Positions 1 to 37,049 of a stretch of DNA of 37,049 bases are shown piece after piece. A model generated the notes under the pieces. The model was not told where the DNA came from and ran no database searches. It was given only the letters and a program-made list of their open reading frames with translations. Position 1 is the first letter of the stretch, and each line of letters starts with the position of its first letter. Both the position numbers and the translations under genes were made by a program. The DNA comes from Candidatus Woesearchaeota archaeon (GTDB taxonomy: Archaea > Nanobdellota > Nanobdellia > Pacearchaeales > GW2011-AR1), in NCBI GenBank assembly GCA_964546165.1, contig CAZJIV010000003.1:1-37049 (forward strand). The letters run 5' to 3'.

Positions 1-107
1 TTTCGCTTCCGGGATGGAATTATTATGTCGGAACAAATTTCCCAACTAAAATGGAGGAAGGTTATGAAGTTTCTGTTACCACCACAGAAAATTGGACACA
101 AATTTAA
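1..107 (+). CDS. 3' end of an upstream CDS (partial; last 34 codons)
   Basis: Frame 3 is open from the window edge to TAA at 105-107 (...SLPGWNYYVGTNFPTKMEEGYEVSVTTTENWTQI*). No start is visible and it is too short to identify. Confidence 0.3.
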   Translation, partial: SLPGWNYYVGTNFPTKMEEGYEVSVTTTENWTQI

Positions 108-112
108 TTAAC

Positions 113-1690
113 ATGAATAAAAATCAAATAGGAATGGATAAAGGAAAAATCTTAATTTTGGCACTTGCAGTTTTTGCATTGGTTTCAATGTATTCTGTGA
201 GTGCGCATTTTGTTTGCGGTCAGGTTCTTGATTCAAGTGATAATACTTCTGCTTCGTGGTCAACCGTAAGAATCTTTTATCCATCCAATCCGCTGAAGTT
301 CACGACTTGTCAGGTAAGTCCTCAGGAAAATAAATATTGTTGTGATTCTGAAGCAATTCCCGGGAAGACCTGGAAAATTGGAGATGTTGTTTCTGCAGAG
401 ATTTTTGAATCTCACGATGATCTTGCTGCAGGACCTGTTTCTGTAACAACGACAGGAGAATCTTATGACATATTTCCCACTATGCAACTTGAGAAAGTTA
501 TTAATGTTTACAAGCCAAATTCTTCGCTGATTATTTCCAAGAATCCAAATGTTTTGCTTAATGCAAGTTTCCTTCCACCTTATAATACTGTTTCGTTGAA
601 TAACATAACCCTTTGCAACAACTGCAGCAATTTTTTTGGGAATGTTTCTGCTTCTTTTGGTGACAATAACTGGCAGATTTCTTCAACTGATGGAGCGAAT
701 ATATTTTACAAAAATATTTCCTTTACTTTGATTAAAAATTATAATTTTACAAGAAAGCTCGAGTGTGATAACTGCAAGGGGCTTTCGGTAAAAGACGGAA
801 GCGTATTTGCTGTTTTCCTAAAAATTAATTTGTCCAATCCTGTGAATAACCAGATTCTTACTGAGAGTGTTCCTTCTGATTTCAAGATTTTGAATTCCAC
901 AGGAAGCATAAGTATTTACAGTTCTGATTATAATACAATCTCCTGGAATGTTTCCGGGAGTTACATTGAAGAAAATTATACTCTTGAAGCACCAAGCAAT
1001 TTTTGGGCCTCTGATTATGAGTTTTCGACCGAATTGGGAGGAGAAATTATTAATACTGACGAGGTAAATGTTTTCAAGCTGGTTAATTTTTTCCCGGTTA
1101 GACATCAAAAGAGATATTATGGAATGCCTTCTGTTCTCTATCTAAGAGTTTCCAATAAAGAGCCTTATGTAATTCATGATAATGGGAATTTGATTGACGT
1201 CGCTTTTTTCCCAAATTCCACTTTGAATAACGTACAGTTTCAAGTTCTGAATTGGACTCCTTCTGAAAAAATCAAGAATGCAATTTCTTATTACCTTATA
1301 AAATCAAACATTGAGCAAAGTCAATGGGGGAAGACCTATGTGGATTTTAAAGTCAATAAAAATTCTGTTAAAAATTCAAGTGACGTATTATTTATGAGCT
1401 ATAATAATAGCAAATGGAATCCCAGCAACATAACTCTGTATAATCAGGATAATGAAAATTTTTATTTCAGAGGATTCATAACCGGAAATGCGTTCGCGAT
1501 TGTAGGCAATAGGACAGAATCTCCTGTGGCCGCCCCAGTTTATCTTGGATTTAGAAATTTTTTTACAGGTAATGTTGTTTATTCTGGAAATCAAACGGGC
1601 AATTTGCGAAGTCTTTTCAATTTTAGGAAATCTGCCCTTGTGGGGAATGTTGGTGCATTTGCGGACTCTTTGTTGAGGATTCTTTCTTGA
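113..1690 (+). CDS. hypothetical secreted or N-terminally anchored glycoprotein
   Basis: The ORF-track start at 92 is a TTG; the first in-frame ATGs are at 113 and 134. A hydrophobic segment ILILALAVFALVSMYSVSA is followed by a Cys-containing domain (HFVCGQV...CQVSPQENKYCCDSEAIPG). N-x-S/T sequons are dense. No family recognised. Confidence 0.7.
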   Translation: MNKNQIGMDKGKILILALAVFALVSMYSVSAHFVCGQVLDSSDNTSASWSTVRIFYPSNPLKFTTCQVSPQENKYCCDSEAIPGKTWKIGDVVSAEIFESHDDLAAGPVSVTTTGESYDIFPTMQLEKVINVYKPNSSLIISKNPNVLLNASFLPPYNTVSLNNITLCNNCSNFFGNVSASFGDNNWQISSTDGANIFYKNISFTLIKNYNFTRKLECDNCKGLSVKDGSVFAVFLKINLSNPVNNQILTESVPSDFKILNSTGSISIYSSDYNTISWNVSGSYIEENYTLEAPSNFWASDYEFSTELGGEIINTDEVNVFKLVNFFPVRHQKRYYGMPSVLYLRVSNKEPYVIHDNGNLIDVAFFPNSTLNNVQFQVLNWTPSEKIKNAISYYLIKSNIEQSQWGKTYVDFKVNKNSVKNSSDVLFMSYNNSKWNPSNITLYNQDNENFYFRGFITGNAFAIVGNRTESPVAAPVYLGFRNFFTGNVVYSGNQTGNLRSLFNFRKSALVGNVGAFADSLLRILS

Positions 1691-2099
1691 ATGCTATTTT
1701 TACCCTGTTGTTAAACATTAGGTAACTTCCTACAAGAAGATTGAAGGCAAGGTTTATCGAGCTTAGATAAGAACCTTCTATGACTGAAATTATTCCGCCT
1801 ATGACATTCAGAGTGCAGAAAGCTGCAAGCGTTATTCTTGCTCCATTATTTTTCCCTTGCAGTCCATATGCTATGAAGAACGAAATTCCTGCGAGTATTA
1901 TAAAAACAATCCCGAGAGCTATAAATGCTGAGGAAGATGCAGCAATTGCAGAGGGGAAACCAGGAATTTTTTCTATAATTTTCGGGGCTGTGAATGAAAC
2001 AACAGCTATTGCAAGCGAGAACACTGTTGCAATGTAATATATTATAGAAATTATCTTTATCCAGATTAGAGAATCTTTTTGGAGGAGCACCAATCCCAT
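1623..2099 (-). CDS. small integral membrane protein (about four hydrophobic helices)
   Basis: 158-aa ORF with successive long hydrophobic stretches (IISIIYYIATVFSLAIAVVSF, FIALGIVFIILAGISFFIAYGL, ITLAAFCTLNVIGGIISVI, INLAFNLLVGSYLMF). Its 3' tail overlaps the convergent gene by 68 nt. Confidence 0.6.
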   Translation of the reverse strand: MGLVLLQKDSLIWIKIISIIYYIATVFSLAIAVVSFTAPKIIEKIPGFPSAIAASSSAFIALGIVFIILAGISFFIAYGLQGKNNGARITLAAFCTLNVIGGIISVIEGSYLSSINLAFNLLVGSYLMFNNRVKIAFKKESSTKSPQMHQHSPQGQIS

Positions 2100-2167
2100 T
2101 TTTTATTTAATCTGAGACAATTTATTAACTTTCCTGAAATCTTATGGTATTACTAAGTATTATTTAG

Positions 2168-2192
2168 TATTACTTAATAATATTAAGTAATA
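2168..2192. promoter_or_regulatory. perfect 12-bp inverted repeat with a 1-nt centre (TATTACTTAATA-A-TATTAAGTAATA); candidate operator
   Basis: Read directly: 2168-2179 is the exact reverse complement of 2181-2192. The half-site GTATTACT also occurs as a direct repeat at 2147-2154 and 2167-2174. The palindrome ends at the TATA box at 2193-2200. Confidence 0.55.
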
Positions 2193-2200
2193 TTTATAAA
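2193..2200 (+). promoter_or_regulatory. archaeal TATA box (TTTATAAA) for the RHH/giant-gene transcript
   Basis: Consensus-like octamer 48 nt upstream of the ATG at 2248. A GAGGTGA Shine-Dalgarno lies at 2237-2243. The same octamer recurs at 15759-15766. Confidence 0.5.
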
Positions 2201-2247
2201 CGTTGCTACCTCTTTTCTATTACATTCCTGGGGAATGAGGTGAATTA

Positions 2248-2418
2248 ATGAAAGATAGAGCTAGTTTTACTTTGGACAAAGAGACACTGGATATCCTGGA
2301 TAAGCTGTCTGAGAAGAGCAAGTACAGGAACAAGTCGCATATTGTCGAAGAGGCGATAAAACTTCTGGGTAAGAACGAGGACCTGGAAGATAAAGAAAAG
2401 GAGGTGAAAAATGAATAA
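2248..2418 (+). CDS. ribbon-helix-helix (CopG/Arc/MetJ-type) DNA-binding protein, 56 aa
   Basis: Not in the ORF track (<60 aa). My translation is MKDRASFTLDKETLDILDKLSEKSKYRNKSHIVEEAIKLLGKNEDLEDKEKEVKNE*. It shows a beta-strand (ASFTLD), helix (KETLDILDKLSEKS), loop and helix (SHIVEEAIKLL) pattern like CopG. A GAGGTGA SD lies 4-5 nt upstream. The stop at 2416-2418 overlaps the ATG of the giant gene. Confidence 0.75.
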   Translation: MKDRASFTLDKETLDILDKLSEKSKYRNKSHIVEEAIKLLGKNEDLEDKEKEVKNE

Positions 2419-5400
2419 AAAATCTATGTACAGGCTAAGCGCTGCAACTGTGGGGGTTGCAGTAATTCTTGCCTTGGTGATTTTTGTTCTTCTGCCGGTG
2501 CTTTCTTCACAGCCGATTTCAAAAAGCAGTTACACGCTTGGAGAAAATGTAAAAATAGATTTGTCAGGACAAAATGTAAGTGTCAAGATAATCACACCTT
2601 CGACATCTTATGTTGTCCGAGCCTCTGGCTCTTTCATCTTTCAACCAAACGAAACAGGAATGTATCATGTTATTTTCGGAAACGAGACACAGATATTTAC
2701 TGTTGTTGATAACGGGCAATTTGAAAATGTAAGCCAGGAGAGCAATCAGTTTTCAAACCAATCTGAAATTCCAAACGGAGAGGTTGTGCCCCCAGGGTAT
2801 TCTTCGCAGATTGTGCTTGGGCAACCTGTAGTCTGGAGAAAAAGTCTGGAACAAAATTCAAGCGGGACTGTAAATCTTACACTCCCCCCTGAAGCGAAGA
2901 ATATTGATGTTAACAGATTTAATGGGGAGAAAGTGGAGAAAGCAAATTTCAAGGTTTCTGGTTCTCAGGATTTCTCACTTCTTGAATCAATTGTAAATTT
3001 CATAACAAATAACCCTTCAAATAAAACAAATCAATCTGTGAATGTTAATGTTACAGACAATTCTACCTATCAAGTTGAGTATGAAACTCCTGCGCCTTAT
3101 TCCGTTGAGAGCGACCTGAAAAATGGCAAGAGGGTCAAGATGGTTGATCCAACAAATCTTTACTACCAAAATGTTCTATCTTTTACAAATCTTCCAGAGA
3201 GCCTTAACATTACAAATCCCTCTAATGTTAAAATCTATTGGGTAGAGAACAAGAGTTATATCCCTGCCAAAAGTGTTGTTGACACGAATGGAGATGGAAT
3301 TTATGATTATGTTGAATGGATAACACCCCACCTCTCTAATGAAACTTTTGATATCATAGTTGCGAGTCAAGCAGAACATCTTGATGCAAACAGAACTTTT
3401 GTATCTGATATTTACAATCAAATTAAGTCTCTTGATGGGGTTTGGAGCGAGACAATTCCTGACGGAGATTTTGTTAGAGTAACTTTTGAAAAAAATTTAA
3501 CGAACGCCAATGATATTACTTTGTTTCCAAAGATAATTTCAGGAACTCCAAAAATTGTTGTCTACGAAAAAAATAAGACAGTTCCGGTGGCAGAATTTAA
3601 TTCTTTGTTGAATGATACCTATAATATTGTCTCTCTGCTTAATTTAAATGGAACTCAGGATGTTTTTGATCTTCAGGTCTTGAATGGTTCTGTTCAATTT
3701 GATGAGATCGTTGACCCAACAGCAAAGGTCGTTTACAACACTTCTGGAACTTTTAATTTCACTGTTCCTGCCGGTATAACAAATGTTACAATAAAAGCCT
3801 GGGGAGCAGGCGGTGGCGGCGGCTCTGGTGGTGGAGCGGGACTTACGGGAGGTACTGGAGGGGCTGGAGGTTTTGCACAAGCTACTGTAACGGTTACACC
3901 TGGTAATAATCTTACTGTTGTTGTCGGTTCAGGGGGTGGTCCAGGAGGTGCAGGAAGTCAAGCTGCAGGAGCAGGCGGCGGCGGCGGAGGAGTTACAGGA
4001 GTTTTTAATGGTGCCATGACTCAGACAAATGCACTTACCGTTGCAGGAGCAGGCGGCGGCGGCGGCGGCGGCGATAATTCAGCTGTTAATGGTGGAGCAG
4101 GAGGCGCCGGTGGAGGAACAAGTGGAGTTGCAGGTACTGCTGCAGGAACTGGAGGCGGTGGCGGTGCAGGAACACAAACTGGCGGTGGAGCTGCTGGAAG
4201 CGGTGCAGGAAGTCCAACTGCAGGAAGTGCTCTTACAGGTGGAAATGGGGGAATAGGACAGGGAACTGCCGGGACTGGTGGCGGCGTTGCAGGAACTCCA
4301 AATGGTGGAACTGGTGGAAATGATGGAAGCTTCTCTGGAGGCGGCGGTGCAGGAGGTGCAGGCTACTTTGGCGGTGGCGGCGGCGGCACTAATAGTGGAG
4401 GCGCAAACTCTGGAGGCGGCGGTGGCGGCGGCTCTGGCCGTGTAACAGGAACATCCACAACTTTAACAGCAGGTTCCGGAACAAGTGTTGCTAATTCAGG
4501 AGATACAGATTATCAATCAGGTTTTGGTGTTGGGGGTTCTGCAGGGGCAGGAAACAATGGTCCTGGTGGAAATGGGGGTTCAGGGCTTATAGTCATAAGT
4601 TATATTTATTCAAATCCCACAATAACATGGAATGATTCAACTGTTGATTTTGGAACACATCTTCAATCTGGAGGCAACAGGAGCAATTCGACTTTAATTT
4701 ATTCCGGGGGAACAAATGATAATGTTGCTGTTTCCTGTTCGAGCGGAGATTGTTCAAGCATAACAACTAATTTTACTTCTCTAAGTCTTACTTCCGGACA
4801 ATCTTCCCGAGTTTATTTTACATGCTCTAATGTTACATCCGGAAGCTTCTCAGCAGTTTATGGGGTAACCTCTGACCAAAGTCCGTTCCCTGACACAATA
4901 ACAGTTTCCTGCAGCATGCTCCCACCTCCTTGGTATAATACAACTTTTAATTATTGTAAAAATATTACAATTGTAAACAGCGGCACTACTGCATTGACAA
5001 ATTTTCCTTCATATGTAAATATAACAAACTTCACTAATATGGACCCCACCTTGGATGATTTGAGGTTTGTAAACACTTTTTGTAACAATAGCGGGAGTGC
5101 TTTGCCTTTTGAAATTGAAAGCAGGGATTCAAATCATGCTGACGCTTGGGTCTTGACAAATCTCTCGACAGGAAACACAACAATTTCTGTTTATTATGGA
5201 AACACAACTTCTGTAAGTTCTGTTCAAAATGCAAGTGCCGTTTGGGGAAGCAGTTATATCGGAGTTTGGCATTTGCAGAATAGCAGTGGAAGCCTTAATG
5301 TAACAGACGCTTCTATTACAGGAAATGATGGAACAAATTCCGGGGCTACATTAACATCCGGTTTGATTGATGGGGCAGGAAGTTTTAATGGGGCCAGCAG

Positions 5401-8400
5401 TTATGTGAGCCTTCCGAATTCATTAACTTCTTCAAATGAATTTACTGTTTCTGCATGGTTTAAGACAACTGCAAATGGGGTAATATTCAGTGAGCAGAAT
5501 ACTGCTTACAGCGGGACTCCAAGTTCGTGGGATCCTGTCATGTATGTTGAGAGTACTGGACTTTTGCACGGGGGAATTTATACTGGAAGCATACCTGCTC
5601 TTGAAAGTTCTTCTGCAGTAAATGACGGAAACTGGCACAGAGGAACAGTAATTGTTGATACTGCAAATGCAAATCAATCTTTGTTTGTTGACGGTTCTTA
5701 TGTTGGAAGCGCTTCAGGAACTCCCGAGACCGCAGCATCCACTTACTATTATCTTGGAACTGGTTATACAAACAGCTGGACTAATACGAATAACGGCTGG
5801 TATTTTTTTAATGGTGCAATAGACCAAGTTGAACTTTCTAGTTCTTTGCTTTCTTCTTCATGGATTAAACAAAGTTATAATGCAGAAGCAGATGCAGGCT
5901 CTTACACTTTTTTTGGAAATGAAATACTTGCTCCCACTGTAAACAGACCTCCAACTACCCCAACAAACATTCAATGCAATGGGAATAACAATTGTAATAT
6001 AAACATAAATGATACAGTTACTCTTAAGGCAAGTGGTTCTACAGATTCTGAAGGAGATGCAATTACTTATGTCTTGGAAGCTTCTTTAGAGAATGATACT
6101 ACAACTTTGAACTCTACAGGGGCTAGTCTTTCTGGAGAAGGTGCTCCTACGACTACAGCATATACGAGTGCAGGAACTAATAGTTTTGTAGTTCCAACAG
6201 GAGTTACAAATGTTGTTGTTAAGGCTTGGGGTGCAGGCGGTGCTGGTGGAAGCGGCGGAAGCGATCCAACTAATGGTCAGGGAGGTAATGGAGCCGGCGG
6301 TGGTTTTGCAACCTCTAATTTAAGCGTTAGTGCTGGACAGACTCTTAATGTTCTTGTTGGTGGTGCCGGTCAGCCGGGTGTTGTTGCAGGAACCACTACT
6401 GCTGCAGGTGATGGTGGTGGCGGCGGAGGAAGGTCTGAAATTAACAGAAGCGGTACTGTCCTCTTGGTTGCTGCAGGTGGAGCCGGCGGCGGTGGCGGCG
6501 ATAATTCAGCAGGCGGCGGCAGTCAGCCAGGCGGCGCTGGTGGTGTTGGAGGGGGAACTACAGGGGGTGCTGGAACTCCTTCAAATAATGCTGGTGCAGG
6601 CGGCGGCGGAACTCAAAGCTCTGGCGGAGCTGCAGGAACAGGTGGTGCTACTTCTGGGACTGCAGGAAGCGCAAGAACAGGAGGACGAGGTGGTGATAAT
6701 AGTGCTGGGACAACAGGAAATGGCGGAACTGGTGGTCTTGGCGGCGGAGGAAATGGAGGCCAAGCAAGCAGTTCTGCTTATGGCGGTGGCGGTGGCGGTG
6801 GAGCTGGCTACTATGGCGGTGGCGGCGGAGCATCTTCTGCTGCAGGTGATGGTGGAGCCGGCGGTGGTGGCGGAGGCTCATCTTATGTCACTGGATTAGA
6901 TACTTCAACATCTTCAGGAAGTGGACAGAATGCAGGGAATAATATTGATACAGACTATTTAACCTATTCAAGTAATGCGGGTCATGGCGGTCCAGGGGCC
7001 AGTTATTGTACAGATGGTTCATGTGTGGGAACTTCTGGAACTGATGGGCTTGTTGTTTTAAGTTATATTACTGTAACAGGAAATGATACTAATTCCAGTT
7101 ATGTCACATATAACAATGTTGGGAGTGATTATCATCTTGTTACGAAAATTACTGTTACTGTAAATGTGACAGGATATGACCCAAGAGTCTCTGCAGGATA
7201 TTCAGATAATAAGCCAGATTTGTGGGTTGAAGCTTATAATGGGGGCTCGTGGATTTCTCTTGGAAAACTTAATCTTCCTTCTCTCTATACCGGAAGCGGG
7301 ATAAATACAACCGCCAAGAATTTCTCTGTGATAACCACTACTCCATCAGTCTTGGATAGCTGGAATGATACTTCAAATCAAGATATAAGAATTAAGGCAA
7401 TTTATATGGACACCAATTCTTCTTCGGCAGATAAAATAAACTATAGTAATGTTTGGGTTTCTATTGAGGGACATAAATGGGCTGTTATAGGAAATCATTC
7501 CGAATCAGGAAGTTTCGTATGGAACACTACTAGTGTTCCTCCACAGACAGGAGTTGACTTAAGGGCAAGAGCGATAGATTTGAATGGAAGTGATTCATAT
7601 TCAGATTATTATACAAAGGACTCTTTTATGAGCATAAAGAACAATTACCCTCCGACTGTTGCTATTAGCTATCCGGTAAATGGCTCTACGATGAGAGATG
7701 TCACTCCTCTTTTAGATGTTTCAACAAATGACACTGTGAACGCTCTTTGGTATTCTGTTAATGGCGGAACAAACCAGACGCTCTGCACTTTCTGTACCGG
7801 AGAATATCTTGTTAAGTATTTACATTTACCTGAAGGAATTAATACAGTAACTGCTTATGTAAATGATACCATTGGTAGGATTGGGAAATATTCGAGTTCA
7901 TTTAATATAAGTTTAAACGACAGTTATTATGACAATTATACAGACAACTCTTCAATAGCTCAGATAAATGGGGTAGTCTGGAATCCCGGAAGAGTTAATT
8001 ATGAAAGTGAAACATTGGAACATGGAACTTTCTTTGATGGTTTTGAGTCAGGGTTGCTTTCTTCGAATTGGACAACTTATACTGATAATACTTATGGAGA
8101 AATACTTGTTGATTCTTCAAATGGACCTTATGATGGAAGTTATCAAGTCTTAATGGACTCCAGTACAAACAATAATTATGCACTTGAGGAACTTATAACA
8201 AATTATGATTTTTCAGGAGCAAGCAACATAATGTTGAACTTTGCTGAGAGAGAATGGGCTGATGAAGATAATCCTTGCCCTGCAACCTGGAGCGGACACA
8301 ACGATTGTGACGGTGTTGCATTCACATGTGACGGAACAAATTGGTATCTGCTTTACAATCTTGTTGGGAGCAACAGTACTTCCACTTATGATTTAAAGGG

Positions 8401-11400
8401 TCCAATAAATGTGTCTGCAAGCCCTTACTTTTGTTCAACGGTTGAATCAACATTCGCAATAAAATTCCAACACTATGACAATTTCCCTCTGACCACAGAT
8501 GGGATAGGGTTTGATGATATTAACGTGAGTTTTGATAAAACGACTATAAAGAAAGCTAATTTCACCTCCTACTCAATTAATACCTTGGATAGCATAACAA
8601 GAATCACAAATGTTACTTGGGATGAAAATGGAACAGGGATTGGGAAGAATATCACTGTTCAATTGAGTGCAGACAACGGGGCAAACTGGTACAATGCAAC
8701 AGAGGGTTCTGGACTAATTGTTTATCCTGGAAATGCTCTTCTTTACAGAGTTTTATTTGCTGCATCAAGACCAACTAATTTCACTTTTGGCAATTTGACT
8801 ATTAACTGGAGCAGCCAGGCAGTTTCTCTTCCAAATATAACAATTAATCACCCCATTAATGGTACCACTTTGAAGGATGTCACACCCACCTTAAATGTAA
8901 GTGTTAACCAAATTGTTAATGCTCTTTGGTACTCTGCTGATGGTTCTGCCAACAAGACAATGTGCGTTAATTGCAATGCTTCAATAACATACCTCCATTT
9001 GCCAGAGGGAAGCCATAGTGTTTTTGTATATGCAAATAATACTGCAGGACAGATATCTTCCAATAATGTATCTTTTTCAGTATATATGAATTACAGTTAT
9101 TATGATAATTATACGGACAACTCTTCTCTTGATCCCAGCAAAACAAATTATCTTATAAATTGGACTCCCGGTCAGATTGCTTTCAAAAAGGAACCACCAC
9201 AACAAAAGACATTTTTTGACGGTTTTGAATCAGGGATAATAAGTTCAAACTGGACAACTTATGAAAGTAGTACGTTTGGGGAAATACTTGTGGATTCATC
9301 AAATGGACCTTATGATGGCACCTTCCAGGCTTTGATGGATTCTACAGCCAATAATAACTATGCACTTGAGGAACTTATAACAAATTATGATTTTTCCGGA
9401 GCCGAAAATATTGTGTTGACTTTTGCTGAAAAAGAATTCACCGATGAAGATAATCCTTGCCCTGCAACTTGGACAGGACATAATAATTGCGATGGCGTTG
9501 CATTCACGTGTGATGGAAATACTTGGCACCTACTTTACAATCTTGTTGGGAGCAACAGCACTAATACTTATGGAATAAAAGGGCCAATTAACATATCTTC
9601 TAATCCTAATTTCTGTTCTCAGATTAATTCCTCTTTTGCTGTGAAGTTCCAACACTATGACAATTTCCCTGTCACTAGTGACGGAATAGCATTTGATGAT
9701 ATTAATTTGAGTTGGGACGTGCCAACTGTGAATGCTGCAAATTTTACTTCTTATTCGATAAGCACTCTTAGTAAGATAAGGGGAATCACAAATGTTACTT
9801 GGGGAACTAGTGGAGCGAGTTCCGGAAATAATATAACGGTTCAGCTTAGCGCTAATAATGGTGCAGACTGGTTTGATGCAACCAATGGACAGAATGTAAC
9901 CCTTGGAACTGCGTCAGGAAACAATTTGCTTTATAGGGTTTTTTTCAATGCATCAAATACAAATCAATTTTCCTTAAACAATATGACAATAAACTGGACT
10001 GACTTTGGCTTGCCTTCCATTGTTATAACATCTCCTCTTAATAAGACTTATCAGGTGAATGTTACACATCTTGATTATGTTATAACGGGCAGTAACTTAA
10101 GTTCCTGTTGGTATAGTCTTAATGGAGGAGCAACAAACCATACAATGAGCTGCACAGGGAGCACTGTCAGCGGAATTGGGGCTGCTGAAGGTTCTAACAC
10201 ATGGATTGCCTATGTGAATAATACTGGAGGGTATCTAGCTTCATATCCTGTGACTTTCTTTGTTGATACGCAAAAACCAAATCTTACATTAAACGCTCCT
10301 GATAACAACACGCAATTTAGTACAGGAACAGTGCAATTTAATTGGACTGCTGATGATAATCTTGATTCAAGTCCGTTATGTAATCTTACTGTTGGTGGAA
10401 TCCAGAGAGCTTCAATTTCTTCAACTGCAGGAACCCCTATACTCTATAATGTAACAGGGCTAACAAATGGGAATTATAATTGGTATGTTGTATGTTCAGA
10501 TGAAGCCGGGAATACAAATACTAGTGGGACGCGAAAGTTTAACATTAATATTCAGACAGTTTTGAAACAGGTTGTTACGGGCTCAGGAACAACATCAGGA
10601 GCAGTTACATATGTGACTCTCCCTACCCCTTTATCAAATATTTCAAAAGCATTTTCAGTGATAAGCTATTCACATACTATTTCAAATTCTTTTGAGAATA
10701 CATTCAAGTCTTCAAAATTAATTAACACAACGACTTTAGCAATTTATGCTGCTGGAGCAGCTTCTCCTGTTAGTTTCCGTTATGCTATTTTTGAATTCAC
10801 TCAAGACAGTCCAATCAATGTTCAGCGTATTACGATGACAATTCCGACCGGTCCAACCCTCCCCCAATACTTTAATATCCCAAGCCCTGTTAATATGTCA
10901 ACGTCCTTCATGATTTATGAAGGCCTTACGCACTATGGGACTTACAGCAATGTTGGTTCACGTTCTTATAACAGAAATAGACTTCTTAATTCAACCACTG
11001 TAGAATATAATGTTGGGGCTGCACCGAATACAGGACCCCAGAATGATACTGTTGAGGTTGTTGACTGGAAAGATTCAAAGTTGGTTGACAGTGTTCAGAG
11101 TGGTTTAACTGCACTTGCAACAACCGCGACTTCTACGACAGTCACACCTCCTATTTCTGTGGATCCAAACAGAACTTTGCTTTTCATAGATTACATGACT
11201 GGCAGTGGGAGCGCATTTACGGAACCACCTTCGCAATTAGGTGTTAGGGCAAATCTTGACAGCAATGGACACATAACTCTTGATCGTTCTTCGACGGGAG
11301 CGCAGGTTCTGATTTACTGGCAACTTGTTGAATTCAAATCAGGGCATGTTCAAGTTCAGCATGTGCAAGGGGATTTCTCGAATGGTCAAGGCACAAAAAA

Positions 11401-14400
11401 CTTTATTTTGCAGACACCTGTTGATACAAGCAGGAGTGCTGCATTTGGAACAACCATGGAACCTTTCGGACTTTCAGGTGCGATGTCTTCTGATACGACA
11501 GGCGGAGATATAAACAGTGCTATGTTCTCAATTTATCTTGTTAATAGCAGTTATGTAAGAGCAACTAGAGGGAGTACGACCGGGACGGCCAGTGTGGGGA
11601 TGCAGGTTCTGTACTTTACAGGAGCACCAACAATTTCAAACGTTAATGCAAGCACCGTAACAAATACAGGAGCTACAATTACTTGGGATACAAATGTGGA
11701 TTCTAACTCAACTGTGAATTATTTACTTCCAAATGGAACTGCCCTTTCTGCATCAGATCCCTTCTTAGTTACGAGCCATTCAGTTCCAATCACAGGATTA
11801 TCTGCAAATACAACTTATTATTATAATGTGACCTCGTGCAATGCAAATGGATGTTCAAATCAGACAGGATTCAATTTCACAACAACAATAACTCCTCCCA
11901 CTGCACCGGTTGTTTATCTGTTGAATCCTGCAAACAATGCTTTTTCAAATGTTTCGACCGTCGAATTTTCGTATAACACAACAGATGTAAATAACAATAT
12001 TGCTAATTCAACACTTATTTTGAACAATGTAAAAAATCAAACTAATCAATCTGTGATTGTTTCTTCTGCTGTCAATAATTTTACAGCCTCTCTGCCTGAT
12101 GGAATCTACAACTGGACTGTGAATGTTACAGATAAAACTAATTTAGTTGGGACGAGCAGCACTCAGAGAAAACTTACTGTTGATACTCATGCGCCTTACA
12201 GCATAACTGTTAATTATCCTCCAAACAATACCATATTTTATTCTTCATATGTGGATATAAATTTCACAGTTTTGGATAATCTGGCTTCAACCTTAAAGTG
12301 TAATTTAATTGCCAACAACAATGTCATAGACACTAATTCGAGTGTGAAAAATAATACAGTAACTACCTTTGCAGAATTCTTAGTTGTTGGGAACTATTTA
12401 TGGAATATTACCTGTTTTGATGGAGCAAACAATTCAATTACAAGTTCATTGTATAATATCACTGTATTTGATGTTCCTCCTGAAGTGAATTTAGTGACTC
12501 CAAATAATACATATTTCAACACCTCCAATGTTGGATTGGCTTATAACACTTCAGACAATAATGGAGTTGTTTTGGCGAAACTTATCTTGAATGGGACTGT
12601 AAATGCCACAAATCAGTCTGTGATAGTCAATGGTTCTACTAATTATTTCAACGTAACTTTGCCAGAAGGATTCTACAACTGGACTGTTAATGTAACAGAT
12701 ACAAGTGGATTAAATTCAACAAACGCAAGCAGATACTTCACTGTTGATTTGCATCCTCCACAAGTTAATCTTAACCTTCCTGCGAATGGTACCAGCGTAA
12801 ATTTCTCCACCTTAAATTTCAATTTTACAGCGATTGATAATTTTGCAAAGAACATGTCTTGTAATTTTACATTTGGAGATACCCATGTCATAAACATCTC
12901 TGCTCAAAATGATACTCTTACAGATTTCCAGGTTAATTTGACTAACGGGATAAATAATTGGTATGTTGCTTGTTCAGATAATGCAGGAAATACAAATACG
13001 AGCGAGTCAAGATGGCTTAATGTTTCAGAACCTCCTACAATAAATCTTACAACATTGAATAATACTAATTTCAATACTTCAAGCATCTCCCTCCATTACA
13101 TCCCTCATGACAATCAAGGCATAGATGTTTGTTCTCTTTATCTTGACGGTTCTCTTAATCAGACCACTGGCCCCGGAGAAGTTACAAATGATGTGGATAA
13201 TCAATTTACAATTGGCAGTATCTCCCAAGGATACCATACATGGTATATTATCTGTAATGATTCTTTTGGTCTGCAGACCCAAAGTGTGACAAACCGGTTT
13301 TTAGTGAACCTTGGAAATATTAAGATTACATTGCTTGCTCCTCCTGATGGCGCAAATATATTCTCAGACACTGTGAATTTCAGTTATAATGTTACTGAAA
13401 ACATAGACCCAACTCTTGATTGTAACATTACAGTAAACAATATTGTCCTTGATAATTATACTGCAACTGCTGGAGCAATAACAAATCGCTCTGTTAAGTT
13501 CCTGAGCGGTGGAACAAAATTCTGGAATGTTACCTGTATTGATAGCGCTTACAATGTTAACACCTCTGTGACGAGAAACTTCACGCTTGCATTCCCTCCG
13601 GTTGTTTCACTGATAAGTCCTGTGAATGGAACTGCAGTGAATAGCTCTGCTGTTGTTTTGAAGTATAATGCTTCAGACCCAAACCTTAACATTGCAAATG
13701 CAACTTTGATCCTGAATGGAATTGCAAACCAGACAAATCAAAGTGTTATAGTTAATGGACAGATAAGTAATTTCACATTAAATCTCAGTGATGGAAATTA
13801 TAATTGGACTGTGAATGTAACAGATACGACTAATCTTCTTGGAACAGCTAATACTACAAACTTTACTGTTGATACTCATCCGCCAAACGTGACTTTGAAT
13901 TCTCCTGCAAACGGTAGCACGCAGACATGGAATAATCTTACGTTGAATTTCACTGTTAGAGATAATCTTGCTCAGAGCACGCTTTGTAACATTTACATAA
14001 ACGGAACTTTAAATAAAACTGGTGTTGTTGCGCAAAACAATTCCAATACGATTTCATATGTAATTGAACATGATGGAAATTACAGTTGGAATGTTCTTTG
14101 TAACGATTCTGCAAATAATACCGGAGCTAGCCCGGTTGTTAATTTCAGCATCAAAGCTCCGCCAAATGTCACACTTGTAAATCCTCCTGATGGAAATTTG
14201 ACAAACTCAAGCCATATACAATTTGAATACATAGGGGATGATCCTATTGGGCTTGCAAACTGTTCCTTGATATTTGACGGAGCAATTAATGATACTGTTA
14301 ATAATGTTGACAGCAACATAGTCAATGTCTTCAATGTCTACGGGGTTCCTCAAGGAGTTCATAATTGGACTGTTGGATGTACTGATGTTGACGGAAATTT

Positions 14401-15649
14401 CTTTGCTCCTCCTAACAGAACTTTGACAGTGGACCAGAGCCCCCCTGTAATTAATTTGGTTTATCCTCTGAATAATTCCGGAATTTATTTTGGAGGTGGA
14501 ACCTTAGTTTTGAAGTGGTTCGCAAATGATACTTACGATTCTGTTATTAAGTGCAATGTATATGTGGACGGTTCCCTCAAAACACCAAACAAACTTGTAA
14601 CGAGCGGAGTTCTTGCAACACAAATTGAAACTCTCAGTCTTGGATATCATTACTGGAATACCACTTGCTGGGACAGGTCCTACAATTATAATTCGAGCAC
14701 ACCTTATTATTTTAATTTCACTTATCCGGATTTTGTGATTAACGGAAGCAGCATTTCAGTGAATGATACAGCTCCCAAAGAAAATTCCACGATACAGATT
14801 AATGTTACTGTATTCAACAAAGGCGGAGCTGATGCTTCAAATGTCAAGGTAAGTTTGTTTAATGGAAATCCTGATTTGGGTGGAACACAAATAGGAACTA
14901 ATCACACACTATATCTTGCCCATAATAGTTCAAATAAGACATCTTTTGTATGGGCTGCTTCAATCGGAACTACGCAACTCTTTGCGGTTGTTGACCCTCC
15001 TCTTGCAACAAACGGTTCTTTCCATGAATGGAATGAAAGCAACAATGAATTCAGCAAAAACATTACGGTTGGAAGCTGGCAGTTTATCTATGGGAAAATA
15101 AATACTTCAAGCAATTTCCAACTCGCCGATAGTTCAAATTCATCTTTGCAGGATTGGGCATCTAATCTTGTCAACAATGGAAATATCTTTGTTACAGATT
15201 CTGATTCGTCGATTGACTGGACTGCCTTGGTTGCTCTTGGAAAATACATTAACGGTACAAGTACTACAAATGATTTCTCTGATGTAGACAGCCTTTTGGG
15301 AATGACCGGATTCAACGATTCTGTTACAAATATTTATACGAATTCAGGAACTCCAAAAAACACAACAGACTTTAATGTTTTTGGCAGTCCTATTACCGGA
15401 GTTCCTATTGCAGACTCCATAAACAATTCAAACTTTACTACCGGGATTTTCTGGGACGGGTCTGATGATGTTTCTTCAGACGGACAGTTCGATGTTTCTG
15501 ACAAAGAGGATTTGGTATTTGGCTCCAAGATACATCGGAATACCCAAGGAACTTTTGGAGTTTATGATTATGAGATAAGAGTTCCGGCTAAACTTAGGAG
15601 TTATCACGGAGGTTCTTCTCCGGGAGTGATTTATGTTGAACTTGGTTAA
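2411..15649 (+). CDS. giant (4,412 aa) multidomain cell-surface adhesin-like glycoprotein
   Basis: Uninterrupted 13,239-nt ORF with a GGAGGTG SD at 2400-2406. N-terminal hydrophobic signal/anchor (LSAATVGVAVILALVIFVLLPVLSS). Modular beta-rich domains are listed as separate features. N-x-S/T sequon density is very high. No C-terminal TM or sorting signal. Confidence 0.95.
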   Translation: MNKKSMYRLSAATVGVAVILALVIFVLLPVLSSQPISKSSYTLGENVKIDLSGQNVSVKIITPSTSYVVRASGSFIFQPNETGMYHVIFGNETQIFTVVDNGQFENVSQESNQFSNQSEIPNGEVVPPGYSSQIVLGQPVVWRKSLEQNSSGTVNLTLPPEAKNIDVNRFNGEKVEKANFKVSGSQDFSLLESIVNFITNNPSNKTNQSVNVNVTDNSTYQVEYETPAPYSVESDLKNGKRVKMVDPTNLYYQNVLSFTNLPESLNITNPSNVKIYWVENKSYIPAKSVVDTNGDGIYDYVEWITPHLSNETFDIIVASQAEHLDANRTFVSDIYNQIKSLDGVWSETIPDGDFVRVTFEKNLTNANDITLFPKIISGTPKIVVYEKNKTVPVAEFNSLLNDTYNIVSLLNLNGTQDVFDLQVLNGSVQFDEIVDPTAKVVYNTSGTFNFTVPAGITNVTIKAWGAGGGGGSGGGAGLTGGTGGAGGFAQATVTVTPGNNLTVVVGSGGGPGGAGSQAAGAGGGGGGVTGVFNGAMTQTNALTVAGAGGGGGGGDNSAVNGGAGGAGGGTSGVAGTAAGTGGGGGAGTQTGGGAAGSGAGSPTAGSALTGGNGGIGQGTAGTGGGVAGTPNGGTGGNDGSFSGGGGAGGAGYFGGGGGGTNSGGANSGGGGGGGSGRVTGTSTTLTAGSGTSVANSGDTDYQSGFGVGGSAGAGNNGPGGNGGSGLIVISYIYSNPTITWNDSTVDFGTHLQSGGNRSNSTLIYSGGTNDNVAVSCSSGDCSSITTNFTSLSLTSGQSSRVYFTCSNVTSGSFSAVYGVTSDQSPFPDTITVSCSMLPPPWYNTTFNYCKNITIVNSGTTALTNFPSYVNITNFTNMDPTLDDLRFVNTFCNNSGSALPFEIESRDSNHADAWVLTNLSTGNTTISVYYGNTTSVSSVQNASAVWGSSYIGVWHLQNSSGSLNVTDASITGNDGTNSGATLTSGLIDGAGSFNGASSYVSLPNSLTSSNEFTVSAWFKTTANGVIFSEQNTAYSGTPSSWDPVMYVESTGLLHGGIYTGSIPALESSSAVNDGNWHRGTVIVDTANANQSLFVDGSYVGSASGTPETAASTYYYLGTGYTNSWTNTNNGWYFFNGAIDQVELSSSLLSSSWIKQSYNAEADAGSYTFFGNEILAPTVNRPPTTPTNIQCNGNNNCNININDTVTLKASGSTDSEGDAITYVLEASLENDTTTLNSTGASLSGEGAPTTTAYTSAGTNSFVVPTGVTNVVVKAWGAGGAGGSGGSDPTNGQGGNGAGGGFATSNLSVSAGQTLNVLVGGAGQPGVVAGTTTAAGDGGGGGGRSEINRSGTVLLVAAGGAGGGGGDNSAGGGSQPGGAGGVGGGTTGGAGTPSNNAGAGGGGTQSSGGAAGTGGATSGTAGSARTGGRGGDNSAGTTGNGGTGGLGGGGNGGQASSSAYGGGGGGGAGYYGGGGGASSAAGDGGAGGGGGGSSYVTGLDTSTSSGSGQNAGNNIDTDYLTYSSNAGHGGPGASYCTDGSCVGTSGTDGLVVLSYITVTGNDTNSSYVTYNNVGSDYHLVTKITVTVNVTGYDPRVSAGYSDNKPDLWVEAYNGGSWISLGKLNLPSLYTGSGINTTAKNFSVITTTPSVLDSWNDTSNQDIRIKAIYMDTNSSSADKINYSNVWVSIEGHKWAVIGNHSESGSFVWNTTSVPPQTGVDLRARAIDLNGSDSYSDYYTKDSFMSIKNNYPPTVAISYPVNGSTMRDVTPLLDVSTNDTVNALWYSVNGGTNQTLCTFCTGEYLVKYLHLPEGINTVTAYVNDTIGRIGKYSSSFNISLNDSYYDNYTDNSSIAQINGVVWNPGRVNYESETLEHGTFFDGFESGLLSSNWTTYTDNTYGEILVDSSNGPYDGSYQVLMDSSTNNNYALEELITNYDFSGASNIMLNFAEREWADEDNPCPATWSGHNDCDGVAFTCDGTNWYLLYNLVGSNSTSTYDLKGPINVSASPYFCSTVESTFAIKFQHYDNFPLTTDGIGFDDINVSFDKTTIKKANFTSYSINTLDSITRITNVTWDENGTGIGKNITVQLSADNGANWYNATEGSGLIVYPGNALLYRVLFAASRPTNFTFGNLTINWSSQAVSLPNITINHPINGTTLKDVTPTLNVSVNQIVNALWYSADGSANKTMCVNCNASITYLHLPEGSHSVFVYANNTAGQISSNNVSFSVYMNYSYYDNYTDNSSLDPSKTNYLINWTPGQIAFKKEPPQQKTFFDGFESGIISSNWTTYESSTFGEILVDSSNGPYDGTFQALMDSTANNNYALEELITNYDFSGAENIVLTFAEKEFTDEDNPCPATWTGHNNCDGVAFTCDGNTWHLLYNLVGSNSTNTYGIKGPINISSNPNFCSQINSSFAVKFQHYDNFPVTSDGIAFDDINLSWDVPTVNAANFTSYSISTLSKIRGITNVTWGTSGASSGNNITVQLSANNGADWFDATNGQNVTLGTASGNNLLYRVFFNASNTNQFSLNNMTINWTDFGLPSIVITSPLNKTYQVNVTHLDYVITGSNLSSCWYSLNGGATNHTMSCTGSTVSGIGAAEGSNTWIAYVNNTGGYLASYPVTFFVDTQKPNLTLNAPDNNTQFSTGTVQFNWTADDNLDSSPLCNLTVGGIQRASISSTAGTPILYNVTGLTNGNYNWYVVCSDEAGNTNTSGTRKFNINIQTVLKQVVTGSGTTSGAVTYVTLPTPLSNISKAFSVISYSHTISNSFENTFKSSKLINTTTLAIYAAGAASPVSFRYAIFEFTQDSPINVQRITMTIPTGPTLPQYFNIPSPVNMSTSFMIYEGLTHYGTYSNVGSRSYNRNRLLNSTTVEYNVGAAPNTGPQNDTVEVVDWKDSKLVDSVQSGLTALATTATSTTVTPPISVDPNRTLLFIDYMTGSGSAFTEPPSQLGVRANLDSNGHITLDRSSTGAQVLIYWQLVEFKSGHVQVQHVQGDFSNGQGTKNFILQTPVDTSRSAAFGTTMEPFGLSGAMSSDTTGGDINSAMFSIYLVNSSYVRATRGSTTGTASVGMQVLYFTGAPTISNVNASTVTNTGATITWDTNVDSNSTVNYLLPNGTALSASDPFLVTSHSVPITGLSANTTYYYNVTSCNANGCSNQTGFNFTTTITPPTAPVVYLLNPANNAFSNVSTVEFSYNTTDVNNNIANSTLILNNVKNQTNQSVIVSSAVNNFTASLPDGIYNWTVNVTDKTNLVGTSSTQRKLTVDTHAPYSITVNYPPNNTIFYSSYVDINFTVLDNLASTLKCNLIANNNVIDTNSSVKNNTVTTFAEFLVVGNYLWNITCFDGANNSITSSLYNITVFDVPPEVNLVTPNNTYFNTSNVGLAYNTSDNNGVVLAKLILNGTVNATNQSVIVNGSTNYFNVTLPEGFYNWTVNVTDTSGLNSTNASRYFTVDLHPPQVNLNLPANGTSVNFSTLNFNFTAIDNFAKNMSCNFTFGDTHVINISAQNDTLTDFQVNLTNGINNWYVACSDNAGNTNTSESRWLNVSEPPTINLTTLNNTNFNTSSISLHYIPHDNQGIDVCSLYLDGSLNQTTGPGEVTNDVDNQFTIGSISQGYHTWYIICNDSFGLQTQSVTNRFLVNLGNIKITLLAPPDGANIFSDTVNFSYNVTENIDPTLDCNITVNNIVLDNYTATAGAITNRSVKFLSGGTKFWNVTCIDSAYNVNTSVTRNFTLAFPPVVSLISPVNGTAVNSSAVVLKYNASDPNLNIANATLILNGIANQTNQSVIVNGQISNFTLNLSDGNYNWTVNVTDTTNLLGTANTTNFTVDTHPPNVTLNSPANGSTQTWNNLTLNFTVRDNLAQSTLCNIYINGTLNKTGVVAQNNSNTISYVIEHDGNYSWNVLCNDSANNTGASPVVNFSIKAPPNVTLVNPPDGNLTNSSHIQFEYIGDDPIGLANCSLIFDGAINDTVNNVDSNIVNVFNVYGVPQGVHNWTVGCTDVDGNFFAPPNRTLTVDQSPPVINLVYPLNNSGIYFGGGTLVLKWFANDTYDSVIKCNVYVDGSLKTPNKLVTSGVLATQIETLSLGYHYWNTTCWDRSYNYNSSTPYYFNFTYPDFVINGSSISVNDTAPKENSTIQINVTVFNKGGADASNVKVSLFNGNPDLGGTQIGTNHTLYLAHNSSNKTSFVWAASIGTTQLFAVVDPPLATNGSFHEWNESNNEFSKNITVGSWQFIYGKINTSSNFQLADSSNSSLQDWASNLVNNGNIFVTDSDSSIDWTALVALGKYINGTSTTNDFSDVDSLLGMTGFNDSVTNIYTNSGTPKNTTDFNVFGSPITGVPIADSINNSNFTTGIFWDGSDDVSSDGQFDVSDKEDLVFGSKIHRNTQGTFGVYDYEIRVPAKLRSYHGGSSPGVIYVELG
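3728..4610 (+). other. glycine-rich domain, copy 1 (within the giant CDS)
   Basis: Opens VVYNTSGTFNFTVPAGITNVTIKAWGAGGGGGSGG. About 250 aa of G/A/S/T-rich low complexity follow. Closes GGNGGSGLIVISYIY. The DNA is locally GC-rich (GGC/GGT/GGA runs) in an AT-rich gene. Confidence 0.8.
4925..5925 (+). other. DUF2341-like plus LamG/concanavalin-A-like lectin module (within the giant CDS)
   Basis: WYNTTFNYCKNITIVNSGTTALTNFPSYVNIT...LRFVN...LPFEIESRDSNHADAWVLTNLSTGNTTISVYYGNT matches my memory of DUF2341. GVWHLQNSS...DASITGNDGTNSGATLTSGLIDGAGSFNGASSYVSLP...FTVSAWFKT...GNWHRGTVIVD...LFVDGSYVGS resembles LamG-type jelly rolls. Confidence 0.6.
6158..7070 (+). other. glycine-rich domain, copy 2 (within the giant CDS)
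   Basis: Opens AYTSAGTNSFVVPTGVTNVVVKAWGAGGAGGSGG and closes GTSGTDGLVVLSYIT. It has the same architecture and boundary motifs as copy 1. Confidence 0.8.
7640..10009 (+). repeat. tandem duplication of a 1,185-nt (395-aa) two-domain unit inside the giant CDS (7640-8824 and 8825-10009)
   Basis: The two units run in parallel. Examples: PVNGSTMRDVTPLLDVSTNDTVNALWYSVNGG / PINGTTLKDVTPTLNVSVNQIVNALWYSADGS. Also FFDGFESGLLSSNWTTY...DEDNPCPATWSGHNDCDGVAFTCDG...KFQHYDNFPLTTDGIGFDDINVSF / FFDGFESGIISSNWTTY...DEDNPCPATWTGHNNCDGVAFTCDG...KFQHYDNFPVTSDGIAFDDINLSW. Confidence 0.9.
10553..11620 (+). repeat. four divergent ~85-90-aa repeats of an unrecognised beta-type module (within the giant CDS)
   Basis: The units end ...VSFRYAIFEF, ...NDTVEVVDW, ...AQVLIYWQLVEF and ...ASVGMQVLYF. 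Three of them open with VQ (VQRITMT, VQSGLTA, VQVQHVQ). Sequons are sparser here than in flanking regions. Confidence 0.5.
11621..11890 (+). other. fibronectin type III domain (within the giant CDS)
   Basis: GAPTISNVNASTVTNTGATITWDTNVDSNSTVNY...VPITGLSANTTYYYNVTSCNANGCSNQTGFNFTT is a classic FN3 pattern (ITWxT ... GLxxxTxYY). Confidence 0.75.
11891..14722 (+). repeat. array of alternating Ig-like modules, about five ~190-aa two-module units (within the giant CDS)
   Basis: A-type modules carry NQSVIV...(D/E)G.YNWTVNVTD...FTVD(T/L)HxP, with YNWTVNVTD coded near 12105, 12672 and 13797 and variants near 13230 and 14361. B-type modules carry DNLA...CN...WN(I/V).C.D.A.N. A similar pair lies at 10010-10552. 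Confidence 0.75.
14723..15070 (+). other. CARDB-like domain (within the giant CDS)
   Basis: YPDFVINGSSISVNDTAPKENSTIQINVTVFNKGGADASNVKVSLFNG...TSFVWAASIGTTQLFAVVDP...EWNESNNEFSKNITV follows the CARDB pattern (V.N.G...A..V.V.....ExNExNN). Confidence 0.65.
15071..15646 (+). other. C-terminal ~190-aa domain of the giant protein, homologous to the two downstream stand-alone proteins
   Basis: It shares motifs at the start, middle and extreme C-terminus with ORFs 15841-16638 and 16704-17480 (alignment given in findings). No family recognised. Confidence 0.75.
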
Positions 15650-15711
15650 AATGGGAGAAATGAAGAGTATGGTTGACAGATTGGCTTTAAAAGATTTTTG
15701 TAATGGCAATC

Positions 15712-15749
15712 TTTTTACGACGACAAATTTTCCTTTCTTTCCCTTTTTC
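15712..15749 (+). terminator. oligo-T tracts downstream of the giant gene (candidate archaeal terminator)
   Basis: T5 at 15712-15716 and the T-rich run TTTTCCTTTCTTTCCCTTTTT at 15728-15748, about 60-100 nt after the stop. Archaeal termination commonly uses T-tracts. Confidence 0.35.
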
Positions 15750-15758
15750 TGGGAAACA

Positions 15759-15766
15759 TTTATAAA
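15759..15766 (+). promoter_or_regulatory. TATA box (TTTATAAA) preceded by purine-rich GAAA(CA), for the 15841 gene cluster
   Basis: Consensus octamer 75 nt upstream of the ATG at 15841. It is followed by a 7-bp hairpin (ACAGTAG-6 nt-CTACTGT, 15790-15809). A strong SD GGAGGTG lies at 15824-15830. Confidence 0.5.
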
Positions 15767-15840
15767 TAAATCTTATCTATTACTCTATAACAGTAGTTAT
15801 TGCTACTGTAGAGATAATTAAAAGGAGGTGTGAGAGTTAC

Positions 15841-16638
15841 ATGAGACAATCTTATTGGTTGTGCCTTTTGGCAGTTCTAGTGGTCGCTTTGTTTGCGTTG
15901 CCAGCTGTTACAGCTGTTCAGCCTGTAGGTGCTACAGTCACTGAAAACGGAAACCAAACTGCGCCTTTAGATGCAGCAGGAAGCCAAGCAGCAATTGCAG
16001 GTAATGTCAGTGATATAAATCTTTATGGTTATTCCTCGACTCAGTCCTGGCAAGGTTACTATGGTAATGTCAGCGGTACAATTCAATTAGCAGATGGAAG
16101 TGACCATGTTCTTTACAATTGGTCTCAGACTAATCCTACTGGTGAAGTTTATTCATCCACAAACAGTACTATATCTTGGCTGAATGTGCAGTGTTTTAAC
16201 TTTACAGCTACCGGTGCAGACAATCCTTCAGGAGAAACTGCTGGCGGTACAAACCAGAAAGGGATGAATTTGACACAGTTGCAGAACATATTCGGAATCA
16301 ATCAAACTGCTATAGACAGTGTTAACAACACGTTTGACCTTATTGGAGGAGCAAATGACCACTTGTTGTTCTACACAGCAAATCTTCAGTTTGATCCATC
16401 AGAATGTCAGACAGCAAGGTTGTTCACAGATTCCAGTGGGGCTCAAATACAGGGTCATTTTGAAGAAGTGATACAGTATGAGCCTACGACAAATAGTGTC
16501 ATCTGGACATCGGTCATAAACAGAAACTTTGTTGGCTTTGATGACGTTCAACATGACTTCGAAATGTTAGTTCCAGAGAACGGTCACGGAACAGACACTG
16601 CTACAACTACGTATTACTTTTACGTAGAAATCGAGTAA
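15841..16638 (+). CDS. secreted protein, paralog A of the giant protein's C-terminal domain
   Basis: Sec-type signal peptide (LCLLAVLVVALFALPAVTA|VQP). Strong SD. Homologous to 16704-17480 and to 15071-15646. Ends ...TTTYYFYVEIE*. Confidence 0.9.
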   Translation: MRQSYWLCLLAVLVVALFALPAVTAVQPVGATVTENGNQTAPLDAAGSQAAIAGNVSDINLYGYSSTQSWQGYYGNVSGTIQLADGSDHVLYNWSQTNPTGEVYSSTNSTISWLNVQCFNFTATGADNPSGETAGGTNQKGMNLTQLQNIFGINQTAIDSVNNTFDLIGGANDHLLFYTANLQFDPSECQTARLFTDSSGAQIQGHFEEVIQYEPTTNSVIWTSVINRNFVGFDDVQHDFEMLVPENGHGTDTATTTYYFYVEIE

Positions 16639-16674
16639 GGCCTAATTTTATTGTTTATAGTTATAGGGCCTTAC
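16635..16674 (+). other. 8-bp hairpin (GTAAGGCC...GGCCTTAC, 24-nt loop) overlapping the stop codon of the 15841 gene
   Basis: Read directly: 16635-16642 is the reverse complement of 16667-16674. It is GC-rich relative to its surroundings. Role unknown (mRNA processing, stability or attenuation). Confidence 0.35.
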
Positions 16675-16703
16675 TTGGGGTGATTGTAGCTGGGACTTGA
16701 TTT

Positions 16704-17480
16704 ATGAGAGACAGAAACATGAACAAAGAAACAAAAGACGGTGAAACAATCTTCAGAGCTCTTGCTCTGTTGGGGATCATTTCCCTATTTGGGATTTTAA
16801 TTCTATCTATGATTAGTGCTGCTTCAGTCCCTGTTCCTCCAAATGTTTTGCAATCCGTTTCAAATGATAGTGCAGGCTCGGTTCCTGCAATGAAATTCAA
16901 CATATCTGGAGGTGTAATTGCAACGTTTAATCTTACTGCGAGAGTTCAGGATCCGAGATGGAAAGGTTTTGTTGGAAATGTCACAGGAACTTTTGCATTG
17001 CAAGATTCTACAGGGTCAACGCTTTTTGATTGGGCGCTTACAAGTGTTTCGGGTGCAATATTTGCCACGAGAAACAGCGGCGCGATAACTTGGACAAATG
17101 TTAATTGCTCCAATCTAACAGGGCTTAATGCGGAGAATGTTGCACTAAATCTTAATGACCCTAATGATAACCTTAACCAGACATTCTCATATTCGCTTCC
17201 AACAAACAGCCCTACATTCTCGGTTGGCTCCAAGATTATCCCTGCACAAGAATGTCCTGTTCTTAATACTTATAACTCGACAGGAGCTCAAAGCAATTAC
17301 TTTTATGAGATGGCTCTTTATGCTACAGGTTCACAAATACCAATTTATGCAACTATAATGGAGCAGGGGGTTGTTGGTTTTAATGGAGATCGTTATGATT
17401 TCCAGGAGATTGTTCCCCAGAATGGAACTGTGGGATCTGCGCCAACGGCATATTATCTTTACGTCCAGCTAGGAAGTTAA
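16704..17480 (+). CDS. secreted protein, paralog B of the giant protein's C-terminal domain
   Basis: N-terminal hydrophobic segment FRALALLGIISLFGILILSMISAAS (alternative ATG at 16719). It shares the same motif set and the same two Cys positions as paralog A. Ends ...PTAYYLYVQLGS*. Confidence 0.85.
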   Translation: MRDRNMNKETKDGETIFRALALLGIISLFGILILSMISAASVPVPPNVLQSVSNDSAGSVPAMKFNISGGVIATFNLTARVQDPRWKGFVGNVTGTFALQDSTGSTLFDWALTSVSGAIFATRNSGAITWTNVNCSNLTGLNAENVALNLNDPNDNLNQTFSYSLPTNSPTFSVGSKIIPAQECPVLNTYNSTGAQSNYFYEMALYATGSQIPIYATIMEQGVVGFNGDRYDFQEIVPQNGTVGSAPTAYYLYVQLGS

Positions 17481-17484
17481 TAAA

Positions 17485-18513
17485 ATGGATGAGAAAAATG
17501 GAAAAAAATACTTCGGAAAAATTTTGTTATTTCTTTTAGCCGAAGCTTTTCTACTCTTTATTATAATCTCGACCTTTGGAGGAGGTGTTGTTGGCTATGG
17601 TGGTTCTGGAGGTAATGTTACTGTACAGAGCATCCTTAAAGTTGGAAATGTTTCGCCTGAAGTTGTAAATGTAACTGTTAATGATTATGCTACTTCAATA
17701 GACCTTACACCAAATTCAACCAAGAATATAAGCTGTCAAGCACTTGTTCGTGACTGGAATGGAGAAGGCAATATTACCAATGTAACTAGTGAGTTCTTTA
17801 TATCTCCCGGAGTTTATAATGGAGGATATGCTGCAGGGCCAAATGATAATAATTATCATTATACAAATAACAGTTGTTATATTAATGATTCATTTGGAAC
17901 GTGGCATGGGATGGTAGATGATCCTTATATTGCGCTTGCGACCTGCAACTACAGCATTTGGTATTATGCATATCCTGGAACTTGGAACTGCACTGTTTTT
18001 GTTGATAGTATTCCTAAGCTTAATGCGACAGGGAGCAATACAACTACCATAAATCAACTTTTGGCTGTTGGACTTCCACCTTCTATAAATTTTGGAACGG
18101 TGAACGCAACATACGTGTCTGATGAGAATTATACAAATGTAACTAATATGGGGAATGTTGAACTTAACCTTAGCCTTTATGGTTATGCACAGACTCTTGG
18201 GGATGGTTATGCAATGAATTGTAGTGTTCCTCTTTCGACTTATCATCCTAAGATACCTATAGGATTTGAAAAATATAATCTTACAGTGTCCCATCCAGGG
18301 GGACTTACTTTAACTCAATTTGAAACGAATTACACGAACCTTACAAGTACTTACACTGTTAGGAAGTTTAATCTTAATTTCAGGGAGAATGATGCAGCTC
18401 AGGGAACTGATGATACTAATGCAACTTACTGGAGAGTTTATGTTCCAAATGGTGCTGCGGGGACCTGCACAGGAAACATAGTCTTTGGAGCAAGCACTTC
18501 CCCAGGAAGTTAA
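17485..18513 (+). CDS. hypothetical protein with an N-terminal hydrophobic segment and Ig-like/beta-rich ectodomain
   Basis: The ATG lies 4 nt after the preceding stop. The N-terminus is KKYFGKILLFLLAEAFLLFIIISTFGGGVVGYGGSGG (hydrophobic helix plus Gly linker). Cys- and sequon-rich beta-type sequence follows. The C-terminal YWRVYVPNGAAGTCTGNIVFGA weakly echoes the VPxNG...YV motif of its neighbours. Confidence 0.85.
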   Translation: MDEKNGKKYFGKILLFLLAEAFLLFIIISTFGGGVVGYGGSGGNVTVQSILKVGNVSPEVVNVTVNDYATSIDLTPNSTKNISCQALVRDWNGEGNITNVTSEFFISPGVYNGGYAAGPNDNNYHYTNNSCYINDSFGTWHGMVDDPYIALATCNYSIWYYAYPGTWNCTVFVDSIPKLNATGSNTTTINQLLAVGLPPSINFGTVNATYVSDENYTNVTNMGNVELNLSLYGYAQTLGDGYAMNCSVPLSTYHPKIPIGFEKYNLTVSHPGGLTLTQFETNYTNLTSTYTVRKFNLNFRENDAAQGTDDTNATYWRVYVPNGAAGTCTGNIVFGASTSPGS

Positions 18514-18555
18514 ATTCTGGGAAAGGTTTAATAATATTATTTTTCTGAGTTGTTT

Positions 18556-19575
18556 ATGCATTTTAATGAAAAGTTTGATTTGATAACCAGGAATCTTCAG
18601 GAAGTTACAGGAGAAGAGGAGCTTAAGAGGATTCTGAAATCTGAAAAAGAATTATCTATTTATTGGGGAACAATGCCCACTGGAAGCATTTCTGTGGCTT
18701 ACTTTTTTCCAATGTTAAAGATTGCGGACTTTTTGAAGGCAGGATGCAAAGTTAAGATTCTTATTGCAGACATACACGCAGCTCTTGACAGCACTCCTTG
18801 GGAAGTTTTGGACAAGAGATATCTGTATTATGGTAGAGCAATTCTTGATATGCTTAAGGTTATTGGGGTTGACTCCAAGAAACTTGAATTTGTGAAAGGT
18901 TCTGATTTTCAACTGAAAAAGAATTATGCTTTTGACCTTTTGAAACTTTCCACAATGACTTCTGTTCACGATGCAAGGAAGTCTGCATCAGACATGGTTA
19001 AGAATATGGAGGGAGAAAATGCAAGAGTTTCTGGATTCATATATCCTTTAATGCAGGCACTTGATGAGCAATATCTTGGTGTTGATGCTCAGTTTGGCGG
19101 GATGGACCAGAGAAAGGTGTTTATGTATGCGAGGGAGTTTTTGCCAAAGATGAATTATAAACAAAGAATAGAGTTAATGAATCCCATGATACGCGGGCTC
19201 ATAGGAGAAAAAATGAGCTCAAGCAATGAGGCAACAAAGATTGATTTGCTTGACGATGAAGAGAAAGTTAAGAGAAAAATAAATCATGCAGAATGTGCTG
19301 AGGGAAATCCTGACAACGGGATTATGGCTTTGTTGAAATATTTAATATTTGTTATTAAGCAGGATCAGGGCAAGGAGTTCATTGTTGAAAGGCCTGCAAA
19401 ATTCGGAGGGGACTTGGCTTACAAAGATTATGATTCACTTGAGAAAGATTTTGTTGCGAAGAAGCTTCATCCTCTTGATCTGAAGAATTCTGTTGCAAAA
19501 GAGATTAACGTTCTTCTTGAGACCTTCAGGAAAGATAAGAAGCTTGTTCAGTTTTATAAGGACGCTTACGAATGA
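18556..19575 (+). CDS. tyrS: tyrosyl-tRNA synthetase (archaeal/eukaryal type)
   Basis: The ORF-track start at 18550 is TTG; the first ATG is at 18556, about 25 nt after the TATA-like TTTAATAATA. It contains [68 protein letters not shown] and the KMSKS motif as KMSSS. It is collinear with TyrRS sequences I remember. Confidence 0.92.
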   Translation: [339 protein letters not shown]

Positions 19576-20490
19576 TTATTTTGTTTTGAATTCCACGATA
19601 TCCAAATCCTTTAATTCATGTTTCAATCCGACTTTTTGTCCGGAAAATTTTGAACTTGGGCCCCATATTCTAGTTTCCTTAATTGTTCTTGAGAATCCTT
19701 TGAGGATTTTTTCTGCGGCGTCTTTAACAGTTGAACTTGGCTCCATTATCATTGGCTTTTGCTTGCTTGCCTCCTTTCCAGGTTCTTTTGTGTAAATTCT
19801 CATTTTCCCGAAACTTCTAAAAGTTTTTTCTTTTAATTCTTCTATGCCTTCATTAGTTCTTGTGGATATAATGACAAAATCGTACTTCTTGCTTTGAAGT
19901 GTTGCAGAAATTTTCCTTTTCTCGTTATTGTTTAACAAGTCTGATTTATTGAACACAATTATCTGTTTTCCTTTTGCATTTTCCAAATCTTCGCGAATTT
20001 GTTCTATCTGCTCTAATTTTGTTATGGTAATCAGGATTACATCTGCACTGTTCACTATACCTCTGTCATAGTACTCTGATTCTATCGCAGGTACATCAAT
20101 GAGCTGTATTTGAACTCCAGGTTGATAGTTCATCATTCCAATTATGGGCTCACGGGTTGTGAATTCATAATCAGCGATTTGAGGGTTTACATTTGTAAGC
20201 AGATTCAGAAGGGAGGATTTTCCTGAATTTGTAAAACCAATTATAACTGCCTGCATATCCTCTTTTTTTATTCCCTGCTTTGAAGATTTCCCTGATTTTT
20301 TGTTTTTGTCCTTTTGTTCAAGAAGTTTTTTCAGTCTTGTCTTTAATTGTGCCCGAAGTTTTTCTGCTCCCTTGTGTGTTGGAGCGAGAGAAATCATTTT
20401 TTTCAATGTTTTTATTTTCTCTTCGGTCGTTTGTGCTGCAAGATATTCCTTTTCTGCTGCAAGATATTCGGGGTGTGCGTTAATAGGCAT
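19576..20490 (-). CDS. DRG/Rbg-type GTP-binding protein with C-terminal TGS domain
   Basis: G1 is GFTNSGKSSLLN, G2 is FTT, G3-like is DVPAI (Ala where DxxG has Gly) and G4 is NKSD. The C-terminal RIYTKEPGK...VKDAAEKI...TRIWG...GQKVGLKHELKDLDIVEF is TGS-like. The stop abuts the tyrS stop with 0-nt spacing. Confidence 0.8.
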   Translation of the reverse strand: MPINAHPEYLAAEKEYLAAQTTEEKIKTLKKMISLAPTHKGAEKLRAQLKTRLKKLLEQKDKNKKSGKSSKQGIKKEDMQAVIIGFTNSGKSSLLNLLTNVNPQIADYEFTTREPIIGMMNYQPGVQIQLIDVPAIESEYYDRGIVNSADVILITITKLEQIEQIREDLENAKGKQIIVFNKSDLLNNNEKRKISATLQSKKYDFVIISTRTNEGIEELKEKTFRSFGKMRIYTKEPGKEASKQKPMIMEPSSTVKDAAEKILKGFSRTIKETRIWGPSSKFSGQKVGLKHELKDLDIVEFKTK

Positions 20491-20491
20491 T

Positions 20492-21229
20492 TTACCCTTT
20501 TTTTACAAATTTATTTAATACTTCAATATAATCTTTGTTGAGCCCGCCAAGCCTGAAAATTATTATTTTTTTGAAGGCTGTCTCTTTACAAAAATTCAAA
20601 TCTTCTTCAAGTTTTTTTGGAACAAGGATGGGCTCGTTTCCCATAATTCCAATGTCAATTGTCCCCAATCCTACAGAGTAATTACTTTTATCTTTTATTT
20701 TTTGAAGCCCCTTCTTTGAACTTTTTATTAACCATTTTGGAAACATGCTTGTGTACCACATTATGCTTCTTTCGTAATCAATTGAATAATTCAATCCTAT
20801 TGCTTTCATCAACTTCCCGACAACTGTTGAAGGGTACTCTGCTGTTGTTACTCTTGATTTGTTTTTTTCAAGAAATTGTTTTATGAGTTTTTTATTTTTT
20901 CTGAACCTAAGGATGTTTTTTATGAAATAGGAAGGCTTTTTTAAGGGAAGTTCCAGATCTATTAAAAGCTGATTTTTTATTGAGTCAAGTTCTTTGAATA
21001 GTTCGATTAAGTCTCTTGTGTTTGAGAATGGAGAAACCCAATAAGAATTTGGGACAATTGGCCAATATGCAACTTCTGTTCCCCTTTTTATTTTTTTGAT
21101 TTCTCTTTCAAGAGACTGGAATTCCTGAAGGGATTTTGCAGCCACAAAAACTCGGGTTTTCCATTTCACAAGTTTTAATTTTTCAAGATTCTCTTTCTTT
21201 GGGAATTCTTCATAAAAGTCAATTTGCAT
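20492..21229 (-). CDS. hypothetical protein (soluble, Lys-rich); probably co-transcribed with the GTPase gene
   Basis: 245-aa ORF ending 1 nt before the GTPase ATG. No motif recognised. Confidence 0.7.
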   Translation of the reverse strand: MQIDFYEEFPKKENLEKLKLVKWKTRVFVAAKSLQEFQSLEREIKKIKRGTEVAYWPIVPNSYWVSPFSNTRDLIELFKELDSIKNQLLIDLELPLKKPSYFIKNILRFRKNKKLIKQFLEKNKSRVTTAEYPSTVVGKLMKAIGLNYSIDYERSIMWYTSMFPKWLIKSSKKGLQKIKDKSNYSVGLGTIDIGIMGNEPILVPKKLEEDLNFCKETAFKKIIIFRLGGLNKDYIEVLNKFVKKG

Positions 21230-21268
21230 ATACCTTTTAAATAATGTTGAATTAAAAATTTTATCAAT

Positions 21269-22042
21269 ATGGAAAAACAGGAAATAATTGACAAAATTGT
21301 CCAGAAGAGAGAGTTTTCTGAATTGCCGAAGGCTGACATTTTGAAGGCTTTTGAGAAGTTTGACAAGGACAGATATTCCGATGAAGAGAAGGTAAAATTG
21401 ACGAGAGATTTTTTGAGGAAAGCGTTTTCTGGTTTTTCAGGAAAGAAGCTTTTTGTTTACAAGGATAAAAGTGCTGAAGAGATTCTGAAGAAACATCTTT
21501 CAACACGTGAGAGATTTGAACATTATGAAGAGATTTATGGAAGATTATTGAAGAACCTTCCAAAAGATATAAGCATTTTAGATTTAGGTTCAGGTGTTAA
21601 CGGGTTTTCTTATAAGTTTTTTGAGGAACTTGGAAAGAAAGTGGATTATGTCGGATTGGAAGCAGTTGGACAGTTGTCGAGACTTGTCGAGACTTATTTT
21701 AAAAAAGAGAAGATTAAGAATGCAGAGGCAATTCACGAGAGTATTTTTGAGATTGACAAAGTCAAAGAACTTTTGAAGGATTGCAAGAAGCCAAGAGTTG
21801 TTTTTATGTTTAAGGTTGTTGATTCTCTGGAGAAATTTGAGAGAGATTTTACTAAGAGGTTCCTGGAAGAAATCGTTCCTTTGGCAGACAGAATTGTTGT
21901 GAGCTTTGCAACAGAGTCTTTCATGAGAAGAAAAAGATTTTATGTAAATAGAAAATGGCTTACAGATTTTATTAAAGAGAAATGGCAGTTTACTGATGAT
22001 TTTGAAATTGGCGGTGAGAGGTATCTTGTTTTTGAGAAATGA
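21269..22042 (+). CDS. SAM-dependent methyltransferase resembling the FmrO/ArmA/Rmt family of 16S rRNA (guanine-N7) methyltransferases
   Basis: KKHLSTRERFEHYEEIY, then ILDLGSGVNGFSY (SAM motif I), then VFMFKVVDSLEKFE, RIVVSFATESFMRRKRF and IGGERYLVFEK*. The same order and spacing as H(A/S)ST(K/N)ER, (L/I)LD..CG.NPLAL, (I/L)FK.LP.LE, ..(V/I)SFP..SL.G and IG.EL(I/V)Y occur in ArmA/RmtB as I recall them. Confidence 0.6.
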   Translation: MEKQEIIDKIVQKREFSELPKADILKAFEKFDKDRYSDEEKVKLTRDFLRKAFSGFSGKKLFVYKDKSAEEILKKHLSTRERFEHYEEIYGRLLKNLPKDISILDLGSGVNGFSYKFFEELGKKVDYVGLEAVGQLSRLVETYFKKEKIKNAEAIHESIFEIDKVKELLKDCKKPRVVFMFKVVDSLEKFERDFTKRFLEEIVPLADRIVVSFATESFMRRKRFYVNRKWLTDFIKEKWQFTDDFEIGGERYLVFEK

Positions 22043-22094
22043 TAATAGCTAACAACAATATATTTTAAAAACCAAAATGCTTTTTGAGTAAGGA

Positions 22095-23294
22095 ATGGAT
22101 TTTCAAAAAAAGGTTCTTGATAACGGAATGACAATACTTCTTGAAAAGAGGGATTTGCCTATTGTAAGCGTTGCTTTTGCGGTTCGTGCCGGAGGAGTAA
22201 ATGAAACGCCTGAAGAAAAGGGAATCTCTCATTTTATTGAGCACATGCTGTACAAAGGAACTCCGACGAGAAACTCAAAGAAAATCGCTGAGGAAATTGA
22301 AAATAACGGAGGAGAATTGAATGGTTTTACCACCGAGGAGATTACAGCTTACTGGTGTAAGATGCCGAGCAAACATCTGAATGTTGCGCTTGAGGTTCTA
22401 GGAGATATGGTTAGAAATCCTCTCTTTGATGAAAAGGAACTTGAGAAAGAAAGGAAAGTTATTTTTGAGGAGATAAAGATGTACCATGATAATCCTCGGA
22501 TGTATATTTTTGATGAGATACAGAAATCGCTTTATACCGAGACTATGAAAATAAATCTTGCAGGTACTTATGAAACAATGGGGGCAATAACAAGAGACAA
22601 AATAATGAAGAAGTTCAAGGAAATTTATAATCCCAATAATATGGTTCTTTGTGTTGTGGGAAATGCTGAGATGGACGAACTTGTAAGTTATGTCAAAAAG
22701 AATTTCAGCAAAAAGAAAGGTGAGATTCCTGAAATAAAATTCGGAGAGACAAATGAATCAAATACTGAAGAGAGGACCGGTGTTGATCAAGCAAATCTTG
22801 TGTTTGCTTACCATGTTCCAAAAGCAAACGATGATAAGAACTATGCAGCAATTGTTTTGAGCTCCATTATGGCGGGGGGAATGGCCTCAAGACTTTTTAG
22901 TGAGATAAGGGAAAAAAGAAATCTTGCATATGCTGTTAAGGGTGACGCCAATATTAACAAGAGATTTGCTTACAATTTAATTTATGTAGGAACCATGAAG
23001 GAAAATGTTGAGAAAGTCAAAAAATTAATCCTTGAGGAATTTCAAAAAGTTTCAGACGGACTCGGAGAAAAAGAACTTAAAACTGTTAAGGAAAGGCTCA
23101 TTGGAAATTATGAGATTTCGATGGAAGATTCTCAAAATCAGATGATAAACATTTTGAGCAGTGAGGTTCAGGGAAGTGCCGAGGAGTATTATGAATTTGG
23201 GAGGAAGATATCCAAAGTTAATCTTGAAGATGTGAAAAAGCTTGCCAAAGAGGCGGCCGAAAGATATAGTTTTTTTGCGCTTGTCCCAAAATGA
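22095..23294 (+). CDS. M16 (pitrilysin/insulinase) family zinc peptidase
   Basis: Inverted zinc motif HxxEH in GISHFIEHMLYKGT. The downstream E of the family (TAYWCKMP... region) and typical length/architecture are present. Confidence 0.88.
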   Translation: MDFQKKVLDNGMTILLEKRDLPIVSVAFAVRAGGVNETPEEKGISHFIEHMLYKGTPTRNSKKIAEEIENNGGELNGFTTEEITAYWCKMPSKHLNVALEVLGDMVRNPLFDEKELEKERKVIFEEIKMYHDNPRMYIFDEIQKSLYTETMKINLAGTYETMGAITRDKIMKKFKEIYNPNNMVLCVVGNAEMDELVSYVKKNFSKKKGEIPEIKFGETNESNTEERTGVDQANLVFAYHVPKANDDKNYAAIVLSSIMAGGMASRLFSEIREKRNLAYAVKGDANINKRFAYNLIYVGTMKENVEKVKKLILEEFQKVSDGLGEKELKTVKERLIGNYEISMEDSQNQMINILSSEVQGSAEEYYEFGRKISKVNLEDVKKLAKEAAERYSFFALVPK

Positions 23295-23340
23295 TTTTTG
23301 GAGATATTTTTATAAAGTCTTTTTCATAAAAGTCTTTGTT

Positions 23341-24948
23341 ATGAAAAGAAGGTGGTTTAATACATTTTTGATTATTGCAGGACTTGCACTCATAGTGCTT
23401 TTATTTTTTGCTATTAAGGCGGGACCTACAGGGAGAGTTGTTGCGGATACTTCATCTGAAGATTTGCATAATTTTACTGTTGGGGCAAATCCTTATGATT
23501 TAAGCATGACTTCTTACGGTCTCTTATACAATGGGGATTTAATCTATTTTGAGGTTAGAGATGACCCTCAAGCCTATTCTGAGACAGAGGTATACCTTGT
23601 GGATGTATCTAAGGGCGTTCAGGATTATGCAACTCTTGTTTCTCCATCTGAGGCTGTCGTTAATATTGGTGGCTTGAATCATACCTTGTCTTATGGAAAT
23701 GGCTGGGTGCTGTTTAATAATGCAACTAAGATAACTAATACTTTTGGCAGCAATATAAGCGTCGGGGACTATTTACCTCTAGATCTTTCCTTGGGACATG
23801 TAAATCTTCAAATCCTTAGATTGATAGAGGTTTACAACGGAGAGAATAAATCTCAGGACTATGTTATGTTCACTGATGGATTCGGGAACCTTATTCCTGC
23901 AATGCCAATTACAGACACAAATAATGAAGCCACCCTTACCGTAAATAATTATCAAGTAAACGTTACTTATGGGGGGAATGGATTGAATGGTTGGGCAATT
24001 GTTAGTAATAAGACTGTTTATTCAAACTGCATGGATACTGATGGGGGGAAAAATTACTACCTCCAAGGGAACGTTTATGGTTCCTTTCCCAGAGGGGACG
24101 TATGTCTTTCAGCAAAGACTCTTATGGAATTTTATTGTGATTCTGGCGAATGGACTAATATTAATTACGTCTGTCCGGAAGGATGTTATAAAGGGGCATG
24201 TCTTGGGGGGCCTTTGAATTATTCGTATAGCCCCCTTACAAGTAATGCTGGGTCGCCTCTTGTCTCCTCATCAAATGTTAACGAGATTCAGACTTCCATA
24301 ACACCTAATAATGAATCTGAAAACCAAACCCCTCATAATGAAAGTTCTACATTGTATAATGAAACCATTCCTTTCACTAATCAAACGTCAGAACCAAAAT
24401 TACAAACACAAAACTTCTCACTTTTCCTTGGGAGTTCTACAGTTATGGATATTGGCGGAACTTCTTATAATCTTAAACTTACAAACCTTACTGAAGATAA
24501 GGCAACAGTAACAGTTAATGGGCTTATACATTATACCGCCAAACTTGGTGAGAGCTTTAATCTTCAGGGGTTCAAAATCACTGTTGTGAACATAATCTTG
24601 AATGATTCATTCGGTGTTCCATTTGCAGAAGTTTCAGTTGCCGGTGCTAATGGTGTTAATCTTTCTGATTACGGAATTTCTATAAATGGTCCTACTTTGG
24701 TTGATGGAAAACTTACATGTACCTCTGGATGTTTATATTCTAATGGTTGTCTGGATTATGGAGCAAGGCAAGGGAACCAGTATTGCGCTTCTGATGGAAA
24801 CATGAAAGATCAGCTTGGAACTAATATTGTATGCCAAAACAATTTCGAGTGCGCTTCAAATGTTTGTTCTGATGAGAAAACATGTACACCTCAGGGACTT
24901 GTTGACAGGATTGTTCAGTGGTTAAGGTCTTTGTTTGGATTGCAATAA
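23341..24948 (+). CDS. hypothetical secreted/anchored Cys-rich protein
   Basis: The ORF-track start (23242) overlaps the peptidase gene. The ATG at 23341 (MKRRWFNTFLIIAGLALIVLLFFAIKA) gives a signal/anchor and lies ~26 nt after the TATA-like TTTTTATAAA at 23305-23314. Cys-rich modules are CMDTDGGKNYYLQGNVYG...DVCLSAKTLMEFYCDSGEW...VCPEGCYKGAC and a C-terminal CxxxC-rich region. Confidence 0.75.
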   Translation: MKRRWFNTFLIIAGLALIVLLFFAIKAGPTGRVVADTSSEDLHNFTVGANPYDLSMTSYGLLYNGDLIYFEVRDDPQAYSETEVYLVDVSKGVQDYATLVSPSEAVVNIGGLNHTLSYGNGWVLFNNATKITNTFGSNISVGDYLPLDLSLGHVNLQILRLIEVYNGENKSQDYVMFTDGFGNLIPAMPITDTNNEATLTVNNYQVNVTYGGNGLNGWAIVSNKTVYSNCMDTDGGKNYYLQGNVYGSFPRGDVCLSAKTLMEFYCDSGEWTNINYVCPEGCYKGACLGGPLNYSYSPLTSNAGSPLVSSSNVNEIQTSITPNNESENQTPHNESSTLYNETIPFTNQTSEPKLQTQNFSLFLGSSTVMDIGGTSYNLKLTNLTEDKATVTVNGLIHYTAKLGESFNLQGFKITVVNIILNDSFGVPFAEVSVAGANGVNLSDYGISINGPTLVDGKLTCTSGCLYSNGCLDYGARQGNQYCASDGNMKDQLGTNIVCQNNFECASNVCSDEKTCTPQGLVDRIVQWLRSLFGLQ

Positions 24949-24981
24949 TTAATCTTAAAAACTCTTTTTCTGACTAATCTT

Positions 24982-25797
24982 ATGGTATTTGTTGTAAAAG
25001 TCCCGGGGATTAACGGACTTGGAAAAACACAAGGATGCGAGAAAGCAGGCAATGAAATTTTGAAATCGCTGAATGAGATTTATTCAAATGAATCCGGAAA
25101 GCCGATAAATTCAAAACTTTTGGATTTAGAAGAAATTCATCTTGATAATTATAATCTTGATATTACAAATAAATTGATTTATAAGAATGCATTTGATATG
25201 TTTGGAACAAAACCAAGAACAATTTTTCTTGGAGGAGATCATTCTGTAAGCTATTCTTTGACAAAGGCATTTCTTAACCATTGCAAAAAAGAAGGAAAAA
25301 ATCCTTATCTCATTGTTTTTGATGCTCATCCTGATTGCATGGAAGCTGCAAAATCTGATTCTCCAAGTCATGAAGACTGGCTTAGGAGTTTAATTGAAGC
25401 AGGTTTCCCTAAAGAGAATATTTTGCTTGTTGGGGTAAGGAACTCTGATGCTCATGAAATCTCTTTTTTGCATGAAAATAAAATAAAGACTGTTTCAATG
25501 AATTCACTTCTGGATGATTTGCAGGATGCTTGCGATGGAATTACAGAATTTTCAAGTGATCCAAGGGGAGAATTATATATCTCAATTGACATTGATGTTG
25601 TTGACCCTGCATTTGCACCTGGTACGGGATATCAGGAACCTGGCGGATTAACAAGCAGAGAATTCCTATATATAGTCCAGAGAATAAATAAAGTTAAAAA
25701 CCTAAAGGGTGTTGACGTTGTAGAGATAAACCCGTTGAAAGACAGGGATAATCTTACAACTAAGTTAGGAGCCAAGATTCTTAGTGAATTGGTATAA
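24982..25797 (+). CDS. arginase/agmatinase (ureohydrolase) family protein, probably agmatinase
   Basis: Family Mn-binding motifs are LGGDHSVSY, VFDAHPD and SIDIDVVDPAFAPGTGYQEPGGL. Substrate specificity cannot be read from the sequence alone. Confidence 0.85.
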   Translation: MVFVVKVPGINGLGKTQGCEKAGNEILKSLNEIYSNESGKPINSKLLDLEEIHLDNYNLDITNKLIYKNAFDMFGTKPRTIFLGGDHSVSYSLTKAFLNHCKKEGKNPYLIVFDAHPDCMEAAKSDSPSHEDWLRSLIEAGFPKENILLVGVRNSDAHEISFLHENKIKTVSMNSLLDDLQDACDGITEFSSDPRGELYISIDIDVVDPAFAPGTGYQEPGGLTSREFLYIVQRINKVKNLKGVDVVEINPLKDRDNLTTKLGAKILSELV

Positions 25798-25802
25798 AAA
25801 AG

Positions 25803-26327
25803 ATGAGAACTTTTGTGTCGATTGACATCTCGGGAAGCGTTGCGGAGAAAATAAGAGAAATACAGGAAAAATTGCCTGAATTCAGAGGCAAGCCTACTGA
25901 AGTGGGGAACCTTCATCTTACTTTGAAATTCCTTGGAGAAATTAATGAAGAAATGCTTGAAAAAGTCAAGTCAAGATTAAAGACCGTGGATTTCAAGAAA
26001 TTCCCTGTTGTTATTGATTCTATTGGAGTTTTTGACCCAGAGTTTGTAAAGATAATCTGGCTTAGGATAAATGATTGTACTCCTTTGCAGAAAGAGATTG
26101 ACAAGGCGCTTGAAGGGCTATTTCCCGAGGAACAGAGATTCATGTCTCATCTTACAATTGCAAGGGTCAGGAATATTTTGGGAGACAAAAAGGTCTTTCT
26201 TAATAAAATTCAAAACATGAAAATAGAGCCGATGAAGTTAGTTGTTGGTGGTTTTGAGCTTAAGCAATCTGTTCTGACACCGAACGGGCCACAGTATAAA
26301 ACTCTTGAAACTTACTATTTAGAATAG
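25803..26327 (+). CDS. ligT: 2H phosphoesterase, 2'-5' RNA ligase / RNA 2',3'-cyclic phosphodiesterase (LigT/ThpR-like)
   Basis: Two H-x-T-x motifs at the expected spacing: HLTLKFLG and HLTIARV. Length is 174 aa. Confidence 0.85.
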   Translation: MRTFVSIDISGSVAEKIREIQEKLPEFRGKPTEVGNLHLTLKFLGEINEEMLEKVKSRLKTVDFKKFPVVIDSIGVFDPEFVKIIWLRINDCTPLQKEIDKALEGLFPEEQRFMSHLTIARVRNILGDKKVFLNKIQNMKIEPMKLVVGGFELKQSVLTPNGPQYKTLETYYLE

Positions 26328-26433
26328 AAATATAAGTAAAAAAGATTTGGGTGCTTTATAGTACTTTCGTTTTTTGAAAGATATTTTTTAGAAGAATTTT
26401 ATTTTTAAGTTATTGTAAATTGTTTTTATTTTA

Positions 26434-26811
26434 ATGGATAAAGGGACTGTTAAAAAATTCATTGAGACTTATGCTGCAGAGATCTCTTCTGTATTTGGTT
26501 CTTATGGTTGGGCAGGTTACGTTTCTGTTAACACTCTTGAGAAAAAAGTCACTGAGGGCGTTTCCCAGAAAATGAATCTTTCTGAGGAAGATGTTAGGTA
26601 TGTTATGAGCCATGCTCTTCATTGGGTTCTCCCCAATATATTTAGATATGATAGACAAAAAGAAGAGCTATATCCAATTGGTTCTTATGAATCACAGGGC
26701 GATGCAAAATCGTGGCGTCCAAGTCAGGAAGAATTTGTAAGTATTATGGGGGAAAATTATTTTACTTATATTGCTGCAAGGCTTGGAAATATTTCATCCG
26801 GAAAATCTTAG
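26434..26811 (+). CDS. hypothetical protein (125 aa)
   Basis: ORF preceded by a 106-nt AT-rich intergenic region with T-tracts. No motif recognised. Its stop overlaps the stop of the convergent nuclease gene (TTAG). Confidence 0.55.
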   Translation: MDKGTVKKFIETYAAEISSVFGSYGWAGYVSVNTLEKKVTEGVSQKMNLSEEDVRYVMSHALHWVLPNIFRYDRQKEELYPIGSYESQGDAKSWRPSQEEFVSIMGENYFTYIAARLGNISSGKS

Positions 26812-27488
26812 TATTTTTCATCTATAAGTCCAAAAATATCTGCTTTTTTGCCTATGACTTCTTCCAAGTCCGGCTTTGAGGAATTGAGAATTCTTCTAAG
26901 AGTCTTGAATCTGTCAAGAAGCTTTTTTGCTGTTTTTGGGCCTATACCCGGGAAACCCTCCAAGATAAATTGCATTTGCTCTTTTTTGTTGAAAGATTTT
27001 TTTGAAACATTTAGAGACAATTCTTTTTCTTTTCTTTTTGCAAGAACTGAAATGAATTTAGCAGTGTCTTCGGAATCTTTTGTGAAAAGAATGGGTGTTT
27101 TATATTTAAGAATTATTGAAATTAAGAAACCGCGGACGGAGTTTGGATGCATTCCTCCATCAGCATACCTTGCTTCAGAATAAAGCTCCTGTTCATCTAT
27201 GCCTTCAATGAGAAGAATTCGGTTTTTGTATCTTTGCATACTTTCCAATTGTCCTATAAGCCTTTTGTTAATCATTGAAGAAATAAAATCGGAAACTGTT
27301 TTTCGTTCAATTGCGACATCATTTACAATGTAATCTGCAACTTTTAGTTCTCTGACATCAACTTCCAAATCCATTTTTATTAGGTTTGAATAAACAAGAG
27401 AATTCTTTTCCCGATAATCCATTATAACCCTTTCTTTTTTCTTTTCTTTCTCTTTAGATTTGGAAAAGATGTCAAACATTGGTGCCAT
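26808..27488 (-). CDS. ERCC4/XPF-Hef-type structure-specific nuclease domain with C-terminal helix-hairpin-helix
   Basis: DYREKNS...VADYIVNDVAIERKTVSDFISS (ERK catalytic motif). HhH is EGFPGIGPKTAKKLLDRF. At 226 aa it is nuclease-only. Confidence 0.85.
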   Translation of the reverse strand: MAPMFDIFSKSKEKEKKKERVIMDYREKNSLVYSNLIKMDLEVDVRELKVADYIVNDVAIERKTVSDFISSMINKRLIGQLESMQRYKNRILLIEGIDEQELYSEARYADGGMHPNSVRGFLISIILKYKTPILFTKDSEDTAKFISVLAKRKEKELSLNVSKKSFNKKEQMQFILEGFPGIGPKTAKKLLDRFKTLRRILNSSKPDLEEVIGKKADIFGLIDEKY

Positions 27489-27520
27489 GGGATTGTTAGT
27501 GAGAATTAATTTAAAATAGT

Positions 27521-28963
27521 TTAGATTTCCAAAACATCATGGGCTCCACTTTCTCTTACTCCTCCTGCGGAGATTTCAATGAATTCTGCATTTGTCCACA
27601 TCTCAGGGATTGTTCTTGCTCCACAATAGGTCATTCCTGAACGCAATCCTTTCATAAATGCGTTTATCACTTCTCTTACCGGGCCTTTGTAAGGTACTAA
27701 ACTTTCAACTCCTTCTACAAATGCATCTTCAAGAAAATCATTAACCTTTGTTTTTGTTTCTCTTTCTTTTTTTATCACATTTGCAAGGTAGGATGTGCTT
27801 CCGTGGTACTGTTTGAATTGTTTTCCTTTTTTGTAAATTATTGGACCTGGAGTTTCTTCGGTTCCTGCAAAGACACTCCCAAACATGTGCGCAGAGGCGC
27901 CTACTGCCAGAGCCTTTGCAAAATTTCCTGAGGTTGCTATTCCCCCGTCACTTATAATAGGGATGTTGTATCTTCTTCCTACTTCAACGGCATCCATTAA
28001 TGCAGTCATTTGAGGAACCCCTGCACCTGCAACAATCCTTGTTGTGCAAATTGTTCCATTTCCAATTCCTATTTTAACCCCATCAACTCCCGCCCTGATT
28101 AATTCTTCAGTGCCTTTCGCAGTGGCAACATTCCCTGCAATTAAATCTACATCAAGATTTTCTTTTATTTTCTTTACTGCTTCAATCGCCAAGTCACTAT
28201 GCGCGTGAGCAACATCAATGACAAGTACATCTACTCCTTCCTTAACGAGAGCTTCCGCTCTCTCAAAGTAATCCCCTTTAATTCCTATTGCTGCTCCCAC
28301 AATAAGCCTCCCATTTTTGTCTCTGCAAGCATTTTTGTGCATTTCTAAATCAATTATGTCCTTTATTGTTATCAATCCCTTAACCTTGTTTTCTTCATCC
28401 ACAAGAGGGAGTTTTTCTACTTTTTTCTTTTTCAGAATTTCACTTGCTTCTTTTATGTCAATATTTGAATTTGCGGTTATCAAATTTTCTTTTTTTGTCA
28501 TTAGTTCTCTAACTCCTTTCTTCATATCTCTTTCAAATGCAAAATCTCTTTTTGTTAATATACCTACAAGTTTTCTTTCATGATCTACAACCAAAAGTCC
28601 TGTGACATCATTATTTTCCTCCATGTTCCTGATAGCTTCTTCCAGTGTTGCTTCTTCGGAAATTGTTACAGGGTCTTCTATTATGCGGTTCATGGATTTT
28701 TTTACCTTTCTTACTTCAACTGCTTGTTCTCCAATAGTCATGAACCTGTGGATTATCCCCATGCCTCCCTCAAGGGCCATTGCTATTGCCATTTTTGATT
28801 CTGTGACAGTAGACATGCAAAGAGAAATCATGGGTATGTTGAGCTTTATATTCTTTGTAATAAATGTAGAAGTGTCTGTATCTTTTCTTGAGCGTATGGA
28901 AGTTCGTTGAGGGACTAATAGAACATCATCAAACGAAACCCCTTTTCCGACAATCCTTGCCAT
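27521..28963 (-). CDS. guaB: inosine-5'-monophosphate dehydrogenase with CBS pair
   Basis: FDDVLLVP near the N-terminus. A CBS insert is present (...[22 protein letters not shown]...[18 protein letters not shown]). Catalytic Cys loop is [11 protein letters not shown]. Also ISDGGI and GS.FAG. Confidence 0.93.
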
Positions 28964-29006
28964 ACATTCATTCTAATTGCTCTTGAGGGTTATAAAGATT
29001 TGTGTG

Positions 29007-30554
29007 CTATTCGAGCGTTTTTTGAAAATCCAATCCGCCGTTTGAGAGTTCTTTTTTCACATCAGAAATCGCCGACTGCATTCCTTTTTCTTTTCTTCGT
29101 GAAACATAGTAAAAGGTTTCGTCACGTGTTTTTTTTGTTATAAGCATGATTAGTTTTCCTTTGTTCAATCTTGCTGTTCTGCCTGCTCGCTGTATGGCGC
29201 GTATTGCAGAAGCGACAGGTTCATAAAATATTACAAGGCCCACTTCAGGAATGTCCAATCCTTCTTCACCTATTGAAGTTGCACAAAGAACATCTATTTC
29301 TCCTGATGAGAATTCACGAATTGTTTCTTTTTGTTCTTTCTGACTCAACCCGGTGTCTTTCTTTTTTAATTGTCCGACAAAAACTTTTGCTGTTACGCCA
29401 TCAAGTTGGTTTATTCTTTTTGAAATTAAAGAGGCAGTGTCACGATATTGTGAGAAGACGATTGCTCTTATTTTTCCGTTGTCTTTTTTTTCGTTTTTTA
29501 TAATTTCAAGAAGTTCTGCAACTTTCGGATGTTCCATTTTCTTTGCAAGCAATTCTGAAGATTTTACGAATGCCATGTTAAATTCAGGTCTTTTTACCAG
29601 CTGTTGAATTCCTTTGCTCTTGGCTTTTTCTGCTTGCCCAAATAAATCCTTCATGTATTCATGAAATCCGTTGACTGTTTGCGTTTCAATTAATTCCAAG
29701 GCATGTTGGAGTTTTATTGCAAGTGCGCACGCAGACAAGCCTCTGAAAATTGTGAAGTTGTGATTTCCTCCTGAGAGCATGTTTCCCAGTTTTCCCTGAA
29801 GTTTTATGAGGTTTATTTTTGTGGGAGGTCCAAAGAGCAGATTTCTCTGTTTTAATTCATCAATGTAGGAATCATGAATTCTCCTTAGAAGTTCGCGGAT
29901 TTCAATAAATTCTGGAGGCAAATCGACTTGGACTTTTTCGAATTCAAGTTCCTGGAGATTGTGTTTTATGTCCTCGCTTTCACGTGTTCTGAGTTCAACT
30001 TCTTCTATGAAGAGGTTTCTGCATATTTCTTTTATCTTGTCAGAGTTTGAACCCGGGGAGGCCGTTAGTCCAAGAATTCTTCCATCGGGATTTTCGCGTT
30101 TGTAATTCTTTGCAATTGAAGTGTAATCATAGTTCCTTATGCATCTGTGAGCTTCGTCTTCTATAAGGAGAGAAACATCCCTTAAGTTGTAAAGATGATT
30201 TTTTATGTCATTAGCAATGCATTGTGGTGTTGAAAAGATTATGTCTGCGCTTTTCCAGATTTCTTTTCTTTTTTCTGCTTTTACAGAGCCGGTGAAAAGC
30301 TGCATGTCTGCGAATAATTCTGGCAGATGTTTTTCAAAATATCTTAGATGCTGTTCTGCCAATGGTTTAGTCGGAGCGAGGAAGAGGATTTTTTGTCCGG
30401 GGAATTTTTCACTTCTGTCAATTGTTAACATTAGTGCTATTAGGGTTTTTCCTGTTCCTGTTGGAAGCACGACTAGGCAGTTCTTTTCTTTGCATGTTTC
30501 GAAAATTTTTTGTTGATAATCTCTTGGTGAGATTGATTCTAGAAATTTCATCAT
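29007..30554 (-). CDS. hef: Hef/FANCM-like SF2 helicase (helicase part only)
   Basis: Motif I is LPTGTGKT, motif II is EDEAHR (DEAH) and motif VI is QRAGRTAR. The ORF-track start (30611) overlaps the upstream gene. The ATG at 30554 (MMKFLESISPRDYQ) overlaps that gene's TGA in an ATGATGA context. Confidence 0.85.
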   Translation of the reverse strand: MMKFLESISPRDYQQKIFETCKEKNCLVVLPTGTGKTLIALMLTIDRSEKFPGQKILFLAPTKPLAEQHLRYFEKHLPELFADMQLFTGSVKAEKRKEIWKSADIIFSTPQCIANDIKNHLYNLRDVSLLIEDEAHRCIRNYDYTSIAKNYKRENPDGRILGLTASPGSNSDKIKEICRNLFIEEVELRTRESEDIKHNLQELEFEKVQVDLPPEFIEIRELLRRIHDSYIDELKQRNLLFGPPTKINLIKLQGKLGNMLSGGNHNFTIFRGLSACALAIKLQHALELIETQTVNGFHEYMKDLFGQAEKAKSKGIQQLVKRPEFNMAFVKSSELLAKKMEHPKVAELLEIIKNEKKDNGKIRAIVFSQYRDTASLISKRINQLDGVTAKVFVGQLKKKDTGLSQKEQKETIREFSSGEIDVLCATSIGEEGLDIPEVGLVIFYEPVASAIRAIQRAGRTARLNKGKLIMLITKKTRDETFYYVSRRKEKGMQSAISDVKKELSNGGLDFQKTLE

Positions 30555-31186
30555 ATAAGGAAGATAACAAAGAATATGCCAATCAGCACAAGTGATGCGA
30601 GGAAGCTCCAAAGTACAACGTTTCCGAAGAATATCTTGTTTCCGTCGAGTTTTGAAATTGGTATCATATTGAACAATGCATAAAAGATGTTGATTCTTGC
30701 AAATTCGCTGAATCCAATCAGGTAGCCTATGACTGCAAAAGCAAGATTTGCAAATATTCCTGCTGCTGCGATGTAACCAATATGCGCTTCAGTCATTCCG
30801 GAGAAGCTGTAAAGACCATGTCTTCTTGCTGAGCGTTCAACTCGTGGCTTTACATCAAAGACAAGTGACGCCATCCAGACAAATCCTCTGATAGGAAACA
30901 AGACTATTTTTGACAATAAGGGCATGAATGCCCCCATCGGAACCGGCTTTTTGAAATGGTTGCTCTCCCTCAGCCCGTATTGATAGATTTCCCAGAATTC
31001 AACTTCAACATCCGTTTCCATGTAAAATCCGAAAATCTTTTTTGCAATAACATTAACCATAATTACTGCAAAAACTGCAAGCAGGCTCCAGAGAAATGCT
31101 GTTATTCCATTGAGGATGAAGTTTAAGGAGAAGGCTATAACCACACTTGACACTAAAATTGCTATTGCCTCTTTTTTGTTGAACAT
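30551..31186 (-). CDS. polytopic membrane protein, M50 (site-2 protease)-like but without HExxH
   Basis: IAAAGIFANLAFAV resembles the AGPxxN helix and FNMIPISKLDGNKIF resembles N..P...LDG of M50. The position expected for HExxH reads VNVIAKKIFG. Confidence 0.5.
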   Translation of the reverse strand: MFNKKEAIAILVSSVVIAFSLNFILNGITAFLWSLLAVFAVIMVNVIAKKIFGFYMETDVEVEFWEIYQYGLRESNHFKKPVPMGAFMPLLSKIVLFPIRGFVWMASLVFDVKPRVERSARRHGLYSFSGMTEAHIGYIAAAGIFANLAFAVIGYLIGFSEFARINIFYALFNMIPISKLDGNKIFFGNVVLWSFLASLVLIGIFFVIFLI

Positions 31187-31273
31187 GTTATTTTCAGTTA
31201 TGTAATTCTTATAAATTTATTTATCTTCTAATTATCACGTTAAAGAGAAGGTGTTATTATATTAAACTATCAA

Positions 31274-31600
31274 ATGGATAACGGAAAAGTATTTAAATAT
31301 TTGACACAGGATATTGCTATGAGATTGAGAAAAATTACTGATGTTATAGGCCTTAGGGTTTATACTGATTTAGGAGATTATTTCGGAGAAGTGGAAGAGG
31401 CGAATCTTTTTGAGAACAAGCTTGATGGTTGGAGAATAAGAGTTGGTGGAAGTGTTGCTTCATTGATTGGGGGCGCAAGGGGAGTAATTATACCCCACCA
31501 GTTTGTTAAGGCTATGAGCGACATTGTAATCATAAACTCTTCTGCATTGCCAAGTCCTGCTGAACCTGAATTCGAGGAGATTTCAGAAGACTTAATGTAA
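31274..31600 (+). CDS. PRC-barrel domain protein
   Basis: VIGLRVYTDLGDYFGEVEEANLFENKLDGWRIRVG...VIIPHQFVKAMSDIVII fits the PRC-barrel pattern (G..V....G..lG.V.d..fd...g.i..l.v). An alternative start at the internal Met (MRLRK) is possible. Confidence 0.6.
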   Translation: MDNGKVFKYLTQDIAMRLRKITDVIGLRVYTDLGDYFGEVEEANLFENKLDGWRIRVGGSVASLIGGARGVIIPHQFVKAMSDIVIINSSALPSPAEPEFEEISEDLM

Positions 31601-31604
31601 ACAA

Positions 31605-32150
31605 ATGGCAACAACTGATAGTAGCTCGACGCAGATATTCCTGCAGAATCCTATTTTTACCAGATTTATCCTCCCTTTTCTTTTGGTGTTTTTCATAGTT
31701 TTTGCAATCCTTGAGAAGACAAAGCTTCTTGGAAAGGAAAATACAAAACAGATTAATGCACTTGTTTCATTTGTTATTGGCCTTATTTTTATAACTGTTT
31801 TGTCGCCAACAATGGTTGTTCAGAATTTGGTGTTGTTCTTATCGGTTGCACTTGTGATAGTGTTCATAGTTCTTTTGATATGGAGCTTTGCAAGCGGTGA
31901 AGATGGATTCAAGCTTGGAGAACATAAAGGATTCAGAACAGTTCTCCTTGTGGTTGTTCTTGTGGCTGTTGGGCTTGGAATACTATGGGCATTTGGAGTC
32001 AACCTTATCGGAGGCCAAGGAAGCCTTGTGAGCACATTATTCGGGCAGGTATGGAGCGGTCCTTTCTGGACAAATGTTATCTTTGGAGTCCTTATTGCAG
32101 CAGCGCTTGCCCTTGTACTTGGCGGAGCGAAGGCAGCTAAAAAGGATTAG
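31605..32150 (+). CDS. integral membrane protein, paralog 1
   Basis: The ATG lies 4 nt after the preceding stop. Multiple hydrophobic helices. The N-terminal FTRFILPFLLVFFIVFAILEKTKLLGKENTKQINALVSFVIGLIF parallels the next gene. Confidence 0.75.
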   Translation: MATTDSSSTQIFLQNPIFTRFILPFLLVFFIVFAILEKTKLLGKENTKQINALVSFVIGLIFITVLSPTMVVQNLVLFLSVALVIVFIVLLIWSFASGEDGFKLGEHKGFRTVLLVVVLVAVGLGILWAFGVNLIGGQGSLVSTLFGQVWSGPFWTNVIFGVLIAAALALVLGGAKAAKKD

Positions 32151-32189
32151 TTAGAAACATATTTAAAGTTCTATTCATAGTTTTTTAAA

Positions 32190-32774
32190 ATGATAGGTGG
32201 TGTTTTGGCTTGGAGCGTTTTTGCATCTGATGCAGGGGCCGGAAGTTTTTTGAACAATTTACAGCAGGCGGGGTTTTTCAGTTATGTAATTCCTTTTCTC
32301 TTGATTTTCGCACTTGTCTTTGGAATTCTCAACAGAATGGGAATGTTCAAGGAGAATAAGGCTGTCAGCGCAATAATTGCTTTATCTGTTGGTTTAATGG
32401 CTTTGCAGTTTGACCTTGTTCCAAAATTCTTTGCAGATATTTTTCCCGTATTTGGAATTGCATTGTCGGTTATACTTGTAATTATAATTCTGTTAGGACT
32501 TTTTATAGACCCAAAAAAGCCGGGTTTAATGTACACCCTGTTTGGGATCGCTGCAGTTATAGCATTGATTGTTATAGGACAGAGTATATCATCACTGGGT
32601 GTGCCAATAGGGCAATGGATAAGTGCTAACTGGGGAAGTTCGCTTGTTACAATCTTTATTGTGGGAGCAGTAATTGTGGGAATAGCAGTAATTGTCGGAA
32701 AGAGAAATCCAAACCAAAACAAGAAGTTTGAAGCTTATGGATTTATGCCTGTAGATAAAGCTTGGAGTCAATAA
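32190..32774 (+). CDS. integral membrane protein, paralog 2
   Basis: FFSYVIPFLLIFALVFGILNRMGMFKENKAVSAIIALSVGLMAL aligns with paralog 1. Multiple hydrophobic helices. Confidence 0.75.
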   Translation: MIGGVLAWSVFASDAGAGSFLNNLQQAGFFSYVIPFLLIFALVFGILNRMGMFKENKAVSAIIALSVGLMALQFDLVPKFFADIFPVFGIALSVILVIIILLGLFIDPKKPGLMYTLFGIAAVIALIVIGQSISSLGVPIGQWISANWGSSLVTIFIVGAVIVGIAVIVGKRNPNQNKKFEAYGFMPVDKAWSQ

Positions 32775-32783
32775 TTTTTGTAA

Positions 32784-33581
32784 TTATTTTTTAGAAGTTG
32801 TTTTTCTGGTTCTTTTGGGTTTTTCAGGGGTTGCTGTGGGGCTACTTGGTTTTGAAGATGCCTTGCCAATTAGAGGGTCAAGGGATTTTGTAAAAGTGTC
32901 CTGCATCATTGACATCTCCTTCTTTATGCTGTCAAGATTTTTTCCATAGGAGCTTACCTTCTCAAGGATTGCCATCTGGAGCTTGTCGATTATTGCCTCC
33001 ATTCTTTTCACCTTTTCGTTTACGCTGTTAAGTTTTGTTTGTGTAAGTGTTTTGAATTCTTCAAGAGAATCAACTCTTTTGGCTGTTTCTGAGATTTTTT
33101 CATCAAATACCTGTTCTGATACCTCTACGACAGTATCTGAACTTGTTTGCGGTCCTCCACCATATTGGTCATAACCGCTACTGTAATTTCCTTGTGAATA
33201 ATCCTGCTGAGGGTAATATTCTTGGCCTCCTGCTGGAGCTGCATATTGTTGATTTTGGGAATAATCCTGAGGTGCGTAGTTGTTGTAGTCTTGTCCCTGT
33301 CCGTAATCCTGATAATTTTGCTGTCCATAAGAACTTTGGTCCTGCCCTGCTTCCTGGGAATACTGTTGTTCCTGATTTCCTGTAGGAGAGGGTGCCGGTG
33401 CTGCAGTCCCATAGGGGTTATCATTTCCCTGAACGTCTCCCACTGCACTTTTTATGTGGGAGTGATTTAATGCATCACTTATTTCTCTTGGTGATATTCC
33501 CTGCTTTCTCAAATCGGAGATTATCTGTTCATCAGACCTGCCTTCCTTTTTGAGTTGTGTTACCTGTTCTAAAACTCCCAT
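32784..33581 (-). CDS. hypothetical protein: small N-terminal helical domain, Q/Y/G-rich low-complexity region, C-terminal coiled coil
   Basis: N-terminus is LEQVTQLKKEGRSDEQIISDLRKQGISPREISDALN. Residues ~50-147 are QDY/GQ/SY-rich. The C-terminal part is heptad-like (LEEFKTLTQTKLNSVNEKVKRMEAIIDKLQMAILEK). Lys-rich tail. Confidence 0.8.
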   Translation of the reverse strand: MGVLEQVTQLKKEGRSDEQIISDLRKQGISPREISDALNHSHIKSAVGDVQGNDNPYGTAAPAPSPTGNQEQQYSQEAGQDQSSYGQQNYQDYGQGQDYNNYAPQDYSQNQQYAAPAGGQEYYPQQDYSQGNYSSGYDQYGGGPQTSSDTVVEVSEQVFDEKISETAKRVDSLEEFKTLTQTKLNSVNEKVKRMEAIIDKLQMAILEKVSSYGKNLDSIKKEMSMMQDTFTKSLDPLIGKASSKPSSPTATPEKPKRTRKTTSKK

Positions 33582-33582
33582 A

Positions 33583-33909
33583 TTATCTCTTTTTTATGAA
33601 GGGTTGAAACATTTTTATTTGCTTTTCAAGAATTTCTACATCACTTTTTCTTGCTAATCCTGAGAATTCATCTGAAACCGAACTTACAAAGGAGGCAAGC
33701 CTTTCCATGGTTCCTTTTAAGATTTCAAGGTCTTTTCTTATTTCAAGAAGCTCTTTGTTGTTCTTTTCTCTTATTTCAATTAAGTTTTTGCCCAGAAGGA
33801 GCATCTGGTTTTTGAGAATTCTCTGTTTATCTTCCAAATCACGCAGTTTCATTGCAGGGTCTGTCGAGTACCCCGGAGAAGCCTGATAATTTGGTTGCTC
33901 ACCTGCCAT
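33583..33909 (-). CDS. small coiled-coil protein (108 aa)
   Basis: Heptad-rich sequence (LRDLEDKQRILKNQMLLLGKNLIEIREKNNKELLEIRKDLEILKGTMERL). Its stop lies 1 nt before the ATG of the next gene, so the two are probably co-transcribed. Confidence 0.7.
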   Translation of the reverse strand: MAGEQPNYQASPGYSTDPAMKLRDLEDKQRILKNQMLLLGKNLIEIREKNNKELLEIRKDLEILKGTMERLASFVSSVSDEFSGLARKSDVEILEKQIKMFQPFIKKR

Positions 33910-34027
33910 GTTAGGAAAACGTTTAAGGAGTTTAAATTTGTTTTGTTTAAGCTTTTAAAGATGTTCCCGAAGGCACACAAAAAATTTTAAACTCGCTTTT
34001 GCTCGTATAAAATAGAGAAAGAGGACA

Positions 34028-36316
34028 ATGCAATTCAAGGAAAATTCTCCAATTTATGCCCATGAAACTGAGAGGGAAGGGGGTGAAGATGTACTTTACA
34101 TCAATTTTCTAGGTGCGCCTTTTGTGCCGAGTGTTGCTGATTCTCCTGAGGTTATGGAGAGAACAATTGATTCTTTGATGGAAAATCCAAATGTTTCCAG
34201 AATTGTTTTTGTACAGCAGAAAAATTACAATTATGATTTCAAGGAAACTTCAATGCTTCTTGAGATTTCACAACTTTACCTTTACCTTATGAAACAGGAA
34301 AGGGTGCTTTCAAAAGACAAATTGGTAAGTGGCTATGACCGTGCCTTTACACAAAGATACAATGAAATTTTTGCATTTCTTTATTCTCTCAAGAGAGACC
34401 CTGTAGGCGCTTATTTTGATTTGAGAAAATATATAATAGAAGCAAAGATTGCTTTTGATAAACTTGATGAATCTCTCAGACCAGATCAGTCCAATTATAT
34501 AAGGCTTCTCGAGAAGATATTTAACCTTCTACAGAACACGAAAGTTATTCAGGGTGTTATCAATGAATTTTCCGATTATCAAAGAGGAGACCGGGAAATT
34601 TATCATCTTCTGTTTGAACCAGATGTAATTCCTAATTTTACCTTTACGAGGCTTGTCTCGGAGCTTCCACCAGATGTTGAGATAATTGACCAGTATAAAA
34701 TATCAAGCGAATATTATGATGAATCTGTTGTCACAATTTTGAAAAGAAAGAATGAATCAAAGTTTCTTTATCATTTACTGCCTCCTGAGAACTCTCTTGA
34801 TGAAGACCATAATCAACTTTTGAATCTTGCAAGGAATGTTCTCATTGAGCACCAACCAAAAGCGGAGGAATTTACAGACACTGCAAGGACAAGACAGGTC
34901 TTTTTCAATATCGCAAAAGACTTGCTTCAGGATTTGGCCCAGAGTCAGGGAATTTCACTGAGCTATGCAAATATAAACAAACTTGCAAAGATTCTTGTAA
35001 GACACACAATTGGGTTTGGGCTTATTGAAGTTTTGCTTCAGGACAAAAAAATTCAGGATATTGCTCTGAATGCTCCGATTTCGATGACTAATATTTTTTT
35101 AAGGCACCAGGATTATGATGAGTGCTACACAAATATTCTCCCAAGCCAAGAGGATGTTGATTCTTGGGCTGCAAAATTCAGAATGATTTCCGGGAGGCCC
35201 TTGGATGAGGCAAATCCTGTTCTTGATACTCAGCTTGAGATTGACAAGATGAGGGCAAGAATTGCAATTATCCAGCAGCCGCTTTCTCCGGAAGGACTTG
35301 CATATTCCATAAGACGTCACAGGGAAGAGCCCTGGACATTTCCTCTTTTCATAAAGAACAGAATGCTTAATCCTATTGCAGCGGGACTTATGAGTTTTCT
35401 TGTTGATGGTGGGAGAACTATCCTTGTTGCAGGAACAAGAAGCTCTGGTAAAACTTCTCTGCTTGGCAGTATAATGCTGGAGATTTTGCCCACTGTAAGA
35501 ATAATTCTTGTTGAAGACTCACTTGAATTGCCAATTGAATCTTTTAGGAAAATGAACTATGACATTCTGAGAATGAAAGTTCGTTCTGCGCTTTCGAAAA
35601 CCACAAATGAAATTTCTGCAGATGATGGTATCAGAACAAGTTTGAGGCTTGGAGATTCAAGTTTGATAATCGGTGAAGTAAGAAGTGTTGAGGCAAAGGC
35701 ACTTTATGAAGCAATGAGGGTTGGTGCTCTTGCAAACACTGTTGCAGGAACCATTCACGGTGCTTCGCCTTATGCTGTTTTTGACAGAGTTGTTAATGAC
35801 CTTGAAGTTCCGGCTACAAGCTTCAAGGCAACAGATGTTATAATTGTTGCAAATCCCATAAAATCTCCTGATGGGTTGCACGCATGGAAAAGGCTTTTGC
35901 AGGTTTCTGAGGTCAGGAAGCACTGGAAGAACGACCCTCTTGAGGAAGCGGGTTTTGGAGATTTGCTGAAGTACAATGTTGAAAAAGATGAGGTTGAGCC
36001 AACGGATGATTTAATTAACGGAGACAGTGAGGTCATAAAGGATGTCGCTTCAAATGTAAAAGGGTGGGCAGGAAACTGGGATGCTGTTTATGATAACATA
36101 CTTCTTAGAGCGAAAGTGAAAGAAGAGATTCTCAAAATTGCTGAAAAGACGAAAAGGCCCGAGATTTTGGAAGCTGAGTTTAATGTTCTTTCAAATCAGA
36201 TTTTTCATAAAATCTCTGATGATGTCAGGGAAGAAATAGGATTGCCAATGTCTGAGAGGGTTTTTCCTGCATGGCAGAAATGGCTTAATGAAGAAGTAAA
36301 GAAAAAGAGAATTTGA
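34028..36316 (+). CDS. type II/IV secretion-system ATPase (FlaI/ArlI-GspE-VirB11 superfamily) with a long N-terminal extension
   Basis: Walker A is AGTRSSGKTS (about 35431-35457). Asp box is ILVEDSLEL, Walker B is SLIIGEVR and His box is AGTIHG. About 450 aa precede the Walker A motif. Confidence 0.88.
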   Translation: MQFKENSPIYAHETEREGGEDVLYINFLGAPFVPSVADSPEVMERTIDSLMENPNVSRIVFVQQKNYNYDFKETSMLLEISQLYLYLMKQERVLSKDKLVSGYDRAFTQRYNEIFAFLYSLKRDPVGAYFDLRKYIIEAKIAFDKLDESLRPDQSNYIRLLEKIFNLLQNTKVIQGVINEFSDYQRGDREIYHLLFEPDVIPNFTFTRLVSELPPDVEIIDQYKISSEYYDESVVTILKRKNESKFLYHLLPPENSLDEDHNQLLNLARNVLIEHQPKAEEFTDTARTRQVFFNIAKDLLQDLAQSQGISLSYANINKLAKILVRHTIGFGLIEVLLQDKKIQDIALNAPISMTNIFLRHQDYDECYTNILPSQEDVDSWAAKFRMISGRPLDEANPVLDTQLEIDKMRARIAIIQQPLSPEGLAYSIRRHREEPWTFPLFIKNRMLNPIAAGLMSFLVDGGRTILVAGTRSSGKTSLLGSIMLEILPTVRIILVEDSLELPIESFRKMNYDILRMKVRSALSKTTNEISADDGIRTSLRLGDSSLIIGEVRSVEAKALYEAMRVGALANTVAGTIHGASPYAVFDRVVNDLEVPATSFKATDVIIVANPIKSPDGLHAWKRLLQVSEVRKHWKNDPLEEAGFGDLLKYNVEKDEVEPTDDLINGDSEVIKDVASNVKGWAGNWDAVYDNILLRAKVKEEILKIAEKTKRPEILEAEFNVLSNQIFHKISDDVREEIGLPMSERVFPAWQKWLNEEVKKKRI

Positions 36317-36355
36317 CAAATTTTATAAAACAGGATATATTAGAAAGATTGTAAA

Positions 36356-36802
36356 ATGGTGACAAAAAAGAAAGAAGTGAAACCTCTTTATGTTGAGCGT
36401 TTTAATGAAGCTAACAGGGAAGTTAGAAAGGGCAATAGGGCGAGCAATGTTGGTGAAAGGGAGGCTCATTTTGCGGAGGGGTATCAACTTTACAGAAGTG
36501 CATATAAATTGGCTCCAAAGGGAGAAAAAGCAAGGATTCTTGAAAAGATGAGAGAGTTGGGAGCACCTCCTGACATTTACAAAGAACGACACGATTTGGG
36601 CTACACTGTTGCGACCACGTGGGGGATTTTCGCGATTTCTGCGCTTGTTTTATCACTTGTTTCAATATCATTTAATCTTACAGGCTTTGCAGTTTCAAAT
36701 CCAAATTCGACAAACAATCCATGGGGTTGGCTGAGTATTGGCTTGTTTATTCTTGGGCTTGCATTTACTTTGTTCCACTTTAGATTTAAGAGGAAAAAGT
36801 AA
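36356..36802 (+). CDS. small membrane protein (two C-terminal hydrophobic helices)
   Basis: The TATA-like TTTTATAAAA at 36321-36330 lies ~26 nt before the ATG (leaderless-like). A basic soluble N-terminal half is followed by WGIFAISALVLSLVSISF and WLSIGLFILGLAFTLF. Confidence 0.65.
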   Translation: MVTKKKEVKPLYVERFNEANREVRKGNRASNVGEREAHFAEGYQLYRSAYKLAPKGEKARILEKMRELGAPPDIYKERHDLGYTVATTWGIFAISALVLSLVSISFNLTGFAVSNPNSTNNPWGWLSIGLFILGLAFTLFHFRFKRKK

Positions 36803-36853
36803 AATTTTATTAATGAATTCTCCTTTTCTGAGAATATAAAAGAGGATTGACAT

Positions 36854-37049
36854 ATGCCACCATACCAGAGGCCTCCGCCTGCAAGACCTGATATTAATGA
36901 TATTCTGAAAAAGTACGGAAGGAAAATAGAGAGTCAGATAAATACAGATACAAGCGGGGGTTCAAACAACAGCAGTTACAGTCAATCTTATGCGACTTTC
37001 AAGGAAGAGATGGCTCCTGCATGGAGCAAGTATGAAAGATGGTGCCACA
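36854..37049 (+). CDS. 5' end of a CDS running off the window (65 codons, unidentified)
   Basis: From the ATG at 36854 the frame is open to the window end (MPPYQRPPPARPDINDILKKYGRKIESQINTDTSGG...APAWSKYERWCH). Its position after a secretion ATPase suggests, but does not show, a membrane platform protein. Confidence 0.4.
   Translation, partial: MPPYQRPPPARPDINDILKKYGRKIESQINTDTSGGSNNSSYSQSYATFKEEMAPAWSKYERWCH

What the first reader, a model, noticed from the sequence alone, without database searches (positions are those of the whole stretch)
2147..18513. Candidate five-gene surface module: RHH regulator, giant adhesin, two subunit-like paralogs, one protein with an N-terminal hydrophobic anchor
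All five ORFs are on the + strand. The couplings are tight: RHH stop and giant ATG overlap by 8 nt, and there are 4 nt between the 4th and 5th genes. The block is bracketed by its own promoters (TTTATAAA at 2193 and again at 15759). It is flanked by a divergent membrane-protein gene upstream and by tyrS downstream. The last gene (17485-18513) has an N-terminal hydrophobic helix plus a Gly linker (KILLFLLAEAFLLFIIISTFGGGVVGYGGSGG). A possible model is base (5th gene), shaft (paralogs A/B) and tip (giant protein). The separate strong promoter and SD in front of paralog A would allow the small proteins to be made in excess over the 4,412-aa protein. None of this matches a named archaeal surface system that I know. 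No type IV prepilin signals were seen on paralogs A and B, and the nearest secretion ATPase is 15 kb away.
Basis: inference. Interest (0 to 1): 0.75.

Follow-up and report, generated by a model that had tools for sequence, protein, structure and literature searches.

The report
New DPANN archaeal surface-assembly gene module
This block encodes a conserved surface module found only in tiny symbiotic (DPANN) archaea, in which a giant sticky protein, two small secreted proteins and, in relatives, a membrane motor protein all share one previously undescribed docking domain, so its genes are candidates for the still-unidentified host-contact structures.

Summary

The gene order giant-A-B-gene5 is collinear in 20 further loci of Woesearchaeota and Pacearchaeota genomes. 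A-B-gene5 is collinear in 27.

The main new result is a shared beta-rich domain of about 190 aa, the "A-like domain". It has no Pfam, NCBIfam or PDB match. It makes up mature A and B. It is the extreme C-terminus of the 4,412-aa protein. In relatives it is the extracellular N-terminal domain of a two-TM HerA-type ATPase encoded beside A homologs. Its AlphaFold model is confident (pLDDT 92) and has no Foldseek neighbour.

My best reading is as follows:
- A-like domains co-assemble.
- A, which has its own conserved promoter and SD, is the bulk subunit.
- B and gene5 form the membrane-proximal part.
- The giant protein docks by its C-terminus and displays lectin-like and Ig-like domains.
- The RHH protein autoregulates through a 10-bp-phased GTAATAYT array at the TATA box.

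The shape of the assembly (filament, tube or lattice) and any physical contact are inferred, not shown.

The parts
113..1690 (+). Secreted, N-glycosylated protein (525 aa from the ATG at 113; listed from a TTG at 92). It belongs to family 'c10'.
   Evidence: It has a signal peptide, 19 sequons and 8 Cys. Homologs lie directly upstream of the regulator+giant pair in L080/L081 and in about 13 other loci. It has a weak PGF-pre-PGF hit, below cutoff.
2147..2194 (.). Candidate RHH operator. It is a 10-bp-phased, partly palindromic array of GTAATAYT/GTATTAYT half-sites that abuts the TATA box.
   Evidence: Three direct copies at 10/20-nt spacing, 22-nt arms 86% complementary. The motif has 8 matches in the window against 2.2 expected. 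In L065 four exact copies lie at exactly 10-bp spacing (1894-1931) in front of the orthologous RHH gene.
2193..2200 (+). TATA box (TTTATAAA) of the RHH-giant transcription unit.
   Evidence: Read directly from the sequence. Function is inferred.
2248..2418 (+). 56-aa ribbon-helix-helix DNA-binding protein, translationally coupled to the giant gene by an 8-nt overlap.
   Evidence: Pfam RHH_1 E 8.7e-7, above cutoff. A 65%-identical ortholog with the same 8-nt overlap is in L065. Other giants are preceded by a small wHTH, RHH or AbrB-like gene instead.
2411..15649 (+). 4,412-aa surface glycoprotein (giant adhesin-like). Its N-terminal (~1-500) and C-terminal (~3165-4412) parts are conserved and its middle is variable.
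   Evidence: One N-terminal hydrophobic segment, 227 sequons, pI 4.4. Conservation map. Domain scan.
3746..4609 (+). Glycine-rich block 1 of the giant (aa 446-733).
   Evidence: Pfam Gly_rich_2 25.1 bits against a cutoff of 24.3. Coordinates and 44-46% Gly. It explains the GC peak.
5054..5866 (+). DUF2341 (aa 882-944) plus Laminin_G_3 / concanavalin-like lectin domain (aa 993-1152) of the giant.
   Evidence: Pfam DUF2341 26.6 bits (cutoff 23.4). Laminin_G_3 E 1.1e-16, 61.8 bits.
6173..7072 (+). Glycine-rich block 2 of the giant (aa 1255-1554), a paralog of block 1.
   Evidence: The same VKAWGAGG...SYI frame. GC is 53%.
11627..15058 (+). Stalk of the giant: fn3 (aa 3073-3149), a Big_13/Big_7 Ig-like array (aa ~3165-4100) and CARDB (aa 4106-4216).
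   Evidence: Pfam fn3 25.9 bits, Big_13 43.6 bits, Big_7 34.6 bits, CARDB 39.7 bits, all above cutoff. PDB 2kut hit over aa 4115-4218.
15068..15646 (+). C-terminal A-like domain of the giant (aa ~4220-4412). It ends ...GVIYVELG-COOH, as A ends ...YYFYVEIE and B ends ...YYLYVQLGS.
   Evidence: blastp of B against the giant C-terminus gives E 9e-6, aligned to the last residue. hhalign of the A/B family against giant C-termini gives 96.6%, E 6e-10.
15678..15750 (+). Inverted repeat plus T-rich tract after the giant stop codon. It is a terminator-like boundary between the two transcription units.
   Evidence: Inverted repeats at 15678-15712. T-runs are visible. Function is inferred.
15752..15830 (+). 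Promoter and leader of A: BRE-like GGAAACA, TATA TTTATAAA (15759-15766), a 5'-UTR hairpin (15779-15818) and SD GGAGGTG (15824-15830).
   Evidence: The same BRE-like and TATA elements lie at -61..-84, and GGAGG at -12..-23, in the window and 18 syntenic loci. The window hairpin has z = -4.5, and 9 of 19 loci have z < -2.
15841..16638 (+). Paralog A: Sec signal peptide plus one A-like domain. It is the proposed bulk subunit.
   Evidence: At least 700 homologs at 50-69% identity, all 'hypothetical', all DPANN. AlphaFold2 pLDDT 92.2, pTM 0.88. No Foldseek, PDB, Pfam or NCBIfam match.
16704..17480 (+). Paralog B: a distinct orthologous subfamily of the A-like domain that nearly always lies between A and gene5.
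   Evidence: 27% identity to A, E 2e-25. The B cluster has 29 members, 26 of them in the context A_B_gene5. 77 homologs, same taxa.
17485..18513 (+). Gene5: an N-terminal TM segment with a conserved Glu, followed by a Cys-containing, heavily glycosylated ectodomain. It is the proposed membrane-proximal partner.
   Evidence: Family alignment with 4 invariant Cys and a conserved 'LE' in the TM segment. 6.4 sequons per 100 aa. At least 202 homologs, all hypothetical. No Pfam or PDB match. The B-gene5 gap is 1-11 nt in most loci.

Best explanation
The block is one copy of a cell-surface module specific to Woesearchaeales and Pacearchaeales (DPANN archaea).

Shown:
- All non-regulatory products have the composition of exported, N-glycosylated, acidic proteins.
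- The gene order is conserved.
- The parts share one previously undescribed beta-rich 'A-like' domain of about 190 aa.
- That domain is the whole of mature A and B.
- It is the extreme C-terminus of the 4,412-aa protein and of many smaller CARDB-containing proteins.
- In relatives it is the first extracellular domain of a two-TM HerA-type ATPase encoded next to A homologs.

Inferred mechanism:
- A-like domains associate with each other outside the cell.
- A is made in excess. It has its own conserved BRE/TATA and strong SD, and oligo-T follows its stop codon. It forms the bulk of a polymer, most likely a fibre or tube rather than a sheet.
- B and gene5 are translationally coupled, and gene5 is membrane-anchored. 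Together they form the membrane-proximal adaptor.
- The giant protein is plugged into the polymer by its C-terminal A-like domain. It holds an Ig/CARDB stalk and its lectin-like (LamG, DUF2341) and glycine-rich domains outward, to bind a partner or host cell.
- Where the HerA-type ATPase is present, its A-like ectodomain would seat the same polymer on a membrane motor.
- The RHH protein binds the phased GTAATAYT array at the TATA box and autoregulates the RHH-giant operon.
For: Synteny:
- 27 loci have A-B-gene5 collinear. In 20 of them an orthologous giant ending in the A-like domain lies directly upstream.
- tyrS lies downstream in 3 loci, which argues for vertical inheritance.

Shared domain:
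- A against B, E 2e-25.
- B against the giant C-terminus, E 9e-6, aligned to the last residue.
- The A/B family against giant C-termini, hhalign 96.6%.
- The A/B family against the HerA-ATPase N-terminal region, hhalign 98.1% and 98.7%, E 1e-13 and 3.5e-16.
- ATPase topology: TM 27-62 and 677-710, 14 of 16 sequons in the loop between them, Walker A at 762. The A-like domain is therefore outside the cell.
- The ATPase matches only HerA structures in the PDB.
- The HerA gene lies within about 1-7 kb of an A homolog in 26 loci. These include loci with the A-B-gene5 triad (L020, L026, L043).
- In all 18 longer proteins among the top 150 profile hits, the domain ends 0-3 residues from the C-terminus. 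The profile finds 1,418 clusters at 50% identity.

Expression signals:
- Conserved promoter and SD before A.
- A run of at least T5 within 30 nt after the A stop in 21 of 27 loci, and B-gene5 gaps of 1-11 nt.

Regulator:
- Nearly every giant gene whose 5' end is visible (11 of 13 loci) is preceded by a small DNA-binding gene. These are RHH, wHTH or AbrB-like.
- The operator array is conserved in motif, phase and position between the window and L065.

Extracellular nature: sequon density, pI and single N-terminal hydrophobic segments.
Against: - There is no experimental or multimer-model evidence that A-like domains contact each other.
- The AlphaFold monomer of A is a complete, confident globular domain with no obvious missing strand or donor arm. 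Nothing in it demands polymerisation.
- The HerA-type ATPase is not in this 37-kb window, so its link to this particular copy is by homology of loci only.
- The giant's N-terminal hydrophobic segment (about 23 residues) could be an uncleaved anchor. That would put the A-like domain at the distal end and invert the geometry.
- The fold of gene5 is unknown. Its relation to A is not supported (hhalign 60% over 42 columns).
- The T-runs lie in AT-rich DNA and are weak evidence.
- A is unusually conserved for a surface protein (50-69% identity), which could also fit a receptor-binding or enzymatic role.
Confidence: 0.5

Rival explanations
1. S-layer-like sheet. A (with or without B) is the major envelope lattice protein of these archaea and gene5 is its membrane-anchored stalk. 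Giant adhesins, the smaller CARDB proteins and the HerA-ATPase ectodomain are inserted into the lattice through their A-like domains.
For: - Signal peptide, heavy N-glycosylation and acidic pI.
- Strong conserved promoter and SD.
- An operon pairing a secreted protein with a TM-anchored partner. From my own knowledge, this is like the SlaA/SlaB arrangement.
- Many different passenger proteins share the C-terminal domain, as expected for a lattice-insertion module.
- No S-layer protein is known for this lineage (none was found in literature).
Against: - Several A-type paralogs occur per genome, up to four or more loci in one assembly.
- Conservation is very high (50-69% identity across orders). 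Both points are unusual for S-layer proteins.
- There is no match to any S-layer Pfam family.
- Nothing here distinguishes a 2-D from a 1-D assembly.
Confidence: 0.25
2. Anchor or lectin domain without polymerisation. The A-like domain binds an envelope component, such as a glycan, a lipid head-group or gene5. It simply tethers passengers such as the giant to the cell. Free A and B are soluble binders or competitors.
For: - The domain is always at the extreme C-terminus of diverse passenger proteins.
- The model is a self-contained globular beta domain.
- Invariant aromatic and acidic residues (W, Y, D, E) would suit ligand binding.
Against: - Stand-alone A-type proteins are the most common form and have the strongest expression signals. 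That is hard to explain for a mere tether.
- Two conserved stand-alone subfamilies in fixed order with gene5 suggest a defined hetero-assembly.
- The domain's presence on a HerA-motor ectodomain suggests a structural seat.
Confidence: 0.15
3. Type IV pilus-like or archaellum-like system. Gene5, with its N-terminal hydrophobic segment and conserved Glu, is a pilin-like protein assembled by the FlaI/TadA-like ATPase 15 kb downstream.
For: - Gene5 has a basic N-terminus and a hydrophobic helix with a conserved Glu.
- A T2SSE-family ATPase is in the window.
Against: - No conserved G/A cleavage motif lies in front of the helix, and the position of the Glu varies.
- A and B have Sec-type signals.
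- There is no linkage of gene5 to a T2SSE ATPase or a PilC/FlaJ gene in 81 loci. The recurrent ATPase is HerA-type.
- There are no pilin family hits.
Confidence: 0.03
4. Provirus, mobile element or chance neighbourhood. The HerA-type ATPase together with beta-rich proteins could be a virus packaging and capsid set, or the genes could be unrelated neighbours.
For: - HerA/FtsK ATPases package viral DNA (my own knowledge).
- The top Foldseek 'hits' were jelly-roll capsid proteins, but they were insignificant (E 0.2, TM ~0.1).
Against: - No relative of A is found in 2.9 million IMG/VR contigs.
- The products carry signal peptides and dense glycosylation sequons.
- The ATPase has a large extracellular loop.
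- Flanks are housekeeping genes with conserved tyrS.
- The order is conserved in 27 loci.
Confidence: 0.02

Closest known systems
Chaperone-usher pili with two-domain tip adhesins (e.g. FimH: lectin domain plus pilin domain). Comparison from my own knowledge.
   Same: The logic is the same. A large or binding 'passenger' is joined to a structure built of small subunits because it ends in a domain homologous to those subunits. The major subunit is expressed in excess from the promoter-proximal position.
   Different: There is no usher or chaperone. The lineage is archaeal. The domain is about 190 aa and is not detectably an Ig-like pilin fold (no Foldseek hit to any pilin). The AlphaFold monomer is complete, without a missing strand. 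The recurrent motor is a cytoplasmic-membrane HerA ATPase.
Gram-positive sortase pili (tip adhesin, shaft pilin, base pilin). Comparison from my own knowledge.
   Same: Tip, shaft and base roles are encoded in one operon.
   Different: There is no sortase and no LPXTG or PGF-CTERM sorting signal (no NCBIfam hits). There are no pilin Ig or CnaB domains in A, B or gene5.
Sulfolobales S-layer pair SlaA/SlaB. From my own knowledge, and mentioned in PMC11329633.
   Same: A secreted glycoprotein is encoded next to a membrane-anchored glycoprotein partner, with strong expression signals.
   Different: There is no sequence or fold similarity. Several paralogs occur per genome. The domain is also fused to giant adhesins and to an ATPase ectodomain.
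Archaeal non-type-IV filaments: Sulfolobus threads, Pyrobaculum bundling pili (TasA-like AbpA), Mth60 fimbriae, Pyrodictium cannulae. From my own knowledge.
   Same: These are Sec-exported, glycosylated, beta-rich subunits that polymerise without a type IV pilus machine.
   Different: A Foldseek search of PDB entries released up to April 2026 found no similarity to any structure (best E 0.21). None of those systems is linked to a HerA-type ATPase or to giant proteins that carry a subunit-like domain.
Ced/Ted DNA-import systems of Crenarchaeota (membrane HerA/VirB4-like ATPase plus pilus). From my own knowledge.
   Same: A membrane-associated ATPase of the HerA/FtsK superfamily is genetically linked to extracellular subunits.
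   Different: Ced/Ted pilins are small helical proteins. Here the subunits are 240-aa beta domains and the ATPase itself carries one. No homology was tested beyond the generic HerA match.
Bacteroidota type IX secretion C-terminal domain (CTD) cargo. From my own knowledge.
   Same: One conserved domain sits at the extreme C-terminus of many otherwise unrelated surface proteins.
   Different: The T9SS CTD is about 80-100 aa, bacterial, tied to an outer membrane, and is removed on attachment. Here the domain also exists as abundant stand-alone proteins.
Giant surface proteins of other DPANN archaea (e.g. the SPEARE proteins of Nanohaloarchaeum, from my own knowledge) and the unidentified attachment organelle of Nanobdellota (PMC11420986).
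   Same: Very large multi-domain surface proteins occur in host-dependent DPANN. The host-contact structures seen by cryo-ET have unknown protein composition.
   Different: No homology to SPEARE was tested. The cultured Nanobdellales were not shown to carry A-like genes. The link to the attachment organelle is speculative.

Membership tests
Ribbon-helix-helix (CopG/Arc/MetJ-type) DNA-binding proteins, for ORF 2248-2418 | Match to the RHH_1 profile above the curated cutoff: an N-terminal beta-strand followed by two helices. | tested here: met
   PF01402 RHH_1, E 8.7e-7, 29.1 bits against a cutoff of 20.5, residues 6-39.
Ribbon-helix-helix (CopG/Arc/MetJ-type) DNA-binding proteins, for ORF 2248-2418 | Binds repeated or inverted operator half-sites near its own promoter. 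| tested here: inconclusive
   A phased GTAATAYT array abuts the TATA box in the window (2147-2194). Four exact copies at 10-bp spacing lie before the L065 ortholog. Binding itself cannot be tested here.
aCcr1/CdrS cell-cycle RHH regulators | Match to NCBIfam NF053762 above cutoff. | tested here: not met
   14.8 bits against a cutoff of 60.
Type IV pilins / archaellins, for A, B and gene5 | Class III signal peptide: a short basic N-terminus, a G/A cleavage site and then a hydrophobic helix retained in the mature protein. | tested here: not met
   - A and B: a hydrophobic core followed by an AxA-like site and P-x-G-A. The mature model has no N-terminal helix.
- Gene5: no conserved cleavage motif.
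Type IV pilins / archaellins, for A, B and gene5 | Genetic linkage to a PilB/FlaI ATPase and a PilC/FlaJ platform protein. | tested here: not met
   None is among the conserved neighbours in 81 loci. The recurrent ATPase is HerA-type. The window's T2SSE ATPase is 15.5 kb away.
Donor-strand-exchange pilins (chaperone-usher, TasA/AbpA-like, threads) | Ig-like or jelly-roll subunit fold similar to solved pilins, with an incomplete fold and a donor strand. | tested here: not met
   Foldseek against the PDB gives best E 0.21, TM ~0.1, with no pilin among the hits. The monomer model is complete at pLDDT 92. There is no Peptidase_M73/TasA hit.
Known archaeal S-layer protein families | Match to an S-layer Pfam or NCBIfam profile or to a solved S-layer protein. 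| tested here: not met
   No hits in Pfam, NCBIfam, PDB sequences or the PDB fold search. S-layer proteins are diverse, so this does not exclude an S-layer role.
Archaeosortase / PGF-CTERM or LPXTG-anchored surface proteins | A C-terminal sorting signal: a motif, then a TM helix, then a basic tail. | tested here: not met
   A, B, gene5 and the giant have no C-terminal hydrophobic segment and no NCBIfam sorting-signal hit. ORF 113-1690 has only a sub-threshold PGF-pre-PGF hit (22.4 bits against a cutoff of 28).
Giant multi-domain adhesins, for ORF 2411-15649 | A signal sequence, long arrays of Ig-like/fn3 domains and lectin-like binding domains. | tested here: met
   Laminin_G_3 (61.8 bits), DUF2341, fn3, Big_13 (43.6 bits), Big_7, CARDB (39.7 bits) and Gly_rich_2 are all above cutoff. 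It has an N-terminal hydrophobic segment and 227 sequons. Adhesion itself is not testable here.
HerA/FtsK-superfamily ATPases, for the partner encoded in related loci but not in the window | DUF87/HerA central domain with Walker A and B motifs, and similarity to solved HerA structures. | tested here: met
   PF01935 and PF05872 are above cutoff. Walker A is GATGMGKS at 762. PDB profile hits are to HerA only (4d2i, 9x1l, 8wiv).
Virus or provirus structural module | Relatives in viral contig collections, capsid-like folds and integration hallmarks. | tested here: not met
   No relative in IMG/VR. No significant BFVD fold match. Flanks are housekeeping genes.

The most novel reading that the evidence does not exclude
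A-like-domain proteins polymerise on the hexameric ectodomain ring of a two-TM HerA-type ATPase. This would form a previously unknown kind of archaeal surface fibre or tube, unrelated to type IV pili, donor-strand pili or known S-layers. The structure would carry giant adhesins through the same domain. It would be the host-attachment apparatus of Woesearchaeales and Pacearchaeales, and possibly their apparatus for transferring DNA or other substrates. That is a molecular candidate for the cone, portal, filament or barrel structures seen by cryo-ET in DPANN, whose proteins are unknown.
Probability: 0.25. Interest if true: 0.92.

Novelty: categorically new. Interest (0 to 1): 0.78.

Why it matters
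DPANN archaea are abundant and mostly uncultured, and they depend on physical contact with host cells. [quoted passage not shown]

This work defines a widespread gene module restricted to this lineage:
- 1,418 protein clusters at 50% identity carry the domain.
- One new domain, of unknown fold class, ties together abundant small secreted proteins, giant lectin/Ig adhesins and a membrane HerA-type motor.

That yields a short, concrete list of candidates, with coordinates, motifs and a predicted operator, for several kinds of experiment:
- labelling
- proteomics
- multimer modelling
- heterologous assembly

If the co-assembly model holds, it would be a new class of prokaryotic surface machinery. 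If it does not, the A-like domain is still a large uncharacterised family that deserves a profile in the domain databases.

Tried and rejected
- First AlphaFold run of A with a 30-sequence alignment. The model was poor (pLDDT 57) and was not used. Adding the B subfamily (140 sequences) gave pLDDT 92.
- Foldseek of the good model against the PDB and BFVD found no significant neighbour. The polyomavirus VP1 'hits' at TM ~0.1 were rejected as noise.
- Sequence and profile searches of A/B, gene5 and the giant against PDB chains found nothing for A/B and gene5. For the giant they found only an Ig-like and an fn3 hit.
- Pfam and NCBIfam scans found no family for A, B or gene5, including member-by-member scans of 140 and 32 homologs.
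- Homology of gene5 to A/B was not supported (BLAST E 0.53; hhalign 60% over 42 columns).
- Homology of ORF 113-1690 to gene5 was not significant for the window pair, although long gene5-like proteins share its N-terminal domain.
- The divergent membrane gene 1623-2099 was tested as a module member. It has no homolog in 81 loci and was rejected.
- A conserved hairpin between A and B was not supported (mean z -0.4). Only oligo-T is recurrent.
- The 5'-UTR hairpin before A is strong in the window but present in only about half of the loci.
- Viral origin was rejected, with no IMG/VR relatives.
- Five literature searches found no description of this cluster or domain. The 2026 Nanobdellota genome preprint does not mention HerA, adhesins, S-layer or pili.
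- The organism name could not be recovered.

Full report
**1. The observation**

- RHH 2248-2418 (56 aa)
- giant ORF 2411-15649 (4,412 aa)
- A 15841-16638 (265 aa)
- B 16704-17480 (258 aa)
- gene5 17485-18513 (342 aa)

All five are on the + strand. The RHH stop and the giant start overlap by 8 nt. B and gene5 are 4 nt apart. TTTATAAA occurs at 2193-2200 and at 15759-15766, and GGAGGTG precedes both the giant and the A start codons.

The small ORF is a bona fide RHH_1 member (29.1 bits against a cutoff of 20.5). A and B are paralogs (27% identity, E 2e-25). Gene5 is not detectably related to them. Downstream lies tyrS (NF006330, 299.5 bits). Upstream lies a 3-TM ORF on the - strand. A FlaI/TadA-like ATPase lies 15.5 kb away. 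The rest of the window is housekeeping genes of an AT-rich archaeon.

**2. The products are extracellular glycoproteins**

The giant, A, B, gene5 and also ORF 113-1690 each have a single N-terminal hydrophobic segment. Each has a pI of 4.0-4.7, or 6.2 for ORF 113-1690. They carry 3.4-6.4 N-X-S/T sequons per 100 aa. Seven of the eight cytoplasmic proteins of the same window with an assigned function carry 0-0.75 per 100 aa.

A and B have Sec-type signal peptides: a hydrophobic core, a small-x-small site, then P-x-G-A. They do not have prepilin signals.

**3. Relatives and synteny**

A has at least 700 homologs at 50-69% identity, B has 77 and gene5 has at least 202. All are annotated 'hypothetical' and none has a Pfam domain. 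All named sources are Woesearchaeota, Pacearchaeota, Nanoarchaeota or Nanoarchaeia, apart from two probably mis-binned contigs.

I fetched 81 loci around A homologs and mapped the window proteins onto them.
- A-B-gene5 is collinear in 27 loci.
- In 20 of these an orthologous giant lies directly upstream.
- In 5 others a related protein of about 1,000 aa takes that place.
- tyrS follows gene5 in 3 loci.

The A family splits cleanly into an A-type group of 100 members and a B-type group of 29 members. B-type genes sit almost always between A and gene5. The B-gene5 gaps are 1-11 nt in most loci.

**4. The module is larger than five genes**

Homologs of ORF 113-1690, a secreted Cys-containing glycoprotein, sit immediately upstream of the regulator+giant pair in L080/L081 and about 13 other loci. 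The - strand membrane ORF 1623-2099 has no homolog in any locus and looks like an insertion.

Eleven of the 13 giant genes whose 5' end is visible are preceded, usually with overlap, by a small DNA-binding gene. It is a wHTH in 9 loci, RHH-like in one further locus (L018) besides the window and L065, and AbrB-like in one. The pairing of a regulator with a giant gene is thus conserved, while the regulator's fold is exchangeable.

**5. The shared domain**

The last ~190 residues of the giant (aa ~4220-4412) align with B right to the C-terminus (E 9e-6). Profile against profile, the A/B family matches giant C-termini at 96.6% probability (E 6e-10).

The same C-terminal cassette, CARDB plus the A-like domain, forms a family of 500-630-aa 'mini-giants' (hhalign 100%).

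A profile search of 1.84 billion representative proteins found 1,418 clusters (513 at E <= 1e-30). In all 18 longer proteins among the top 150 hits (343-1,635 aa), the domain ends 0-3 residues from the C-terminus.

No Pfam, NCBIfam or PDB family matches the domain, even when 140 members are scanned one by one.

With a 140-sequence A+B alignment, AlphaFold2 gives a confident beta-rich model of mature A (pLDDT 92.2, pTM 0.88). Foldseek finds no neighbour in the PDB (best E 0.21, TM ~0.1) or in BFVD.

**6. A link to a membrane motor**

Clustering all ORFs of the 81 loci revealed a second, recurrent locus type:
- a 1,120-1,275-aa protein
- two small proteins (107 aa, and 287 aa with coiled coil)
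- A
- an ArsR-like HTH protein
- a second A-type gene
- optionally gene5
- a 9-TM protein
- the ORF113-1690 homolog
- a wHTH regulator
- a second giant

The large protein carries DUF87/HerA and CarboxypepD_reg domains. Its profile hits only HerA structures in the PDB. It has two TM segments (27-62 and 677-710), 14 of its 16 sequons in the loop between them, and its Walker A motif at 762.

The first ~190 residues of that extracellular loop are an A-like domain. hhalign gives 98.1% (E 1e-13) and 98.7% (E 3.5e-16). The W.G.YG, EVYAS, NTF, FQM.VP and TYYF motifs are aligned.

A shorter HerA variant lies within 7 kb of complete A-B-gene5 triads in L020, L026 and L043. At least one genome (DAHWKL01) carries both locus types on one contig. 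The window itself does not contain this ATPase.

**7. Architecture of the giant**

The domain order is as follows:

| Residues (aa) | Feature |
|---|---|
| 1-38 | signal or anchor |
| to ~445 | conserved N-domain |
| 446-733 | Gly_rich_2 block 1 |
| 882-944 | DUF2341 |
| 993-1152 | Laminin_G_3 (E 1e-16) |
| 1255-1554 | glycine-rich block 2 |
| middle | variable repeats |
| 3073-3149 | fn3 |
| ~3165-4100 | Big_13/Big_7 array |
| 4106-4216 | CARDB |
| ~4220-4412 | A-like domain |

Only the N-terminal ~500 aa and the C-terminal ~1,250 aa are conserved among orthologs. The two GC peaks inside the gene are the glycine-rich blocks.

**8. Expression signals**

In the window and 18 syntenic loci, A is preceded by a BRE-like purine tract plus TTTATAAA at -61..-84 from the ATG, and by GGAGG at -12..-23. 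A 5'-UTR hairpin is strong in the window (z -4.5) but present in only about half of the loci.

A run of at least T5 follows the A stop codon within 30 nt in 21 of 27 loci. After the giant stop there is an inverted repeat and a T-rich tract.

These features fit two transcription units, with A made in excess. No transcript data were available to confirm this.

**9. The regulator's target**

Directly upstream of the first TATA box lies an array of GTATTAYT/GTAATAYT half-sites (2147-2194). It is phased at 10 bp and partly palindromic. The motif occurs 8 times in the window against 2.2 expected.

In L065 the RHH is 65% identical and overlaps its giant gene by the same 8 nt. There, four exact GTAATAYT copies stand at exactly 10-bp spacing just upstream of the RHH gene. 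This supports autoregulation of the RHH-giant operon, although binding itself is untested.

**10. Interpretation**

Shown:
- a conserved, lineage-specific set of exported glycoproteins
- a new domain shared by free subunits, giant adhesin-like proteins and the ectodomain of a HerA-type membrane ATPase
- conserved, separate expression signals
- a conserved operator-like array

Inferred:
- A-like domains bind one another.
- A forms the bulk of a polymer.
- B and gene5 form its membrane-proximal part.
- The giant docks through its C-terminus.
- The ATPase seats the structure.

I put 0.5 on this co-assembly model, with a fibre or tube geometry preferred. I put 0.25 on a lattice (S-layer-like) version and 0.15 on a pure anchoring or lectin role of the domain. 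The small remainder goes to type IV pilus-like, viral or coincidental readings. No relatives were found in IMG/VR.

The main weaknesses are these:
- There is no interaction evidence.
- The monomer model is complete and self-contained.
- It is uncertain whether the giant's N-terminal segment is cleaved.
- The ATPase is absent from this window.

**11. Comparison with the known**

Functionally, the closest analogies are pili whose adhesin carries a subunit-like domain (FimH-type), tip/shaft/base sortase pili, SlaA/SlaB S-layers, T9SS C-terminal-domain cargo, and the Ced/Ted systems with a HerA/VirB4-like ATPase. All these comparisons come from my own knowledge.

Every membership test that could be run for these systems failed. 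Only the RHH protein, the giant's individual domains and the HerA ATPase belong to known families.

Five literature searches found no description of the cluster. Cryo-ET papers on cultured DPANN state that the proteins of their attachment organelle are unknown (PMC11420986) and that the molecular identity of their nanotube apparatus could not be confirmed (PMC11329633). Any connection of this module to those structures remains speculative.

**12. Verdict**

The module is real and widespread, and it is built around an undescribed domain. I rate it categorically new in its parts and architecture, with the function inferred only. Interest is 0.78.

Noticed in passing
window 113-1690 (+): A secreted, Cys-containing glycoprotein (525 aa). 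Its homologs sit directly upstream of the regulator+giant pair in many related loci, so it belongs to the module but lies outside the finding's coordinates. It has a sub-threshold PGF-pre-PGF hit.
   Followed up: partly
window 1623-2099 (-): A 158-aa three-TM protein whose 3' end overlaps that of ORF 113-1690 by 68 nt. It has no homolog in any of the 81 related loci, so it is probably a lineage-specific insertion between module genes.
   Followed up: partly
window 2147-2194; L065 1894-1931: A 10-bp-phased GTAATAYT array abuts the TATA box in front of the RHH gene. It is conserved between two loci whose RHH proteins are 65% identical, and it is a candidate RHH operator.
   Followed up: partly
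L029 5338-8697 and 25 other loci (not in the window): A two-TM HerA/DUF87 ATPase with an extracellular A-like domain and CarboxypepD_reg domains. It is flanked by conserved small proteins, an ArsR-like HTH and a 9-TM protein, and it lies next to A homologs. This is a second locus type of the same system.
   Followed up: partly
window 15779-15818: A stable hairpin in the 5' leader of A (MFE -13.9 kcal/mol, z -4.5). Comparable hairpins with different sequences occur in 9 of 19 loci. It could be an mRNA-stabilising element or a protein-binding palindrome.
   Followed up: partly
window 16636-16675 and the A-B spacers of 26 loci: The window has an 8-bp GC-rich stem (GTAAGGCC/GGCCTTAC) right after the A stop codon. 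Most relatives instead have oligo-T runs there, which suggests partial termination after A.
   Followed up: partly
window 3746-4609 and 6173-7072: Two paralogous glycine-rich blocks (39-46% Gly in their central 200 residues; Pfam Gly_rich_2) inside the giant gene cause the local GC peaks of 49% and 53%. The peaks are compositional and are not evidence of foreign DNA.
   Followed up: yes
window 23242-24948 (+): Another probable surface protein (568 aa as listed, 14 Cys, 3 sequons per 100 aa, one N-terminal hydrophobic segment) with no Pfam or NCBIfam family. Its 5' end overlaps the M16 peptidase gene.
   Followed up: no
window 34028-36316 (+): A 762-aa T2SSE-family ATPase, most similar to FlaI and TadA models but far below every curated cutoff. 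It has a long N-terminal extension, and no pilin or platform gene was recognised next to it.
   Followed up: no
L063 (JAHYJW010000009.1) and protein P0091: A homologs sit on contigs labelled 'Patescibacteria group bacterium' and 'Leptospiraceae bacterium'. Given the otherwise strict Nanoarchaeia distribution, these are probably mis-binned archaeal contigs.
   Followed up: no
L004 12679-13809 compared with window 18550-19575: The tRNA-synthetase gene that follows gene5 in L004 is only 30% identical to the window's tyrS, whereas A is 69% identical between the same two loci. Either the A-B-gene5 genes are unusually constrained, or the synthetase was replaced.
   Followed up: no

Follow-up and report, generated by a model that had tools for sequence, protein, structure and literature searches.

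The C-terminal domain of a giant surface protein encoded in the window (the whole stretch of 37,049 nucleotides of Candidatus Woesearchaeota DNA analysed here) and the two small secreted proteins encoded immediately downstream, A and B, are true homologs and represent, end to end, one unrecognised domain of ~190 aa. This domain occurs in three contexts: in small signal-peptide proteins, at the extreme C-terminus of surface proteins and in the N-terminal ectodomain of a two-TM HerA/FtsK-type ATPase. The observation turns out to be bigger than a preliminary description of the window had it, with the ATPase ectodomain, a gene supercluster and the presence of the C-terminal copy (Gct) on very many proteins now added. 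We propose, with a probability of about one half, that the domain is a hetero-oligomerisation module plugging giant adhesins and the membrane ATPase into a structure made of A and B, possibly a polar fibre.

Homology of the giant C-terminus with A and B

The giant protein (positions 2411–15649, + strand, 4412 aa, from its open reading frame and translation) is composed of an N-terminal signal or anchor, two Gly-rich blocks, LamG/Big/fn3-type repeats (Pfam matches Big_13, fn3 and Laminin_G), a CARDB domain and the C-terminal Gct. It carries 227 N-glycosylation sequons and a single hydrophobic segment at the N-terminus (TM residues 13–31); as previously stated, no C-terminal TM was found by TM prediction. 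All peptides quoted in the preliminary description were recovered, in place, in the translations. The domain directly before Gct (14726–15058, + strand) is a bona fide CARDB, as judged by Pfam (PF07705, E=3.6e-10) and by Foldseek to the PF1109 CARDB structure 3idu (TM 0.79–0.85). It is only a neighbour of Gct, however, and Gct, A and B are not CARDB domains.

Gct (15071–15649, + strand) is the C-terminal copy of the domain, as judged by hhalign against the A/B family. The 265-aa A (15841–16638, + strand) includes a signal peptide (~1–25), a conserved N-terminal extension (~26–67) and a core (68–265). B (16704–17480, + strand; 258 aa) is its full-length paralog (BLASTP E=2e-25, 27 % identity across the full length). 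Pairwise, the giant C-terminus matched A with E=2e-4 and B with E=3e-6, and in both cases significance was confined to the first ~40–50 residues. In profile–profile comparisons, a 9-sequence Gct profile aligned to a 40-sequence A profile over 171 columns (93.8 %, E=1.7e-7), and a 67-sequence Gct-only profile to a 122-sequence A/B profile over 173 columns (98.6 %, E=6.2e-16), the alignment beginning at the SWQ motif and reaching the final residue in each. Consistently, A/B-like proteins were matched directly by the Gct-only HMM (E 1e-7 to 1e-10), and secondary-structure elements follow the same order in AF2 models of A and of Ig+CARDB+Gct. The homology initially read from the sequence alone is hereby confirmed.

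The domain had been called unrecognised, and so it is: no Pfam family, NCBIfam family, PDB sequence or known fold was matched in profile and Foldseek searches. In particular, neither Foldseek nor the PDB profile search related it to pilin, TasA, CanA or thread structures, the comparison that had been suggested. The domain family and its gene cluster appear undescribed within the literature searchable here.

Conservation of A, B and C

Among 700 homologs of A, the best 120 are 49–69 % identical to it and 245–303 aa long; the family keeps 50–70 % identity across Woese- and Pacearchaeota, with several copies per genome. The two cysteines reported as common to A and B, C118 and C189 in A numbering, do not vary within the A family; B-like proteins conserve them too, and Gct has neither. 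Invariant residues of A also include H174, D239 and the EDGHGTD motif. Such His, Asp and Glu residues could make up a metal site or an active site, and the Foldseek neighbours of A, weak and non-significant, are jelly-roll lectins, cohesins and PL7 lyases. One could therefore imagine a ligand-binding (lectin-like) or enzymatic beta-sandwich acting independently in each protein, the paralogs being adjacent by local duplication and not binding each other; A-like genes found without an adjacent giant gene would fit. We judge this distinctly improbable. The candidate catalytic or metal residues are found in neither B nor Gct nor the ATPase copy. For a generic binding domain one would expect neither so strict a placement, at the extreme C-terminus of a protein or at the extreme N-terminus of an ectodomain, nor a gene order kept over ~35 kb.

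B belongs to a distinct orthologous group: B-like proteins (n=24) are always encoded between an A-like gene and C, and 20 of 22 have another B-like protein as nearest neighbour. C (17485–18513, + strand; 342 aa), rich in Cys and bearing a TM or signal at its N-terminus, is the conserved fourth gene of the cassette (47 members in 43 loci, after B). It is not homologous to A or B, gave no significant hhalign score with A/B or Gct, and had no match in Pfam, NCBIfam or PDB. Immediately upstream of the giant gene lies fam8 (92–1690, + strand), a secreted 532-aa protein with an N-terminal hydrophobic segment and a weak, below-threshold match to PGF_pre_PGF; a related gene of ~450–480 aa precedes the giant in six other loci (L024, L030, L031, L036, L046 and L084). 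Each part of the cluster has a signal or TM segment, and N-glycosylation sequons are numerous. Between the giant gene and A (15730–15830, + strand), we read from the sequence a T-rich tract (15730–15749), a TATA-like TTTATAAA (15759–15766) and a Shine-Dalgarno GGAGGTG (15824–15830); the TATA-like box and strong Shine-Dalgarno may provide A with its own promoter and ribosome-binding site.

Conserved gene order and the supercluster

The proposed survey of Gct giants accompanied by stand-alone copies supports a conserved module rather than a one-off arrangement. A giant with CARDB and Gct followed by A, with or without B and C, was found in 21 of 81 A-centred loci in addition to the window; the full order giant, A, B, C recurs in about 20 genomes. 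Of 6 loci found independently by starting from Gct proteins, 4 have A(-B-C) downstream of the Gct gene. A second order, in a cluster conserved across Woese- and Pacearchaeota, runs from the ATPase through a 108-aa and a 285-aa protein, A, a wHTH protein, A, a 10-TM HExxH protein and fam8 to the giant. The ATPase cassette and the giant-A-B-C cassette are contiguous on CAZXHH010000001.1 and MWBV01000001.1, forming a supercluster of ~35–40 kb whose 3′ half lies in the window. The association is not universal, which argues against the assembly reading: some loci have a Gct giant without adjoining A gene (L085), many A-like genes lie away from any Gct gene (L053, L056, L057, L059 and L061), and A-B-C also occurs downstream of ~1000-aa proteins lacking Gct (L021, L027, L029 and L068).

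Gct as an obligate C-terminal module

Gct is an obligate extreme C-terminal module on hundreds of surface proteins, in every case after a CARDB domain. Its relatives comprise 721 cluster representatives at E<=1e-30, and in the best 150 of these the match always ends at most 3 residues from the protein C-terminus. The proteins bearing it range from 175 to 6104 aa, and a cluster encodes at least two kinds (the giant and one of ~620 aa). Such a distribution equally fits a sorting or docking domain following the logic of the type IX secretion (T9SS) CTD, also a conserved beta-sandwich that many large surface proteins carry only at their extreme C-terminus, or of S-layer anchoring. Diverse cargo would be recognised and attached at the envelope, with A and B as the receptor or as a canopy or S-layer-like lattice, and Gct and the ATPase ectodomain would act as pseudo-subunits, in a sheet, not a linear fibre. 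That A is so highly conserved and occurs in multiple copies suits a many-contact lattice protein, and the Ig-like domains of the ATPase could span a pseudo-periplasm. Nevertheless, we hold this to be unlikely. Neither T9SS CTDs nor known S-layer families show similarity, and T9SS is a Bacteroidota outer-membrane system without stand-alone CTD paralogs that rank with the lineage's most conserved proteins. S-layer proteins of archaea tend to be larger and to show little conservation. Separately annotated S-layer genes are among the top transcripts in a Woesearchaeota transcriptome (PMC11606122). Finally, simple docking does not explain why the presence and the absence of the N-terminal extension, described below, are complementary.

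A membrane ATPase carrying the same domain

The ATPase consists of a TM segment (31–49), an ectodomain (50–685), a second TM segment (686–704) and a cytoplasmic DUF87/HerA domain. Its ectodomain contains an A-like domain (56–247; 97.4 %, E=1e-11 against the A/B profile) and two CarboxypepD_reg domains. About four Ig-like domains can be counted in the ectodomain. All 77 relatives of this fusion are from Nanobdellota, Pacearchaeota or Woesearchaeota. The P-loop is of the HerA/FtsK/VirB4 superfamily, with weak similarity both to CedD, TraC and TraD and to HerA structures; other A-B-C cassettes are accompanied by shorter, unfused HerA-type ATPases. Together with the conserved accessory genes (the 10-TM HExxH protein, weakly similar to M50, and coiled-coil and wHTH proteins), a membrane-embedded ATPase fused to the domain of the secreted subunits could suggest a trans-envelope conduit, powered by the ATPase, through which DNA or protein would be exchanged with a host, following T4SS/Ced or T7SS logic. 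A tube made of A and B would then stand on the ATPase ectodomain, with the giant as its host-binding tip. Type VII secretion (EccC/EssC; LXG toxins with small WXG-like partners) likewise clusters a membrane FtsK/HerA-superfamily ATPase with large polymorphic proteins, each having a domain related to small partners encoded nearby. Here, in contrast, every component has a Sec-type signal, and the shared domain is beta-rich, extracellular and also on the outside of the ATPase. Since the NCBIfam similarities are all far below family cut-offs, VirB2, VirB6 and CedA-like components were not detected and A shows no sign of forming a hollow tube, we give such a conduit little credence.

The N-terminal extension and a model of assembly

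A four-subfamily alignment revealed the N-terminal extension in A (motif AxAGNVTELNIxGY), B and the ATPase copy, and not in Gct, which begins directly after CARDB and lacks it because CARDB occupies that position. The extension of A hardly varies (A51, A53, G54, N55 and T67) and its pLDDT is 35–43 in the AF2 monomer model, the pattern expected of a segment having its partner in another chain, although the low pLDDT may just reflect a shallow alignment (40 sequences, at least 49 % identity).

This distribution adds one sequence-level argument to the tip-adhesin and pilin-subunit logic put forward in the preliminary description. As in chaperone-usher pili (FimH/PapG tip; FimA/F/G), the C-terminal domain of a large adhesin is homologous to small secreted proteins from neighbouring genes, and the adhesin copy lacks the extension that the subunits have. 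The system differs in other respects: this archaeon has no outer membrane and no chaperone or usher genes are encoded, no search identified the domain as an Ig-like pilin, and a HerA-type ATPase bears a copy; strand exchange is here a proposal only. TasA-superfamily archaeal filaments (Sulfolobus thread 0406, Pyrobaculum AbpA, Pyrodictium CanA/CanX) polymerise chaperone-free via an N-terminal donor strand (PMC12518558, PMC9715654, PMC9245690). Their subunits are likewise Sec-exported, ~20–27 kDa, beta-rich and present as several paralogs per genome, but these systems have neither giant-protein nor ATPase fusions, and we found no Pfam TasA/Peptidase_M73, PDB sequence or Foldseek match to 7UII, 7UEG, 7PNB or 8AUR.

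The homology, the three contexts of the domain, the kept gene order and the distribution of the extension are observed; from them we infer physical co-assembly, with a polarity, strand donation and a role for the ATPase. The ~190-aa domain would be an unannotated extracellular beta-rich module mediating assembly among its own paralogs, with the extension as inter-subunit element, as in donor-strand systems. CARDB takes up the N-side of Gct, whose extension is missing; the ATPase copy keeps its extension and runs on its C-side into the Ig-like stalk; A and B leave both sides free. With the sides occupied in this way, the simplest model would be a fibre or stalk in which the ATPase-linked copy sits at the membrane, followed by A and B and, distally, by the adhesin. 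Several observations speak against assembly: the Gct monomer model is complete and confident (pLDDT 93.7) without a complementing strand, A keeps 50–70 % identity over a radiation of order or class rank, more than is usual for a pilin, all components look Sec-exported, leaving the need for a cytoplasmic ATPase unaccounted for, and fold similarity to known filament subunits is missing in Foldseek.

Taken together, the domain shared by the giant, A/B and the membrane ATPase points to an undescribed cell-surface apparatus of Woese- and Pacearchaeota. In these DPANN archaea, small secreted A and B would form the bulk of the structure, giant CARDB-containing adhesins would join it via the C-terminal Gct, and the two-TM HerA/FtsK-type ATPase would be coupled to it via its N-terminal ectodomain copy.

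The C-terminal domain of the giant protein is shared with A and B

The giant protein of 4412 aa (positions 2411-15649) belongs to a co-directional run that starts with a secreted protein of 532 aa (92-1690) and continues beyond it with A (265 aa, 15841-16638), B (258 aa, 16704-17480) and C (342 aa, 17485-18513). The preliminary description had proposed that its C-terminal domain, hereafter Gct (15071-15649), is homologous to the small secreted proteins A and B. The latter are full-length paralogs of each other (27 % identity, E=2e-25 in BLASTP). In pairwise comparisons, similarity between the last 192 residues of the giant and A and B was significant over the first 40-50 residues only (E=2e-4 and 3e-6, respectively). 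The profile-profile comparison suggested at that stage settled the matter: a 9-sequence Gct profile aligned with a 40-sequence A profile over 171 columns (hhalign, 93.8 %, E=1.7e-7), and a 67-sequence Gct-only profile aligned with a 122-sequence A/B profile over 173 columns (98.6 %, E=6.2e-16), beginning at SWQ and ending with the final residue in both. Homology therefore covers the whole domain, and these scores reject chance or compositional similarity. C was considered as a fourth paralog and rejected (hhalign ≤34 %).

Secondary-structure elements follow the same order in AlphaFold2 (AF2) models of A (pLDDT 74.8) and of the Ig, CARDB and Gct domains together (pLDDT 93.7, pTM 0.83). An alignment of the four subfamilies (Gct, A, B and the ATPase copy described below) revealed the common core motifs SWQGYFGNV, G.I.L.D….W, GE[IV]YAS, D.V..TF and [HY]D[FY][EQ]M.VP, and the terminal motif YYFYVE[LI]. 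All motifs quoted previously were found in the sequence. Gct lacks the two cysteines noted in A and B, which are invariant throughout the A family, and the giant indeed carries no C-terminal transmembrane (TM) segment.

In the spacer between the giant gene and A, a T-rich tract is accompanied by a TATA-like TTTATAAA, and a strong GGAGGTG lies 10 nt ahead of the ATG of A; these signals would fit separate, higher expression of A. N-glycosylation sequons number 9 in A, 9 in B, 7 in Gct, 22 in C and 227 in the giant; such abundance is typical of archaeal surface proteins. The giant also includes two Gly-rich blocks within positions 3800-8000 (residues ~470-740 and ~1240-1500), each preceded by a 'VKAWGAGGGGG'-type motif, where local G+C reaches 0.45 compared with ~0.37 elsewhere (~37 % for the window). 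Pfam Gly_rich_2, DUF2341 and Laminin_G_3 were found on giants related to this one.

Downstream of C lie housekeeping genes (a class-I Tyr/Trp-tRNA synthetase, a GTPase, then an M16 peptidase, arginase, IMPDH and others). A T2SSE-type ATPase of the kind involved in type IV pilus or archaellum assembly (762 aa, 34028-36316) lies 15 kb downstream, so that type IV filament machinery is present in this genome as well. Pacearchaeota/Woesearchaeota MAGs are the closest genomes, which places the source among the DPANN archaea (Nanoarchaeota/Nanobdellota); the nearest GTDB relatives are 'archaeon isolate clean1337' (69 %) and a Pacearchaeota MAG (64 %). A viral origin was rejected, since an IMG/VR search returned no relatives and the window holds no tRNA, Rfam match or tandem repeat.

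The domain occurs in three architectural contexts

The first context is the stand-alone secreted protein. We found 700 A homologs, named 'hypothetical protein' in source records; the top 120 measure 245-303 aa, with identities of 49-69 %; GTDB species representatives gave 342 confirmed matches, with several copies per genome. Within the loci compared with the window, 97 genes are A-like and 24 B-like, the latter always located between an A-like gene and C.

In the second context, Gct ends large proteins. A profile of the CARDB end plus Gct retrieved 2718 cluster representatives at E≤1e-3 and 721 at E≤1e-30. Among the 150 best, the match stopped at most 3 residues from the C-terminus in every case, for lengths of 175-6104 aa, the shortest probably being contig-end fragments. 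This terminal position recalls the C-terminal domains (CTDs) of T9SS substrates. Gct could accordingly be imagined as a domain for sorting or docking proteins on a lattice, a reading we consider unlikely. Gct matched none of the T9SS CTD families (Por_Secre_tail, CHU_C); CHU_C gave one noise-level match (E=0.064) among 40 A members.

The third context is a fusion to a membrane ATPase, found at L036:5342-8740 and in 18 other related loci (e.g. L001:4926-8753 and L031:4791-8159), 1-2 kb upstream of A-like genes. These proteins of 1040-1326 aa carry a TM segment (31-49), an A-like domain (56-247; 97.4 %, E=1e-11 against A/B in hhalign), two CarboxypepD_reg domains with more beta-rich sequence, a second TM segment (686-704) and a cytoplasmic DUF87/HerA P-loop ATPase. 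All 77 relatives come from Nanobdellota, Pacearchaeota or Woesearchaeota and are annotated only 'DUF87/HerA domain-containing'. In the L036 protein DUF87 scored 43.9 bits (cut-off 23.2) and HerA_C 35.2 bits (cut-off 22), and the P-loop region matched PDB HerA 4d2i with E=1e-6. No equivalog cut-off was reached in NCBIfam, where CedD, TraC and TraD matches fell far below. As judged by these matches, the ATPase is a generic member of the HerA/FtsK/VirB4 superfamily.

Two further arrangements were observed. A 593-aa protein (L072:8897-10678), which looks like a membrane-tethered version of A, has an N-terminal TM segment, a long low-complexity linker rich in Asn, Gln, Thr and Gly and, at the C-terminus, an A-like domain including the N-terminal extension conserved in A. 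At L080:10831-12417 and an adjoining 119-aa ORF, an A-like domain on a 400-aa N-terminal region is apparently split by a frameshift and may represent a pseudogene or an assembly error.

The domain matches no known family or fold

The domain had not been recognised from sequence, and database searches gave the same picture. In Pfam scans, read down to E≤1 for A, B and Gct, and in NCBIfam, neither A, B, C nor Gct alone gave a match, and none recurred among 40 A-family and 9 Gct-family members. The only recognisable part is the CARDB domain directly upstream of Gct (14726-15058; PF07705, 40.4 bits against a cut-off of 22.7, a match that applies to this domain only), which also resembles 3idu (Foldseek TMt 0.79-0.85).

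Comparison with CanA, TasA-like and thread subunits had been advised; no such match was obtained for A. A, B and Gct did not match the TasA superfamily by sequence (PF12389 or solved subunits), and the A-family profile retrieved nothing from all PDB sequences at E≤10. Nor could the A model be superposed on a TasA-type jelly roll: the best Foldseek match in PDB had E=0.48 and TM<0.2, with no TasA, AbpA, CanA or thread entry among the matches listed, a fold comparison weakened by the model's pLDDT of 74.8. Nothing significant was found in PDB and BFVD together (best E 0.3-0.5). With the high-confidence Ig, CARDB and Gct model, Ig and CARDB matches dominated, so that this search is uninformative on Gct. 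The weak neighbours of the A model were jelly-roll lectins, cohesins and PL7 lyases (E 0.3-0.5, TM<0.2); that the domain is an independent ligand-binding or enzymatic unit appears improbable to us.

A was rejected as a type IV pilin or archaellin. Its signal is a classical n-h-c one ending VTA|VQP, followed by a polar mature N-terminus, and the AF2 model shows helix only in residues 3-19; a class III signal peptide with a retained hydrophobic N-terminal helix is lacking. By Pfam, neither a PapD-like chaperone nor an usher was found among the genes of the window and of the L036/L073 supercluster described below; the scan of the latter gave a sub-threshold CooC_C match inside the CarboxypepD_reg region. 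We did not find the family or its gene cluster described in the searched literature.

Gene order is conserved around the giant, A-like and ATPase genes

Six-frame ORFs of 81 loci were classed by family HMMs. A first cassette, in which a giant ending in CARDB-Gct is followed by A, B and C, is present in 16 loci including the window; in five further loci the giant precedes A with B and/or C missing. The second cassette starts with the ATPase fusion, followed by a ~108-aa protein, a ~285-aa coiled-coil protein, an A-like protein, a ~210-aa winged-helix (wHTH) protein, another A-like protein, a 10-TM protein, a ~460-aa secreted protein and a giant. Loci overlap on two contigs, CAZXHH010000001.1 (L031 and L042) and MWBV01000001.1 (L036 and L073), showing that the second cassette runs directly into the first to form one supercluster of ~35-40 kb. 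The first ORF of the window (92-1690) and the ~460-aa secreted protein belong to one family, always encoded ahead of the giant gene in the supercluster. The contig thus probably breaks inside the cluster, the window being its 3′ half. The 92-1690 product and the ~620-aa CARDB-Gct proteins have related N-terminal parts (hhalign 97 %).

As an independent test, six loci were entered from Gct proteins instead of A. A, with or without B and C, lay directly downstream in four of them (L083, L084, L086 and L087). A 6104-aa protein had the ATPase fusion on its upstream side and a second giant gene on its downstream side; a 5314-aa protein had no partner nearby. The pairing of giant and stand-alone copies is conserved and not confined to the window.

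A shorter class of CARDB-Gct proteins (~611-632 aa) is encoded upstream of the ATPase fusion (L001:1250-3127, L017:1486-3384, L019:615-2450, L044:1358-3214 and L049:569-2452), so that two or more Gct-ended proteins can come from one cluster. In variant clusters the HerA-type ATPases are shorter and unfused, and in some of these clusters A-B-C follow a ~1000-aa protein lacking Gct. Such is the case at L027:894-5230 and L052:3295-7516, with two adjoining ~700-730-aa paralogs, one of them a DUF87/HerA ATPase without the A-like ectodomain.

Other neighbours recur. An ArsR-type wHTH (HTH_5, HVO_A0114-like) forms the N-terminal part of a ~206-aa protein encoded directly upstream of A-like genes, stand-alone ones included, at L036:10982-11617 and in 33 other loci. 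A tyrosine recombinase of 277 aa (Phage_integrase, XerC/D-like) follows A-B-C in 8 loci (e.g. L073:12764-13597, L042:12840-13676 and L084:19711-20544); it is absent from the window, where the TyrRS comes after C. The 10-TM protein (~366 aa; L036:13219-14310, L031:12320-13432 and L084:2198-3307) belongs to a family of 29 with invariant H235, E236, H239 and D316 (HExxH plus Asp). Peptidase_M50 matched weakly in 5 of 14 members (best E=0.005) and PDB gave no match. With its invariant HExxH and weak M50 similarity, the protein may be an S2P-like intramembrane metalloprotease, a candidate which could mature the secreted subunits.

The N-terminal extension suggests a polar assembly

The segment preceding the core is conserved in A (AxAGNVTELNIxGY), the ATPase copy (EAGYISELNV) and B (NISGGRIA..N). 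Gct lacks it, the last CARDB strand passing straight into SWQ. The extension is nearly invariant in the A family, yet has a pLDDT of only 35-43 in the AF2 model of A. This combination would be an indirect sign that the N-terminal strand completes the sheet of the next subunit, but a shallow alignment could also be the cause of the low pLDDT. MAFFT suggested that the extension of A is a remnant of the last CARDB strand; this was rejected, as hhalign alignments begin at SWQ and not upstream.

In Gct the N-side is blocked and the C-end free; in the ATPase copy the extension is free and the C-side continues into a stalk; in A and B both sides are free. Such an arrangement would be expected of a polar hetero-polymer in which the adhesin presumably occupies one end and a membrane-rooted subunit the other. 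Tip adhesins of chaperone-usher pili show this pattern too. Against this stands the Gct model, which is already complete by itself (pLDDT 93.7). The tip-adhesin interpretation of the preliminary description is thus partly supported: homology, the logic of neighbouring genes and the lack of the extension from the adhesin copy are upheld, but no known pilin family was matched. By analogy, the known principle at work here would be the anchoring of an adhesin through a subunit-like domain.

Archaeal threads, AbpA and cannulae are chaperone-free donor-strand filaments (PMC9715654, PMC9245690, PMC12518558). The A/B/Gct system follows a logic like that of these filaments and of tip-adhesin/pilin systems, but fails every membership test run. 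The CPR Pam pilus (preprint) is a parallel case in a different system. An FtsK/HerA-type membrane ATPase with large proteins sharing a domain with small partners recalls T7SS, and the cluster could be pictured as an ATPase-driven conduit. None of these systems, T7SS and T9SS included, is known to carry such a shared fold on the outer side of its ATPase. We give the conduit little credence.

Taken together, we estimate at about one in two the probability that the domain is a self-associating extracellular module coupling giant adhesins and the membrane ATPase to a structure of A and B. A far more speculative extension, which we doubt as a whole, is a new class of Woese-/Pacearchaeota organelle. 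It would consist of an A/B fibre or conduit with interchangeable giant CARDB-Gct tips, rooted in and energised by the HerA/FtsK-type ATPase with its subunit-fold ectodomain and matured by an S2P-like metalloprotease. Such a host-contact or exchange apparatus of DPANN symbionts would be unrelated to type IV pili, TasA-like filaments, T4SS/Ced and T7SS.

To our knowledge, the way in which DPANN archaea display enormous surface proteins and make contact with their hosts is largely unexplained, and the genes involved are mostly annotated as hypothetical. The present analysis defines a new domain family, the secreted protein A with its very high conservation, a rule for the C-termini of hundreds of giant adhesins, and a ~35-40 kb cluster in which all of these are connected with a membrane ATPase. 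Should strand donation or a fibre rooted in the ATPase prove true, the known archaeal surface filaments or secretion-like machines would gain a new type, and the host-interaction genes of uncultured Nanoarchaeota would become easier to find.
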